Position numbers and translations under genes: made by a program. Under the pieces are notes generated by a model that saw nothing but the letters and a program-made list of their open reading frames with translations, was not told where the DNA came from and did not search any database. 64,000 bases of DNA from the IMG/VR virus record IMGVR_UViG_3300024346_000004, one strand, 5' to 3'. Origin of the DNA: a virus (taxonomy: Duplodnaviria > Caudoviricetes). Of the stretch, positions 1-64,000 are shown piece by piece; positions within the stretch are counted from its first letter, which is position 1; the number at the start of each line of letters is the position of its first letter.

Positions 1-999
1 TCTTCTGATGAGTCTGCTTCAACTATCCACAGATTACTAAAAGCTAATCATACTGGTGGTTTTGATAAGAATGAATATGAATTGCTGGAACATGAAGTTA
101 TTATTGTTGATGAAGCTTCGATGTTAGATATCAATCTATTTAATTCTTTATTAAAGGCTATGAATACATCTACTAAGCTTGTTTTAGTAGGCGATATCAA
201 TCAGTTGCCTTCAGTAGGACCGGGTAATCTACTAAATGATCTTATTAGCTCACAATTGTTCCCTGTTTGTAGATTGACCAAAATTTTCCGTCAAACATCT
301 ACAAATACAATTATCAATACAGCTCACAAGATTTTAAAAGGTGAAGATCCTGACTTGATTCAAGCTTCCGAGGGGTCAAATTGCTTCTTTTATCAAACTA
401 ATGAAGAAAATCTTGTTAATAGAATAACTAAGCTATATCGCAAGCTTATGGATAATAAATATACACCTCAGCAAATTCAAATAATGACCCCCAAAAAAAT
501 TGGACCTTTAGGCAGTGTAGAACTTAATAAAATGCTACAAAATGAACTAAATCCTAAAATCAAAGGTGTAGATGAATTCGCTAATGATTACAAAACATTC
601 CGAACAGGTGATAAAGTAATTCAAAATAAAAATAATAAAACCAAGAATGTATTCAATGGAGAAACAGGCATTATTGTCAATATTTCTAGCTCAATTAGAG
701 TTGATTATAATGGAAAGATCATTGAATATGTTCCTGCTGAATTAGTAGAATTAGATTTGGCTTATGTAATTACCGTTCATAAATCTCAAGGCAGCGAATA
801 CGAAGTTGTAGTATTCTTGCAATATAATCAATATTTTCCATTACTTCAAAGAAAACTTCTATATACTGCTGTCACAAGAAGTAAATCATATTGTTTTATC
901 TTAGGCGATTATAACAGCATGATCAAGTCTATAGAAAATTTATCTGAAAGTAAAAGAAATACCAGCTTGATAACAAGATTAAAGGAATCAACAGTATAA
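1..999 (+). CDS. recD: RecD2/TraA-like SF1B DNA helicase (5'-truncated by window edge)
   Basis: Frame open from base 1 (SSDESASTIHRLL); motifs IIVDEASM, LVGDINQLPSVGPG, LTKIFRQ, AYVITVHKSQGSEY, LLYTAVTR. Confidence 0.92.
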   Translation, partial: SSDESASTIHRLLKANHTGGFDKNEYELLEHEVIIVDEASMLDINLFNSLLKAMNTSTKLVLVGDINQLPSVGPGNLLNDLISSQLFPVCRLTKIFRQTSTNTIINTAHKILKGEDPDLIQASEGSNCFFYQTNEENLVNRITKLYRKLMDNKYTPQQIQIMTPKKIGPLGSVELNKMLQNELNPKIKGVDEFANDYKTFRTGDKVIQNKNNKTKNVFNGETGIIVNISSSIRVDYNGKIIEYVPAELVELDLAYVITVHKSQGSEYEVVVFLQYNQYFPLLQRKLLYTAVTRSKSYCFILGDYNSMIKSIENLSESKRNTSLITRLKESTV

Positions 1000-1029
1000 A
1001 GCTCTAAAATATAATAAGAGGTATGTTTT

Positions 1030-1941
1030 ATGGACTTTAGAGAAGTTTTTTCACAAGCTGGCCCAAATGCTAAAGAAAGAGCAGATAGACAATTTGCTCA
1101 AACATATAGCCATGATAAAGATCTTATTGATTTAAGAGACCCAAGTGATAGAGAATTAGTTAAATCTATCAATCCTAAAGTTATGGAAGTGGTTGAAGCA
1201 TACGAATCGATGCCACAAAAATACGTCCCTACAAAACCATATGTAGTAAGATTCGGTAATAAAACAGTAATTATCCCTCCTGTTAAGGGATTAAAAGAGA
1301 AATTTGAAAAAGAATTAGCTCCTCTCTGTTTTATGAGCGAAGAAACAGCAGAACGTAATGTAGGAAGTGCTAGAAATTTTATTCAGAATGTAGGATTACT
1401 TCATACAGATAGACCTAAATCTGCAACATTACATGTAAGATACTCTACTGGTACAGATTCAGGAATTAGTGCTGATACTGAAAGAGAAGTCGCCTTAATC
1501 CCTAGATTAGATAGATTAGTACAATCTTTACCTCCAGATTATACTAGATCATTAGGTTTAGTAGAAAAAGGTTCACATAAATTAATGTGGCAAACTAGCT
1601 TGATGAGAGCTATGTTTGATGATACTTATCGTAATGAGATTATAGACACACTAACTCCATTTGAAAAAGGTGTTTTAAGATCTAAAGTTTCAACATTATA
1701 TGCTTTGAAAAATAAGTATGAAAATGATCCAGAAGCATTTATGGCAGAAATTAGTTGGGATCAATTAACCGCTCAATTACTAAAAGATCTAGATAGAAAA
1801 TTTGAATATACAAAAATTCACTCTGCTAGATTAAAAACAGGTAAAAACTGGTATCCTGTAGACTTCCCAGGAATGATCAAAGAATTTATCACAGGAACAA
1901 AACATCCTGAAACTCTACATTCTGAAGAAGAATACGAATAA
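1030..1941 (+). CDS. hypothetical protein
   Basis: 303 aa ORF, SD GAGG upstream, terminator downstream. Confidence 0.75.
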   Translation: MDFREVFSQAGPNAKERADRQFAQTYSHDKDLIDLRDPSDRELVKSINPKVMEVVEAYESMPQKYVPTKPYVVRFGNKTVIIPPVKGLKEKFEKELAPLCFMSEETAERNVGSARNFIQNVGLLHTDRPKSATLHVRYSTGTDSGISADTEREVALIPRLDRLVQSLPPDYTRSLGLVEKGSHKLMWQTSLMRAMFDDTYRNEIIDTLTPFEKGVLRSKVSTLYALKNKYENDPEAFMAEISWDQLTAQLLKDLDRKFEYTKIHSARLKTGKNWYPVDFPGMIKEFITGTKHPETLHSEEEYE

Positions 1942-1942
1942 A

Positions 1943-1974
1943 AATAAGGCTGAAACATTAGTTTCAGCCTTATT
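1943..1974 (+). terminator. intrinsic terminator-like hairpin
   Basis: aataaggctgaaac-atta-gtttcagccttatt perfect 14 bp inverted repeat right after the stop. Confidence 0.75.
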
Positions 1975-1991
1975 CTCCTTAAGTATGCGTG

Positions 1992-1997
1992 TATAAT
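1992..1997 (+). promoter_or_regulatory. -10 box (TATAAT), probable leaderless promoter of clpX
   Basis: TATAAT 8 nt before ATG, no SD. Confidence 0.55.
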
Positions 1998-2005
1998 GTC
2001 TGTAT

Positions 2006-3382
2006 ATGTCTGATATCATTAAAAGCAATACTCAGCGGTGTGCTTTCTGTACTAAGAAAGCTACTGAAAAAATTACAGACCATTTGAATTTATTTTCAAA
2101 AGATAATGCTCTTTATTTATGTGAAGCTCATTTTAACAGTTTTCAAGTTGGAACTGTTTTTGGGCAGATGGAAATAAATGCTAAAATTATTTCTATTTTA
2201 TCTAATATAGACGATGATCTCACTGGAGAGACATTGAAAAATAGAGTATATACATTAGTACCTTTGGGAAAAACACAAGTTGATTCATCGCCTCAATCAA
2301 GGCCTGTTTCATTTTCTGAATTTAGCCCAAAATATTTCTATGAGTCTTTGAATAAAAAAGTAATTGGTCAAGAAGATGCTAAAAAGAGAGTATCTTTGGC
2401 TGTATATGAGCATGTAAAATCATCATTTGACAAAAATGAATCTAATGATAGGCACAATATACTTCTTCTTGGCGCATCGGGAAGTGGCAAAACTTTCATC
2501 ATCAATAATGTTGCCAAAGACTTAAATGTTCCTTTTGTCGTAGGTGATGCTACTTCATATTCTCCCACAGGTTTTCAAGGTTCAGATGCGGATTCATGTA
2601 TACACGATCTTTGGACATCAGTAGAAGGCGATATAGAATCAGCTGAACGTGGAGTAGTTTTTATTGATGAAATTGATAAACTAGCTACATATAATCACAC
2701 TGGATCAAGATCTGAATCTTTTAATCAGTCTACACAGTCTACTATGTTGAAGCTTATAGAAGGTAAGCGCATAAAAATACCATCATCCGTCACAGGTGAT
2801 ACTGGTAGCCCGCCTCCATATATATCTACTAATAAAATATTATTCTGTTTTGGCGGGGCTTTTAATGGTCTGCATAAAATCGTAGCTAAGAAAATGGGGA
2901 AAAAAGAAAAAACCATTGGATTACGATCAGACGCAGATTACAATGAAGAATATCAAAAACAATTAGAATCTTATGAAATCTTAAGATCTGCTTCTCAAGA
3001 TGTCCTTATAGAAAGCCTTATAGAATATGGATTATCTGCTGAATTTGTAGGTAGAATTCAAAATATTGTTGCATTAGCTCCTTTAAACAAAGAAGAACTA
3101 ATGAAATGTTTAGTAGAAATTGAAACATCACCTGTCAATAAACAACAGATTCTTTTTGCCGAGTCTGGTATACATTTGATATTTGAAGAAGATTTTCTAA
3201 ATCATGTTATTGATAAAGTTGAAAAAATGGGTACAGGTACAAGAGCTCTTAACACATTAGTAAAGAAATCTGTATCTTATGCTGCATTTGAACACCTTGG
3301 TCATTCAGGTAAGAAACCAAAGAGTATTACCATCATACAGGAATGCTTAGAAAATCCTGAGAAATATCATATAGAGTATTAA
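2006..3382 (+). CDS. clpX: ClpX-like AAA+ unfoldase
   Basis: VIGQEDAK, Walker A GASGSGKT, Walker B VFIDEIDK, IGL loop, EFVGR, GTRAL; N-terminal CAFC..CEAH zinc-binding remnant. Confidence 0.9.
   Translation: MSDIIKSNTQRCAFCTKKATEKITDHLNLFSKDNALYLCEAHFNSFQVGTVFGQMEINAKIISILSNIDDDLTGETLKNRVYTLVPLGKTQVDSSPQSRPVSFSEFSPKYFYESLNKKVIGQEDAKKRVSLAVYEHVKSSFDKNESNDRHNILLLGASGSGKTFIINNVAKDLNVPFVVGDATSYSPTGFQGSDADSCIHDLWTSVEGDIESAERGVVFIDEIDKLATYNHTGSRSESFNQSTQSTMLKLIEGKRIKIPSSVTGDTGSPPPYISTNKILFCFGGAFNGLHKIVAKKMGKKEKTIGLRSDADYNEEYQKQLESYEILRSASQDVLIESLIEYGLSAEFVGRIQNIVALAPLNKEELMKCLVEIETSPVNKQQILFAESGIHLIFEEDFLNHVIDKVEKMGTGTRALNTLVKKSVSYAAFEHLGHSGKKPKSITIIQECLENPEKYHIEY
3339..3363 (+). promoter_or_regulatory. 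putative phage-specific promoter AGG-N17-GAGAA
   Basis: agg aatgcttagaaaatcct gagaa, 36 nt upstream of the ORF at 3400. Confidence 0.5.
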
Positions 3383-3399
3383 AAATATAAGGTGATATT

Positions 3400-4959
3400 T
3401 TGAGCAAATATATTAAGAAAATTGTTGATTTAAACAGATATACTACAGATTCAGAAGCTAATGTAAAGCTATCTTATAAAACTCTCGAAGCAATTTCATC
3501 CTTATGGGTCAAGGTTGCTGATAACCCTGTCACCCCTACAGTACCCGATGTTACTCGTGCTATTGGTGTTCAAACTACTTCTAGAGATATTGCTAACTAT
3601 ACCAAAATTGTAGATCATTTTTTAAATCTTTTAATGAAGAGCACAAATCAAAAATATAATCAAAAAATATATAAATATGATTTTGTTTTTACTTCTAATC
3701 CTGAAATAGATCCAGAAGCAACTTTGCATAAGAATGAGATTGACAAAAAGTTTGATGAATTAAAAGCAGCTGAACCTACTCCAAGTTTTGAAACTAAATA
3801 TCGTAAAGCTGGTGGTAGCAGTTGGACAGCATATAGCGATGTAATTTTTTATATTGAAAGTACAGGGTTCAGTGGAACTCTTGAAACTGATGATACTACT
3901 ACTCCAACTCCAACAATTAATGCTACTGTATTATATAATTTGCCTTCAGCTCCTAGGCATAATAATCCAGCATATTTGAGTTATAGTAATACAGCTAAAG
4001 TAGCATTACTCAATCTTTGTACAAGCAGAGGCATCCCACCCGTAGCACCTGGGTCACCTCTTAACACTTATGAAGATTATAAAAACAGTATCATTGCATC
4101 TTTCGGAACTCCTACAGTAAAACAAAAAAAGATTCGATCTAGTAATCCTATTGAAGGTGTAATACCAAAAACAGATGACGAATATTTTATAATTGATTTA
4201 GTAAAATTAGTTAACACTAAGACAGCGCCACCACCTGGTATGCCAAGAGAGAATTATGAATATATTTTAAATAAATCTGGCGTTTTGACCTGGGCGGGTG
4301 TTTCAGAAACAGATCCTAGCGTATATAATCCAGCGTTGCTACCTTATGATCCAAATAAATTTGCTGTAGGGGATGTTGAAAAAGCTACATTACTCAACCG
4401 AGATTTGAAAATTCCCGCAAGTATGGGTGGTTTTATTTTAGCTAATGTTTTAGCTTTACGTGCATCTATGATAGCAAGCATTACATCTACAGTAGAATCT
4501 AATTTCGACTTAGATGGTGGACAGATAGCTATTCAAGAAATGTTTAGTGCATTTACTCCTCGACAAGCAAAATTATTCAATGCTAGAGGTTTGGAATCTT
4601 ATGTTGCTAATGATGGAACAGTAAGATTTGATGTAGATAAAACTATGGATTATCTTAAACAAATGGCTAATTACAATGGTATAACACAGTTTTTTGATAA
4701 AAGAATTCAACTTAAGTTGTCTAAATTAATTGATTACCCTATAGAATCTTATGATAATGAAAAAGGTGTAAAGAAAACAACTCCTTACAAAGATTTTATC
4801 AAGAATGCAACATATGAACAATTAGTAGATCCAACCATTATCAGTCTAATAAGAAATATTGCTAGACAAATAGCCGTTGAAATAGGTAAATTAGAGATCA
4901 AATTAGTTCGTTATCAAAGAAGACAGAGAATCGATAAAATCAATAAAGCAGGTGATTAA
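3400..4959 (+). CDS. hypothetical protein, possibly virion-associated
   Basis: 519 aa ORF, TTG start with AAGGTG SD; N-terminus MSKYIKK shared with ORF 55395. Confidence 0.7.
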   Translation: MSKYIKKIVDLNRYTTDSEANVKLSYKTLEAISSLWVKVADNPVTPTVPDVTRAIGVQTTSRDIANYTKIVDHFLNLLMKSTNQKYNQKIYKYDFVFTSNPEIDPEATLHKNEIDKKFDELKAAEPTPSFETKYRKAGGSSWTAYSDVIFYIESTGFSGTLETDDTTTPTPTINATVLYNLPSAPRHNNPAYLSYSNTAKVALLNLCTSRGIPPVAPGSPLNTYEDYKNSIIASFGTPTVKQKKIRSSNPIEGVIPKTDDEYFIIDLVKLVNTKTAPPPGMPRENYEYILNKSGVLTWAGVSETDPSVYNPALLPYDPNKFAVGDVEKATLLNRDLKIPASMGGFILANVLALRASMIASITSTVESNFDLDGGQIAIQEMFSAFTPRQAKLFNARGLESYVANDGTVRFDVDKTMDYLKQMANYNGITQFFDKRIQLKLSKLIDYPIESYDNEKGVKKTTPYKDFIKNATYEQLVDPTIISLIRNIARQIAVEIGKLEIKLVRYQRRQRIDKINKAGD

Positions 4960-4961
4960 AA

Positions 4962-5774
4962 ATGACTAGAAATGAAAAATATATAGCTTTAAATATAGAG
5001 CTGGATCATTTAGAAAAAGCTATATATGATAATAGAAATACTAAAATGGCTAAAATAGTCACAGCAAATCCGGGTGCTCTCGCTACTATTGGACCTCAAC
5101 TGATTAAAATTGGTGTAAGTTCAGGCACAACAACTCAGTTTTTACAAAAAGCTGGTTCAGGAGCTATTAGTCCAACAACTTTTAGCACAGTATTATCGAG
5201 TGGTATGACAAGTGTTCCTGGACTAAGTAATATGAAGAATCTTAGTCTTGGTTTAAATTCATGGGAAGAAATTGGAAACGTATTACAAGATATTCTTAGT
5301 ACCGCAGAACTAATCGCAAAATTAGCACCTATGATTATCTATACCATTGATTCACTAGTTACTATGGATACTATTTCTCCAGAAGAAGCATCAAAAAAAG
5401 TTCAAGATCCTCTTTATGATTCTAAACAACAAGCTGGTACTGATTCTGAAGCACAAGCACAGATGGGTGGATTTACAGGTGGTGGATTTGGTAACATTCC
5501 TATGAATACAGATCCAACAAAAGTAGATATTACTTCTAGCAACAAAAAAATGACTCGTTTGGCTGCAAATGAGGTCGAATTAACTGGAGCAGATGCTAAT
5601 GCAATGCCAGACTCTGTAAATGGCATTCTAAAGAGATTTATGGCTTTAGCTAATGACCCAACAACTGGTGGTCCTAATGATCCTAGAACAGCTAAAAAGT
5701 TGGAAAATTATTATAACGAACTTAATAGTAAGTATGGTCCAGTATTGAAAAAATTACCTAAGGTCAATCTTTAA
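4962..5774 (+). CDS. hypothetical protein (Gly/Thr/Met-rich)
   Basis: 270 aa ORF tightly coupled to neighbours. Confidence 0.7.
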   Translation: MTRNEKYIALNIELDHLEKAIYDNRNTKMAKIVTANPGALATIGPQLIKIGVSSGTTTQFLQKAGSGAISPTTFSTVLSSGMTSVPGLSNMKNLSLGLNSWEEIGNVLQDILSTAELIAKLAPMIIYTIDSLVTMDTISPEEASKKVQDPLYDSKQQAGTDSEAQAQMGGFTGGGFGNIPMNTDPTKVDITSSNKKMTRLAANEVELTGADANAMPDSVNGILKRFMALANDPTTGGPNDPRTAKKLENYYNELNSKYGPVLKKLPKVNL

Positions 5775-5776
5775 TT

Positions 5777-6373
5777 ATGAATCATTTAGATATTTATAAA
5801 GTTGCGTCTGACAGGGATAAGAATCTTAATTTTCAAGAAGCTGACCATTTAGATAATGAATTGATCAAAATTGCACAAAATTTAAGTGTTCCAGGTGCAG
5901 TAGTTACAAGTCCATCTGAAATGTTTTTCGGTGGGGCAAATTCTCAATATGGTTTTTCCCAATTGCCAGGAGCTTCTATTCAAGGTAAAGGTGCTAAAAG
6001 ACCAGATTTATTCTTTCACGAACCTGGTTCTGATTCAAGATTTAGAATAAACCCAGCTACAGGTAGAGAATATTCTTACGATGAGATTAAAGTATTGCAA
6101 GAACGTGAATTGATGAATCAGCAAACTAGAAATCCTCAATATGAACAGGCATTTGAGAATCAGTGGAATAATTATTACCAGACATTAATTCAACAGGGTG
6201 CTACTCCTGATATGCTACAAAATGTATTATATCATTGGGGTGAAAAATTAGCTGCTAAGGTCAAAACTGGTATGACTCCTGCACAATTTTTCTCTCAGTA
6301 TGGAATTATTAATCCACAGCTTAGAACAAGCCTTATGAATCTATTACAACAGGAATCTTTACTTAAGAATTAA
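5777..6373 (+). CDS. hypothetical protein with shared N-terminal KxAQ leader
   Basis: MNHLDIYKVASDRDKNLNFQEADHLDNELIKIAQ then a Q-rich body. Confidence 0.7.
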   Translation: MNHLDIYKVASDRDKNLNFQEADHLDNELIKIAQNLSVPGAVVTSPSEMFFGGANSQYGFSQLPGASIQGKGAKRPDLFFHEPGSDSRFRINPATGREYSYDEIKVLQERELMNQQTRNPQYEQAFENQWNNYYQTLIQQGATPDMLQNVLYHWGEKLAAKVKTGMTPAQFFSQYGIINPQLRTSLMNLLQQESLLKN

Positions 6374-6390
6374 ATGTATAATTGGACATT

Positions 6391-7137
6391 ATGACATGTC
6401 CATTATATTGTTCTAAAGTAAATCAATGCTTTGTAAAAATTACTTCTAATACAAACATTCTATCTCATCTTACATCAATCCCCTTAAATCTTGTAGACAG
6501 TCAATGGTCCGAAGATTGCAAGGGGATTTTTGCTAATTGTTCTTTTGTTGAAAAAACTACAGAAGAAATTAAAGAAGAAGCACCTGATACTTCCGAAGCA
6601 CAAGAAGAGCCAGTTATTGAAATAGAAGATGTCAAAGTACGTATTTTCAAATTAGATAATCCATATGTGGTCAAAGCTGATGTACTTGTTTATCCTAATA
6701 ATATGCTTTTGAATATTGATGATCCTTTGCTTGCAAGAATGACTAAAAATAAAATGCAAGATTATTTGGATAAAGTCAAACGTCCTATTAAAATGGGTTC
6801 GGTACATGAATCAGAATCTTTTGGAATCGTTCCTAAGAAGGTTTACCATGCAATTATTTCTGGTGAAAGCAGATTAGTTAGTGAAGAAGATATTAGAATC
6901 TGCACAAGAAAATCTTTATTATTAGCAGAAGAAGCACAAGCAAGAACTGTTGTCTATATTCCATTTGACTGCGGAACACATGACATTCTTGACACAGCTA
7001 GAACACAATTAGCAGCAATTAAGACCTTTTTAAAGCAAAATAAGGACCTACAATACATTAAAAATATCTTTATTGTAATGGAAGATGAGGAATCTTACAA
7101 TGTTTTCATGGAATATTATAATAGAATATTTAAGTAA
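6391..7137 (+). CDS. Macro-domain-like protein with Cys-rich N-terminus
   Basis: KADVLVYPNN, KKVYHAI, SLLLAEE..RTVVYIPFDCG, IKNIFIV fit the macro fold; ATG 6391 preferred (TATAAT 8 nt upstream). Confidence 0.65.
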   Translation: MTCPLYCSKVNQCFVKITSNTNILSHLTSIPLNLVDSQWSEDCKGIFANCSFVEKTTEEIKEEAPDTSEAQEEPVIEIEDVKVRIFKLDNPYVVKADVLVYPNNMLLNIDDPLLARMTKNKMQDYLDKVKRPIKMGSVHESESFGIVPKKVYHAIISGESRLVSEEDIRICTRKSLLLAEEAQARTVVYIPFDCGTHDILDTARTQLAAIKTFLKQNKDLQYIKNIFIVMEDEESYNVFMEYYNRIFK

Positions 7138-7142
7138 AGGTA

Positions 7143-7478
7143 TTGTTTATGCAGCCAAAATCAGATGCTATATTACAAGCGTTTATGGACAGCTTTACAT
7201 TTCCACTATGGCTTGTTGATTCTAATCATAATATTTTAATGAATGAGTATGCTCTAGGGTTATCTAATTCTGGTTTTGATATAAGATCTAGAATTGGCAA
7301 AATGCGGTTAGGTGATACAAAAAATATTGTTTATAATGGAATAAAATATAAAATTCACAGTAAAGATATTAATCACGGCACAAACTGCTTAGTATTCACA
7401 ATGGAAAAAATACTTGATGATGTTGTTAGGCTCAAAGAATCAACATCTAAATTAAGGAAAGTATTAGGCTCAGTATAA
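7143..7478 (+). CDS. small PAS-like protein
   Basis: FMDSFTFPLWLVDSNHNILMNE resembles the PAS N-terminal motif; C-terminal coiled helix. Confidence 0.45.
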   Translation: MFMQPKSDAILQAFMDSFTFPLWLVDSNHNILMNEYALGLSNSGFDIRSRIGKMRLGDTKNIVYNGIKYKIHSKDINHGTNCLVFTMEKILDDVVRLKESTSKLRKVLGSV

Positions 7479-7481
7479 TTG

Positions 7482-8036
7482 ATGGAACATAATGATGATG
7501 ATTTCAATTACAGAGATCTCAAAAATATAATAAACGCACAAACAGAAGCTTATGTAGAATTCAATAATGCACTAGTAAGAATCATAGAACTTCAAAAACA
7601 GATTAAAGAAGAAATTAATCGTGTTGGGGATACTGATTTAGACGAGCTTAAAGGCATTTCTGAAAAAATAACCAAAGTTACTACTTTACTGGAATTATTT
7701 ACTGATAATAAAAACAGTCTAGCTAATGAGATGGACGAGTACAATGCTGTTCTTTCTGATTTCGGTTCAGAATTACAGAGTTTTAAATTCGACTTAGAAA
7801 GAATTATTCTTACCCAAGCTTCTAATAATGAATATGAAAAACTGAATAGATCTTTCAACGACAAATCAAATACTTTAAAATCCCTTATTGATACTTTGGG
7901 TAAAAAAGTAGATTCTATGCAAGGTACACAAGATAAAGCATATAGCCAAGTTCAAAAATTCTTATGGGGCTTAGGCGGAGCTTGGTTCGTTATTCAATTT
8001 TTAATTAGTATTGGACTGTATAATCTTAGGAAATGA
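7482..8036 (+). CDS. coiled-coil protein with C-terminal transmembrane helix
   Basis: heptad-rich body; FLWGLGGAWFVIQFLISIGLY at the C-terminus. Confidence 0.65.
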   Translation: MEHNDDDFNYRDLKNIINAQTEAYVEFNNALVRIIELQKQIKEEINRVGDTDLDELKGISEKITKVTTLLELFTDNKNSLANEMDEYNAVLSDFGSELQSFKFDLERIILTQASNNEYEKLNRSFNDKSNTLKSLIDTLGKKVDSMQGTQDKAYSQVQKFLWGLGGAWFVIQFLISIGLYNLRK

Positions 8037-8398
8037 AAATAAATATTACAGGAGATTATATTAATCTTCTTGATAAATTAAAACAAATAGATAATACATA
8101 CTATATAACAGAAGAAGATGCTTTAAGAGTTCATATATCTAATAACAAGCCTGATAATCATGTTCATGTATGGCAAAAAGTACATGATAATAAAGTAACA
8201 GATCCATATTCTTATTATGAAAAATTAAAACAAGATATGGGGTTGTTGATATTAGTGGTAAAAAATGTCTTCTACAATTCTAGACTAGGCACTATGCATT
8301 TAATATTTCATTACGATGGAATTGCTAGTTGCCAAAATGATCAAGAATTAGATTATATTTTAGCGGAAATGATTGCAGAACTTCAATATAATGAGTAA
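8033..8398 (+). CDS. hypothetical protein
   Basis: ATGA overlap with the upstream gene. Confidence 0.65.
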   Translation: MKINITGDYINLLDKLKQIDNTYYITEEDALRVHISNNKPDNHVHVWQKVHDNKVTDPYSYYEKLKQDMGLLILVVKNVFYNSRLGTMHLIFHYDGIASCQNDQELDYILAEMIAELQYNE

Positions 8399-8627
8399 AT
8401 CCTTAATCAGTTGCTATTGCTCCGAATGCTATGAACAGTATTTTATGAGCAATGATGAAATATTAATACCTAAATCTATGAGTATTATGGCAAAAGCAAA
8501 AAATATCGAAGATCCAAAAACATGGATCGATTGGCTAGAACATATTCAAAATTATTGTCCTGAATGTAGGCTTAAAAAAGCTCCTGAATCATGTATTAAT
8601 AATTTATCTAGAATGACTAAGAGATAG
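8391..8627 (+). CDS. small zinc-binding protein
   Basis: CSEC and CPEC pairs; ATG 8391 overlaps the upstream gene end. Confidence 0.55.
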   Translation: MSKSLISCYCSECYEQYFMSNDEILIPKSMSIMAKAKNIEDPKTWIDWLEHIQNYCPECRLKKAPESCINNLSRMTKR

Positions 8628-9096
8628 CTTTTTCAACTAAAGATTTGAACATATCTTTTAATATTTTTTCAGAATCACTAGTAATCTTACCGTCTGAAAA
8701 TTCTAATCTTCCGCTGTCTAATAAATAAGAGGCTAGTCCTAATCCTGCATCTTCTGCTGTTTCAATTAATTCAGGATTAATCGATAATGGTTCAGAAGAA
8801 TTATCTATAGATTCATTTTGTGCAGTTCTAAATATTCTTGAAAATAAATGATCTATATATCTATCGTCTACAGATGAAGTTCTAAGATTATCAATATCTG
8901 CTTGTGGTATTTTGTTAACGTATGATTGAACAGCTTCTTTATGTTTAGGACATTCCCAGTAAGTAGATCTTAAACCACCTCTACAGTCTAAACATACAGG
9001 TGCGCCACATTCTGGTTTACTACATACACCCATGTAAGCTCTATGTACAGGCTTACCGCATTGTGAACATGTTAAATTAGGAACGTAATTTTTCAT
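8617..9096 (-). CDS. zinc-finger protein with acidic C-terminus
   Basis: CSQC..CSKPEC..CLDC..CPKH; internal IFRTAQ motif. Confidence 0.65.
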   Translation of the reverse strand: MKNYVPNLTCSQCGKPVHRAYMGVCSKPECGAPVCLDCRGGLRSTYWECPKHKEAVQSYVNKIPQADIDNLRTSSVDDRYIDHLFSRIFRTAQNESIDNSSEPLSINPELIETAEDAGLGLASYLLDSGRLEFSDGKITSDSEKILKDMFKSLVEKAIS

Positions 9097-9100
9097 TTGC

Positions 9101-9129
9101 TTGACAATTCTACCTTTAAAAGATATATT
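9101..9129 (+). promoter_or_regulatory. sigma70-type promoter
   Basis: TTGACA-17 nt-TATATT; predicted start ~9135 coincides with the first UTR hairpin. Confidence 0.7.
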
Positions 9130-9134
9130 ATAGA

Positions 9135-9254
9135 TGTATTAAGGGGAAACCTTTAATATAGTAGGGCCTGAGAGGCAGCCCGAACTTATGCCATTCGTGG
9201 AAATCCAATAAAGGATGTCTCATACGTTGGAAAGAGCTAACACTTTCCCAACGC
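9135..9254 (+). ncRNA. structured 5' UTR, candidate riboswitch-like element
   Basis: four hairpins (GAAA and GAGA loops); GUAGGGC..GCCCGAA and AGCUAAC sub-motifs recall the ydaO/c-di-AMP riboswitch. Confidence 0.5.
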
Positions 9255-9270
9255 ACTCTGGAGGTATCAA

Positions 9271-9906
9271 ATGAAATATTTGGCACTATTTATGAGTATG
9301 ATTTCTTTCATACAAGTAGGTGTTAAGCATGAAAACTCGAAAGGTGCTTTGGTTGGTGCGGATACTACACAACAAAAATTAAATCTGCAAGCTTCTGAAA
9401 TGAGTCCTGATAAGAAAAAAATTATTGGCTTCATTCAGATCATACAACCAAAATATCCTATGGCAAAAGTTAAACAAATAGCTGATGTCATATTCTTAGC
9501 GAGCAAAAGATATAGGATTGATCCTTATGTTATTACTACTACAGCTTATGTAGAAAGTGAATTCGACATGAAATCAAAGCCCTGTATCGGTATTATGCAA
9601 ATGCTAGGATCTACAATTAGATCAGAATACAAAGGTACAAAACATGACCCTCGTACAGTACAAGGGAATATCATGTTAGGAACTGATTATCTGAAGAAAA
9701 TATTAGATATGCAAAAAAACAAATCTAATAGCCCATCAAGAATATCAGCTGACTGGAGATTCTATCGTCTAATGTGGGGCAGATATAGTGGGTATGGGAG
9801 CGGAAGTTTCTATGTCAAAAGAAACCAGACTGTGCTCCATTCCTTAAAAACCCTTAGCCTAGATAAACTCAAAGCTAAAATTAAAAGTAAAGGGCATATC
9901 TGGTAA
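9271..9906 (+). CDS. lytic transglycosylase (SLT family) with N-terminal signal/anchor
   Basis: AYVESEF catalytic Glu motif, IGIMQ, NIMLGTDYL; SD GGAGG. Confidence 0.8.
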   Translation: MKYLALFMSMISFIQVGVKHENSKGALVGADTTQQKLNLQASEMSPDKKKIIGFIQIIQPKYPMAKVKQIADVIFLASKRYRIDPYVITTTAYVESEFDMKSKPCIGIMQMLGSTIRSEYKGTKHDPRTVQGNIMLGTDYLKKILDMQKNKSNSPSRISADWRFYRLMWGRYSGYGSGSFYVKRNQTVLHSLKTLSLDKLKAKIKSKGHIW

Positions 9907-9907
9907 A

Positions 9908-9943
9908 AAAAATGGGGAAGATAGAAATATCTTCCCCATTTTT
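9908..9943. terminator. bidirectional intrinsic terminator
   Basis: aaaaatggggaagata-gaaa-tatcttccccattttt between convergent genes. Confidence 0.85.
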
Positions 9944-9962
9944 AGCTTAGAAAGCAGAGAGA

Positions 9963-10799
9963 TTAGTAACCTCTGCGCTGTCCTGATGGATATCTTGAAG
10001 TCTGAGCTGCCAAAGAAATATTTGGTGTAGCATTTCCAGCTGCAAGAATCTGAGTCATGTCGAGAACTAATCTATTAAATTCGAAAGTATTCTTTTCGAA
10101 CTTCTTTTGAAGATTTCTCATAGAAAGAATAGTTTCGTTTGCGACGAGTGATCTTGCATCGTAATCTGTCTCTGCAACAAGAGCTGCATAAGCAGTGTCG
10201 AATGCAGTACAGGCTGCGACGATCTGATCCTTGACCTTAAGGAAATCTTCCCAGGTTTCGGTAGCGAGTGATGTTGCTGCAACGCCAACGTTAACGTCAG
10301 TAGGATACTTAGCAACTGAATTGTATACAGCAACAGCTGGTAACTCTTCAAATCTTACTGCATCAATACCGAGGGTAAATCCAGCAAGAATATTTCTAAG
10401 AACGAATACTTTCGCTCCGTTGACAGTACCACCATTGACAGCAACAAACTTGAAGTTGCTAGCTGCAAGTAATTTTGCAGAAGTGTCAAAGCTGGTATTT
10501 CTTGACCATGCACCAGATGCTGCGGTATAGATACCATTGTCAAATGCATTTGTCTGATTTTTTACGAGAACAAAGTTACCAGCTGAAACAGAAACACCAT
10601 CGATGGTCTGTGCGCCAGTAAGAGCGATGTTTGCTGTAGTAGCAGCATGAATAGTGGCAGGTGTACCTACTGTACCAGCAGCAGTAAATGCGACACTGAC
10701 AGCCTGAGTAAATTTAATTTCTCTCTTATCAGCAACGTTATCAACTGCTCTTGCTCCAGGTGCAATTCCACTGATGAAACTAGATGGATAGTTTGGCAT
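9963..10799 (-). CDS. probable virion structural/decoration protein
   Basis: TTANIALTGAQTIDGV..VLVKNQT..NGIY module common in phage fibre/decoration proteins; Ala-rich; SD AGGAG. Confidence 0.65.
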   Translation of the reverse strand: MPNYPSSFISGIAPGARAVDNVADKREIKFTQAVSVAFTAAGTVGTPATIHAATTANIALTGAQTIDGVSVSAGNFVLVKNQTNAFDNGIYTAASGAWSRNTSFDTSAKLLAASNFKFVAVNGGTVNGAKVFVLRNILAGFTLGIDAVRFEELPAVAVYNSVAKYPTDVNVGVAATSLATETWEDFLKVKDQIVAACTAFDTAYAALVAETDYDARSLVANETILSMRNLQKKFEKNTFEFNRLVLDMTQILAAGNATPNISLAAQTSRYPSGQRRGY

Positions 10800-10871
10800 A
10801 TAAATCTCCTATAATTTTCCTTCGAAGAAAAAATTTAGTTTAAAACATTTTTTTGTTTTCTGATAACGTTT

Positions 10872-10896
10872 TTCTACATCTATCAGGTTATTTCCT
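10872..10896 (-). promoter_or_regulatory. putative phage-specific promoter AGG-N17-TAGAA
   Basis: minus strand agg aaataacctgatagatg tagaa. Confidence 0.55.
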
Positions 10897-10909
10897 TTTT
10901 TCTTGGAAC

Positions 10910-10934
10910 AGGATATATAAACCTTCTTGGAGAA
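10910..10934 (+). promoter_or_regulatory. putative phage-specific promoter AGG-N17-GAGAA
   Basis: agg atatataaaccttcttg gagaa, heads the fibre operon. Confidence 0.55.
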
Positions 10935-10970
10935 TATGCTATCTGTACAATAATCTTTGTAAAACAAAAA

Positions 10971-12485
10971 ATGCTAAAAGAAAATAACATTTGGTCAGGG
11001 TCAAATACATTTTTAAAAAGTGTAGTTTTCCCAAAAAATCAAACATTTCATCTTGATAATCTTGTATCAGATTCTCCAAAATCTGGTTCAATGTTATACT
11101 ACGATGGCTCAAAATATTCTAATATTGAGCCAGGTTCATCCAATTCATCTCTTGTATTACTGGGAGATAAACCTACATGGACTTCTATCAATATTTCTAA
11201 AGTATCTGGAATATTGCCTATAGAAAATGGCGGTACAGGCTGGACAAACGTACCAAATCCAGGTTTATTATTTATTAACAAAGATATTATTGAATCTATA
11301 TCTCCTGTAAATAACAAAGTATTAGCTTATATTAACAATGAATTTACATGGATTTCTTTACCTGAACAAGCAACTATCCAATCTATTGAAGTTCCAGACA
11401 CATCAAATTTTATTACTTTAGATGATATTCCTAAGCAAAAAGATTTCTGGGAAGTTACTAATGGCGGAACAGGTCTCAAAAATGTAAATAAGGGTGATTT
11501 ATTATATTCAAATCAAGATAATAAAATCACCGTATTATCAGCGGTTAGTAAAGAGAATTTTATTTTATCTGTAGAAAATGATCTCCCAAAATGGATTGAA
11601 CTAGATGTAAATAAAATCCTCAAAAAACAGATAAAAGATTTCCCAACATTTGAAATAACAGATAAAGTCAAAATTAATAATATTGAGATAGCTCGTATAG
11701 ATTCTGATATTAATGGAACAGCTTTATCTATTAGAGAAATTTTACCAGCTAATTTAGGTGGTACAGGTTTTGATGTTTCTAATATACCTATGGGATCAAT
11801 ATTATATGCTTCTGAACAATCACATTATAATATCTTGTCTCCTGGGGAAGCTGATTCTGTTTTAATATCTAATGGAGAAAATAAAGCTCCATCATATAAA
11901 AAGATTAATTTAGAATATGCAGCAGGATCAGGAATTAAGCTATCAGATAAAACATTTTCTTTTGATAATGAAGCTAGCTATACTTTTACAAATCCACAAA
12001 GTTTTAATCTTATATCTACCAAAATCGCTAAAGCATCAAGAATTATATTAGAAGAAGATACTATAGACAAAAATAATAATAGCTTGTTTGTAGATAACAA
12101 TACATTATTCTTTAGAAGTAATAACAATAACCATAATTTACTTCAAAAACAAGAGATTATACAACCATACATTACATTACAAATATTATGTAATACTAAC
12201 GATTTATCCGCTCCATTTATGATTCCTTACTTGTCAGATCATAAAGAACAATTTAGAGTAAAAAGATTAGATTGGTATATTACAGATTACAAAGAATCTA
12301 TCAACATAAATATAGTTAAAAATGGTATAGATTTATTATCTAATGATATTTTAGTAGATAATAAAACAGGATATATAAATAATTTTGGACTATTGGAATT
12401 ACTGTCTGGAGATTTTATATTTTTCTCAGCATCAGTGGAAAATAAATGGAATCTTTGGATTACTCTTGAAAGGCTATCTGTATGA
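10971..12485 (+). CDS. tail fibre-like protein
   Basis: repeated LPxxNGGTG / GDLLY fibre motifs; C-terminal domain resembles that of ORF 25165. Confidence 0.65.
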   Translation: MLKENNIWSGSNTFLKSVVFPKNQTFHLDNLVSDSPKSGSMLYYDGSKYSNIEPGSSNSSLVLLGDKPTWTSINISKVSGILPIENGGTGWTNVPNPGLLFINKDIIESISPVNNKVLAYINNEFTWISLPEQATIQSIEVPDTSNFITLDDIPKQKDFWEVTNGGTGLKNVNKGDLLYSNQDNKITVLSAVSKENFILSVENDLPKWIELDVNKILKKQIKDFPTFEITDKVKINNIEIARIDSDINGTALSIREILPANLGGTGFDVSNIPMGSILYASEQSHYNILSPGEADSVLISNGENKAPSYKKINLEYAAGSGIKLSDKTFSFDNEASYTFTNPQSFNLISTKIAKASRIILEEDTIDKNNNSLFVDNNTLFFRSNNNNHNLLQKQEIIQPYITLQILCNTNDLSAPFMIPYLSDHKEQFRVKRLDWYITDYKESININIVKNGIDLLSNDILVDNKTGYINNFGLLELLSGDFIFFSASVENKWNLWITLERLSV

Positions 12486-14911
12486 GTAATTTCTTTATAA
12501 TTCCACCTCGTTTGATTGTTGGCTCTACTCCTGGGGTCAATGTAGTAACAAGCTTAAATGGTCTTCGTGGAGATCTAATTGTAAGTGCTGATACTCTTTC
12601 TGGAATCTCAGCATCAGTAAATAATAAAACAATTACCCTTACCATATTGCCAAACTTCTATGTAAAAAAAGCTGGCGATACATTTCTTGGTAACCTTGAT
12701 TTTATTCCTACAGCTGGCAAATATGGTCTTAAACTATTAGCTTCAAATGTAGATCCAACAGAATTTGCTGAAGGCGCTATTTATTTTAACACTAACGCAA
12801 ATGTACTTAAAATTTATTCTGATGGTGCTTGGTTAACATTAGCTCAAACAGGTGCATTAACACAAGTAGATGGAGACCTTAGATATCTTAAAATAGATGC
12901 TAGTAATGGTCCTTTAACAGGCAACTTATCTTTAGGTACTACATTATTAGGTTTAGGACAAAAAAATTCCGATCCGCTTACTGGTGTTCCGGGACAGGTC
13001 TATTATAATACAACTACAAATTCACCAAGATTATATGATGGTACTGCTTGGACAGGATTTGCTGGTGCTGCGGTTAGTCTTACATCAGGGAACGGTATTA
13101 GTCTTTCTCCATCCACAATTACTTCCAATGGTTCTATATCAGTTAATCTTGGATATAATTTTATTTGGACAGGCTCTCATACACATAACAACGCTATAAC
13201 ATTTGCAGCTGCTCAAAGATTTGATATTACTAAATTAGAAATAACATCTCAAGCTACAGGTGATTTAACATATTATTCTGGTACTAACTGGACTAGAAGA
13301 GCAATTGGTACAGATGGTCAAGTATTATCCGTAGTATCTGGTGTACCTACTTGGAGTACGATTTCAGATGGTAGAATTGGCACCCCAGCAGATACATCTT
13401 ATTCTGATGGTTATTTTAGCACATGGACATCGAGTACTACAGTAGCAGATGCATTTGATGATGTTAATGAACTATTATTACTATTAGCTCCAACTCAAGG
13501 TGGTTTACTTACTGGAGTTAATCTTACATCATCTGGAGTTACGTTCTATTCAGCCAAAGTACCATCCGGATTACCTGCTGCTTGGTATGGCAATGGTGTT
13601 ACTGCTGGAAGTACTATTACATCTTATTATGTAACAGGTACATTATCTCTTGTATCACCGTCTCCATCAACTATTTTTAGAGCTGGTAAACTTAACACTC
13701 CATCTAGTTATGGCAATGTTGTTCATAAATTATATACTGTAGCAGCCCCATCTGGAACAGCGGTAGACACTATAGCTTTATCTAGTATTGTTTCTACTCC
13801 TTCTACAACAGGTTCTTTAACAATTACAGATTTTTCCACTTATAATACAATCTGGAAAAAAGCAAATGCAACAATATCTGTAGTGCAAACAAATGAAGGA
13901 TATGAAGGCCACAGTTTATTTGGAACAGAGGCTGGAGAATCTAATACAATCCATATATACAAGGATACTGTTAATCCAGCGCCATCTTTTAGCACATCAC
14001 CTACCGCAACACAAAATACCGCTTCTTTTAAATATTTATCCGGTATTCAATATTATAATCTTACATCTAGTTTTGATATGAGATTTGTTGCAGCTTCTGG
14101 TATATTTAATAGATGTTATCACCCTACTAAAGTAGCAGCTATAAATGCCACTGGTTTAACAGAAGTAAGTGTAAATCCAGCTACTACTCCTGTCTACACG
14201 GATACTTTTGATAAATCTGGGGCTAATTTTGTTACAACAACTTTGAATGTAGTTGATAGAAATTCATTAAATAAATACATCACGGTAACATTAAATAAAC
14301 CTGCTGGCGGGACAACATCAGTGAATGCATCTATTTCTTATTTTATTAATACATACACCACTAAATCAACACAAACAGCAGAATATTTTGTAGATGAAGC
14401 CCAAAGGTTGGTATTAGGTACAAACACTGCCTGGACATCTACAAATGCCCTAATTAATGGCAATGCGCAAGTAAGGAATTTCACTACAGCAAATACAGGA
14501 TGCTTACAAGTGGCTGATGGTACTGATTATCCAGGTTTTACAGGAAATCAAGAATATCAAAGATATTTCTACAAAACATCTGCATCTACAGGTTCTTTAG
14601 CATTTGGAAATATTTTATATACAGATATTGCTGCTCACGGTACTGGTAATGTAAATGTTTTACTTTATTTAGAAAATGATGCTAAATGGTTTGATCTAGC
14701 AGTACCTCAAGGATCAAATTCTAATGATGGTTCTTCTAGAGCTTTAGCTATTTCAGGTAGAGCTTTTGGTAGTAGCGGTGGAACTCTTAACTGGTCTATT
14801 GGAACATATACTACTGGTCCAACATCTTCTGGAAACTTAGGCAGATATAGAATTGTTATTATATTTAGAAATCTGACTACGACTAAAATAACTTCAATAG
14901 TGAGTAGCTAA
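12482..14911 (+). CDS. tail fibre/structural protein
   Basis: VTSLNGLRG, GAIYFNT..LKIY, GQVYYNT..RLYDGTAW fibre repeats; Thr/Ser/Gly-rich. Confidence 0.7.
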   Translation: MSNFFIIPPRLIVGSTPGVNVVTSLNGLRGDLIVSADTLSGISASVNNKTITLTILPNFYVKKAGDTFLGNLDFIPTAGKYGLKLLASNVDPTEFAEGAIYFNTNANVLKIYSDGAWLTLAQTGALTQVDGDLRYLKIDASNGPLTGNLSLGTTLLGLGQKNSDPLTGVPGQVYYNTTTNSPRLYDGTAWTGFAGAAVSLTSGNGISLSPSTITSNGSISVNLGYNFIWTGSHTHNNAITFAAAQRFDITKLEITSQATGDLTYYSGTNWTRRAIGTDGQVLSVVSGVPTWSTISDGRIGTPADTSYSDGYFSTWTSSTTVADAFDDVNELLLLLAPTQGGLLTGVNLTSSGVTFYSAKVPSGLPAAWYGNGVTAGSTITSYYVTGTLSLVSPSPSTIFRAGKLNTPSSYGNVVHKLYTVAAPSGTAVDTIALSSIVSTPSTTGSLTITDFSTYNTIWKKANATISVVQTNEGYEGHSLFGTEAGESNTIHIYKDTVNPAPSFSTSPTATQNTASFKYLSGIQYYNLTSSFDMRFVAASGIFNRCYHPTKVAAINATGLTEVSVNPATTPVYTDTFDKSGANFVTTTLNVVDRNSLNKYITVTLNKPAGGTTSVNASISYFINTYTTKSTQTAEYFVDEAQRLVLGTNTAWTSTNALINGNAQVRNFTTANTGCLQVADGTDYPGFTGNQEYQRYFYKTSASTGSLAFGNILYTDIAAHGTGNVNVLLYLENDAKWFDLAVPQGSNSNDGSSRALAISGRAFGSSGGTLNWSIGTYTTGPTSSGNLGRYRIVIIFRNLTTTKITSIVSS

Positions 14912-14913
14912 AA

Positions 14914-16248
14914 ATGCCATGGCTTGACACAGATATTAGTTTTAAGAAACTAAACAATAAACGAATCACTACATCTACTGGTAAAGGTTTAGCAGAAGAA
15001 CGTGGCGCTTCTACTATTGAAAATCATGCCAGAGATTTAAAAATAGACACGATACCTGGTGTTCCTCCTGGTTCTACTACTACTATAGTCCAAGTTTATT
15101 CTACTGGATCTCCGTTGTTATTAGTAGAAGATCTTTCTGTACCTAATCAACAAGCTTGGTTTGCTACTTCTATTTCTGATACTGTTACAGCTAATAATGG
15201 TACTAATGGTTCTGAATCTGCTAGGTTGATGGATTGGATACCTGATAAATACGATTCTCCTGGTACTGTTTCTGGTACTGGATATGAAATCAAATTATAT
15301 GATTCTAGTAACGTTTTAATCCCAAAATCAGATTCATCTCAATGGTTCTTCGATTATCAAACAGGTATTTTATTATTTAAAAATGCTAATACAGATTCTG
15401 GTTCTGTTTCTTCAAGAGCTCCATTTAAAGTTGCAGGTTATAGATATGTAGGTAGAAAAGGTAGTTATTGGGCTATTCCAAGAACTGTTACTTTTGCTGG
15501 TGGTAATGTAACAGGATCTTTTACTATAGATGGTTCAGCAGATGTTCCTGGAGTGGTATTAACAGCTTCTATCTCTGCTGCGGGGCAATTAAATGTTACA
15601 GACGATACTACAACTAATGCAGCTCGTTACATTTCTTTCACTTCTGCTACATCAGGCGCTGCTACTTTTAACGTTTCTTCTACTAAGCTTACTTACAATC
15701 CATCTAGTGGAACTCTTAACTCAACTATTTTATCATCAGGAACATTATTAGCTCCATCTTCAAGTTTGGCTATAAAACCTACTACAAACGCTACTACTGC
15801 TATACAAATACAAAATAGCGCCGGAACATCTATTCTCAACATAGATACAACAAATAATAGAGTTGGTATCGGCACTACTACACCTTCATACGATCTTGAA
15901 GTAAACGGTGAAATATCAGCTACAAGTAAATCATTTGTAATTATTCATCCTACTAAAGAAGGAATGAAATTAAGATATGGAAGTTTAGAAGGACCTGAAA
16001 ATGGTGTATATGTAAGAGGTATTGCTAATTCTAATATAATAGAATTGCCAGATTATTGGACTGGTTTAGTAAATTCTTCTACTATTACTGTACATTTAAC
16101 ACCTATTGGGAAACATACTAATCTTGTTTTTATTAAATATGAAGACAATAAAGTATACATAAAAGCTGGCTGGTTTCAAAAGATTAATTGCTTCTATTCT
16201 ATATGGGCTGAAAGAAAAGATGTCCCCAAGATTAAGGTGGAATTTTAA
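14914..16248 (+). CDS. tail fibre protein with conserved KSF..LEGPE..LPDYW C-terminal domain
   Basis: RVGIGTTTPSYDLEVNG then KSFVIIHPTK..YGSLEGPENGVYVRG..LPDYW. Confidence 0.75.
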   Translation: MPWLDTDISFKKLNNKRITTSTGKGLAEERGASTIENHARDLKIDTIPGVPPGSTTTIVQVYSTGSPLLLVEDLSVPNQQAWFATSISDTVTANNGTNGSESARLMDWIPDKYDSPGTVSGTGYEIKLYDSSNVLIPKSDSSQWFFDYQTGILLFKNANTDSGSVSSRAPFKVAGYRYVGRKGSYWAIPRTVTFAGGNVTGSFTIDGSADVPGVVLTASISAAGQLNVTDDTTTNAARYISFTSATSGAATFNVSSTKLTYNPSSGTLNSTILSSGTLLAPSSSLAIKPTTNATTAIQIQNSAGTSILNIDTTNNRVGIGTTTPSYDLEVNGEISATSKSFVIIHPTKEGMKLRYGSLEGPENGVYVRGIANSNIIELPDYWTGLVNSSTITVHLTPIGKHTNLVFIKYEDNKVYIKAGWFQKINCFYSIWAERKDVPKIKVEF

Positions 16249-16961
16249 TGGGTGTATTTTATAATCCATCTATTATCACTGAAGGATTAGTATTGTATCT
16301 AGATGCTGCTAATCTTAAAAGTTATCCTGGATCTGGGACGACATGGAATGATTTAAGTGGCAATAATAATAATGCTCCAATGGTCAATACTCCAACATAT
16401 TCTAATCTTAAAAATGGTGCTTTTACATTTGATGGAGCTGGAACTAATTATTTTGATTTAGATAGCAAAGCATCTCTTATAAATGTGAATGCAGGTACAG
16501 TTGGTGGATGGGTAAGATTCAACGATCTTGACTCAGATTCAACTAATTATGTTTTTGTTTCATATGGTGGAAATGCATATGGTGGAGGTTTTATTTTACA
16601 ACATGCAGGTCTTGGAGGGGCAGCATTAAGGTTAGAACTTCTAGCTTGGGGAGGTAGTATTACTGGAGTTCCGAGAGCAAACATAGATAAGGTTACAGCC
16701 TTGCCATTTCAGGGCCAAGATATTTACATGATCGGAACGTGGACAACATCAGAGGTCAAATTATATATCAATGGTGATTTAAGAGCTACAGTTTTAACAA
16801 ATGCAGCACTCCCATCCAGATCCACTTTGAGAATTAGTAGTGAAGCTGGTAGAAGTAGAGGTGTCAATGGGAATGTTTACAATTGCTCAATCTATAATCG
16901 TGCTTTATCTACTCAAGAAATCTTACAAAATTATAATGCCACAAAAGGAAGATATATGTAA
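16248..16961 (+). CDS. LamG/concanavalin A-like lectin domain protein
   Basis: GLVLYLDAAN.KSYPGSGTTWNDLSGN; IYNRALSTQEILQNY. Confidence 0.8.
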   Translation: MGVFYNPSIITEGLVLYLDAANLKSYPGSGTTWNDLSGNNNNAPMVNTPTYSNLKNGAFTFDGAGTNYFDLDSKASLINVNAGTVGGWVRFNDLDSDSTNYVFVSYGGNAYGGGFILQHAGLGGAALRLELLAWGGSITGVPRANIDKVTALPFQGQDIYMIGTWTTSEVKLYINGDLRATVLTNAALPSRSTLRISSEAGRSRGVNGNVYNCSIYNRALSTQEILQNYNATKGRYM

Positions 16962-18319
16962 TGGGTGTTTTTTCTTCTCCTAGTATTCCTTTGGAGGGTC
17001 TTGTTTTTTCAATAGATGCTGGAAATTCAAAAAGCTATTCTGGATCTGGCACAAATGTAAATGATCCTATTAATAGTATATCTGGGGTTATGAACAATGG
17101 AGTTGGCTTCAGTACTCTCATAGGTGGATATTTTTCATTCGACGGTACAGATGACAAAATTTTATATCCATTAAATTCAACTTATGACATATCTCAATCT
17201 ATAACCATTGAAGCACATATCAGACCTTTAAATTATACTTCAGCAGGTGGTGGAGGGATGATTATTACAAAAGTAGCTTCTTATTATCTTGAACTCGCTT
17301 TAAATGGAAAAATAAGAGTATATTTTGGTGGATTAAACTCTCCAGGATATCATGAAAGTGTTGGCACTGTATATCTTAATGTTTGGACTCATGTTGCAAT
17401 TACTAGAGACTTTGCTAATAATACTATAAATATTTATATCAATGGTGTGCTAGATAGAACAGTCAGCGGAATTACAGGGAATATAACTGTTCAGCAAACT
17501 TATGGATTATCTGTAGGGGGATATTCTGCTGGAGGATATTTATTTATAGGTCATATAGCTTGTGGAAAAATCTATAATAGAGCCTTATCTGCAGCAGAAG
17601 TAGCACAATTATATAATGCTACAAAAGATCGATATTCATATAAAGCAGATATTATTAAAAATGGACTTCTTCTTAATTATGACATATCTTCTAATTTGTC
17701 ATATACCAGCCCAGATACTTACATACAAAGCACAATCAATAACTACCCTGGATTGGTTGTAAATGGCCCAACTTATAGCTCAAATAATGGTGGATATTTA
17801 AATTTTGATGGAACTAATGATCATATTTTAGTTTACAATAGTCCTTTTGGATTTACCTCAGAAAGTTTTACATATTCTTATTGGATTTATATTAATAGCT
17901 TTACAACGAATTTAGCAAATCAAGGTCCAATTCCATATTATAAAGGTGATTATCAGATAAATGGATATTACTCTCAAATAGGTTCAGATGGAAGTTATTT
18001 CTTTGGTACGAATCAAGGCGGAGCTATGCAATTTAGTGGTACAGCAGCAGCAACTTTTACTACAGGTGTTTGGTATTATATTTCAGATGTAAGAAATGGA
18101 TCTTCTGTAAGAATTTATGTAAATGGTATTGATAGGACAAGTGTTGCAGGTACTCATATAAATCCATCTTATTCCAATTCAGGTTTATACATTGGATCTT
18201 ATAGAACGTTTATTTTTAGCAATATTAGAATAGGAAATTTTAAAGTTTACAACAGAGCACTAAATTCCACTGAAATTTTGTCAAATTTCAATGCTCTTCG
18301 TGGTAGATTCGGTATATAA
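16961..18319 (+). CDS. tandem LamG/concanavalin A-like domain protein
   Basis: two copies of FDGT.D..W..V..Y(I/V)NG..YNRAL. Confidence 0.8.
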   Translation: MGVFSSPSIPLEGLVFSIDAGNSKSYSGSGTNVNDPINSISGVMNNGVGFSTLIGGYFSFDGTDDKILYPLNSTYDISQSITIEAHIRPLNYTSAGGGGMIITKVASYYLELALNGKIRVYFGGLNSPGYHESVGTVYLNVWTHVAITRDFANNTINIYINGVLDRTVSGITGNITVQQTYGLSVGGYSAGGYLFIGHIACGKIYNRALSAAEVAQLYNATKDRYSYKADIIKNGLLLNYDISSNLSYTSPDTYIQSTINNYPGLVVNGPTYSSNNGGYLNFDGTNDHILVYNSPFGFTSESFTYSYWIYINSFTTNLANQGPIPYYKGDYQINGYYSQIGSDGSYFFGTNQGGAMQFSGTAAATFTTGVWYYISDVRNGSSVRIYVNGIDRTSVAGTHINPSYSNSGLYIGSYRTFIFSNIRIGNFKVYNRALNSTEILSNFNALRGRFGI

Positions 18320-18341
18320 TATAATAGAAAGGAAAAATATT

Positions 18342-18599
18342 ATGGAAGATCGTAATTATGTTATTTTTGATGCTGATGAGGTAGACAAGATTGATTTCAC
18401 CCAAGTTTTAGAAACATCTGCGGAAACATTGAGATTTTCAGTAGACGGCACTAAGACTTTCGTAAAATTTGAAGGTAGCACTCCAGCTTGTTTAGATCAA
18501 GTTACATCAAAATCAGAAGCGTATTCTCATTCTGAAATTCTTGTACTTCTCGCTACAGAAGAATGGACAAACCCAAATCCAATGGGAATTCCAGAATAA
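18342..18599 (+). CDS. small phage protein associated with LamG fibre genes
   Basis: ETSAETLRFSVDGTKTFVKF..EEWT; SD AAGGA before ATG 18342. Confidence 0.65.
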   Translation: MEDRNYVIFDADEVDKIDFTQVLETSAETLRFSVDGTKTFVKFEGSTPACLDQVTSKSEAYSHSEILVLLATEEWTNPNPMGIPE

Positions 18600-18696
18600 A
18601 CAGTATAATTTTGTTTGATTGTGCCTAAATAGATTAAAAGAATTAAAGGGCTCGATCTTGAATATAATAGAGAGCTCTTTACTCTTTTGATTTCCT

Positions 18697-21447
18697 ATGG
18701 CTAATTCAGATAAAAATATACGAATAGTTCCAAACAAGAATTCTTCTACTGACACTCCGTTTATAAGGTTTGTCGGTCAAAGTAATGCCCCGATACTTCT
18801 AAGAGTACTAGATGATAATACTCTTTCATTTGAAGGATCATCGGGGCAACTTTTTTCTTTAAATAATAACCTCACTACTGGCTGGATATTTTCTGTTTCT
18901 GATATATCCGGTATTCCATCATTTAGAATTAATGCTGATGGAACTGTAGGACTAGCCGAGTATACAGGCAATATTGGTATAGGTACTGCTGGAACTACAC
19001 CAACTTTTAAAATCACAGCAGGAACAAATACAGCTACATCCACCGCAACACCATTAACAGCTTCTTTAGGCGGTACATATTCTTCGACCGCTGGAGCAAA
19101 TCCTAAGTTAAGATTATATTATGACGGAACAAACTCTTCAGGATTTGGATACAGCAATAATCAATTAGAATCTATCGCAAGAAGTACAGATGATTTTGTA
19201 TGGTACTTCGGCGGTACACAAAAAGCTAGGTTAACAGCTGCGGGTAATTTAGGACTCACAGCAGCAGGAACAGTATCATCTAAATTATTCCTAGAAACTA
19301 ATGCAGCAGCTCAAGTTGGTATTGTTGTTAAAGGATTTGCTTCTCAGACAGGCAATCTTTTAGAACTTCAAGATTCTACAGGAGCAATTAAATATAGAGT
19401 AGCTTCTGATGGTGCTATTTATAATGCTATCACTACCGCTGGATCAACAACAAGCGTCAGATCTGTGTCGTTGCTTGGTGATGGTAATGAAACTTTCTAT
19501 GTAACTAAAGGCGGATATATTTCTGGTAATGCAATTCAGAATCTTTCGCAAAATACAGGAATAGATTTTGGTGGCAATAGATTAAATGTTACAGGACAAA
19601 TATGGACTGGAAATTCAATTTATTTTTCCACCTCCGGAGCTTATTTATTTCAAACTACCAATAAATCTTACTTTCTTTCTAATGGTACTGCTCTAATTTC
19701 TGGTATTTCTGTTCAAGCTTCTTCATGGGCAGAAAATACAAGAACTTTAGGAATAAGTAGTCCTAGTGGTGGTGAAAGAAGTTATTTTGGTGGCTATGGC
19801 AACTTAGTAATCAACATAACCGGATACAATTCTTCTGTTGGCTGGGATGCTACAAATCTACTCTATGCAAATATTGAAAAATTTGGTACATATACAGGTA
19901 ATTTAGCTCAATTTGCTGTTTCAGGGGTAGATAGATTTATTGTTGGCCCTAATGCAGATACAAGTATATTATTAGGATCAAATACAGCAGTTGGTCTTAA
20001 GATTAAAGCTACTGCATCTCAATCTGCTAATCTTATAGAACTTCAAGATTCTACAGGGGCAGTTAAAACATATTTTGATAATAATGGAAGACTTAGAATA
20101 TCCGGTGTTATTAATCATTTCGATGGATCTACTCCTAAAATATCTGTTTATCACGATAATAGTGCTGGCGGTGGAATATTAGTCAAAGGTCAAAATTCTG
20201 ATGCCTTTGCTGCGATAGAAGTACAAACCAATAGCGGAACTACATTTAGAGCTTTTCCATCAGGTTTAGTAGAAGCAATTAAATATACTGGCTATCAGAT
20301 TGTATTAAATTGTACTGTTTATCCAGGATCTACTGAATTTATAATGTTCAATAGTCCTGCAGGATTAATGGAATATAATTCTGCTGGAACAATTGCATTA
20401 CAAAGAAATTTCAATATACAGGGACATATTTTAAGATTTGCTGGATCTCCTACAACAATTTCAAAAGCTGTAGTAGTTCAATTGTCTGGTGCTAACTCTG
20501 CTGGCTCCAACTGTACTATTGATGAAAATATTGTATTTAGAGTTTTAACAAATATTACAACTGCTAAGGGAATTGTAGTCCAAGCAGCCACATCTCAGAC
20601 AGCAAATCTCTTAGAATTTCAAAATAGCTCTTCTGGAATATTATCTTTTGTAAATCCTTCAGGTTCATTCTTACCAACAACTTCAGGATTATCATTAGGT
20701 GGTAGTAGTAATAGATGGAATTTATTTGCGACAAGTGGAGATTTTAATAATACAGTAAGTTTATCTCCATCAGCATCCACCACAGAATTAAGATTTTATG
20801 AATTAGCAGCAAATGGAGCTGATTACACAGCCTTCAAAGCTCCTAATATTCATGAACAATCTATTACATATACATTACCAGCTATTGCCCCAGCTCTCAA
20901 TCAAGTATTAACAGCTTCTTCAGTATCAGGTGGTAACGTAACATTATCTTGGGGTGCTGCTTCTTCTGGAACATTATCCGGCGGTGGTACTCAATATGCA
21001 ATCCCTATGTGGACAAATACAAGTTCATTAGGCGATTCTATCATAACTCAAAATGCTGGAGCAACACAAATTACTGTAGCTGGTAATTTTAGAGCAACAA
21101 CAAAAAGCTTTTTAATTGATCATCCATCATTCCCCGACAAGCTTTTAGAACATGGATCTTTAGAAGGACCCGAACATGGAGCTTATGTCCGAGGTAGGGC
21201 TAGTGGAATAAATTATGTCACTATACAACTACCAGACTATTGGAAAGACTTAGTAGAAGAAGATTATAGCATTTATATCACTTCCAGATGCAATTCCAGT
21301 CTTTTCGTAGTCTCCCAGTCACAAAATTCGTTTAAGATATCAAGGACAGGGTTACTGTTCTTGAGAAAAATTAAAATAGAATTTGATTATTATTGTGTTG
21401 GAGATCGTAAAGATCAGAAACTCGAATTAGTTCAAGACAAGGTGTAA
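18697..21447 (+). CDS. long tail fibre protein with KSF..LEGPE C-terminal domain
   Basis: 916 aa; three SQ(T/S)xNL(L/I)E(L/F)Q repeats; KSFLIDHP..LEGPEHG..LPDYW. Confidence 0.75.
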   Translation: MANSDKNIRIVPNKNSSTDTPFIRFVGQSNAPILLRVLDDNTLSFEGSSGQLFSLNNNLTTGWIFSVSDISGIPSFRINADGTVGLAEYTGNIGIGTAGTTPTFKITAGTNTATSTATPLTASLGGTYSSTAGANPKLRLYYDGTNSSGFGYSNNQLESIARSTDDFVWYFGGTQKARLTAAGNLGLTAAGTVSSKLFLETNAAAQVGIVVKGFASQTGNLLELQDSTGAIKYRVASDGAIYNAITTAGSTTSVRSVSLLGDGNETFYVTKGGYISGNAIQNLSQNTGIDFGGNRLNVTGQIWTGNSIYFSTSGAYLFQTTNKSYFLSNGTALISGISVQASSWAENTRTLGISSPSGGERSYFGGYGNLVINITGYNSSVGWDATNLLYANIEKFGTYTGNLAQFAVSGVDRFIVGPNADTSILLGSNTAVGLKIKATASQSANLIELQDSTGAVKTYFDNNGRLRISGVINHFDGSTPKISVYHDNSAGGGILVKGQNSDAFAAIEVQTNSGTTFRAFPSGLVEAIKYTGYQIVLNCTVYPGSTEFIMFNSPAGLMEYNSAGTIALQRNFNIQGHILRFAGSPTTISKAVVVQLSGANSAGSNCTIDENIVFRVLTNITTAKGIVVQAATSQTANLLEFQNSSSGILSFVNPSGSFLPTTSGLSLGGSSNRWNLFATSGDFNNTVSLSPSASTTELRFYELAANGADYTAFKAPNIHEQSITYTLPAIAPALNQVLTASSVSGGNVTLSWGAASSGTLSGGGTQYAIPMWTNTSSLGDSIITQNAGATQITVAGNFRATTKSFLIDHPSFPDKLLEHGSLEGPEHGAYVRGRASGINYVTIQLPDYWKDLVEEDYSIYITSRCNSSLFVVSQSQNSFKISRTGLLFLRKIKIEFDYYCVGDRKDQKLELVQDKV
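21343..21367 (+). promoter_or_regulatory. putative phage-specific promoter AGG-N17-GAGAA (inside upstream gene)
   Basis: agg acagggttactgttctt gagaa, ~85 nt before ORF 21452. Confidence 0.4.
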
Positions 21448-21451
21448 AAAA

Positions 21452-24400
21452 ATGGCAGATAATTTTTCAGATAAAGTAGTAAAGAAACTACAAAAGCAGA
21501 ATTTAGCAGTAGATTTGACAGAAGAAATTGTTGAAGAAGCAGTACCTGAAGCAGTGCCTGAAACGGTACTAGAAGAAGCTGTCATACAAAGCCAAGATGT
21601 CCAATCTATGGGAGCAAATGATGTAACAGCATTTTCACCTGGACAGGTTGGTGGATTGACAATGCTTGACGCTATATATAAAGATATTATTATATCTCCT
21701 GGGCCTCGTAATTCTGGTCAAACTCAAAGTACGGCTTCACAGATTAATTTCTATAATAGCACATCAGCTGTTGCTTTTGATACTACAGGTTATGACCAAC
21801 AATATCGTGCTACAATATTCAATTATATTGAAGGTGACGCAGCTCCGGCTCTTGTGATTGGTGGTTATAATGGAATAAATTATGCTCCAACAACTACGTG
21901 GGGTGGCACTACTGGTTTAACTGTTGCTAAAATTTGGATTCACCCTTTTACTGGCAAAGTTGATGCTAGTATTTTTGATGGTAATAAATTAGTATTATCG
22001 CAAACTAATAATACTCCTCAAATATCTTTTGGTAATACAGCTACTACACAATCATCATTGGCCACAGCTGGAGATCTTGCATGGGATGGTACTACTTTCA
22101 AAGTACATAATGGAACATCTGTACAAACTCTTGCCTATTCATCGGAAGTACCTGGTGCTCAATTTATTTTTAAGAATATGTTTGACGGCACTAATACTGC
22201 TACTGCTGATGGCGTAAACGACACATTCACTTTTACCGCTGGAAATGGTATTACTTGTACTATTAATGCTTCTACCGATACATTAACTATAGCCACTGCT
22301 AATATACCTAATGGTTCTCTTACAAATTCAGCTGTAACTATAGGTAGTACATCTGTTTCATTAGGAAGCACGGTTACAACATTTACTGGTTTAAGTTCTG
22401 TTACTTCTACTACATTTGTTGGTGCACTTAATGGTAATGCCAATACTGCTACTAGTGCTGCTACTCTTACAACAGCAAGAAATATTCAAGGTGTTTCTTT
22501 CAATGGTTCTGCTGATATTACAGTTGTTACCAATGGTACTGGTGTAACTGTATCAGGCACATCAGTTTCGATTGGACAAGTAGTAGGAACAAGTTCAGCA
22601 GTTACATTTGGATCTGTGGCGGCTAATAGTGTAAGAATTGGAAATTCGCCAGGAACCGTTGATACATCTAGTGGTAACTTAATATTAGATTCAACTGGTG
22701 GACAGGTAACTATTAATGATAATGTTGTTATTACTGGTTCTTCAGTCACTCTCGCAGCAGCATCAACATCAACAATTTCTGCTAATAGTAATAAAATTAC
22801 AAATGTAGCAACTCCTACAGTTGGGACCGATGCTGCCAATAAATCATATGTAGATGGATTAATTCAAGGCTTAGATGTCCATGACAATGTGAGAGCTATG
22901 GCAGCTACAGCTATCAATACCAGTGTATTATATTTTCAGACAAATGCAGCTTCTTCAACGTCCGGAACTGCTACTGGAACATGTTATATTGAATCTTCTG
23001 CAAACCAGGCATTAAGTGCTGCATATTTTGATAATATTACTCTGAATTCTGGCAGTATTACAACAGGTGATCGTGTTTTAGTTACCGCTGGAGCATCAAC
23101 AGCTACATATAATATTGGTGGTGTGACAACTACTCCTACAGGTGGGGTAAACGTCATGAACGGTGTTTATGTTGTTACTAATGCAGGTAGCGTTTCCACT
23201 AAATGGAGATTAGATAGAGCTTTAGACTCTGATGACAACATAGAACTAGAGGGTGGTACTTTCGTCTTTGTTCAGGAAGGTGATGTTTATAAAGATACTG
23301 GCTGGTTGATGACAAACAATACATCAGTAACAAAACTTTCAATTGGCAGTGATGCTATTACTTTCACACAATTTTCTAGTGCTGGTCAGATTGAAGCTGG
23401 TACTGGTTTACTTAAAAATGGCAACACTATTAATGCACAAGGAACAACTAACAGAATTTCGGTTAGTCCAGATAACATTGATATTGACGCTAATTATGCC
23501 GGACAAACAAGTATCACAACATTAGGCACAATCGGTACAGGTACATGGAATGCTTCAACTATTGCTGTTGCCAAGGGTGGTACTGGAGCTACATCATTTA
23601 CCGCTAATACTGTGTTATACGGCAACGGTACTGGTGCTATACAGGCAACATCAGTTGCTGGAACTTCAGGTCAATTATTAGTAGCTAATGCAACAGGAGT
23701 TCCTACTTTTGTAAGCTTAGGCGGAGATGCTTCATTAGTTGCTGCTGGAACATTAACCCTAAATACCGTCAACTCAAACACAGGAGGATTTGGAACTTCA
23801 ACTGCTATTCCTGCTATTACAGTGAATGGCAAGGGTTTAATTACAGCAGTATCTACAAATACAATACCAGATGCCACTACTGGAATTAAGGGTATTGCTT
23901 CATTCAGTTCATCGCATTTTTCAGTAACATCTGGAGCTGTATCTTTAAGTACAGTTGCTATTGCAAGTGGTGGTCTTAACAGAACAACAGCAATTTCTGG
24001 TTTTGTTTATGGAGACGGTACAGGATATGCTGCTGCAACCGCTGCTAATCTTAACTCTTTACATGGAACCCAAACAGCCAATACTGTTTATGCTGCTCCA
24101 AATGGCTCTAGTAGTGTCCCAAGCTTTAGAGCTCTTGTTGCTGCTGATCTTCCTACGGCTACAGTATCTGCATTAGGTGTAGCTTCATTCAATACATCAC
24201 ATTTTTCAGTAGCAGCTGGAGCTGTATCTTTAAATACAGTGACGATAGCTAAGGGTGGTACAAACGCTACAGGTCAAACAGGTAATGGTATCACATATTT
24301 TGACTCTACGAGTATTGTTTCAGGAAATAATCTTACTTTCAATCCGACAAATAATGGTGCGACAACAAGTTCAGCATTGTATGTAAACGCAGGTAGTGCA

Positions 24401-24898
24401 ACAACAGGTACTGCGATGTATGTTAATGCTGGAGCTTTAGCTGCTGGAAATGTATTAGTTGTCAATGGATTTGGTACAACAGGTAAGTTAATTTCTGGTC
24501 AAACAAGTGGAACGGAAAAATTCTCTGTTGATGTAAATGGAAACTTAAGAGCAACAACCAAGAGCTTTGATATTCCTCACCCTACAAAAGAAGGTAAGAG
24601 ACTTGTATACGGTGTTCTTGAAGGACCTGAACATGGAGTATATCATAGAGGAACTGTAGAGGGTAAAGATAAGATCAAGATTGAATTACCAGAATATTGG
24701 TACAAATTGGTGGGTGAAAATTACTCTGTTCAACTTACATCTTGGGGACCATATGCAGTTCATTTAGTTGAGAAAACAGAAAATTATTTTATAATACAAC
24801 TATCTAGCAATATCGTCATGAGAAAATTAAAAACAATTAAAGTGGATTATGTTGTTCACGGTGCTAGATTGGATGCTCCACTAGAAATTGAGCAATGA
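21452..24898 (+). CDS. long tail fibre protein with KSF..LEGPE C-terminal domain
   Basis: 1148 aa; DAANKSYVD, IAVAKGGTG fibre motifs; KSFDIPHPTK..LEGPEHG..LPEYW. Confidence 0.75.
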   Translation: MADNFSDKVVKKLQKQNLAVDLTEEIVEEAVPEAVPETVLEEAVIQSQDVQSMGANDVTAFSPGQVGGLTMLDAIYKDIIISPGPRNSGQTQSTASQINFYNSTSAVAFDTTGYDQQYRATIFNYIEGDAAPALVIGGYNGINYAPTTTWGGTTGLTVAKIWIHPFTGKVDASIFDGNKLVLSQTNNTPQISFGNTATTQSSLATAGDLAWDGTTFKVHNGTSVQTLAYSSEVPGAQFIFKNMFDGTNTATADGVNDTFTFTAGNGITCTINASTDTLTIATANIPNGSLTNSAVTIGSTSVSLGSTVTTFTGLSSVTSTTFVGALNGNANTATSAATLTTARNIQGVSFNGSADITVVTNGTGVTVSGTSVSIGQVVGTSSAVTFGSVAANSVRIGNSPGTVDTSSGNLILDSTGGQVTINDNVVITGSSVTLAAASTSTISANSNKITNVATPTVGTDAANKSYVDGLIQGLDVHDNVRAMAATAINTSVLYFQTNAASSTSGTATGTCYIESSANQALSAAYFDNITLNSGSITTGDRVLVTAGASTATYNIGGVTTTPTGGVNVMNGVYVVTNAGSVSTKWRLDRALDSDDNIELEGGTFVFVQEGDVYKDTGWLMTNNTSVTKLSIGSDAITFTQFSSAGQIEAGTGLLKNGNTINAQGTTNRISVSPDNIDIDANYAGQTSITTLGTIGTGTWNASTIAVAKGGTGATSFTANTVLYGNGTGAIQATSVAGTSGQLLVANATGVPTFVSLGGDASLVAAGTLTLNTVNSNTGGFGTSTAIPAITVNGKGLITAVSTNTIPDATTGIKGIASFSSSHFSVTSGAVSLSTVAIASGGLNRTTAISGFVYGDGTGYAAATAANLNSLHGTQTANTVYAAPNGSSSVPSFRALVAADLPTATVSALGVASFNTSHFSVAAGAVSLNTVTIAKGGTNATGQTGNGITYFDSTSIVSGNNLTFNPTNNGATTSSALYVNAGSATTGTAMYVNAGALAAGNVLVVNGFGTTGKLISGQTSGTEKFSVDVNGNLRATTKSFDIPHPTKEGKRLVYGVLEGPEHGVYHRGTVEGKDKIKIELPEYWYKLVGENYSVQLTSWGPYAVHLVEKTENYFIIQLSSNIVMRKLKTIKVDYVVHGARLDAPLEIEQ
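23897..24240 (+). repeat. intragenic direct repeat (~59 nt, two copies at ~23897 and ~24182)
   Basis: gcttcattca..catttttcagta..ctggagctgtatcttta..tacagt encoding ASFxxSHFSVxxGAVSL twice. Confidence 0.7.
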
Positions 24899-25155
24899 TG
24901 CATTTGTTCAGAGTTTATAAAGAAGATAATTTAAATGTTGCCTGGATCTCTATTGAAACAGGCAACATAGATATTGAAGCAGGTATAAGAATGGTATTTT
25001 CATTTTTAAACCTAGAACAACAAGTTATGTCTAAAAATTTATTCGTAATTCAAGGTGATGAATATAACGATCTTGGTAAAAGCGATACAGAGTTAAGTCT
25101 GGCTATTATCACCAAATTATTAGAATATACCAATTGCATCATCGTAAAAGAGTAG
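24895..25155 (+). CDS. hypothetical protein
   Basis: 86 aa, ATGA overlap. Confidence 0.6.
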   Translation: MMHLFRVYKEDNLNVAWISIETGNIDIEAGIRMVFSFLNLEQQVMSKNLFVIQGDEYNDLGKSDTELSLAIITKLLEYTNCIIVKE

Positions 25156-25164
25156 AGGTGTTAA

Positions 25165-28100
25165 GTGGCTGTTGATGTTATTATAGATCCAAGTTCTGGT
25201 AAAATTTACTGGAATGATAATGCAGGATCTGGAACCGATCAGTCTATTGCAATTGCTGGTAATGCTTCAAATAAAATTGAATTTATAGGTTATTCTGGAG
25301 CATTTTCTGGTACTTCTGGTTCAGCTCCAGCATCTCCAGAAGCTAGAGTAGTTATTACTGATTCAGCTTCTGATACTTTAATTCCAGGTGTAAATGGCTA
25401 TGAATTAGGGAATAGTACTAATCGCTGGGCCGTTTCTGCTACTACATTAAATGCTACAGGCGCAATAACATTATCATATTCTCCTGCTACTGGTGTAAAT
25501 ACTAATCATACTTTAAGAATTACATCTGCCCCATTTGCAGAAGCTTCGGGTGCTGTTATTGAAATGGGAGCCACTACAGCTTTCGATAATTCTACAGCTA
25601 ATTTCTTTAATGGATCAGCAAATGGTACATATTTAGCTATCCGATCAGCTTCTACATTTACTGGTGATTATTTAAACTTTGGCAAACAAGATGGCACTAG
25701 TACAACATTCTCTGTAAGTTCAAATGGAAATGTTACGGTGAAAACTAGTAACCAGTTTGGATTTGTAGTTAATGATACTGCTAACGCAAACAAGTTTGTT
25801 GTTGATACAAATAATACTAGAGTTGGTATCGGTAAACCAGCTGATTATCCTTTAGATGTTCGCCATACAACTGGAAATACATCAACTGTCGCTTCTGTTA
25901 TTGATATAGAAACATTATCTTCGGGAACTACGGCTGCTGGTTTCGGTGGTGGATTATTATTTAGTAATAAGAATGCCAATGGTGGTACTGTATTATCAAA
26001 TCAAATTGAAGGTATTTTATCAGAAGTTGGAGCTTCATATAAAGGCTCTATATCTTTTAGGACAAACTCTTCTGGCACTAATACATTAAATGAAAGAATT
26101 AGAGTAAACTATAATTCTTTATTATTATATCCTTATGAATCAGCTGGAACTTTAGAGTTAAGATTTAATGCTCTAACAGGTGCAAATTATGTAGGATTTA
26201 AAGCTCCCGATACTATTTCTACTAATGTTATGTGGACATTACCATCGTCCGTTGGTTCTACTGGACAGTTTCTTAAAGTAGGAGCATCTGGAGTATTATC
26301 CTGGGATACCATTACAGCAGGTACAGGCACAGTAACGAGTATTGTAGCTGGAACTGGTCTTACTGGTGGAACAATTACAACTTCTGGAACTATAGCCATT
26401 GATACTACTGTAGTTCCGAGACTTTCTACGAATACTAATGCGTTCTCATCAGCAAACACCACAGGTTCTACTACTTCTTCTGCTTTTTCATTAGTTGCTA
26501 ATTCCTTGACATCTGGTACTGGAGCTTATTTTGCAAGTAATTCAGTAACTTCTGGAAAATTAGTAGATATAGCAATGACTGGAACAGCTGGATCATCCAA
26601 CAGATATGCATTAAATATTGCTGTATCTGGAGCAAATACAGCAAGTGTAACATCGCATGGTGTTTATTCAAATGTCACTGCTACTTCTTCCGTATCTGCT
26701 GTAAATATTGCTGGTGTATTTCTCGCAAGCGGTGGAGCAGCAAATGTCCCTATAAGATTAGGCTCTTCTACAGGCTATGTTAATTTCTTTATTAATACTG
26801 ATGGAACTGGAATTACTTTAAGTCCTTCATCAGCTGGAACACCTTTCTTTACTCTTGGTGGATATTCTGCAGTTGTTCCTGAATTTAGATTATGTGAAGC
26901 TGGCGGTTTCGGAGCTAAATATGTTGGCTTTAAAGCTCCAGTATCACTTGCTGCAAGTAAAATATGGGAATTACCTGGAGTTGATGGAACAAATGGACAG
27001 GTATTAACTTGGACAACTGGCGGTATTCTCACATGGTCTAACGTATCTGGTAGTGTATCAGTTGGGGGAACTAATAACGGTGATATACAATATAAATCTA
27101 GCACTTCATTAGGTGGATCTGCTAATTTAAATTATGATGCTACAAATAATGAACTAAAAGTATTAAATTATAATCCTACAAATTCTGCTTCAACAGCTGC
27201 ATTAAAAATTCTAACAGGTACTACATGGACTGGTTCTGGCAGTGGTACATTAATTGCCGGAAATGCAGTAACAGGATTTGCAGGAAACTTAATAGATTTA
27301 CAAGTCGCTGCAGCATCTAAATTTAAAGTTAGTGCTACAGGTGCTGTAACTATTGCCAATGCTTACACATTGCCTATTACAACTCCAGATGCTGCAGGTC
27401 TATTTTTGTATTATGATGGTACTGATCTTATCTGGGAAGCTAACTCATCAGGAAATATTGTAGCTCAATCATCTACTAACGGTAATAAAGTTGCCTATTA
27501 TAATGCCGCTGGCTCTGCTCTAGATGGTGCTGAAGGTTTAATTTATGAAACTACCGGAACTAATTTATCTGTCTTAGCAACAGGTATTGGAGTGATTCCA
27601 TTATCAATTACAGCATTTACAGGTCATACTGCATCTATTTTCAAAGCTATTTTAAATGCAACAGATGTATTTGTCATTAATAATTCTGGTAATATTTCAA
27701 CAGGAACATGGAATGCTTCAGCTATTGGTGTAGCATACGGCGGGACAGGACAAACAACATATACAAATGGTCAAATACTAATAGGTAATTCCACAGGTAA
27801 TACATTAACAAAAACAACACTGTCTGCTGGTTCTGGTGTTGATATTGCTAATGGTGCTGGTTCTATTACAATTAGACAAAAAAGACCATTATATTTGACA
27901 TTTTGTGCTGGTTTTACTCCTGCTGCATCTGGCGTTGATACGGTTGTTCTAAGAATTCCAGACAGCCCTGCAGATGGTTCGACATCTATATCTTATAACG
28001 TAAGAGAATTATTTATAAGAGTAGAAACAGCTTCTGCTGGGACCTCTTCTGTTCATGTTCAATACTATACTGGGTCTGGAGCATTTTCGTCAACAGGCAA

Positions 28101-28269
28101 CTTGATGACAACAGCTCTATCTATAACAGGTGGATCTACTTATGAAGCATCTACAACAACTTTTTCTCAATCAACATTAAGTTCTGGAAATAAGGTTAGA
28201 TTAAACTTTACAGCATTAGATGGAACACACACAAATTTCTTCATTCAATTATTACTAGAAGAAAACTAA
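25165..28269 (+). CDS. long tail fibre/adhesin protein
   Basis: GTG start with GAGG SD; YVGFKAP..WTLP, GTVTSIVAGTGLTGGTITTSGTI, GTWNASAIGVAYGGTG modules. Confidence 0.75.
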   Translation: MAVDVIIDPSSGKIYWNDNAGSGTDQSIAIAGNASNKIEFIGYSGAFSGTSGSAPASPEARVVITDSASDTLIPGVNGYELGNSTNRWAVSATTLNATGAITLSYSPATGVNTNHTLRITSAPFAEASGAVIEMGATTAFDNSTANFFNGSANGTYLAIRSASTFTGDYLNFGKQDGTSTTFSVSSNGNVTVKTSNQFGFVVNDTANANKFVVDTNNTRVGIGKPADYPLDVRHTTGNTSTVASVIDIETLSSGTTAAGFGGGLLFSNKNANGGTVLSNQIEGILSEVGASYKGSISFRTNSSGTNTLNERIRVNYNSLLLYPYESAGTLELRFNALTGANYVGFKAPDTISTNVMWTLPSSVGSTGQFLKVGASGVLSWDTITAGTGTVTSIVAGTGLTGGTITTSGTIAIDTTVVPRLSTNTNAFSSANTTGSTTSSAFSLVANSLTSGTGAYFASNSVTSGKLVDIAMTGTAGSSNRYALNIAVSGANTASVTSHGVYSNVTATSSVSAVNIAGVFLASGGAANVPIRLGSSTGYVNFFINTDGTGITLSPSSAGTPFFTLGGYSAVVPEFRLCEAGGFGAKYVGFKAPVSLAASKIWELPGVDGTNGQVLTWTTGGILTWSNVSGSVSVGGTNNGDIQYKSSTSLGGSANLNYDATNNELKVLNYNPTNSASTAALKILTGTTWTGSGSGTLIAGNAVTGFAGNLIDLQVAAASKFKVSATGAVTIANAYTLPITTPDAAGLFLYYDGTDLIWEANSSGNIVAQSSTNGNKVAYYNAAGSALDGAEGLIYETTGTNLSVLATGIGVIPLSITAFTGHTASIFKAILNATDVFVINNSGNISTGTWNASAIGVAYGGTGQTTYTNGQILIGNSTGNTLTKTTLSAGSGVDIANGAGSITIRQKRPLYLTFCAGFTPAASGVDTVVLRIPDSPADGSTSISYNVRELFIRVETASAGTSSVHVQYYTGSGAFSSTGNLMTTALSITGGSTYEASTTTFSQSTLSSGNKVRLNFTALDGTHTNFFIQLLLEEN

Positions 28270-28270
28270 A

Positions 28271-29797
28271 ATGAAAACATGTATTCTTAGAAGAAAATTA
28301 CTGACTACAGAATCAGGAACAATCACCCTTAATACTCCCGCTAATTTTGGAACTCCCAAAGCTGCTATATTTTATAGTATTAATACAATAGCAGCTGATG
28401 GATCATTTGACACCACAACAAATCATCCATTCCTTTCAATAGGTTTTGCTGGTAATTCAGGAATTTCTGGTGGTTCTCATGCTCAAACCTGTATGTCTAT
28501 GATTTGTGAGGAAGATTCAGACGCTAGTGTTGTTTATTCTGTCATTACAACATCACACGTTTTGGAACATCGTACTGGTAATGGGACAACTGTATATAGA
28601 AGGCTAAGTTGTGATTCTTTTAGTACAGATACGATTACATGCACCCTAACAAATGTAAATACTCCAACAGAAGTATGTGATATTGTTGTAGTAGTTATAG
28701 CTGGGGATGATGTTACTGTAGGCGTTAATTCAATGAATGTTAGTAACGGACTTAATGGAAATGCAACTTTTAGTACATTTACATTCAGCCCAGATGTAGT
28801 ATTGTTTACATATGTTCAAAATACATCTGCTGGCGGAGCTCAATTGAATTTTGGTGCAGTAGTTAATGATGGTTCTCTGACGCAAAGAAGTGCTGGATGG
28901 TGTGCAATTAATGGTGCAGGTTCAACAGATTTGCGATGCGGTGTAAATAATAATGCTATAGCTGTTGGAAGACGTGGAGGTACTGATAGCCTTCAAGTTG
29001 TCACAGCAATTTCTTCATCGGGATTTACATTACAAACACAGACTACATCTCCTGGTGGTGCTTTTCCAATATATTTTTTAGCCATTAAATCATTATCTAC
29101 AAATTTTTCTTTAGGTACTATCTCAGGTCCAATTAACTCTGGAGTTCAGACACAAACTATTTCACTACCTTTTGTCCCTGATATGATTTTAGGATCTATG
29201 ACACATACTCCTACCGCAAACATTAACACGAGACAAACTGCTACTAATGCTGATAATTTTAGTGTATTTGTAGCAAAAGGTGAAACACAAAGATCTTTAC
29301 GAGGAACTGGGACATTATCCTACAATCCTTCCTCCGCAACAGTTACTGGCACTTCAACAATTTTTACACAACAATTGTCCCCTGGTGATAAATTATATGA
29401 TCCTCTGTACACATTAATCGGAACGGTAAGTAGTATAGCTAGTAATACATCTTTGACATTAGCATCTCAAGCAGCTATATCACCTACAAATGGAAGTTCA
29501 TATTATTACAGTAAGAATACACAGTTCAATTTATCTTACGGTGACGATGATGGTAATGGTAATGCAACTTCAGGTGTGTTTACAAAATTAAATTCTACGA
29601 GTGCTATTTGTGCAGAAACATCACCTGTATCTGCAAATATGATTGGTAAGATTAATGACTTTACCACAAGAAATGAATTTAACATACAATATACCACCCT
29701 AAACTCTACTGCTGCCTCTGGAGCTGCGGGTAGAACTGGGTGGTATTTAGCATTTAAAAACACCGAATCTTCAAGAAGAAGAGTTGATGTATCTTAG
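28271..29797 (+). CDS. tail-associated beta-rich protein
   Basis: 508 aa; TVTGTSTIFTQQLSPGD module; last gene of the fibre operon. Confidence 0.6.
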   Translation: MKTCILRRKLLTTESGTITLNTPANFGTPKAAIFYSINTIAADGSFDTTTNHPFLSIGFAGNSGISGGSHAQTCMSMICEEDSDASVVYSVITTSHVLEHRTGNGTTVYRRLSCDSFSTDTITCTLTNVNTPTEVCDIVVVVIAGDDVTVGVNSMNVSNGLNGNATFSTFTFSPDVVLFTYVQNTSAGGAQLNFGAVVNDGSLTQRSAGWCAINGAGSTDLRCGVNNNAIAVGRRGGTDSLQVVTAISSSGFTLQTQTTSPGGAFPIYFLAIKSLSTNFSLGTISGPINSGVQTQTISLPFVPDMILGSMTHTPTANINTRQTATNADNFSVFVAKGETQRSLRGTGTLSYNPSSATVTGTSTIFTQQLSPGDKLYDPLYTLIGTVSSIASNTSLTLASQAAISPTNGSSYYYSKNTQFNLSYGDDDGNGNATSGVFTKLNSTSAICAETSPVSANMIGKINDFTTRNEFNIQYTTLNSTAASGAAGRTGWYLAFKNTESSRRRVDVS

Positions 29798-30093
29798 CTT
29801 CTTTGGCTTTCAAACCAAACTTTAAGATTATTAGCATATAGTTCAGCAGAAGATCTAGCAGTGTCAGCAGCACCTTCAGCAGCCATCTTAACTAAATAAT
29901 CTTTTGTCACATTCATAATATAATAAGCAATTGTATCTTCAATAAATAATTCTTCAGTTATGTACAAAACATTTCCCAAAGAATCTGTAACCTGAGGCTT
30001 AAAATTATATTGTGTAGAAAATGCTTCTTTCAAATTAGCAGCATCAGAATTCTTAATCGGAATTGTAACTGTAAAAGCTATTGTTGGATTCAT
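29794..30093 (-). CDS. hypothetical protein, paralog of the N-terminal domain of ORF 30090
   Basis: FTVTIPIKNSDAANLKEAF vs FTIEVPIRLDDANDVMNAF. Confidence 0.65.
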   Translation of the reverse strand: MNPTIAFTVTIPIKNSDAANLKEAFSTQYNFKPQVTDSLGNVLYITEELFIEDTIAYYIMNVTKDYLVKMAAEGAADTARSSAELYANNLKVWFESQRS

Positions 30094-30947
30094 AACACGA
30101 CCTCATTTACATTAATAGTAACTGTACCAAGAGTAGATTCTTCAGCAGTATTTGTAATCTTATAGGTAAAAGAATCAACTCCTACAAAATCAGCTTCAGG
30201 GGTATATGTAAGTAATGGAGCTGTACCTGATAATTCACCATGAACAGGACTATCTACTACTACATAATCAAAAGTTTCACCATCTAAATCTACACCAGTC
30301 AATTCAACGTCAACTGTGGTATTTTTATCAAGATTAGTAGTAAAAGAATCTACTGTTAAAACATCATTTACAGCATTTACAACAACACTAACAATTCCAT
30401 TTTCAGAAGAACAAATATCGTTAGAAGCTACAATTGAAAATGCGTCTAATCCAGAGTAATTAGCGCTAGGAGTGTAAGTGAAAACATTATCTAAAACACT
30501 TACAGATCCATGAAGAGGCTGAACACTAACAGAATAAGATAGAGGTTTACTATTAGGATCTACACTAACTGCTACAAAATCTCCAGCAGTATCTTCATCA
30601 ATAATTAAATCACCACTATTAATACTAGGTCTAATAGCTTCAATTCTTCTTGCATCAAACCATTGTGCTGCGTCTAATTGTCTTGACGCTGCTAATTGTT
30701 CAGCAGTATTTCTGGCTAATTCAAACTCTTTCTTAACCATATGCGCTTTTAGAACATTCATTACAAAGTTCTCTACACATTGAGAAACAAAAATCTCTTT
30801 AGAAATTGGGTTAGGCTGTGTCATTCCTTGTCCCACTTCTACCGTTTCTGAATAGCCATAGGATGTAGCAAAAGCATTCATAACATCATTTGCATCATCT
30901 AATCTAATTGGCACTTCAATCGTAAAATTAATAGCATCCGGATCCAT
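30090..30947 (-). CDS. Ig-like (cadherin-like/tandem-95 repeat) domain protein
   Basis: two P.HG.(V/L)S..TYTP.A(N/D)(Y/F).G.D.F repeats. Confidence 0.75.
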   Translation of the reverse strand: MDPDAINFTIEVPIRLDDANDVMNAFATSYGYSETVEVGQGMTQPNPISKEIFVSQCVENFVMNVLKAHMVKKEFELARNTAEQLAASRQLDAAQWFDARRIEAIRPSINSGDLIIDEDTAGDFVAVSVDPNSKPLSYSVSVQPLHGSVSVLDNVFTYTPSANYSGLDAFSIVASNDICSSENGIVSVVVNAVNDVLTVDSFTTNLDKNTTVDVELTGVDLDGETFDYVVVDSPVHGELSGTAPLLTYTPEADFVGVDSFTYKITNTAEESTLGTVTINVNEVVL

Positions 30948-31015
30948 TTAAAAAAATCTCCTATATATAATATTTCTACATAGTATATCAATAATCTTTT
31001 ACAGAAGAAATAAGT

Positions 31016-31846
31016 ATGAAGATCGCAATAGTTCAATTAAATTTAAATCAATATAGATATTTTGATCAATATGTTAATCATATGGAAAATATTATTTCTA
31101 AAGCTAAAGATAATAATGCTGATCTTGTAGTATTTCCAGAAGATATCAACCTATGTATTTTATGGACAAAATACAACGATATAGCTGCTTTATCTATCAA
31201 ACCAATACTAGAACACATATTTGAATTTATTATCAGTAGAATCAATCTTTCTTGGATGAAAGCTTTAGTTGCTACAGATAAGCAAAAAAACATTATAGAA
31301 TCTGTTTTTATGTATTTATCTAAAAAATATGAGATTAATATATGTTCCGGTACTTATTATATTAAAAAAAATAATAATCTATATAATGTTTGTTCTTTTT
31401 ATAGTAGAGATGGTGGATTAATAGATCAAAGATATAAATATAAGCTTGTTGGGATTGAAAAAGCTTGGGGTGTTAAAAGCGTATATAATCCTGAGACTGT
31501 TCAAATAGATAATACAAAAGTGGGATTAGCTATTTGTTTTGATATAAATGATCCAGAATATACTAAAAAGATTGTGGATAATGGGGCTGAGGTAATTCTT
31601 GTTCCTAGTAATGGATATAGAATATTTCCTTGGTATCCTTTTGATGAATCTAAAGAAACACCACATAGAGATAGAGCAAGAGAAAATAATGTTCCTATTT
31701 TGAGACCTTATTGTTGTGGATGGTTATTTCCGGGATTGTATTTTAGAGGATCTTCTGAAATAGTAAATAAAAAAGGCTTGGTGTTAGCCAAGCCTTCTAG
31801 TAAGGATAAAGAAGAAATCTTATATTTTAATATGGAAGACGCATAA
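31016..31846 (+). CDS. carbon-nitrogen hydrolase (nitrilase superfamily)
   Basis: MKIAIVQ, ADLVVFPE, YKYKL, GLAICFD: Glu-Lys-Cys triad. Confidence 0.85.
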   Translation: MKIAIVQLNLNQYRYFDQYVNHMENIISKAKDNNADLVVFPEDINLCILWTKYNDIAALSIKPILEHIFEFIISRINLSWMKALVATDKQKNIIESVFMYLSKKYEINICSGTYYIKKNNNLYNVCSFYSRDGGLIDQRYKYKLVGIEKAWGVKSVYNPETVQIDNTKVGLAICFDINDPEYTKKIVDNGAEVILVPSNGYRIFPWYPFDESKETPHRDRARENNVPILRPYCCGWLFPGLYFRGSSEIVNKKGLVLAKPSSKDKEEILYFNMEDA

Positions 31847-32441
31847 ATCCACCAAGAACTCCGAGGCTCTTTAGTGTTCTGGATTTCGCATAAACTCCCT
31901 GACCTTCTCTTACAACATCTTCGGAGGATGGTGATGGAGCTGTATTTCCTTCTACAGTAACAAAGGATCCATCTTTATTTACTTCTACAACAATCCCGGT
32001 ATGCGCCCATCGTCCGAGATTAGGAAACCAGAAATAAGCGATATCACCTACTTGTACTCTTGTTCTTCGCAATTCAATATCTGCTCTACGAATAAAATGT
32101 CCTTCTGATTGAGCCCACTTGACAGATACAGTACAGGATCCAGTTCTAGGAAATTCTTTAGGAATATTGATAATTAGGGTATGAGCAGCTTTGATTAATC
32201 TATACACAACAAAAGCTTGACACCATGGATTACCTGCACCTAAAAATACTGCTTTAAGATATTGAAGAACCCATTTGCCTCTGTTATTGCCTTCTTCTCT
32301 TACATCTAGAACATCATCTCTCATACAATCTTCTGCAGCTTTTTTGGCTACTGGTCCTGGAGTTTTGATAGCTAGGGCAGACACATCATCAAATTTGTCT
32401 GTTGATAATAATTTCCATGTAAATTCTGAAATTTTGTTCAT
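31827..32441 (-). CDS. CHAP-domain amidase / endolysin
   Basis: REEGNNRG, PWCQAFV, HTGIV, TVEGNT. Confidence 0.85.
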   Translation of the reverse strand: MNKISEFTWKLLSTDKFDDVSALAIKTPGPVAKKAAEDCMRDDVLDVREEGNNRGKWVLQYLKAVFLGAGNPWCQAFVVYRLIKAAHTLIINIPKEFPRTGSCTVSVKWAQSEGHFIRRADIELRRTRVQVGDIAYFWFPNLGRWAHTGIVVEVNKDGSFVTVEGNTAPSPSSEDVVREGQGVYAKSRTLKSLGVLGGFMRLPY

Positions 32442-32647
32442 TTTTGCTTTACCTCAACTTTATTAATATTTTTGATTGTATTATCTTTCATGTCTTCGTT
32501 TGGTGTAGTTGATAATACTTTGATACCATCTATTTTATCTAAAAACTTCATAAGATCTAAACATTCAGATCCTTGAGTTCCGTGAGGGGTGACTAAGATT
32601 TTTCCATCTTTCCCCACAGTAATTTCCAATTCTACTTCTTTACTCAT
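32438..32647 (-). CDS. DUF2997-like small protein
   Basis: EITVGKDGKI..HGTQGSECLDL; adjacent to a DUF1257-like gene. Confidence 0.7.
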   Translation of the reverse strand: MSKEVELEITVGKDGKILVTPHGTQGSECLDLMKFLDKIDGIKVLSTTPNEDMKDNTIKNINKVEVKQK

Positions 32648-33075
32648 TAGATTATTTTCCTAACTTTCAATGTCATATCAGTCATTTGTCTCTTTTTAAA
32701 CTCTTCTTCAGCGATATTTACTTTGATTTTAAAACCATTCTTTTTTAATACAGCTTCAATAGCTTCTTTTGCATAAGCTTGAATAACTCTAAAATCAATT
32801 AATAATCTTTTATCATATTCTGAGCAAATCATGTCATATTTTTTAGATTCTTCGTTCCAGATAAAACCTATATCGTTAGAAGCTCCAGTAAACATAGAAT
32901 TGATTTGATCTCTTCCTACGACTATTGTTGCTTTTTCAGGTCTTTGTTTACCCATATAGTCTGTTAAGTGTACAGGGTCATCATGTGTGGAAGCTTCGAA
33001 TCCTAATAATGATAAAGCTTTAAGTAAAATATCTTTATCAACAAAATCACATTCTATTTTTTTATAAGCAGACAT
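32647..33075 (-). CDS. DUF1257/Ycf35-like protein
   Basis: MSAY..I..D.DILLKAL..LGF, SNDIGF, QAYA..KNGF. Confidence 0.75.
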   Translation of the reverse strand: MSAYKKIECDFVDKDILLKALSLLGFEASTHDDPVHLTDYMGKQRPEKATIVVGRDQINSMFTGASNDIGFIWNEESKKYDMICSEYDKRLLIDFRVIQAYAKEAIEAVLKKNGFKIKVNIAEEEFKKRQMTDMTLKVRKII

Positions 33076-33077
33076 AA

Positions 33078-33449
33078 TTATCCAAATTTCGGCATAAATT
33101 TTGTTATTGGTCTATGGCAACAAGGGCAGAACCAAAGATTACTTCTTATTTCTATTGGTAAATCTTGTGGTGCTTCTTTTACATCTTCGGTTTTTAGTAG
33201 TTTTTTGCCATCTAAAGTCGGTTCGCCAAGACTATCTAAACCATCTTCTCCAGCAAAGCAATATTTACATCCTAATGCAATCATATTACCTTCGTCAGAT
33301 TTAAAAATACATAAGGTTGTTTTATTATCTACATGTAATCTTGACCAATCAAAATCCTTAGGGAAATATTCAAGTAATTTATTAATTAACTTTTCACCAA
33401 GAATCTTAGGATCTAGGTTTATTTTAGAGTTCATCGTCTGTCTCTTCAT
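33078..33449 (-). CDS. hypothetical zinc-binding protein
   Basis: CKYC and CPCC; start may be 33434. Confidence 0.55.
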   Translation of the reverse strand: MKRQTMNSKINLDPKILGEKLINKLLEYFPKDFDWSRLHVDNKTTLCIFKSDEGNMIALGCKYCFAGEDGLDSLGEPTLDGKKLLKTEDVKEAPQDLPIEIRSNLWFCPCCHRPITKFMPKFG

Positions 33450-33723
33450 GATTATATGAATGTTCTATCCATACACTAACATCAGATAAACATTCTCGTA
33501 GCTTCATAATGGTCAGTAGATTCATAGCTTCTGATTGAGTTAAATCTTTTGCAATATTATAAGATTCAATTAGAAGGTCAGTGGAAGTTATTGTGTCATA
33601 TATCAATGAATGGATATCTGCGGAATCAAATGTTTTCAATTGTTGTTTCTTATATAATAATAACTCTTCGTGAGATATTTCTAGTTCATCCATATCAGAT
33701 TTGTACAAAGAAAAAAAGGACAT
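33424..33723 (-). CDS. hypothetical protein
   Basis: acidic helical ORF; start uncertain. Confidence 0.5.
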   Translation of the reverse strand: MSFFSLYKSDMDELEISHEELLLYKKQQLKTFDSADIHSLIYDTITSTDLLIESYNIAKDLTQSEAMNLLTIMKLRECLSDVSVWIEHSYNHEETDDEL

Positions 33724-33729
33724 AAAAAA

Positions 33730-34074
33730 ATGAAGTTCTATAAAACTATATTATTCACTGTTTTACTATTCGCATCCTTAAGTAAATATTCTTATTCACA
33801 AGATATTCCTAAGCCAAAGAAAGAGATCCTAATTAGCATTAATTCAACATATTATAAAAATGCTAAAGAAGTGGTAGAAGGGTTTTTCAAGCAAGCTAAT
33901 ATTAGAAATAAAAGTATTGATTCATCCTTAGAAAAAGTAGATCATAAAAACTTTAGCTTTATCGGTTTTACTGTTGAAGAAACAATGGAATATTTGTCAT
34001 TTAAATATAATATTGTATTTAAGATTCAGTCTATTGGAAAAAATAAAATATATGATGTAGAGGTCAAGAAATGA
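33730..34074 (+). CDS. secreted protein, degenerate secretin N0/STN-like domain
   Basis: signal peptide; ISINSTYYKNAKEVVEGFFKQANIRN aligns with the next ORF. Confidence 0.55.
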   Translation: MKFYKTILFTVLLFASLSKYSYSQDIPKPKKEILISINSTYYKNAKEVVEGFFKQANIRNKSIDSSLEKVDHKNFSFIGFTVEETMEYLSFKYNIVFKIQSIGKNKIYDVEVKK

Positions 34075-34562
34075 AAAAACTATTAGCTCTTTTAGCTTGC
34101 TTATGTGCTATTCCATCTTATAGCCAAAATATTACTGTTGATTTAAAAGAAGCACCTATCAGATCAACAATTGAAATGATGTTTAAACAGGCTGGTATTA
34201 AAAATTATGTTATTGATAATTCTGTATCTGGCTTTGTAACATGCACTCTCACAGATATACCATTTGAAAATTCTTTAAAGATAGTGATGAGAGCTTCTAC
34301 AGTTCCTCTTACATATATTAAAGAAAATGATGTATGGATTGTAAAGGCAAGAAGAATTAAAATTGAAGCTAATCCAGATCCAGATTTTGATGCTGGTTTA
34401 TTAATGGCTCAGAAAAATAATTCTATTGCTTGGGAAGTTATTAAGTTTAATCATATCGACCCATTTGATTTACAGAGTATTTTTGGTAATATTTTGTTCA
34501 TCAATCAATTTGGTAGATCTAGAGGGAATGGTAACAACTTTGGTGGTGGTGGTAGAAACTAG
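34071..34562 (+). CDS. stand-alone secretin N-terminal (N0/STN-like) domain protein
   Basis: signal peptide; ITVDLKEAPIRSTIEMMFKQAGIKNYVIDNSVSGFVTCTLTDIPFENSL; IKFNHIDP; no beta-barrel. Confidence 0.7.
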   Translation: MKKLLALLACLCAIPSYSQNITVDLKEAPIRSTIEMMFKQAGIKNYVIDNSVSGFVTCTLTDIPFENSLKIVMRASTVPLTYIKENDVWIVKARRIKIEANPDPDFDAGLLMAQKNNSIAWEVIKFNHIDPFDLQSIFGNILFINQFGRSRGNGNNFGGGGRN

Positions 34563-34587
34563 GGTATAATGCACTGAGGTATTAATT

Positions 34588-35112
34588 ATGGGTTTATTTG
34601 ATTTATTCAAGAAGGACGAAGTAGTAGTAGAAACTCCTGACGTTATGACACGACAAGAGGTACTGGATTTCGTTTCAACACATAGAGCTGAAGTGGATTA
34701 TAAGTTTGATCTATTGCTAAAGGACGTAATGGAACAGGTTAAGCGTGTTCCTGTTATGATTGATCCTGCACCAGCTTCTCTAAATCAACAGCAAATCTTA
34801 GATATTATTGTAAATGTTGTTCGCACAGAATCCGTATCCAAGGATGAAATGCTTATGATGAGAGAAGATCTTCTCAAGGCAATGGATGCTAAGATCGCTA
34901 TGTATGATGTTGATGAAGATGCTGAGATGGCTGCGATGATGGATCAGAAGCTTGAACATCTTGAAGTTGTAGCAGAAGATATGGAAGATTCTAAGTTCGC
35001 TAAGGTTTATAATCAAGCTGTAGTAGAGCTCAAGACTATTCCTAATAAGGGTGCAACAGTAGCTTCTGTTCGTAAGTTCTTGATTAATTTTGTAGAACTT
35101 CTCAAGCCTTAA
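34588..35112 (+). CDS. hypothetical protein (acidic, helical)
   Basis: TATAAT at 34565, SD GAGG, terminator downstream. Confidence 0.7.
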   Translation: MGLFDLFKKDEVVVETPDVMTRQEVLDFVSTHRAEVDYKFDLLLKDVMEQVKRVPVMIDPAPASLNQQQILDIIVNVVRTESVSKDEMLMMREDLLKAMDAKIAMYDVDEDAEMAAMMDQKLEHLEVVAEDMEDSKFAKVYNQAVVELKTIPNKGATVASVRKFLINFVELLKP

Positions 35113-35120
35113 ACTTTTAC

Positions 35121-35153
35121 AAACCCCTTAGACTATCAAGGTCTAGGGGGTTT
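35121..35153 (+). terminator. intrinsic terminator
   Basis: aaaccccttagac..gtctagggggttt. Confidence 0.75.
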
Positions 35154-35173
35154 ACTTTATTAAAAATAATAAC

Positions 35174-35713
35174 ATGTTCAAATTTATTTCATTCTATCCA
35201 CAAGTTAATAAAGAAGAAACAATACCTAATAATAATATATTGTGGATGTGTACTTATAAATTACTTGGAGATCAAATTCAGATCCCATTCGAGTTATTAC
35301 ACTTTTTGAATTCTTGTGATTGTCCATTACCTGTAAAGCATTATTTAGAACAAATGGACTATTATGATCTGAATATTGAATTTAACTCTGATTATCAAAA
35401 GCAATATTGTATGTATGATGATGACGATATTATATTAATTGTAAATATCAGAGCTTTACATGTTAACGAAAAGAAACTGAAAATTGACGTTCCATCTACA
35501 TTAGCTACTAAATTACTAACATTGATGAATTTATCAATGGATGGAATTTTACATTCAGAAAAGATGCAAAAGAGAATTCTAACGATGATGGGTGACTCTG
35601 ATGCATCTTTTATATATTCCGATGATGTAATGGAATATTTAGCTTCTTTAGAAGAGCTATGCGAACATTGTATGCTTTATGAATGTAATGTTATGTGGTC
35701 GCAGTCTGAGTAA
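35174..35713 (+). CDS. hypothetical protein
   Basis: 179 aa ORF. Confidence 0.6.
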   Translation: MFKFISFYPQVNKEETIPNNNILWMCTYKLLGDQIQIPFELLHFLNSCDCPLPVKHYLEQMDYYDLNIEFNSDYQKQYCMYDDDDIILIVNIRALHVNEKKLKIDVPSTLATKLLTLMNLSMDGILHSEKMQKRILTMMGDSDASFIYSDDVMEYLASLEELCEHCMLYECNVMWSQSE

Positions 35714-36611
35714 GCAAATATCTTTCAGACTCCAAAGCTGCCATACATCCTGAACCTGCTGATGTTATTGCTTGTTTATAATGTTTATCTGCAACATCCC
35801 CGCAAGCAAATAATCCTGGAATATTAGTTTTTGTGTTAACAGTAGAAATATATCCATCAGATTCTACAATGTTAAAATGCTTCACTAATGATGAATTAGG
35901 TATATTTCCAATTGCTACAAAAACACCACTTACTGATAATAATGATTCTTTTTCAAGAACATCATTATGTAGGATCACAGCATTTACTTTATCATCTCCA
36001 ATAATTTGCTTGATTACAGTATTTTCATACACAGTAATATTCTCTGTATTGAAAACCTTATTCACCATAATTTTAGATGCTTTATAGGATGAGGAACGAT
36101 TAATAAGCTGAACAGAAGAACAGATTTTACTAAGATACAAGGCTTCTTCCATAGCAGTATCACCAGCACCCACTACTACTACATTTTTGCCTTTGTAGAA
36201 AAATCCATCACAGGTAGCACAAGATGTAACTCCTCTGCCTAAAAATTCAGACTCTCCAGGCACAGATAACCATTTAGGAGAAGCACCAGTACAAAAAATA
36301 ACAGATTTATATTCTTCAGTAATTCCATCTGATGTTACTAAAAATTTATCACCTTGTTTTTCTAATTCTGAAACATCTTGATAAATCATTCTAGTACCAA
36401 ACCTTAATGCTTGTTGTTCCATTTCATTCATCAAGTCTGGCCCTAAAATCCCATCCTTAAAACCTGGGTAATTTTCTACTTCTGTGGTGTTCATTAATTG
36501 ACCACCTTGCATAAAACCTGTATATAACACTGGACTTAAATTAGCCCTAGAACAATAGATGGCAGCTGTATATCCAGCTGGTCCACTACCAATAATTGCG
36601 ATATTTTCCAT
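35691..36611 (-). CDS. trxB: thioredoxin reductase
   Basis: IIGSGPAGYTAAIY, CATCDG, GAGDTAMEEA, GLFACGDV, QAITSAGSG. Confidence 0.95.
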   Translation of the reverse strand: MENIAIIGSGPAGYTAAIYCSRANLSPVLYTGFMQGGQLMNTTEVENYPGFKDGILGPDLMNEMEQQALRFGTRMIYQDVSELEKQGDKFLVTSDGITEEYKSVIFCTGASPKWLSVPGESEFLGRGVTSCATCDGFFYKGKNVVVVGAGDTAMEEALYLSKICSSVQLINRSSSYKASKIMVNKVFNTENITVYENTVIKQIIGDDKVNAVILHNDVLEKESLLSVSGVFVAIGNIPNSSLVKHFNIVESDGYISTVNTKTNIPGLFACGDVADKHYKQAITSAGSGCMAALESERYLLTQTATT

Positions 36612-36643
36612 ACTAAATATTGTACCAAATTCTTAGCAACAGT

Positions 36644-36668
36644 AGGAAATAATAAGAATAAAGAAGAA
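36644..36668 (+). promoter_or_regulatory. putative phage-specific promoter AGG-N17-AAGAA
   Basis: agg aaataataagaataaag aagaa, 9 nt before ATG 36678. Confidence 0.55.
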
Positions 36669-36677
36669 CTTTTAGAT

Positions 36678-37118
36678 ATGTGGTATAAAATTGCTCAACA
36701 AAATTTTCAAAATATAGCTGACACAACCTCTCCGACACATGTTTCTGGAGGTGGTAATGCTGGATTTTCTGTCGATTATCCTACAGCACAAAATATTAAA
36801 AAGTCCTTAGATTCACATCAGCCATACCAATTCACTACAACAGATGGTAAAAAATTCTTAGTATTACATGGCAACTATTCTAATGGTGTAGAATATTTTG
36901 ATGTTGGTGGAACTAGTATCGCTGAACAAGATCTAGCACAATGGATGAGAAATAACGGCATGGATCCTACTGTTACACAAATATTAGCTTGTGGAGTAGG
37001 CAATGTTAATCCAGCTACAGGTTTACATCCAGCTATTGATATTACTGGTATAACTAATCTTAGTATCCCTACTACCCCACCAGCCGATACAAATCCAGTT
37101 ATGGTTGGAGTAAGCTAA
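36678..37118 (+). CDS. hypothetical protein with short MWYKIAQ leader
   Basis: 146 aa; VLHG..ILAC motifs. Confidence 0.65.
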   Translation: MWYKIAQQNFQNIADTTSPTHVSGGGNAGFSVDYPTAQNIKKSLDSHQPYQFTTTDGKKFLVLHGNYSNGVEYFDVGGTSIAEQDLAQWMRNNGMDPTVTQILACGVGNVNPATGLHPAIDITGITNLSIPTTPPADTNPVMVGVS

Positions 37119-37798
37119 TGATCGATTACATTACTTTTTATGATAAAAATATTAGAACTTCCAAAAAAGTAAAAGAAATATTCAAATCATTAAGCGAAGA
37201 TCATGATTTCGGACTTGAATTACCAAAATTACCATATTCTCATTCTGCATTAGAGCCTGTTATTGATGCAGCTACAATGAAATTACATCACGACAAACAT
37301 CATAAAAAATATGTAGATAAAATGAATGAGCTTCTTGGTAACAGTGATAAGACTTTAGTTGAATTATTACAAGATCCTAAAGATGTAAAAGATAAAGAAG
37401 CATTTTTAGATAATGCTGGTGGTCATTTTAACCATTCTTATTTCTGGATTACAATGTCCCCTGAAATGAATCAAAAACCATCTGGAAAACTTGCAGATAA
37501 TATTGATAAACAGTTTGGAAGTTTTGATAAGTTTAAAAAAGAATTTATTGAAACGGGAGTCAAGCATTTTGGGTCTGGATGGGTATGGCTTTGTGTTAAT
37601 GATGGTAAATTAAAAATACAAAGTTTTGATAATCAATCTAATCCATACATTGAAAAATGTGGGATTCCTGTTTTGGGATGTGACGTATGGGAACATGCAT
37701 ATTATCTCAAATATCAGAATAATAGAGAGAAATACATTACATCTTGGTTTAAAGTAGTAAATTGGGACTTTATTTCAAAAAAATATAACGGAGAATAA
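37118..37798 (+). CDS. Fe/Mn superoxide dismutase with N-terminal extension
   Basis: LPKLPY..ALEP, HHDKHH, NAGGHFNHS, FGSGWVWL, DVWEHAYY. Confidence 0.95.
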   Translation: MIDYITFYDKNIRTSKKVKEIFKSLSEDHDFGLELPKLPYSHSALEPVIDAATMKLHHDKHHKKYVDKMNELLGNSDKTLVELLQDPKDVKDKEAFLDNAGGHFNHSYFWITMSPEMNQKPSGKLADNIDKQFGSFDKFKKEFIETGVKHFGSGWVWLCVNDGKLKIQSFDNQSNPYIEKCGIPVLGCDVWEHAYYLKYQNNREKYITSWFKVVNWDFISKKYNGE

Positions 37799-37799
37799 T

Positions 37800-38324
37800 A
37801 TGGATCGTATTGCAACATTAAATAATCTAAACAATGTTATCAATTCTTTAGAATCAAAGGGTAAATATACTTTAGCATCTCAGGTACAAGAAGTATTTGA
37901 AAAAGTAGCTCAAGCAGATATGTCTAGAAAAGATTTTTTATCTAAAGGTGTTAATTGGGCTGCTGGTCTTGGAATGGCCGGTGGTGCTGGGGCTTTAGTT
38001 AAGGACACTATGGACAAAGCTAAGGATAAACAAGATATTCTTAATCAAATGGCAGAACATGGTTATAGATTAGGTATGGGCATGAGAATTAATGTTGCTG
38101 GATCTGGCGTTAGAAATTGGCAAAGATTCCTCAATGACCACTTTGATGGCAGACTAGATGATGATGGACGTTTTGGACAATCTACTATGCTTGTTACTAA
38201 GAACTTCCAAAAAGCTCATGGTATTACTCCAGATGGTGCTGTTGGTCCTGAAACTATGAAAGCAGCATTAAGTCTTCTAGAAGAAAATATGGAAGATTCA
38301 GAAGATCTTCTTGGAATGGAATAA
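37800..38324 (+). CDS. peptidoglycan-binding domain protein with KxAQ leader and Tat-like segment
   Basis: VRNWQRFLN..DDGRFG..NFQKAHGITPDGAVGPET (PG-binding type 1). Confidence 0.75.
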   Translation: MDRIATLNNLNNVINSLESKGKYTLASQVQEVFEKVAQADMSRKDFLSKGVNWAAGLGMAGGAGALVKDTMDKAKDKQDILNQMAEHGYRLGMGMRINVAGSGVRNWQRFLNDHFDGRLDDDGRFGQSTMLVTKNFQKAHGITPDGAVGPETMKAALSLLEENMEDSEDLLGME

Positions 38325-38326
38325 AG

Positions 38327-38695
38327 ATGAATCTTATTACAAATCTATTAACTTTACATAATCAACTTAAAGTTTATCATTGGCAAACTAGATCTTACGC
38401 TGCTCATATGGCATTTGGTGGAGCTTATGATGCTCTAACATTGCTTATTGATCAATTTATCGAAGTGTTCCAAGGTAAGAATGGTATGTTAAAAGCACAG
38501 AATAACTTTACCATCACTCTTAGAAATCTAAATGGCGATGAAGATGTTACTAAATTCATTGAAGCATTTTTAGATTATCTTATGGGACCTTTAGTAAATG
38601 GTCTAGATACTGCTAAGGATACAGATCTCATGAATATTAGAGATGAAATGTCCGCAGAGCTAAATAAACTGAAATATTTACTTACACTCAGCTAA
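38327..38695 (+). CDS. ferritin-like/Dps-like four-helix protein
   Basis: HWQT.SYAAH.A...YD.L..LID..IE; NIRDEM..LNK.KYLLTL. Confidence 0.75.
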   Translation: MNLITNLLTLHNQLKVYHWQTRSYAAHMAFGGAYDALTLLIDQFIEVFQGKNGMLKAQNNFTITLRNLNGDEDVTKFIEAFLDYLMGPLVNGLDTAKDTDLMNIRDEMSAELNKLKYLLTLS

Positions 38696-38698
38696 AGT

Positions 38699-38722
38699 AA
38701 AGGCCCCATAAAAGGGGCCTTT
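38699..38722. terminator. bidirectional terminator
   Basis: aaaggcccc..ggggccttt between convergent genes. Confidence 0.75.
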
Positions 38723-38727
38723 ATTAT

Positions 38728-39108
38728 TTAAAAGTTTCCACAACTTCCACAACCGCTAGAACCTGATGAATCTCCCCCAACGCTAAAAGATTGACCACAG
38801 CCACATCCTTTTTTCATATTAGGATTAGTAACTTTAAATCCATTTTGGTCTTTAATAAAATCAATTTCAGATCCGTTGACTATTTTCATAATATCTGTAT
38901 TGACAACTATTTTGATTTTGTCATCTAAAATAATATCATCAATTTCAGGTACGAATTCTTCTAAGCCTAAATGATACTTATATCCAGCACAACCACCAGC
39001 CGATACACCTAATCTGACACATAATTCCATATCAGGATGTGACTCCATAATAGAAATGATCTCTTCAGATGCTGCTTCGGTAATATTAATTTTTAATTCT
39101 TCTTCCAT
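38728..39108 (-). CDS. iscA: HesB/IscA-family Fe-S cluster carrier protein
   Basis: ITEAA, GGCAGYKY, NPN..CGCGQSF. Confidence 0.88.
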   Translation of the reverse strand: MEEELKINITEAASEEIISIMESHPDMELCVRLGVSAGGCAGYKYHLGLEEFVPEIDDIILDDKIKIVVNTDIMKIVNGSEIDFIKDQNGFKVTNPNMKKGCGCGQSFSVGGDSSGSSGCGSCGNF

Positions 39109-40366
39109 GCATAAACTCCTGGTATCTAACTACTTCATATTCTTGCAACGAATGACTATAGATATTATCACCAATACAAATAAAACCGATAACATTTGCA
39201 GCTAAAACACTTTCTAAATTAGCTTTACTACATATGACAAAAGGATTCTTCACTGCGCCATATTTTCTTAAAACTAAATATTTTTCTAAATTATTATATT
39301 GTTCCATAAGTGTTTCATTAAGCGTAACTCCTACTTCGAAATTACCACCTAATATATTCAAAACACTATATAAATATTTGATATCAATTTCACTAAAGAA
39401 AAACCAATCAACATCCTTATTATCTAACATTATATTTCTGTATATTGACATACTAGATTTATTACTATATAAATCATTAACTGTATGCTGATTAATCATA
39501 GTAAATTTAGATATAAATTTATAAGGACAAGTTATTTCTTTTCTATCTCTGTTAACTAATGCTTCCCAGTTATGAAGTGTATTAACCGCATCTTCATAAG
39601 TGACATCAAATTCAAGATCTATTAAAGTAGGCTTGATTAATAATCTTTTAAAAGGAGACAATAAGTTAAATTCTTTATTAGAGATACTTATTACTGGTTT
39701 ATTTTTTACATGTAACCAATAGATTAAGTTGTTTGGTAAAGTGATAATCAACTTAGCCTTCTCTGCAAATAAAGCTACACCTTCCGCACTACTGAATTTA
39801 TCCCTCAAATTAATGAAATTAGGGTACTTTATATCATTATATCCCTGATTACCTTGACCGATTAAAATTACTTTGTTATTAGGGAAAAATTCACATACTT
39901 CATTTAAAAATTCTGGCCAATATTTCCATTTATTTTCATCAGGAGTGGAATGATTAGAAGATGGTTGAAATAAAATAAAATCTTCGTAATCTGGTAAATA
40001 TTCATAAGCTCTTGATGAATAATTATATGTGTCTAATAATGATAAATCTTCACCGCCAGATACACTTAATTGAATTGATGTATATTCTCTATCTTGTGGC
40101 AAATTAAAATAAACTTTGTATTCTTTTATTTGTGTTTCTGTTTTCCAAGGAGAACATAGATTTACAAAACTCTGCCAATAAATAGATTCTGCGGGTGTGA
40201 ATAAATAATGCTCACAATTATCAACGAAATCTTGAGCTAAAATAAATTCTTTTAGTTCTGGAAATGGACCTAAAAGAATAATATTTCTAATGTTTCTTCT
40301 TTTAGCATTGGACAGGGAAACAAATACATCTCCCCATCCTCCACCAGTAATACCCCAATTATCCAT
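39086..40366 (-). CDS. glycosyltransferase (GT9-like)
   Basis: GGWGD, ILFQP, NKWKYW, VILIG, INLRDK. Confidence 0.55.
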   Translation of the reverse strand: MDNWGITGGGWGDVFVSLSNAKRRNIRNIILLGPFPELKEFILAQDFVDNCEHYLFTPAESIYWQSFVNLCSPWKTETQIKEYKVYFNLPQDREYTSIQLSVSGGEDLSLLDTYNYSSRAYEYLPDYEDFILFQPSSNHSTPDENKWKYWPEFLNEVCEFFPNNKVILIGQGNQGYNDIKYPNFINLRDKFSSAEGVALFAEKAKLIITLPNNLIYWLHVKNKPVISISNKEFNLLSPFKRLLIKPTLIDLEFDVTYEDAVNTLHNWEALVNRDRKEITCPYKFISKFTMINQHTVNDLYSNKSSMSIYRNIMLDNKDVDWFFFSEIDIKYLYSVLNILGGNFEVGVTLNETLMEQYNNLEKYLVLRKYGAVKNPFVICSKANLESVLAANVIGFICIGDNIYSHSLQEYEVVRYQEFMHGRRIKN

Positions 40367-41282
40367 TTAAGATTTCTAATTTAGTAGCATGAATTACAGG
40401 ACGAACTAAAGTTAATTTCATAGCTTCATCTCTCATTACTTCATCTGTAAAATCTGCTTCGGACTTTACAGAATCAGTGTGGACAATTAATCTAAATCCC
40501 GCATCCTTGATTAGTTTTTGATATAGATAAAGAAGAGATGCGGATTTATTTTCTAAGACAAAGAAAGCCTTAAGATGAGAAGATAACCATTCTTGACCAC
40601 ATATTCCATCGCTCTTTGTAACAACCCAGTTCTCAGGATGCAAAAGAGCTAAATCATATCTAGTATCTAAAGATTTTACAGATTGGACAGCTGTTTCATC
40701 ATTAGTAGCTTTAATAACAACTTCTCCATTGAAGAAATCAATAATATTTTTAATACTAGACAATGGTTCTGAAATTGATCTCTTGTAAATATCCAAAGCA
40801 GAATCAAGAATGTTTTGTGCTTCTTCTAATTTATTTTCATCTAATAACTCAAGAAGTTTATAATGATCATCTAATCTTCCTGCTAGTGATTTAATATATT
40901 CTTCTACTTCTAATTCAGACATATAAATCATAGGGGATTCAGAATTATTAATTAGCTTAGGCTCTACAACACTAAATTTACATTCTGATTCAATTTGTAT
41001 TCTAAAATATCCCCAAGCTGCATGATCAATATTTAGAAATAATTCATGATGCAGATTACCGTTTTCAGCAAATAAATCTGTAGGAACAATCTGAAATGGG
41101 TTGTGTACATTAGTATCGCAAAGTCCTAGATTTACTGTTAAACCAGCTAATCTTTGTGCAATATGTACGAGATTTTTATTATCGTCAATCCAAGAGTAAA
41201 TACCAGCAGTTAGAGCTTTTTCAGTATCTATGGATTGACTATTCTTTTTCTTGAAGCTTACGCCATTACTAATATTGTTCAT
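40359..41282 (-). CDS. hypothetical protein
   Basis: 307 aa; TATAAT 6 nt upstream of the ATG. Confidence 0.65.
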   Translation of the reverse strand: MNNISNGVSFKKKNSQSIDTEKALTAGIYSWIDDNKNLVHIAQRLAGLTVNLGLCDTNVHNPFQIVPTDLFAENGNLHHELFLNIDHAAWGYFRIQIESECKFSVVEPKLINNSESPMIYMSELEVEEYIKSLAGRLDDHYKLLELLDENKLEEAQNILDSALDIYKRSISEPLSSIKNIIDFFNGEVVIKATNDETAVQSVKSLDTRYDLALLHPENWVVTKSDGICGQEWLSSHLKAFFVLENKSASLLYLYQKLIKDAGFRLIVHTDSVKSEADFTDEVMRDEAMKLTLVRPVIHATKLEILNG

Positions 41283-41301
41283 AGATATATTATACAGAGT
41301 T

Positions 41302-41336
41302 AAAAAGGAATGAGCAAGGTTAGACTTACCTTGCTC
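41302..41336 (-). terminator. intrinsic terminator closing the large ncRNA
   Basis: minus strand gagcaaggt-aagtcta-accttgctc followed by attccttttt. Confidence 0.65.
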
Positions 41337-42047
41337 TTATGATCTATTTAATGGGATTACATCACTCGCAAATATGATTTGCCCATTTGTCCACTATTAC
41401 TAGTAAGATCATACAGTGTCCTATTTATACTGGAGGCGGCCCAGTCTAATGTTGGTTTCCTAGTTATATCAGAACGTATACTCAATTGCGATGAATAAGG
41501 TTCTGAATTAAGATTTACACTTTTTTATTTATAGTTCCTGAATGTATTTCTTAAATGTTTCGACAGTCACTGCTTACTTCCAACACGAAACGAGTCTATT
41601 TATGGGTTACTAAATACGCTGATATTGCGATTACATACCCTACTCTACAAGAATGTGCTCGTTTTGTCACTTCTTCACAGAAATATGACACATTCCATGC
41701 CTTTCACTTTCACGAAGTTACCAGGCGTGATTTTGAGATTAATACGACTGTTATATCGTTTCACCTCTAATCATGCATAAAAGCCTTTTGCCGTGTACAT
41801 CAGACCTTTATACTACTCTTACTCTTCAGATTTCGATGTTCGCACAAATTAAGTATGATTGCTGCCACCTTAATTTACATCTTCAATCATAGTTCCACAT
41901 TCTATTGCAAAACCTTAGAGAGATGAGCTTGCTTGAATGACCCTGAGTTGGGCGGGAGCTGTAGAGAATAGCTTTATCCCTTTTTTCACACTCTACTATC
42001 TTACGATGTCAAGCCACCGAGAATCACTTATTCAATTTTCAAAGTAC
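41302..42047 (-). ncRNA. large structured non-coding RNA (~740 nt), GOLLD/ROOL size class, family unassigned
   Basis: only long gene-free gap in the window; visibly more GC-rich; TATAAT at 42054-42059 (minus); many nested helices, GNRA loops, G-U pairs mostly favouring the minus strand; terminator at the 3' end. Confidence 0.7.
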
Positions 42048-42081
42048 AACACTATTATACATTATTCTTATTAAAATGCAT

Positions 42082-42429
42082 CTACACTTTTAAATGTTTT
42101 TTGCTATTAACACGAACAATATATTCGCTCCATCGTCTAGCCTCTTCTCCTCCGTACATTTTCCAAATCCAAGCTTCTTTTCTTTCTGGATCTGAAGGTA
42201 TTCTAAATCTATTCTTAGCAGTGTATTCGTGAATATCAATAATATCTGATAACTTCATCATATTTTGCATTGCTAATATTCTAGATAATTCCAACTGTTT
42301 TGAAGAACAATAATTTCTATTATTTCTTCCCCAATCATAACCTTCTTGAGCAATTTTTTGAACATTAGATGGAACAATGAATTTTTCAGATAAATTTTCC
42401 GCTGTTCTATAGAGCTTATTATTGTACAT
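42082..42429 (-). CDS. conserved phage hypothetical protein
   Basis: VPSNVQKIA..W.MYGG..A.RWS; N-terminal LYRTAE. Confidence 0.65.
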   Translation of the reverse strand: MYNNKLYRTAENLSEKFIVPSNVQKIAQEGYDWGRNNRNYCSSKQLELSRILAMQNMMKLSDIIDIHEYTAKNRFRIPSDPERKEAWIWKMYGGEEARRWSEYIVRVNSKKHLKV

Positions 42430-42438
42430 ATTGTTATT

Positions 42439-42492
42439 TTCTAGAAGAATGTTATATTACCTTTTAAAGGTTCATATATTATTGTAGAAGAA
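42439..42492. promoter_or_regulatory. back-to-back putative phage-specific promoters
   Basis: minus AGG-N16-TAGAA (42439-42462); plus AGG-N17-AAGAA (42468-42492). Confidence 0.55.
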
Positions 42493-42525
42493 ATATTAGA
42501 TTATATTGTTTTTGGAGATTTAGAA

Positions 42526-42828
42526 ATGCTTAATAAATTAGCTTCTATTGCTAACGATTTAGATAATTATGGTATGTACAAGGAAGCGAATGAAATCACT
42601 TCTGTAATGAAGAGACTGTCCGGAATTTTTGATAAAAACGAAGATGTTGATTATCTTGCCATGGCTCATGCACTTAATAATGTTGCTAAAAATGAAGGTT
42701 GGCAAAACTTTAGAGAAAATTATTATGTTGATGGCCAATTCAAAGCTCAACAGTTAGCTAGAGAATTAGAACAAGTAAAAGCAAAAAATCTTTCTGAAGC
42801 GGAAGAAATGCTTAGATCGGAAGAATAA
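42526..42828 (+). CDS. hypothetical protein with shared N-terminal leader
   Basis: MLNKLASIANDLDNYGMYKEANEITSVMKRLS. Confidence 0.7.
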   Translation: MLNKLASIANDLDNYGMYKEANEITSVMKRLSGIFDKNEDVDYLAMAHALNNVAKNEGWQNFRENYYVDGQFKAQQLARELEQVKAKNLSEAEEMLRSEE

Positions 42829-43416
42829 ATGGCTACTATTGAAGATTTAGCAGATTTAGCATTAGAATTAGATAATAATAGTGCTCATAGATTAGCAGAT
42901 AAAATTACTTTAGCAATGAACAAATTTGCTAATGAAGATTGGGACCATGAATACGATATGGTCAGAAATGAAATGGAAACTGCTAAAAGAGCTATTGAAG
43001 GCATTGAAGATGTAGTGGGCGAAGATGGCGAAGGGAATTTGATGGCTTGGGTACAGTCTAAAATTTCTAATGCTGTTCAAATGCTAAAAGGTGTCTCTGA
43101 TTATTTAGTCAGCGAAGAAACTGTTGGTCAGAAAACAGCTGCTAAAAATGATGGCAAGAAACTAAACAAGCCTTTCAGAACTCCGGGTGGTCCTAAAAAG
43201 TTCTCTGTTTATGTAAAGAACGATAAGGGTAATATCATTAAGGTTAATTTTGGCTCGCCAGACATGGAAATTAAAAGAGACGACCCAGAACGTAGAAAAA
43301 ATTTCAGAGCCAGGCATAATTGTGACAATCCAGGTAAAAAGTGGAAAGCTCGTTGGTGGTCATGTCGCAATTGGGAAGCTGGGAGATCTGTATCTGACAA
43401 TCTTAAGGGTAAATAA
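42829..43416 (+). CDS. leader-bearing protein with basic C-terminal domain (DUF6321-like)
   Basis: KLNKPFRTPGGPKKFSVYVK..VNFG..RRKNFRARHNC..WSC. Confidence 0.7.
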   Translation: MATIEDLADLALELDNNSAHRLADKITLAMNKFANEDWDHEYDMVRNEMETAKRAIEGIEDVVGEDGEGNLMAWVQSKISNAVQMLKGVSDYLVSEETVGQKTAAKNDGKKLNKPFRTPGGPKKFSVYVKNDKGNIIKVNFGSPDMEIKRDDPERRKNFRARHNCDNPGKKWKARWWSCRNWEAGRSVSDNLKGK

Positions 43417-44195
43417 TGAGAAAGTTTCATTATTTATATAAAATTACTAACAATATCAATGGTAAATATTATATTGGAAGACATTCAACAGATAATATAA
43501 ATGATGATTATTTTGGGAGTGGCATTGGAATTATCAATGCAATCAATAAATATGGCAAAGAAAATTTCAGTAAAGAAATTTTATATCAATGCGAAACTAC
43601 AGAAGAGCTTTGGGATCTCGAAAGAAAAGTTGTAAATGCTGAAGTTGTAAATGATAAAAATTCCTACAATATGGCATTTGGCGGCGGAAATCATTTGAAA
43701 GAAATGAAACAAAATGATTATAAATCATTTTTAGAACATCAAAGTAATGCCGGTAAAAAAGGCGGTAAAGCTATAATTGAAAAATATGGAAAAGAATGGC
43801 ATGCAAAAGGTGGTGCTAAATCTAGAAGTATTTTAAATGCCAAATTTTTATACCATTTGATAACTCCAAATAATGATGTTATTGAATTGAGTGCATTAAA
43901 TTTACGAACATATTGTGAACAAAATAATCTCAATTATCAAACTCTCATCAGTAATCAAGATAAAACTTTTTCAAAAGGCTCATGTGCAGGGTATTGTTTG
44001 ATTAACATATCTAAGCCTTATGAAAATAAAACAGATAAAAAAGTATATATCCAAAATGCTCTAAACAGACCAAGATATACCTGCCCTATTTGTGATAAAG
44101 ACAATCTTGACGGCTGAAATCTAACCATCCATATGACAGCAAAACATCTATGGACAAAAGAACAAGTTATAAACTTTAAAAATAGTACAAAGTAG
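43416..44195 (+). CDS. GIY-YIG homing endonuclease; in-frame TGA at 44115-44117 interrupts a C-terminal zinc finger
   Basis: YLYKITNNINGKYYIGRH, YFGSG, NSYN; frame continues 25 codons past the TGA to a TAG ending at 44195. Confidence 0.8.
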
Positions 44196-44204
44196 AATAT
44201 TTTA

Positions 44205-45011
44205 ATGAATTACAAGCAATACCTTAAACTAGCATCAAATTTAGATAAGACTGGTCAATATAAAAGATCAGATTATATTTTTAACTTGGTTTTATCACAA
44301 ACACAAGATGATGAAGAAAATTACGATGACGAAGATGATTTAGAAGATGATGACAATACTCCTCATGAGATAATTCATCCGACACCTGTATTTTTTAATG
44401 CTGCCACTAATCAACCAGTAATGCATGAAGGAAAATATTTAGCAGCTTTACCTTTTGATCAAGATCTTCCTGAAATAAGAGGAAAAGTTAAAGCTATGAC
44501 TGGTTTAGAAAATCTAACAATTGTCAGAATACCAGTAAATATTTTAATTGTTGAATGGGTGCGTTCAGAATCAGATGCTCGCAAAACTCAAGAATTAGAA
44601 GATGCTTTAGCTTCCGGAATAGAAGATATTGGTGATTTCGGATTCTTGTTAATGATCAATGAAAACATTTTAGATGTCAAAGGTAAAGATTTAGTCTTTT
44701 CTTCTGAATCTGATGCATATGGTTTTGGAAGAGTTATAGCTGAACATTATAAAAGAGCCGGTAGAGAGATGGAAATATCTGTTGCTCCTGTCGCAGTGTC
44801 TTTAATGGATGCAAAAGAAGAAGGAATGTCATTGCCTGAAATGTATGGTGATGATGAATTTATCTTTGTTAGCAATTCATCATTCAAAGCTACTGAAATA
44901 CCAGAAACTATGGCTGATTTGAAAGATGAATTATTCCATTTATCAATGGTAAGAACATATACAGTTGATAGACTACAAAGAGAAAAACTCGGCGACTATG
45001 ATTTTGAATAG
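44205..45011 (+). CDS. acidic protein with shared N-terminal leader
   Basis: MNYKQYLKLASNLDKTGQYKRSDYIFNLVLSQ then a D/E tract. Confidence 0.7.
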   Translation: MNYKQYLKLASNLDKTGQYKRSDYIFNLVLSQTQDDEENYDDEDDLEDDDNTPHEIIHPTPVFFNAATNQPVMHEGKYLAALPFDQDLPEIRGKVKAMTGLENLTIVRIPVNILIVEWVRSESDARKTQELEDALASGIEDIGDFGFLLMINENILDVKGKDLVFSSESDAYGFGRVIAEHYKRAGREMEISVAPVAVSLMDAKEEGMSLPEMYGDDEFIFVSNSSFKATEIPETMADLKDELFHLSMVRTYTVDRLQREKLGDYDFE

Positions 45012-45024
45012 AAAGCATAAATAG

Positions 45025-45052
45025 AAAAGAGGACTGAAAAGTCCTCTTTTTT
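45025..45052. terminator. bidirectional terminator
   Basis: aaaagaggact-gaaa-agtcctctttt. Confidence 0.8.
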
Positions 45053-45561
45053 TATCTCACCAAATAATAGTCCCAATATTCGCTATCTTTTTCTTTATAT
45101 GAGCACAATAAATGATAAAAAGAATATACAGGCAGGTTAGGTTTAGAAAGTAGTCTCATTCCGCTTTTTTCTAGCGTTTTTCCAGCTTTCTTGATATTAC
45201 AGGATCTACAACAAGTGACAAGATTATCCCAAGTATGATTTCCACCTAAATGCCTGGGATAAACATGGTCTAAAGTTAAATCAATATTTCTAATACCGCA
45301 ATATTGACATGTGTAATTATCTCTGCCATAAATTCCACCTCTACTAACTTTAAAGCTGGTGTTATGTTTACGGCGGACATTGTGTTTTAATCTTATGACA
45401 GAAGGAACTGAGTAGCGATCACCATTACCAGAATAAAAATATTTATGATCCTTATAATGTAATGTTTCTGCTTTGTCATTTATAAGCAATTTAATAGCTC
45501 TAGGCAAATCACAAATATTTAAAGGTTCATAATCCAAATTAAGTAATAATACTCTGTTCAT
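45052..45561 (-). CDS. HNH endonuclease
   Basis: RDNYTCQYCG, LTLDHV.PR..GG, WDNLVTCC..CN..K. Confidence 0.9.
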   Translation of the reverse strand: MNRVLLLNLDYEPLNICDLPRAIKLLINDKAETLHYKDHKYFYSGNGDRYSVPSVIRLKHNVRRKHNTSFKVSRGGIYGRDNYTCQYCGIRNIDLTLDHVYPRHLGGNHTWDNLVTCCRSCNIKKAGKTLEKSGMRLLSKPNLPVYSFYHLLCSYKEKDSEYWDYYLVR

Positions 45562-45613
45562 AAAATTCTTTCAGATAGCATATTGTATACCAATATAATG
45601 GCAATGTCAAATA

Positions 45614-45638
45614 AGGTTACAAATAATTTTACATAGAA
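45614..45638 (+). promoter_or_regulatory. putative phage-specific promoter AGG-N17-TAGAA
   Basis: agg ttacaaataattttaca tagaa, 9 nt before ATG 45648. Confidence 0.6.
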
Positions 45639-45647
45639 AAAATAAGT

Positions 45648-45923
45648 ATGGATACTAATAACTTACTCAATGATTTAAATCATATCATTACATTACTGGA
45701 AAATGATGGAAATATTGTTGTTGCTAATGATTTACAAGATGTATTTGTAAAGATAGCAAAGAAGAAACCAGCAAAGAAAAATAATGTTCCTAATGATCCA
45801 GAACTTTATTCTCGTTGTAAATCAGAAGTAAAGAAGAAATTTAAAATTTGGCCTTCTGCTTATGGATCTGCAGCTTTGGTTCGCCTTTATAAACAAAGAG
45901 GCGGAACTTATAAAAAGAGTTAA
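45648..45923 (+). CDS. leader-bearing small basic protein (DUF5872-like N-part)
   Basis: leader ending VFVKIAK, then P.DPELY..K..K..WPSAYGS..LV..YK.RGG.Y. Confidence 0.65.
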   Translation: MDTNNLLNDLNHIITLLENDGNIVVANDLQDVFVKIAKKKPAKKNNVPNDPELYSRCKSEVKKKFKIWPSAYGSAALVRLYKQRGGTYKKS

Positions 45924-45928
45924 ATATC

Positions 45929-46306
45929 ATGAGTAAATGGATTAAAGTAGATGAAGATACTGAATTCACTAAAGAAGCTGATTTAAAAGATTGGTTTAAA
46001 GAAAAATGGGTAGATGTCTCAAGACCTAAGAAAAAAGGTAAGGGATATGAACCTTGTGGAAGAGGCGATACATCAAAAGGTAAAAAGCCTGTATGTACCC
46101 CTGCTAATAAGGCGAAAAACTTAACAGATAAAGAACGTAAAACTAGAATCCGCCAAAAAAGAAAAAAAGAAAAAGAACCTAATCCTGATAAAAAACCTAA
46201 CACCACCACATATACAGAAAATGCGGGTGGTAAATCTAATGTATCAAATAATCACAATATTAAATTTGTTGGTAGTACGATTGATCTTAACAACGAAAGT
46301 AAATAA
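45929..46306 (+). CDS. small basic protein (DUF5872-like C-part)
   Basis: LKDWFKEKWVD..PCGR..PVC.P; very Lys-rich. Confidence 0.65.
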   Translation: MSKWIKVDEDTEFTKEADLKDWFKEKWVDVSRPKKKGKGYEPCGRGDTSKGKKPVCTPANKAKNLTDKERKTRIRQKRKKEKEPNPDKKPNTTTYTENAGGKSNVSNNHNIKFVGSTIDLNNESK

Positions 46307-46308
46307 TC

Positions 46309-47502
46309 ATGCATCTTGTTTTTAAAAAATTAGCAGAAATTGAAAAGAAGAATTTATTTTCTTATGCAGATTATGTATTTAATAGAATAGCTCAAGTAGA
46401 TGTACCGGAAGAATTAGATGAGATTAGTAATGATATTGATACTGATTTATCTGATAATGAAATTGATCCTATAAAGTTAAATAAAATAAATCAATTAATA
46501 GAAGCTACAAAATTCCATTTATTATCTGTTGGAAATGATGCAAAAACCCCTAAAGGACTAAAATCAGGCTATATTACAGCTATTTTATATCTTGAACCAG
46601 GCGCATCTCAAATTTATAATATGGATGAATTTGATCAATATAAATTAGAGAATAAAAAATCAGGTCTAAGTACAACACAATTATGGGAAAAGTTTAAAAA
46701 AGATAATACACCTCATGCTACTAAAACAACCTGTACACATGCTTCTCCACAATGTTTAAAAGATTGTATTTATCACACAGGTAGAGGCGGGATTGATAAT
46801 GTTCAAGCTAGTAGAGAAATGAAAACTAGCAGAATGTTTCATCCAGCAACAAAAGATTTTTCAAATAAAATATTAGAAGTAGATATTAGAAATTTAATAT
46901 CCCTATGCCATAATCTAAATACAGTATTTGATTTAAATGTAAAGCCAGTAGTTAGGTTAAACGGAACCACTGATATTAACTGGGCTAAAGAAGCAGCACA
47001 TTTACATGAAAAATTTTCTGATGTAACATTCTATGATTATACTAAAGTTCCTAAATTTATGGATATGTATTTAAAAGGCCAAAATCCATATACAGGCAAG
47101 CCATTTAATCCTAACTATCATATGACATTCTCTAGATCTGAATCAAACAAATCACAAGCTCTTAACTTTCTTGAAAGAGGCGGTAATGTAGCTATTGTGT
47201 TTGATCAAATTCCAGATACTTTAACCTATCATGGAAAGACATACAGAGTTGTTAATGGAGATAGACATGACCTTAGATTTCTTGATGATATTGAAGGTGA
47301 AAAAATACCAGGAGAAGGTCTAGTTATTGGATTAAAATATAAAAGACCTATTGGAACAGAACGAAGACAAAAAAGAGTAGATAGACAAAAAGAAATTTCT
47401 CCATTATTTAAAAAGCTAAATATGGAATCCGAAGGTAGTAGTGTGCATGAAGAACCTTTTGTAATTATTACTAATGGAGAAAAGAATGTGGTAATCGGAT
47501 AA
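46309..47502 (+). CDS. Gp88-like protein with shared N-terminal leader
   Basis: TCTHASPQC..C..GRG, VRLNGTTDI, FYDYTK, NYHMTFSRSE, GDRHDLRF.D, VIGLK.K. Confidence 0.7.
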   Translation: MHLVFKKLAEIEKKNLFSYADYVFNRIAQVDVPEELDEISNDIDTDLSDNEIDPIKLNKINQLIEATKFHLLSVGNDAKTPKGLKSGYITAILYLEPGASQIYNMDEFDQYKLENKKSGLSTTQLWEKFKKDNTPHATKTTCTHASPQCLKDCIYHTGRGGIDNVQASREMKTSRMFHPATKDFSNKILEVDIRNLISLCHNLNTVFDLNVKPVVRLNGTTDINWAKEAAHLHEKFSDVTFYDYTKVPKFMDMYLKGQNPYTGKPFNPNYHMTFSRSESNKSQALNFLERGGNVAIVFDQIPDTLTYHGKTYRVVNGDRHDLRFLDDIEGEKIPGEGLVIGLKYKRPIGTERRQKRVDRQKEISPLFKKLNMESEGSSVHEEPFVIITNGEKNVVIG

Positions 47503-47504
47503 TT

Positions 47505-47954
47505 ATGAGTAAATGGATTAAAGTTTCACAAGTAAATACTACTTATGCATATTATATAAATACCGCTAAAAAGATGCTTATGTCAGGTGATAAAACTGGA
47601 GCGGATACTGTAATGAATCAAGCCTACGGGGATGCTAGACTAAGCGATCCGGAAAAAGCTTCTATAAAAGCTCAATATGCTAGTATGTTAAATACAAATA
47701 GAGATCTCGGTAACATGAGTAACCTGAGCGCTAATATTAATGTTGATCAAGTAGCTAATGATTTAATTGCTGGTATTGCTAAGAAAAATGGAATTGATTT
47801 GACCTCTCTTACTGATAGAGATCCTAAATATAATATTCTAGTTAGTGGTATTGCTAGAATGAATCCAAAAGATCAAAAAGTTGTGAATTTTGCTAATAAC
47901 AGATTACGACAAATTGTAATGGATAACTGGCAGAAACAAAAGCCTCAACAATAA
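47505..47954 (+). CDS. hypothetical protein with MSKWIKVSQ N-terminus
   Basis: 149 aa. Confidence 0.65.
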   Translation: MSKWIKVSQVNTTYAYYINTAKKMLMSGDKTGADTVMNQAYGDARLSDPEKASIKAQYASMLNTNRDLGNMSNLSANINVDQVANDLIAGIAKKNGIDLTSLTDRDPKYNILVSGIARMNPKDQKVVNFANNRLRQIVMDNWQKQKPQQ

Positions 47955-47957
47955 AAG

Positions 47958-47981
47958 AAAGCCTCCTTTTTAGGAGGCTTT
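47958..47981. terminator. bidirectional terminator
   Basis: aaagcctcct-tttt-aggaggcttt. Confidence 0.8.
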
Positions 47982-58448: not shown

Positions 58449-58746
58449 TCTTATCCTTATTTTCTAATAGCTGTTCAATTCTTTCATAATCTAAAAAATA
58501 CACTTCATCTTCTTTTTCTGTATCTTCGTTGATTTTATTCCATCTAGGACCAATATTTTCAAGATAGCGTTCAGGAACATTACCATTGATCGTAACTTCT
58601 GGGTTGAAACCTGCTGTACCATTAATAAACATTGACACCCATCTGCCCTTTTTCTTTTCTACTAATAAAAGCCATACCGCAAGCATATCTTCAATAGCTT
58701 TTGCTTGTCCTTCAGATACGTTATCAATTACAATATTTAGTTTCAT
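58438..58746 (-). CDS. hypothetical protein
   Basis: 102 aa; TAAAAT 7 nt before the ATG. Confidence 0.6.
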   Translation of the reverse strand: MKLNIVIDNVSEGQAKAIEDMLAVWLLLVEKKKGRWVSMFINGTAGFNPEVTINGNVPERYLENIGPRWNKINEDTEKEDEVYFLDYERIEQLLENKDKNDS

Positions 58747-58764
58747 ATTTTTAATTTTACAATT

Positions 58765-59928
58765 TTAATTAAACATTCTATCTGGATTACCAAAAGAAAT
58801 ACGCTCAGGTAACATATATTTCTTTTGCATATCAAATGTTTCTAATGGGATATCAAACAAAGATAAATTCATATCTTTTTCTTGAATAGTATGAGTAAAT
58901 CTAATCCCTACGCTAAATGGTTTGCCTTGAATTTCATATGGGATTTTCTTCCAGAGTTCTACAGCTTGATTCATCCAGTAACCGTGATTAGAAGATGAAG
59001 TTACTATTGGAGTAGAGAACTTATAACAACCTTTAGATGGCTTATTTTTCCAAGATAAAAATATATCTAATTTACTAGCGGATAATCTATATTCTGTTAG
59101 GCGATTAAGACCACGACAGATAAGAGCTTCAAAAATAGTATAAGCTCCTTCCATAGATTTCATATTAGGGGGAAGTACGTGAGCATGGCCAATAGTAGCT
59201 GGTATATCTTTATAATGCATGCCGTAATCACAGTCTATATTACCTCTCAACATGTAATACCATCTGGCCCCAACAACACTGCCCCAAGCTTTTTTCAATT
59301 GTATTTCATCTAAAGAACATAAATCTTTTACTGAATAAATAGAAGAATTATTTAATCTCTTCTGCATTCTAGTATTAATACCGGGAAGATCTCTTAGGTT
59401 TAAGTTATATAAATCTTCATAAGATTTCACAATTGTAAATCCATTAGGTTTTTGAAAATCAGATGCAACTTTAGCTAAGAATGTATTATTACTAACTCCA
59501 ATAGAACATGACATACATTCTCCTAGTTCTTTAAAAATATCTGATTTTAATGCTGCTGATATCTTGAAATAATCTGTATCAGACATATCTTCTATATCGC
59601 AAGACATTTCATCAATAGACAATACTTTTACATTACAGAAATGTCTTTTTAAAATGCGGACCAATTTAGTATGCATCTTTACATATTCTAATGGTCTAGC
59701 TTCAACAACATTAAGTAACGGGTATTTTCTTACAGCATCCAGAACACTCATCCCAGATTTAATACCATGAGCTTTAGCTTCATAACTAGCAGCAATAGCA
59801 CAAGTATAATCAGTAAGAATAGGTACTACTATTGTGGGCTGTTTTCTATATTTCTTATTTTGTTGCTGCTCTATAGAAGAATAAAAGCTGTTCATATCAA
59901 TGAACAGCTTTCTTGCGTTGTTAGCCAT
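58765..59928 (-). CDS. dinB: Y-family DNA polymerase (DinB/UmuC-like)
   Basis: FIDMNSFYSS, AASYEAK..G, SIDE, SIGV..FLAKVASD..KPNG, DLPGI. Confidence 0.9.
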   Translation of the reverse strand: MANNARKLFIDMNSFYSSIEQQQNKKYRKQPTIVVPILTDYTCAIAASYEAKAHGIKSGMSVLDAVRKYPLLNVVEARPLEYVKMHTKLVRILKRHFCNVKVLSIDEMSCDIEDMSDTDYFKISAALKSDIFKELGECMSCSIGVSNNTFLAKVASDFQKPNGFTIVKSYEDLYNLNLRDLPGINTRMQKRLNNSSIYSVKDLCSLDEIQLKKAWGSVVGARWYYMLRGNIDCDYGMHYKDIPATIGHAHVLPPNMKSMEGAYTIFEALICRGLNRLTEYRLSASKLDIFLSWKNKPSKGCYKFSTPIVTSSSNHGYWMNQAVELWKKIPYEIQGKPFSVGIRFTHTIQEKDMNLSLFDIPLETFDMQKKYMLPERISFGNPDRMFN

Positions 59929-59942
59929 AAACTATTATAAGG

Positions 59943-60293
59943 CTACATGAACTTTACTGCAAGCCCTTTTTGAAGTAACAATTCATTTACATTTACCCAG
60001 CCATCCGGTCCTTTAACATAAACAATGGCAAGATATCTACCATATTTTTCTTGTTTATCCTTAATAGTTTGAACCATTATAGGTTTATTAAGGAGTAGGT
60101 CGGTTAAGAAAACTTTAGATTCCAGTCCTGCTACTCTTGTTTCACCACGAGTCTCAGGAGCGTTAATACCAGCAAATCTAAAATCCATATCGTAGAAATT
60201 GACACCGAAACCTAAATCAACCTGACAGTGAATTGTGTCTCCATCTACTACTTTTTTTACTATGGCCGAATAATAATAAAGATTATCTGTCAT
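59943..60293 (-). CDS. thermonuclease (SNase-like) family protein
   Basis: VVDGDTI, R.AGINAPE, EKYGRYLA, VNELL..GLA. Confidence 0.88.
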   Translation of the reverse strand: MTDNLYYYSAIVKKVVDGDTIHCQVDLGFGVNFYDMDFRFAGINAPETRGETRVAGLESKVFLTDLLLNKPIMVQTIKDKQEKYGRYLAIVYVKGPDGWVNVNELLLQKGLAVKFM

Positions 60294-60294
60294 A

Positions 60295-60450
60295 CTACAT
60301 TACAGGGGGAGTTGGTGGCTTAACTTCAGTATTACAAGCAAACTGAGATAAACCAACAGCTAAAACACCAAACGTTACAACATAGAAAATAATCTTAAGA
60401 TATTTGTCCATTGATGTCTTTTTAGTATTAAGAGGATCGTACACTCCCAT
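60295..60450 (-). CDS. small membrane/lipoprotein-like protein (51 aa, not in the ORF track)
   Basis: MGVYDPLNTKKTSMDKYLKIIFYVVTFGVLAVGLSQFACNTEVKPPTPPVM; SD AGGA; fills the groL-nuclease gap. Confidence 0.55.
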   Translation of the reverse strand: MGVYDPLNTKKTSMDKYLKIIFYVVTFGVLAVGLSQFACNTEVKPPTPPVM

Positions 60451-60485
60451 TTTCCTACTCCTTTCTATTTGATTTATTTCACTCT

Positions 60486-62102
60486 TTATTGGAGCATATC
60501 GCCACTAACAAGAACCTTATCGGATTCTACAGGCTTATCTACAATAAGAGTCTCTGTTGTCAATACTAGCCCTGCAATTGAAGCTGCATTCTGTAAAGCA
60601 CAACGAGTTACTTTAGCAGGATCGATAATACCAGACTCTAGCATATTAACAATCTTGCCTAGTCTAGCATCTAAACCCTTGCCTTCTTTGCTTTTTAAAA
60701 CATCATTGACAACAACATCTGGACTCATACCAGCGTTAAGGGCAATACGGCGGAGAGGAGCTTCTAATGCTTTCTTGACAATTAGGACTCCGATATTCTC
60801 ATCTTCGTCAGCAAGCTTTAGTCTTAGTTTCTTTGCAGCTCTAAGAAGAGTAACACCGCCACCAGGAACAATGCCTTCTTCAACAGCAGCTCTCGTCGCA
60901 GCCAAAGCATCTTCATAACGATACTTCTTTTCAATCATTTCAGCCTCAGTAGAAGCTCCAACTTTGATTACTGCAACACCACCAGAAAGCTTTGCGATTC
61001 TTCCAGACAAGATTCTATGTTCATAATCAGATTCTACAGATTCAAGAGTAGCCTTGATTTGTAGAATACGATCTTCAATATCTTGTCCACTTCCACCGCC
61101 ATCAACAATAGTAGTAGATTCCTTAGATACTTCAATAAGCTTCGCACTACCTAGATACTCAGAAGTAGCATCGGACAATGTACTTCCCATCTCTGAAGAA
61201 ATAACTTTACCACCTGTCAACGCAGCGAGGTCATATAAATAATCTTTCTTCTGAGCAGCAAATCCAGGTGTTTTAATCGCTACCCATGGCTTCTTACCTT
61301 GATATGCATTAATAACTAATAACTGTAATGCATCACCCTCTACAGATTCAGCAACAATAACAAGAGGACGTTTACCATTAACAATATCTGGAGTCTTTTG
61401 AATAAATTCTACAAGAGCCTTAGCATCATTGATCTTACCATCATGAAGTAATACAAAAGGATCAACATGCTTTGCAGTCATTTTTTCAGGATTATTAACA
61501 AAATGAACTGAGATATATCCCTTGTCAATTTGCATACCTTCTACAAAATCCAAAGTTGTTTCTCTGCCTCTGGATTCTTCGATAGTAATAACACCATCCT
61601 TGCCAACACCTTCCATGGCATCCGCAACAAGATTACCAACTTCAGCTTCATTTCCAGAAATTGTAGCTACGAAATTAATTTCATCTTTATTTTCAATCGG
61701 CTTGGAAATATTTCTAATAATCTCTACTACTGCATCTACGGCCTTATCAATACCACGCTTGAGACTAATTGGATTACCACCAGCAGCAACATATCTTAAG
61801 CCTTCTTTAACTAATGCTTGAGCCAGAACTGTAGCGGTGGTTGTTCCATCCCCTGCTACATCATTAGTCTTGGCAGATACTTGCTTACATAATTGAGCCC
61901 CAAGATCTTCATACGGACATTCAAGGGTGATATTTTTAGCAACTGTAACGCCATCTTTAGTAACGATTGGTCCAGAAGGAGTTTGGATAACAACATTTCT
62001 ACCACGAGGACCAAGGGTACAGGCAACAGATTCTCCAACTATTACAATACCCCGTTCAATTGCTTTACGTGATTCATCACCACTTAGAATCATTTTACTC
62101 AT
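60486..62102 (-). CDS. groL: chaperonin GroEL
   Basis: [46 protein letters not shown]. Confidence 0.96.
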
Positions 62103-62210
62103 AAAATTCCTACCTTTATATTACAAAAACCTGATCGTTTTGTAAATCAAACATTTGGCCTTTTCCTATTGGATTTCAGGACAATCCATAAACCTATGTA
62201 CAAAAAAAAT

Positions 62211-62987
62211 ATGATTTCAATAGTTATGGTAACTTACAATAGAGCTCATTTATTAGCTAGATCTTTAGAATTATATCATAGACAACAATACAAAGATTTT
62301 GAATTAATTGTTGTTGATGATGATTCAACTGATGATACCCAAAACTTACTTAAACAGTGGTCAAATTTCTTAGATATCAAAACAATAATCGTAAGAAAAA
62401 AACCTGGATTATGGCGTGATTGTGCAAGAAATATTAATCTTGGAATAAGAGCAGCTAAAAATGACATCATAGTTGCGACACACCCAGAAGTAATACCGGG
62501 TAGTGAAGCTTTAATTAATATATACAATAATATGCAAGATGAAATGTATTTAGCTTGTAAAATATATTACCTTACACAAGAAGAACAAATTAATATTGAT
62601 TCTGTTGACTGGAAAGAAGATACGCTCAATATTAGAAAATTAGATGGTTTTTATAATCCAGAAATAGTATCGGATTATTCCCATATAAAAATGGATCAAC
62701 ATACAGATTGGCAGTCATGGGTATTTGGTGCTATGACTAAAAAAACATGGCGTAGAATCGGTGGAATGACTGAATTTGATGAATGGGGAAGTATTGATAT
62801 GGATTTTCTTTGGAGAAGACATTTATTAAATATTCCTACCAAAACATTATTAGATTCTAGATCAATCTGTATTCATCAAAATCACGATATTGAAGGTAAT
62901 GTAATAACACCGAGGGATATGGATAAAGCAAGAAGTGTGTTACCTAATTATCCATCCCCTCAAGATGCTATACATAAAAATCTATAG
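62211..62987 (+). CDS. glycosyltransferase family 2
   Basis: ISIVMVTYNR, FELIVVDDDSTD, N.GIRAA, WGSIDMDF; start could be 62196. Confidence 0.85.
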   Translation: MISIVMVTYNRAHLLARSLELYHRQQYKDFELIVVDDDSTDDTQNLLKQWSNFLDIKTIIVRKKPGLWRDCARNINLGIRAAKNDIIVATHPEVIPGSEALINIYNNMQDEMYLACKIYYLTQEEQINIDSVDWKEDTLNIRKLDGFYNPEIVSDYSHIKMDQHTDWQSWVFGAMTKKTWRRIGGMTEFDEWGSIDMDFLWRRHLLNIPTKTLLDSRSICIHQNHDIEGNVITPRDMDKARSVLPNYPSPQDAIHKNL

Positions 62988-63737
62988 TGTTTTAACTAGT
63001 TCTTCATATTGCTTTAATACATGTTGATTTTTACTAATAACCCAGTATGCATCAGTAAAAACAGGCTTGATATATTTACTTAGGCAGAATCTTTCCACTG
63101 CTTTTCTAACATCATTAATCCAAATATCGTCTCCAAACATAACCCCGTCTGGAGCAAGTAATGTGTTATATGCTTGGAGATCATTATAAACATCTTCTTC
63201 TTCGTGGGATGCATCAATGAAGATTAATTCAGAAACAACATCTGCAGCTTTAAAATATCTCGCACCCATTGTTGAAGGCATAGGAAAAGGAATAACCATG
63301 TCTTGAATTCCTTCATGCATCATATTGGCAAGGAATGAATAATAAACACTAGGATATCCATTCTTTAGTTTTAATTCATCATAGCGTTCTTTGTGGAAAT
63401 CAGGGTTAGATACAAAATCATTAAACCAAGAATTGTCAATCACACTTCTTTGATGGGTGAAAAATTCTCTAGCACCTAACCAAGTATCTACACAAGCAAT
63501 CCCACAAAAATGATCCAACTCTTTAGCATACTTAGCCATCACTGAAGCTGATTTGCCCTTCCATGAGCCAGCTTCAATAATTAACGTAGGCTGAACAATC
63601 TTGATCAATGCTTCAAATGTAGCTGTAGTATGAGTCCATCCGGTTACATCATGCTTATACTTTTTATATTGAAATTTTTCATATGGATTCACTAAATGAA
63701 ATAATCTCTCTAAATTCTTAAATTCTTCTTGTGTCAT
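62982..63737 (-). CDS. class I SAM-dependent methyltransferase
   Basis: IIEAGSWKGKS, CVDTW, IFIDASH..V..D, L.PDG..GDD. Confidence 0.85.
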   Translation of the reverse strand: MTQEEFKNLERLFHLVNPYEKFQYKKYKHDVTGWTHTTATFEALIKIVQPTLIIEAGSWKGKSASVMAKYAKELDHFCGIACVDTWLGAREFFTHQRSVIDNSWFNDFVSNPDFHKERYDELKLKNGYPSVYYSFLANMMHEGIQDMVIPFPMPSTMGARYFKAADVVSELIFIDASHEEEDVYNDLQAYNTLLAPDGVMFGDDIWINDVRKAVERFCLSKYIKPVFTDAYWVISKNQHVLKQYEELVKTL

Positions 63738-63740
63738 ATT

Positions 63741-64000
63741 TTAATCCTTAAATAAATTTATTATATTATTGTATGATGGAGCTTTTGTTACAGAATTTTT
63801 ATTTTCAGAAATAGTTCTTAATGTATACAATAGACCATGATTTACAATAGATGTAGATAAATTATTATATACACCTACTTTTCCTTCGTAAGCTAAAGAA
63901 TGTGCTGTTTGCTTTTCATTAATTAAATAACGTAAAGCTGATTCCCATGTAGCTTGATTGTCACATAAAATACCACCATTGTTCAGCTTATTATATTTGA
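63741..64000 (-). CDS. glycosyltransferase-like C-terminal fragment (truncated by window edge)
   Basis: open frame ..GGILCDNQATWESALRYLINEK..LAYEG.. resembling a GT-B C-terminus. Confidence 0.5.
   Translation of the reverse strand, partial: KYNKLNNGGILCDNQATWESALRYLINEKQTAHSLAYEGKVGVYNNLSTSIVNHGLLYTLRTISENKNSVTKAPSYNNIINLFKD

What the first reader, a model, noticed from the sequence alone, without database searches (positions are those of the whole stretch)
5777..47502. Shared N-terminal leader on unrelated proteins: candidate virion-packaging / protease-processing tag
Seen: seven proteins with unrelated bodies start with a ~30-38 aa helical leader that aligns without gaps over a 13-aa core: RDKNLNFQEADHL (5777), LESKGKYTLASQV (37800), LDNYGMYKEANEI (42526), LDNNSAHRLADKI (42829), LDKTGQYKRSDYI (44205), LENDGNIVVANDL (45648), IEKKNLFSYADYV (46309). 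Each ends in a (K/R)-h-(A/S)-x motif or near variant: KIAQ, KVAQ, RLSG, KFAN, VLSQ, KIAK, RIAQ. The cargo after it differs: PG-binding, DUF6321-like, DUF5872-like, Gp88-like, acidic. Known: T4 internal proteins carry a capsid-targeting sequence removed by gp21, and phiKZ head proteins carry propeptides cut by gp175. Inference: a portable address tag that loads diverse cargo into the head and is cut near KxA(Q).
Basis: partly seen in the sequence, partly recalled or inferred. Interest (0 to 1): 0.88.

Follow-up and report, generated by a model that had tools for sequence, protein, structure and literature searches.

The report
Shared hairpin tag on jumbo-phage proteins
An uncultured giant phage related to Bacillus phage G starts at least 14 unrelated proteins with the same undescribed two-helix tag of about 35 residues. 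The tag is probably an address label that loads them into the virus head, but neither loading nor cutting has been shown.

Summary
All seven window proteins carry the tag. A profile built from those seven finds eight more copies in the 166-kb record, far above shuffled controls. An exhaustive search finds 1,061 protein clusters, all viral or metagenomic. The tag starts within 15 residues of the N-terminus in 142 of 144 proteins checked, and sits on at least 57 unrelated bodies.

The tag is a single helix-turn-helix that resembles one TPR_10/TPR_12 repeat. Almost every position is conserved. It ends in [KR]-hydrophobic-Ala and is followed by a disordered acidic or Pro-rich linker. Some relatives carry it at the C-terminus or in several copies.

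Tag-bearing relatives are 260-360 kb phages whose capsid protein is about 49% identical to that of Bacillus phage G. In their head modules the maturation protease, portal, scaffold-like protein and neighbouring proteins all keep a conserved [KR]-x-Ala near the N-terminus. One tagged gene lies inside that module.

My best reading is a head-loading tag with a protease site at the tag-cargo junction, confidence about 0.45. Loading and cutting are both inferred. The main rival is a docking module for some other hub.

The scan has noted this same tag on other DNA (e1-5336899, e1-5336991).

The parts
5777..5875 (+). Tag (residues 1-33, ends K-I-A) of the 198-aa protein 5777-6373. It is the most divergent of the seven.
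   Evidence: 52 bits. The gene lies in the operon 3400>4962>5777 behind the AGGA..GAAATAT promoter at 3339.
37800..37910 (+). Tag (residues 1-37, ends K-V-A) of the 174-aa protein 37800-38324. It is followed by S-R-K-D-F-L, a Gly/Ala-rich weakly hydrophobic segment and PG_binding_1.
42526..42621 (+). Tag (residues 1-32, ends R-L-S) of the 100-aa protein 42526-42828.
   Evidence: 57 bits. Its own AGGT-N18-GAAATAT promoter is 30 nt upstream.
42829..42930 (+). Tag (residues 1-34, ends K-F-A) of the 195-aa protein 42829-43416. The body matches phrog_7595 and, weakly, DUF5754.
44205..44297 (+). Tag (residues 1-31, ends V-L-S) of the 268-aa acidic protein 44205-45011.
45648..45758 (+). Tag (residues 1-37, ends K-I-A) of the 91-aa protein 45648-45923. 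Its body is the first 42 positions of DUF5872.
46309..46392 (+). Tag (residues 1-28, ends R-I-A) of the 397-aa protein 46309-47502. An acidic linker and a GP88 domain follow.
   Evidence: 38 bits, the weakest member.
42468..42496 (+). Promoter-like site AGGT-N18-GAAATAT in front of tagged genes 42526 and 42829. It is the same type as the sites at 3339-3367, 7088-7116 and 10910-10937; the last heads the virion and fibre operon.
   Evidence: 7 of 13 genome-wide sites lie 27-34 nt before a start codon. One search gives the structural annotation of the 10971-29797 operon. Function as a promoter is inferred.
3339..3367 (+). Promoter-like site AGGA-N19-GAAATAT heading the operon that contains tagged gene 5777.
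   Evidence: Inferred.
36678..36698 (+). Ultrashort N-terminus M-W-Y-K-I-A-Q of the 146-aa protein 36678-37118. It mimics the last residues of the long tag (V-M-K-K-I-A-Q) and may be a minimal version of the junction motif.
   Evidence: nine MWY starts in the record. (MWYRIAQ protein next to the portal gene in relatives). The relation to the long tag is inferred.

Best explanation
The tag is a free-standing helix-turn-helix of about 35 residues, derived from or convergent with a single TPR_10/12 repeat. It most likely works as a procapsid address label in a clade of uncultured jumbo phages related to Bacillus phage G.

Proposed mechanism; every step below is inferred, and none was shown here:
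1. The hairpin docks its cargo onto a conserved internal head component during prohead assembly. Candidates are the acidic scaffold-like protein, the roughly 1,100-residue extension fused to the maturation protease, or the inner capsid surface.
2. The gp19-type head maturation protease then cuts at the [KR]-hydrophobic-Ala junction between tag and cargo.
3. The freed cargo, a fast-changing set of small and mostly acidic proteins, stays in the head and is delivered with the DNA.

Shown here: the tag exists and is portable; selection acts on the protein; the tag is predicted as a hairpin followed by a disordered linker; the clade has a head maturation protease; and the same [KR]-x-Ala motif is conserved at the N-termini of head-module proteins.
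For: 1. Portability. There are 15 copies in the record and 7-24 per related 261-358 kb phage. The exhaustive search finds 1,061 clusters. In 142 of 144 proteins the tag starts within 15 residues of the N-terminus. The 196 tagged proteins fall into 57 unrelated body clusters.

2. Selection on the protein. Between close paralogues, 6-11 of 38 codons differ synonymously.

3. A conserved partner is implied. Almost every position is 85-100% conserved, including polar surface positions. Conservation stops right after [KR]-[LIV]-A.

4. Structure. AF2 gives helices 3-20 and 23-39, then a disordered stretch at 40-55 before the body. The linker is enriched in Pro, Asp and Gly.

5. Phage-only distribution. 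There is no match in 185,579 prokaryote genomes.

6. Head genes of relatives. The capsid protein is 48-50% identical to phage G gp27. A head maturation protease domain is present (phrog_18299, E 6.5e-18) and is 38.6% identical to phage G gp19. A multi-omics preprint on phage G calls gp19 a head maturation protease (10.1101/2024.12.16.628780).

7. Shared motif in the head module. In four relatives the protease, portal, scaffold-like protein, p324 and the MWY protein next to the portal all keep a [KR]-x-A motif within about 40 residues of the N-terminus, while flanking residues vary. Phage G gp14, gp19, gp20 and gp21 show similar motifs.

8. A tagged gene (lead147) lies inside the head module of three relatives.

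9. Promoter class. Tagged genes 5777, 42526, 42829 and genome 161799 sit behind the same promoter type as the virion and fibre operon.

10. Precedent. T4 CTS tags sit on polymorphic internal proteins and are removed by the prohead protease. T4 Alt is processed at both termini (PMC9026906).
Against: - There are no proteomic or cleavage data for any tagged protein.
- No cultured phage carries the tag, and phage G itself lacks it.
- The [KR]-h-A end coincides with the structural end of helix B in TPR_12-like repeats, so its conservation does not need a protease.
- Two cargo types have a Gly/Ala-rich or hydrophobic segment followed by PG_binding_1, with or without GH108. That looks like membrane insertion. 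Ejected lysins would look similar.
- Tagged genes at 36-48 kb lie among SOD, thioredoxin reductase, IscA-like, GIY-YIG and HNH genes. Several lack the late-type promoter.
- The tag also occurs at C-termini, internally without a Met, and two or three times in one protein. That fits a general interaction module.
- Most tagged genes in relatives lie in arrays far from the head module.
- The head module of this genome itself is not in the 46%-complete record I could read.
Confidence: 0.45

Rival explanations
1. The tag is a general docking module for a hub that is not the capsid. It would bind a conserved phage or host protein in the infected cell and bring many accessory proteins to it. Candidate hubs are the phage ClpX-like unfoldase, a chaperone, a replication or transcription factory, or a membrane complex.
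For: - It is TPR-like in sequence. Among the 150 best hits of the profile, 36 are TPR_10/12 repeat proteins, matched at profile positions 5-29. TPR units are generic protein-binding modules.
- Surface positions are conserved.
- It occurs at N- and C-termini, internally and in multiple copies.
- Cargo includes FHA, AP2, zinc ribbons and membrane-anchored PG-binding proteins.
- Tagged genes sit among auxiliary metabolic genes.
- A ClpX-like ATPase with an unassigned 105-residue N-domain lies in the operon just upstream of tagged gene 5777.
Against: - No candidate hub has been identified.
- It does not explain why the tag ends in the motif shared with head-module N-termini.
- It does not explain why a tagged gene is a fixed member of the head module.
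- Some tagged genes share the virion-operon promoter.
Confidence: 0.28
2. The hairpins bind each other. Tags pair or stack like TPR repeats, so tagged proteins form hetero-oligomers or a multivalent network. Proteins with two or three copies would act as cross-linkers.
For: - Natural proteins carry N- plus C-terminal copies, adjacent tandem copies or three copies (P0154, P0158, P0268, P0155, P0181, P0277, P0004).
- An isolated amphipathic hairpin is unlikely to be stable alone (inference).
- Long low-complexity linkers follow the tag.
Against: - Many apparent multi-copy proteins are simply neighbouring genes fused in frame. Their internal copies begin with Met-Asn-Lys.
- The extreme conservation of polar positions across dozens of cargo families suggests one fixed partner rather than mutual pairing.
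- There is no experimental or computational support.
Confidence: 0.1
3. There is no common destination. The tag would be a successful N-terminal cassette that spreads by recombination because it gives good expression, folding or stability to new small genes. The similarity of its end to head-protein N-termini would be coincidence.
For: - Tagged genes form tandem arrays with swapped bodies and frequent in-frame fusions.
- Bodies are mostly ORFans.
Against: - An expression cassette would not need 85-100% conservation at nearly all 35 positions with abundant synonymous change.
- It would not function at C-termini.
Confidence: 0.08
4. The tag is a cytoplasmic regulatory domain of lysis or envelope proteins that has spread secondarily to other genes.
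For: A conserved architecture of tag, weakly hydrophobic segment, PG_binding_1 and, in some, GH108 appears in this genome (37800; genome 86503-87996) and in many relatives (P0062, P0079, P0082 and others).
Against: - Only 2 of the 15 local copies and about 7 of the 196 fetched proteins have this architecture.
- The neighbours of the GH108 gene are NusG-like, glycosyltransferase-like and methyltransferase-like genes, not a lysis cassette.
Confidence: 0.05

Closest known systems
Capsid targeting sequence (CTS) of phage T4 internal proteins IPI, IPII, IPIII and Alt (PMC9026906)
   Same: Both are portable terminal tags on unrelated, fast-evolving small proteins encoded outside the head gene cluster. 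In both, the tag is followed by a junction where the prohead protease could cut. T4 also processes some proteins at both ends, which parallels the C-terminal copies seen here.
   Different: - The T4 CTS is 10-19 residues. This tag is a folded hairpin of about 35 residues with no sequence similarity to it.
- T4 cuts after L/I-x-E, whereas this junction is [KR]-h-A.
- The T4-type protease (PF03420) and T4 capsid protein (PF07068) are absent from all five records searched.
- Packaging is proven for T4 and only inferred here.
C-terminal helix-turn-helix coat-binding domain of the phage P22 scaffolding protein (my own knowledge; not tested here)
   Same: Both are small amphipathic helix-turn-helix units at a protein end. 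The P22 domain is sufficient to carry foreign cargo into procapsids, and it shows that a helical hairpin can be a capsid-interior address.
   Different: There is no detectable sequence relation. The P22 domain belongs to one scaffolding protein and is not cleaved. Here the hairpin sits on dozens of unrelated proteins.
TPR_10 / TPR_12 tetratricopeptide repeats (Pfam PF13374, PF13424)
   Same: The consensus is alike: L-x-S-L-N-N-L-A-x-x-L-D-x-x-G-x-Y-x-E-A, then a helix B ending in hydrophobic-Ala. The tag profile retrieves TPR_10/12 proteins through 5-12 weak repeat matches each.
   Different: TPR proteins carry tandem arrays of three or more repeats. The tag is a lone unit at a protein end. 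No single tag reaches any Pfam TPR model at E <= 0.1. Common descent is possible but not shown.
Propeptides of phiKZ and SPN3US head proteins removed by gp175/gp245 (PMC5694885, PMC10052503; listed, not read in detail)
   Same: Both are giant-phage systems in which many head and ejection proteins carry N-terminal propeptides cut at a short consensus site.
   Different: The phiKZ-type motif is small-x-Glu (my own knowledge). The propeptides there are not one shared portable module. The phage lineage and protease are different.
Encapsulin cargo-loading peptides (my own knowledge)
   Same: Both are short terminal tags that dock unrelated cargo to the interior of an HK97-fold shell.
   Different: Encapsulin peptides are short and unstructured, mostly C-terminal, and not cleaved. 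Encapsulins are cellular nanocompartments, not virions.

Membership tests
T4-type capsid targeting sequence | N-terminal propeptide of 10-19 residues similar to M-K-T-Y-Q-E-F-I-A-E | tested here: not met
   The tag is a 28-38 residue two-helix unit with a different consensus. CTS features are taken from PMC9026906.
T4-type capsid targeting sequence | Ends at a gp21 site (L/I-x-E), and a T4-type S77 protease is present | tested here: not met
   The junction is [KR]-[LIV]-A. PF03420 has no match in G000 or in four relatives. The control genomes also gave no match for this family, so that negative is weak.
T4-type capsid targeting sequence | The tag is necessary and sufficient for incorporation into proheads, and is then removed | not testable with these tools
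   No cultured phage carries the tag, and no proteome is available.
TPR repeat (Pfam TPR_10/TPR_12) | Sequence matches the repeat consensus | tested here: inconclusive
   The tag profile pulls TPR_10/12 proteins at E down to 1e-25 by summing 5-12 weak repeat matches. Single tags get no Pfam TPR hit at E <= 0.1.
TPR repeat (Pfam TPR_10/TPR_12) | Tandem array of three or more repeats forming a superhelix | tested here: not met
   One unit per protein in 214 of 281 fetched hits. AF2 shows one hairpin followed by a disordered linker.
Substrates of a phage-G-type (gp19-like) head maturation protease | The clade encodes the protease between the portal and capsid genes | tested here: met
   Met in relatives G001-G004 only: phrog_18299 at E 6.5e-18, 38.6% identity to phage G gp19, conserved gene order. 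It could not be checked in G000, which is 46% complete and lacks the head module.
Substrates of a phage-G-type (gp19-like) head maturation protease | Carries the protease's cleavage motif at an exposed site | tested here: inconclusive
   The [KR]-x-A motif is conserved at the N-termini of protease, portal, scaffold-like and other head-module proteins. It ends the tag just before a disordered linker. The protease's specificity has never been measured.
P22-type scaffolding coat-binding helix-turn-helix | Terminal amphipathic helix-turn-helix that binds the coat protein interior | tested here: inconclusive
   A helix-turn-helix is predicted. Binding is not testable here. Foldseek against the PDB gave nothing at E <= 0.001.

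The most novel reading that the evidence does not exclude
A TPR-derived helical hairpin is the universal cargo address of a whole clade of phage-G-like jumbo phages. Each phage would use it to load one to two dozen hypervariable effector proteins into the head. The gp19-type protease would release them at a [KR]-h-Ala junction, and they would be co-injected with the DNA. This would be a T4-IP-like system invented independently, on a much larger scale, with a folded tag.
Probability: 0.4. Interest if true: 0.8.

Novelty: new variant of a known kind. Interest (0 to 1): 0.62.

Why it matters
If the tag is a head-loading address, it marks the injected protein arsenal of a widespread but uncultured group of giant phages. 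That is dozens of ORFan families per genome, and probably includes counter-defence and host-takeover factors. It would make them findable by one 35-residue profile.

It would also be a second, independently evolved and structurally different solution to the problem T4 solves with its CTS. It could serve as a tool for loading foreign proteins into very large capsids.

Even if the destination is different, this is an undescribed and very strongly conserved small domain with more than 1,000 clusters and no Pfam family. It deserves a family definition.

Tried and rejected
- **Self-association of the tag** (complex prediction, two copies, 110-row alignment). Score 0.34 against a mark of 0.42, so no verdict. 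I do not use it for or against any reading.
- **Fold search.** Foldseek of the AF2 model against the PDB gave nothing at E <= 0.001.
- **Pfam and PHROGs on the tags.** No family covers the tag.
- **ESM Atlas feature search on the tag.** Scores were 0.85, below the useful range.
- **Head gene families.** PF07068 (T4 gp23), PF05065 (HK97 capsid) and PF04586 (S78 protease) gave no hits in five records. The capsid and protease were found only through phage G proteins and PHROGs.
- **phmmer of the protease domain against PDB sequences.** No match.
- **DNA-level repeat or mobile element.** Rejected, because close paralogues differ by many synonymous codons.
- **Recoded stop codons as the cause of fused multi-tag proteins.** Not supported here. 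The in-frame genes at the record's end are separated by ordinary TAA codons.
- **Search for untagged homologues of a cargo body** (P0009, residues 52-142). It returned only near-identical proteins and was uninformative. The local search was biased towards tagged proteins.
- **[KR]-h-A enrichment at N-termini of untagged proteins in this record.** Only modest (P about 0.008 for the loose motif, 0.07 for the strict one), so I do not lean on it.
- **A cleavage-like [KR]-x-[AS] motif just upstream of C-terminal copies.** Present in some and absent in others, so suggestive at most.
- **Literature searches.** No description of this tag was found.

Full report

They align with almost no gaps over about 33 residues.

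I built an HMM from those seven alone and ran it against every stop-to-stop segment in all six frames of the 165,921-bp record that holds the window. The window is bases 14574-78573 of that record. Besides the seven, the HMM found eight more copies with E from 2.4e-10 to 0.047. The best unrelated segment had E 0.69.

After rebuilding the HMM, the 15 members score 38-67 bits and the next segment 10.3 bits. Twenty residue-shuffled versions of the six-frame set peak at 4-14 bits.

Fourteen copies start a gene. One ends a gene: the 210-residue protein at genome 164929-165561 on the minus strand. Three close paralogues differ at 6-11 of 38 codons by synonymous changes, so selection acts on the peptide, not on a DNA repeat.

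**2. How widespread is it?**

- A word-indexed search with the 15-leader alignment found 205 proteins at E <= 0.01 among the 8,000 candidates scored.
- The exhaustive profile search of 1.84 billion representatives found 1,061 clusters at E <= 1e-3 and 106 at E <= 1e-10.
- Of the 144 proteins fetched first, 142 start the tag within 15 residues of the N-terminus.
- The fetched single-copy proteins have a median length of 164 residues.
- Their bodies fall into 57 unrelated BLAST clusters among 196 proteins.
- Pfam recognises almost none of the bodies. The few hits are PG_binding_1, GH108, FHA and AP2.
- The core subfamily has no match in 185,579 prokaryote species genomes, in any cultured phage or in phage G itself.
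- In IMG/VR the tag sits on contigs of up to 358 kb. Four large records carry 7, 10, 17 and 24 copies, many in tandem arrays.

**3. What is the module?**

The second class of hits in the exhaustive search is long TPR_10/TPR_12 proteins. Each matches profile positions 5-29 five to twelve times. Their repeats read much like the tag (L-T-S-L-N-N-L-A-x-x-L-D-x-x-G-x-Y-x-E-A). No single tag reaches a Pfam TPR model. The tag is therefore a lone TPR-like helix-turn-helix.

AF2 on a tagged protein of this genome (P0009, mean pLDDT 80) gives helices 3-20 and 23-39, a disordered stretch at 40-55, and then a separate helical body.

In 174 distinct tags nearly every position is 85-100% conserved, including polar positions. 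Conservation ends directly after [KR]-[LIV]-A. The next 30 residues are enriched in Pro, Asp and Gly.

Such full-surface conservation across dozens of cargo families points to one conserved binding partner. That is an inference.

The module is not strictly N-terminal.
- Three tandem paralogues of about 900-1,000 residues in each of two relatives end with it.
- Several proteins carry an N-terminal and a C-terminal copy, or three copies without an internal Met (P0154, P0158, P0268, P0155, P0181).
- Other apparent multi-copy proteins are neighbouring genes fused in frame. Their internal copies begin with Met-Asn-Lys.

**4. Which phage is this?**

CheckV puts the record at 46% complete, and it lacks a head module. 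It shares many genes at 40-87% identity with the tag-bearing contigs.

Four of those contigs encode a capsid protein 48-50% identical to gp27 of Bacillus phage G (E about 1e-93). They share a conserved head module, in this order:
- portal;
- a 1,380-1,408-residue protein;
- an acidic 533-562-residue scaffold-like protein;
- a decoration-like protein;
- the capsid protein.

The N-terminal domain of the large protein matches PHROG "head maturation protease" (E 6.5e-18). It is 38.6% identical to phage G gp19, which a multi-omics preprint on phage G calls a head/capsid maturation protease (10.1101/2024.12.16.628780).

The roughly 1,100-residue extension fused to this protease gave no match in phage G, which also has no tags (the tool notes that an empty answer shows little). 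I record that only as a lead.

**5. Evidence bearing on head loading and cutting**

In all four relatives the N-terminal 40 residues of several head-module proteins keep a [KR]-x-Ala motif at aligned positions while neighbouring residues vary:

| Protein | Conserved motif |
|---|---|
| Protease | M-x-[KR]-[FV]-A-K-G-G (K replaced by I in G004), then L-K-T-A-S |
| Portal | [KR]-T-[AS]-A |
| Scaffold-like protein | [KR]-[IL]-A-E, then [KR]-[FT]-A-S |
| p324 | [KR]-I-A-Q-F-G-G |
| Small protein beside the portal | M-W-Y-R-I-A-Q in G001; also M-W-Y-R- in two other relatives |

Phage G gp14, gp19, gp20 and gp21 show similar motifs. In other phages these are the proteins that the prohead protease trims. 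The long tag ends in the same motif.

A tagged gene (lead147) is a fixed member of the head module in three relatives.

In this genome a promoter-like site, AGG[AT]-N17-19-GAA[AT]TAT, occurs 13 times. Seven of the sites lie 27-34 nt before a start codon. These sites head the following:
- the virion and fibre operon 10971-29797, which has PHROG virion-structural and tail-fibre hits;
- the operon containing tagged gene 5777;
- tagged genes 42526 and 42829;
- the tagged gene at genome 161799.

The overall picture resembles T4. There, variable arrays of small proteins share a tag encoded away from the head genes, and the tag (the CTS) is cut off by the prohead protease. T4 Alt is trimmed at both ends (PMC9026906).

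**6. Evidence pointing the other way**

- Nothing shows that any tagged protein is in a virion or is cut.
- The [KR]-h-A end is also what a TPR_12-like helix B would end with.
- Two local cargo proteins, and a conserved family in relatives, have a Gly/Ala-rich or hydrophobic segment and then PG_binding_1, with or without GH108. That suggests membrane insertion, although ejected lysins could look the same.
- Tagged genes at 36-48 kb are interleaved with Fe/Mn SOD, thioredoxin reductase, an IscA-like gene and homing endonucleases. Several lack the late-type promoter.
- Most copies in relatives are far from the head module.
- Terminal, internal and multiple copies fit a general interaction module just as well.

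**7. Verdict**

The "portable address tag" idea is well supported.

The specific destination (the head) and the cut at K-x-A are plausible. They are supported by indirect, mutually consistent clues, but they are unproven. I put them at about 0.45.

A docking module for another hub comes second at about 0.28.

In kind this is a new variant of a known principle, the capsid-targeting propeptide. It is carried by an undescribed TPR-like domain. Earlier notes of this scan describe the same tag in other phage-G-like genomes. I re-derived the head-module motif and the protease assignment myself, but I could not test packaging.

Noticed in passing
window 36678-36698; also genome 11614, 13371(-), 105424, 108219, 108870, 109552, 109904, 160706: Nine genes in the 166-kb record begin M-W-Y, mostly M-W-Y-[KR]-x-A-[QSAI]. 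Trp is rare here, so this is far from chance. In relatives a gene starting M-W-Y-R sits directly beside the portal gene in three of four genomes (M-W-Y-R-I-A-Q in G001). This looks like a minimal version of the long tag's end.
   Followed up: partly
window 45648-45923 and 45929-46306: A DUF5872 domain is split between two adjacent ORFs in different frames. The tagged 91-aa protein holds profile positions 1-42, and the next 125-aa ORF holds positions 47-114. This could be a frameshift, a sequencing error or a genuine split.
   Followed up: no
genome 164101-165921 (locus L001 6102-7922), minus strand: Four consecutive genes lie in the same reading frame, separated only by single TAA codons: one ends with the tag, one is cut by the record's end, and two start with it. 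In relatives the equivalent neighbours are often fused into one ORF with two tags (P0001-P0007, P0011, P0013).
   Followed up: partly
window 3339-3367, 7088-7116, 10910-10937, 42468-42496; minus strand 33803; genome 10547(-), 162482(-): A promoter-like motif, AGG[AT]-N17-19-GAA[AT]TAT, lies 27-34 nt before start codons. It heads the virion and fibre operon and several unknown operons.
   Followed up: partly
15-45 nt upstream of starts at window 10971, 31016, 33730, 36678, 44205, 45648: A recurrent T-[GT]-T-A-C-[AC]-A element occurs in A-rich, Shine-Dalgarno-poor leaders. At 10971 it lies downstream of the GAATAT box, so it may be a 5'-UTR element rather than a promoter.
   Followed up: no
window 2006-3382: A ClpX-like AAA+ ATPase is about 35% identical to the ClpX of jumbo phages such as PA5oct. 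It has an unassigned 105-residue N-terminal domain in place of the usual zinc-binding domain. It sits just upstream of the operon with tagged gene 5777.
   Followed up: no
window 37914-37990 (protein residues 39-64 of 37800-38324): Directly after the tag comes S-R-K-D-F-L-S-K and a Gly/Ala-rich segment. This resembles a twin-arginine (Tat) signal with R-K in place of R-R, or a SAR-type anchor, ahead of the PG_binding_1 domain.
   Followed up: no
L037 3220-7407 (-) in relative G001, and orthologues in L038, L039, L040: In tag-bearing relatives the head maturation protease domain is fused to an extension of about 1,100 residues. The extension gave no match in Bacillus phage G, which also lacks the tag. 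It is a candidate docking platform.
   Followed up: partly
L028 6103-14561 (+) and L029 8641-14527 (-): Tandem paralogues of about 900-1,000 residues with no Pfam family (three in L028, two in L029) each end in a C-terminal copy of the hairpin (...K-L-D-x-K-x-x-Y-K-L-A-D-K-[FL]-T...). There is no homologue in the available part of this genome.
   Followed up: partly
L002 1599-2189 (-), genome about 85.6-86.2 kb: A phage-encoded NusG-like protein (K-W-Y-A-V-H-V N-terminal motif) lies next to the tagged GH108/PG_binding gene. This was identified by eye only.
   Followed up: no

What the first reader, a model, noticed from the sequence alone, without database searches (positions are those of the whole stretch)
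41302..42047. ~740 nt ornate non-coding RNA with its own promoter and terminator
Seen on the minus strand: the only long gene-free gap, bounded by TATAAT (42054-42059) and a 9 bp terminator hairpin. Helices read by eye: guagag/cucuac; gaaugug/cacauuc enclosing gucau/gugac; ucagaac/guucuga enclosing uauuca-ucgcaau-ugagua; long-range guguugg/ccaacau; acugg/ccagu; a 3' multiloop uaugaucu/agaucaua holding uacua-GUAA-uagug, aauggg/cccauu and gcaaau/auuugc. Most G-U wobbles work only on the minus strand. Known: GOLLD (~800 nt) and ROOL (~600 nt) are large phage-associated RNAs of unknown function, often near tRNA genes. No tRNA is adjacent here. Inference: a divergent GOLLD/ROOL member or a new class.
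Basis: partly seen in the sequence, partly recalled or inferred. Interest (0 to 1): 0.85.

Follow-up and report, generated by a model that had tools for sequence, protein, structure and literature searches.

The report
Divergent GOLLD RNA of jumbo phage
The 745-nt gene-free stretch encodes a real, transcribed, intricately folded non-coding RNA that is a far-diverged, tRNA-less member of the known phage GOLLD RNA family, one that the standard Rfam model does not detect.

Summary
Window 41283-42081 is the only long ORF-free gap. On the minus strand it carries a conserved GTATAAT box, a ~745-nt RNA (about 42047-41302) and a 9-bp hairpin plus U-run.

I collected 37 full-length homologues from freshwater metagenomes (58-98% identity). 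A 31-helix, 147-bp model, including four long-range or pseudoknot pairings, is 98.9% paired. Controls with partners slid 1-3 columns give 39-42%. 76 pairs show changes on both sides, against 11-16 in the controls.

In four metatranscriptomes from four studies, near-identical contigs cover only 41330-42041.

Rfam finds nothing in the window, even at E<=10. The family nevertheless grades into GOLLD (RF02032):
- The homologue in a 378-kb phage scores 127.9 bits (E 3e-34) against GOLLD.
- More distant relatives found with a 27-nt motif of the window's family score 163-202 bits (cut-off 150).
- Those relatives sit in tRNA islands and keep the same pseudoknots.
- A model built only from Rfam-positive GOLLDs hits the window at the homologous place.

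So the RNA is a divergent, stand-alone, tRNA-free GOLLD lineage of freshwater jumbo phages, not a new class. By homology it probably self-assembles like GOLLD. Its function remains unknown.

The same stretch was noted once more in this scan, on this same genome.

The parts
42054..42059 (-). -10 box TATAAT (GTATAAT with the preceding G), with no recognisable -35
   Evidence: Read. TATAA(T/G/A) is kept in nearly all 37 homologues. The same (G)GTATAAT box precedes this phage's tRNA genes and several ATG starts. The sigma-70 scan, which requires a -35, does not list it.
41302..42047 (-). The RNA gene, about 745 nt: a divergent GOLLD RNA
   Evidence: Ends inferred from the -10 box, the terminator and the RNA contigs, which reach 42041 and 41330. 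One copy per genome in G000, G001 and G002.
42028..42047 (-). Conserved single-stranded 5' leader GUACUUUGAAAAUUGAAUAA, which resembles an rRNA boxA
   Evidence: Conserved as (U)GUACUUU(A/G)A(C/A)AAUUGAAUA in most homologues. It resembles GUUCAUUGAAAAUAUUGAAAUUGA, found about 100 nt upstream of 16S in three Flavobacteriaceae genomes. The core motif occurs at chance frequency in the phage genome and the leader is not kept in G001.
42004..42019 (-). Pk1 hairpin CGGUG-GCUUGA-CAUCG; its loop (42009-42014) pairs with UCAAGC at 41931-41936
   Evidence: Invariant within the subfamily. Both pairings covary in distant members: CGGCG/CGUCG with GCAUGG/CCAUGC in L064; GUUUAG/CUAAAC in L153 and L156; GCUUAA/UUAAGC in L159.
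41954..41980 (-). P2 hairpin; its loop UCUCUAC (41961-41967) pairs with GUAGAGU at 41642-41648 (Pk2)
   Evidence: 98.8% paired. L064 has ACUUCAC/GUGAAGU. L159 has GCCUAC/GUAGGU and L153/L156 have GCCUCC/GGAGGU, read by eye from the sequences printed.
41699..41953 (-). Rest of the 5' domain (P3 to P9), including the 12-bp P7 hairpin at 41775-41813
   Evidence: In the 5' domain alignment, 99.6% of cells are paired against 32-56% with slid partners, and 13 pairs change on both sides against 2-5. P7 has 8 of 12 pairs changed on both sides.
41650..41696 (-). P10/P11 hairpin, corresponding to the first hairpin of the Rfam GOLLD model
   Evidence: 100% paired with covariation. In L064 the homologous hairpin aligns to GOLLD model positions 1-62.
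41588..41664 (-). Pk3: AAACGAG (41658-41664) pairs with CUCGUUU (41588-41594), crossing P10. The span encloses P12 (41637-41640/41604-41607) and its short insert
   Evidence: Seven of 7 pairs are kept with entirely different sequences in L003, L007, L064, L151, L153, L156 and L159. G001, L151 and L159 carry a tRNA at the site of the P12 insert.
41449..41586 (-). Pk4a: GUGUUGG (41580-41586) pairs with CCAACAU (41449-41455). This is the [[ ]] pseudoknot of the GOLLD model and encloses the variable internal domain (41456-41567) with the CGCAA hairpin at 41469-41506
   Evidence: 100% paired, with 6 of 7 pairs changed on both sides. Kept 7/7 in L151, L153, L156 and L159. Aligned to the model's pseudoknot in L064.
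41413..41573 (-). Pk4b: GCAGUG (41568-41573) pairs with CACUGU (41413-41418), crossing Pk4a
   Evidence: 100% paired, with 4 pairs changed on both sides. Kept 6/6 in L151, L153, L154, L156 and L159 with other sequences.
41339..41445 (-). 3' domain: P14 hairpin (41429-41445), AGUAUAAAUAGG, and the P15 multiloop holding P16 (GUAA loop), P17 and P18
   Evidence: In the 3' domain alignment, 98.4% of cells are paired against 31-48% with slid partners, and 20 of 27 pairs change on both sides against 2-7. The model built from Rfam-positive GOLLDs hits 41316-41497.
41302..41336 (-). Terminal hairpin GAGCAAGGU-AAGUCUA-ACCUUGCUC plus a U-run. It corresponds to the last GOLLD hairpin (loop UAAUCUCA) and serves here as an intrinsic terminator
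   Evidence: Found by the terminator scan and in 37 of the 38 sequences scanned; the one without it, L024, matches neither model. All stem pairs covary while the loop is conserved. The loop is kept in distant GOLLDs that lack a U-run.

Best explanation
The gap holds a stand-alone gene for a GOLLD RNA (Rfam RF02032). It belongs to a lineage so diverged that the Rfam model no longer detects it.

Shown:
- The sequence is conserved as one copy per genome in a clade of freshwater jumbo phages.
- It folds into about 31 helices with four long-range or pseudoknot pairings.
- It is present in metatranscriptomes as a discrete piece that excludes the flanking genes.
- Its 3' half (41696-41312) corresponds helix for helix to the conserved 3' region of GOLLD.
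- Its 5' half corresponds to GOLLD's less conserved 5' region.

Inferred:
- Transcription starts about 7 nt after a -35-less GTATAAT box of the type that also precedes this phage's tRNA genes.
- The conserved leader may act as an rRNA-type boxA, protecting the long untranslated transcript from Rho.
- Transcription stops at the last GOLLD hairpin, which in this lineage has gained a U-run.
- By homology with GOLLD env-38, solved by cryo-EM as an RNA-only 14-mer cage (PMC12286853), the RNA probably self-assembles into a multimeric shell (my odds about 0.55).

What the shell does is unknown for the whole family. Unlike typical GOLLDs, this lineage is neither next to tRNA genes nor carries one inside. 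If it has a cargo or partner, that need not be a linked tRNA.
For: Reality of the RNA:
- 204 homologues of the flanking protein were found, and gene-free gaps of about 800-870 nt lie beside them.
- 48 metagenome loci matched a two-block pattern, giving 37 distinct full-length copies in 15 clusters at 58-90% identity.
- RNAalifold predicts 130 pairs, 67 with changes on both sides.
- Tool counts: 5' domain 99.6% paired against 32-56% slid; 3' domain 98.4% against 31-48% slid.
- The whole 147-bp model is 98.9% paired against 39-42% slid. 76 pairs change on both sides against 11-16, and 0 of 300 shuffles reach the observed values.
- G-U cells are 10.6% and A-C cells 0.2%.

Expression:
- 19 RNA runs from 17 studies hold 36-60% of the stretch's sampled words.
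- In 4 runs from 4 studies, every contig of 99% identity or more lies within 41330-42041. The flanks have no cover apart from three low-depth pieces of about 91% identity in X5.

GOLLD membership:
- My model R1 finds the RNA in G001 at 113.7 bits and R2 at 86.8 bits.
- That same G001 RNA matches GOLLD over model positions 1-416 at 127.9 bits, E 3e-34.
- A 27-nt motif of the window's family retrieves 13 viral loci.
- R2 hits six further viral loci at 48-65 bits, besides G001's own. An HMM of the window family hits five of those six.
- Four of them pass the GOLLD gathering score at 163-202 bits. L154 scores 138 bits and L160 40 bits.
- Model R3, built only from the four Rfam-positive GOLLDs, hits window 41316-41497 on the minus strand (20.1 bits, E 0.0016). 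It hits subfamily members L017, L003, L022, L031 and L011 at 29-46 bits.
- Pk1b, Pk3, Pk4a and Pk4b are kept in those GOLLDs with wholly different sequences.
- As in GOLLD, the 3' model reaches further than the 5' model.
Against: - The defining Rfam model gives no hit on the window, on G002 or on six subfamily members, even at E<=10 or E<=1.
- The direct reverse hit on the window itself is weak (20 bits). Membership therefore rests mainly on intermediates.
- No tRNA is adjacent. The nearest lies 83 kb away in the record.
- Contigs cannot show the strand or the exact ends, and the runs were chosen because they hold this stretch.
- Cage formation is untested for this lineage.
- The boxA reading is weak. 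The core motif occurs at chance frequency in the genome. It is absent from the G001 leader. The phage NusG gene is missing from G001 and G002.
Confidence: 0.85

Rival explanations
1. A new class of large phage RNA unrelated to GOLLD, with the resemblances being convergent or limited to a shared module.
For: There is no Rfam hit on the window or its subfamily at E<=10. The 5' model R1 does not find canonical GOLLDs. There is no tRNA context.
Against: GOLLD scores rise without a break through relatives, from 40 to 202 bits. Model hits run in both directions. The order of elements is colinear and four long-range pairings sit at homologous positions. The G001 RNA matches the window family over 800 nt (nhmmer 209 bits) and GOLLD over the full model.
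Confidence: 0.05
2. It is a GOLLD relative, but it works as a protein-bound scaffold or decoy, or as a ribozyme, rather than as an RNA-only cage.
For: Many invariant unpaired stretches exist. The terminal-hairpin loop is conserved whether or not a U-run follows. The internal domain differs from the GOLLD consensus. GOLLD was reported to bind ribosomes in pull-downs (PMC12286853). The family's function is unknown.
Against: No conserved neighbouring gene. The 307-aa neighbour is not adjacent in G001 and has no Pfam, PHROG or PDB-fold match. GOLLD env-38 assembles without protein at 12.5 nM (PMC12286853).
Confidence: 0.3
3. A non-functional spacer, a decayed gene, or a cis-acting leader of the downstream 307-aa gene.
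For: It lies upstream of, and on the same strand as, the 307-aa gene in the window.
Against: The covariation and conservation described above. There are stops in all frames. It has its own terminator, followed by another GTATAAT box immediately upstream of the gene's ATG. Other genes lie between it and the 307-aa homologue in L003 and L007, and it is elsewhere in G001.
Confidence: 0.01
4. A divergent ROOL RNA.
For: Similar size, phage origin and multiple pseudoknots.
Against: No ROOL match was listed for any of the loci scanned, at gathering or E-value thresholds. All links lead to GOLLD.
Confidence: 0.01

Closest known systems
[quoted passage not shown]
   Same: - Phage-encoded, about 750-800 nt, and found in lake metagenomes.
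- A conserved 3' region in the same order: first hairpin, pseudoknot, GNRA hairpin followed by GUGGA(U/C)AA, and a last hairpin with a UA(A/G)UCU(C/A)A loop.
- A less conserved 5' region and a variable internal part.
- Linked to Rfam-positive GOLLDs by model hits in both directions and by intermediates.
   Different: - Not detected by RF02032 at all.
- No tRNA next to it or inside it; the site where relatives carry a tRNA holds a 29-nt insert.
- The internal domain is shorter, variable and A-rich.
- The last hairpin has gained a U-run and acts as a terminator.
- It is a stand-alone gene with its own -10 box among protein genes of a jumbo phage of about 360 kb.
- Its 5' domain is strongly conserved within the lineage.
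ROOL RNA
   Same: A large, ornate, phage-borne, abundant RNA with pseudoknots and a variable linker. It forms an RNA-only cage (PMC12286853).
   Different: No sequence or structure match was found in any scan. It is a different family.
rRNA operon leader boxA (binding site for NusB/NusE antitermination)
   Same: The 5' leader GUACUUUGAAAAUUGAAUAA resembles GUUCAUUGAAAAUAUUGAAAUUGA in Flavobacteriaceae rrn leaders. From memory, it also resembles E. coli UGCUCUUUAACAA. Its position at the start of a long untranslated RNA fits that role.
   Different: No binding has been tested. The core motif is at chance frequency in the genome. The leader is not kept in G001. The host is unknown.

Membership tests
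GOLLD (RF02032) | Match to the Rfam covariance model at or above the gathering score (150 bits) | tested here: not met
   No hit on the window at gathering or at E<=10. None on six subfamily members at E<=1.
GOLLD (RF02032) | Homology to sequences that do pass the model, by intermediates and by hits in both directions | tested here: met
   L064 matches R1 at 113.7 bits, R2 at 86.8 bits and GOLLD at 127.9 bits. R2 hits L151, L153, L156 and L159 at 48-65 bits, and these score 163-202 bits on GOLLD. R3, built from those four only, hits window 41316-41497 at E 0.0016 and subfamily members at up to 46 bits.
GOLLD (RF02032) | Architecture of the conserved 3' region: first hairpin, pseudoknot, GNRA hairpin plus GUGGAUAA, nested multiloop, last hairpin with UAAUCUCA loop | tested here: met
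   P10/P11, Pk4a, P15-P18 and the terminal hairpin covary in the window family. They align to the model's elements through L064. Distant GOLLDs keep them.
GOLLD (RF02032) | A 5' region less conserved than the 3' region (PMC12286853) | tested here: met
   R1 (5' domain) finds only G001 and a 21-bit trace in L159. R2 (3' domain) finds seven viral loci.
GOLLD (RF02032) | Location in phages or prophages, often beside tRNA genes or with a tRNA inside | tested here: not met
   The phage location is met (IMG/VR record). No tRNA lies in the 64-kb window, and the nearest is 83 kb away. Relatives do sit in tRNA islands or carry a tRNA inside.
GOLLD (RF02032) | RNA-only 14-mer cage (cryo-EM of env-38) | not testable with these tools
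   Known only from PMC12286853. No oligomer prediction for RNA is available here.
ROOL | Match to the Rfam ROOL model | tested here: not met
   No ROOL match was listed in any scan.
Intrinsic (Rho-independent) terminator | G+C-rich hairpin followed by a U-run on the transcribed strand | tested here: met
   Found (9 bp, 5 G-C pairs, tail AUUCCUUUUU). Present in 37 of the 38 sequences scanned. The stem covaries. RNA contigs do not pass it.
rRNA-type boxA leader | boxA consensus near the 5' end that is bound by NusB/NusE | tested here: inconclusive
   Sequence likeness to Flavobacteriaceae rrn leaders and conservation. Against this: chance frequency in the genome, absence in G001, and phage NusG present only in G000. 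Binding is not testable here.

The most novel reading that the evidence does not exclude
GOLLD is much broader than Rfam shows, and this lineage is a tRNA-free form of it. It is a core, single-copy, abundant RNA gene of widespread freshwater jumbo phages. In it, the embedded-tRNA site has shrunk to a short stem-closed relic and the transcript has gained rRNA-style features (a boxA-like leader and its own terminator). If so, the function of the GOLLD shell can be separated from linked tRNAs. Still more divergent lineages may also exist; the L150/L152 group shares only the 27-nt motif.
Probability: 0.35. Interest if true: 0.6.

Novelty: new member of a known kind. Interest (0 to 1): 0.5.

Why it matters
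GOLLD is among the largest bacterial or phage RNAs whose function is unknown, and its cage structure was solved only recently. This finding adds four things.
- The reference model misses whole lineages. Scores fall from 202 bits to nothing along a chain of clear homologues, so surveys based on it undercount GOLLD.
- A lineage exists in jumbo phages of about 360 kb that is decoupled from tRNA genes. That constrains ideas in which linked tRNAs are the cargo.
- The RNA is recovered in metatranscriptomes from 17 studies, while its neighbouring genes were absent or barely covered in the four runs examined. It is therefore likely made in quantity in nature.
- About 45 diverse sequences now support the 5' domain and four long-range pairings. 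These could be compared with the intermolecular bridges seen by cryo-EM.

It is not a new kind of RNA.

Tried and rejected
- GenBank phages: no DNA match (blastn) and no match to the 307-aa neighbour (tblastn).
- Relatives cannot be drawn for a virus record.
- The 426-aa neighbour gave no viral relatives.
- The plain 17-mer scan gave one true locus and one chance locus, L012. L024 from the metagenome scan has no terminal hairpin and matches no model.
- A mis-spaced motif pattern found nothing; this was my error. A second pattern found only G001.
- The two-block pattern found nothing in 185,579 species genomes. R1 found nothing in 151 Bacteroidota genomes. These are not proof of absence.
- RNAalifold paired the 5' leader with GAAGUG (A3 columns 28-36 with 408-415). 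I rejected this: it shows no change on both sides, it competes with the covarying P10, and it is not possible in L064.
- A single-column covariation scan was swamped by clade splits and was not used.
- The 307-aa neighbour has no Pfam or PHROG family. Its AlphaFold model (pLDDT 79.5) has no PDB fold match at E<=0.001.
- A link to the phage NusG was considered. The gene is absent from G001 and G002.
- My working reading of a 'new RNA class', held up, was overturned.
- Literature searches found no earlier description of this lineage.
- Parts of the laid stretch without contig cover are not evidence of silence.

Full report
**What is in the sequence**

The window is part of a 165,921-bp IMG/VR virus record that CheckV rates 46% complete, which implies a jumbo phage of roughly 360 kb. 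Positions 41283-42081 form the only long stretch without an ORF; the next largest gap is 266 nt. Every frame is full of stops, and no single stop codon accounts for them. On the minus strand a TATAAT box lies at 42054-42059. A 9-bp hairpin with a U-run lies at 41336-41302, and it is the only terminator-like site in the region. Folding of the single sequence is only mildly better than shuffles, with z = -2.6 on the minus strand and -1.67 on the plus strand. Rfam gives no hit in the window at the gathering scores, and none in the gap at E<=10.

**Homologues**

The 307-aa protein encoded just downstream has 204 relatives. Contigs carrying them show gene-free gaps of about 800-870 nt nearby on the same strand, homologous to the window's gap at both ends. 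A two-block pattern taken from invariant stretches retrieved 48 metagenome loci, mostly from lakes. From all loci I obtained 37 distinct full-length copies in 15 clusters, with 58-90% identity between clusters. Each has a TATAA-type box, a conserved 5' leader, and a terminal hairpin with a conserved loop, a covarying stem and a U-run.

**Structure**

RNAalifold predicts 130 pairs, 67 of them with changes on both sides. It also showed two crossing sets of helices.

My final model has 31 helices and 147 pairs. On 36 distinct sequences it is 98.9% paired, against 39-42% when partners are slid 1-3 columns. It has 76 pairs with changes on both sides against 11-16, and none of 300 shuffles reaches the observed values. 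The tool's own counts agree:
- On a model-based alignment of the 5' domain, 99.6% of cells are paired against 32-56% slid, and 13 pairs change on both sides against 2-5.
- For the 3' domain, 98.4% are paired against 31-48% slid, and 20 of 27 pairs change on both sides against 2-7.

G-U cells make up 10.6% of paired cells and A-C cells 0.2%, which fixes the minus strand as the RNA strand.

Four long-range pairings stand out:
- The loop of the first hairpin (GCUUGA) pairs with UCAAGC 75 nt downstream.
- The loop UCUCUAC pairs with GUAGAG(U) 320 nt downstream.
- AAACGAG pairs with CUCGUUU, crossing P10.
- GUGUUGG/CCAACAU crosses GCAGUG/CACUGU.

Two helices read by eye are not conserved: the local guagag/cucuac, and gcaaau/auuugc.

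**Expression**

Nineteen RNA runs from 17 studies hold 36-60% of the sampled words of the stretch. I laid contigs from four metatranscriptomes of four studies on 3.6 kb around the gap. All contigs of 99% identity or more fall inside 41330-42041. One 698-nt contig lies wholly within the RNA. The flanking genes are uncovered except for three low-depth pieces of about 91% identity from a relative. Contigs cannot show the strand or the exact ends, and the runs were chosen because they hold this stretch. I therefore read this as good but not final evidence for a discrete, abundant transcript. Its limits fit the -10 box and the terminator.

**Identity**

Up to this point the RNA looked like a new class. 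Seven diverged members gave no Rfam hit, and the literature searches found no description.

A covariance model of the 5' domain (R1) then found one copy each in three phage records. One is a complete 378-kb phage (G001) whose flanking-protein homologue is only 40% identical and lies about 20 kb from the RNA. That copy, L064, keeps nearly every helix through compensating changes, including the long-range ones.

A 27-nt motif of the window's family (the P14 hairpin plus AGUAUAAA.AGG) retrieved 13 viral loci. My 3' model R2 hits six of them, besides G001's own copy, at 48-65 bits. R1 does not. These loci sit in tRNA islands, and in L151, L159 and G001 a tRNA lies inside the RNA.

Rfam then gave the answer. 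L156, L153, L159 and L151 match GOLLD (RF02032) at 202, 198, 186 and 163 bits, where the gathering score is 150. L154 scores 138 bits and L160 40 bits. L064 scores 127.9 bits (E 3e-34) over the whole model, while the window's own locus and G002 still give nothing.

In that alignment the GOLLD model corresponds to the window RNA as follows:
- It begins at my P10/P11 hairpin.
- Its annotated pseudoknot is my Pk4a.
- Its GNRA hairpin followed by GUGGAUAA is my P16.
- Its last hairpin, with the UAAUCUCA loop, is my 'terminator'.

A model built only from the four Rfam-positive GOLLDs (R3) hits the window at 41316-41497 on the minus strand (20.1 bits, E 0.0016). It hits subfamily members at 29-46 bits. 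An HMM of the window family hits the GOLLD loci at E values from 5e-11 to 9e-7. The distant GOLLDs keep Pk1b, Pk3, Pk4a and Pk4b with wholly different sequences.

The window RNA is therefore a divergent GOLLD. It fails the family's operational test (the Rfam score) and lacks the usual tRNA context. It meets the tests of homology and architecture.

**How it most likely works**

Shown: the fold, the single-copy conservation across a deep phage clade, and the presence of the RNA in metatranscriptomes.

Inferred:
- The start lies about 7 nt after a -35-less GTATAAT box. The same box type precedes this phage's tRNA genes and several ATG codons. One contig reaches 42041.
- The leader GUACUUUGAAAAUUGAAUAA resembles the conserved element about 100 nt upstream of 16S in three Flavobacteriaceae genomes. 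It may recruit Nus factors so that a 745-nt untranslated RNA escapes Rho. This step is weak: the core motif is at chance frequency in the genome, the leader differs in G001, and the phage's NusG gene is absent from G001 and G002.
- Termination is at the last hairpin.
- By homology with GOLLD env-38, which forms an RNA-only 14-mer cage at nanomolar concentration (PMC12286853), self-assembly is the most likely mode of action. I put this at about 0.55. The main alternative is a protein-bound scaffold or decoy, or a ribozyme.
- The biological role is unknown for all GOLLDs.

**What differs from known GOLLDs**

This lineage has no tRNA beside or inside it. The nearest tRNA is 83 kb away. The site where G001, L151 and L159 carry a tRNA holds a short stem-closed insert. 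The internal domain is short, A-rich and variable, although the window keeps a two-tier hairpin with a CGCAA loop as in the GOLLD consensus. The last hairpin doubles as a terminator. The 5' domain is highly conserved within the lineage.

No copy was found in 185,579 species genomes with the exact pattern, nor in 151 Bacteroidota genomes with R1. The host is unknown. The phage's thioredoxin reductase is closest to Bacteroidota enzymes at about 50% identity.

**Verdict**

This is a new, divergent member of a known family, not a new class. Its interest is moderate. It exposes a blind spot of the reference model, extends GOLLD to freshwater jumbo phages, and offers a tRNA-free form for experiments on a family whose function is still open.

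Noticed in passing
L150, L152, L155, L157, L158, L161 (IMG/VR contigs): Six contigs share the exact 27-nt P14 motif inside ORF-free stretches of 1.5-2.4 kb (GC 0.35-0.36). L150-L161 gave no R1 or R2 hit. R3 was run on L150 and L152, and Rfam GOLLD on L150, L152 and L161, also without a hit. They may be a still more divergent GOLLD-like lineage.
   Followed up: partly
L064:1959-2029 (G001); L151:11646-11719; L159:4891-4963; homologous site in the window 41608-41636: In three GOLLD lineages a tRNA gene lies inside the RNA, just after the first 3'-region hairpin. The window family has a short insert there, closed by GGGU/ACCC. In most clades the insert begins with AUAGCU, like a tRNA D-arm start. 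It gave no tRNA model hit.
   Followed up: partly
window 41289-41295 (minus) and many places in the record: A second GTATAAT box follows the terminator immediately and ends 6 nt upstream of the ATG of the 307-aa gene. (G)GTATAAT also precedes three tRNA genes and several other ATG codons at about 8-20 nt. This suggests -35-less promoters and very short or absent mRNA leaders.
   Followed up: partly
G000:C1:85808-86119 (minus), outside the window: The phage encodes a NusG-domain protein (73.7 bits). Related phages G001 (100% complete) and G002 (88%) have none.
   Followed up: yes
window 41824-41891 (minus): Most family members carry UAUGG and CCUAAG on opposite strands of the P4b/P5/P6 junction, the letters of the classical 11-nt GAAA-tetraloop receptor. 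The window has UAUGA/UCUGAAG. Covariation places the G of CCUAAG in helix P4b, so it is probably not a canonical receptor.
   Followed up: partly
window 40359-41282 (minus): The 307-aa neighbour belongs to a well-conserved family (204 relatives, 55-99% identity) with no Pfam, PHROG or PDB-fold match. The AlphaFold model has mean pLDDT 79.5.
   Followed up: partly
window 35691-36611 (minus): The phage thioredoxin reductase is closest to Bacteroidota enzymes (Flavobacteriaceae, Bacteroidales) at about 50% identity. This is a weak hint at the host phylum.
   Followed up: no
L146-L149 (rrn leaders of Lutibacter and two Tenacibaculum genomes): A conserved element AAGUUCAUUGAAAAUAUUGAAAUUGACAGCG lies about 100-110 nt upstream of 16S, preceded by TAnnTTTG-type promoters. 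It is likely the boxA region of this phylum.
   Followed up: no
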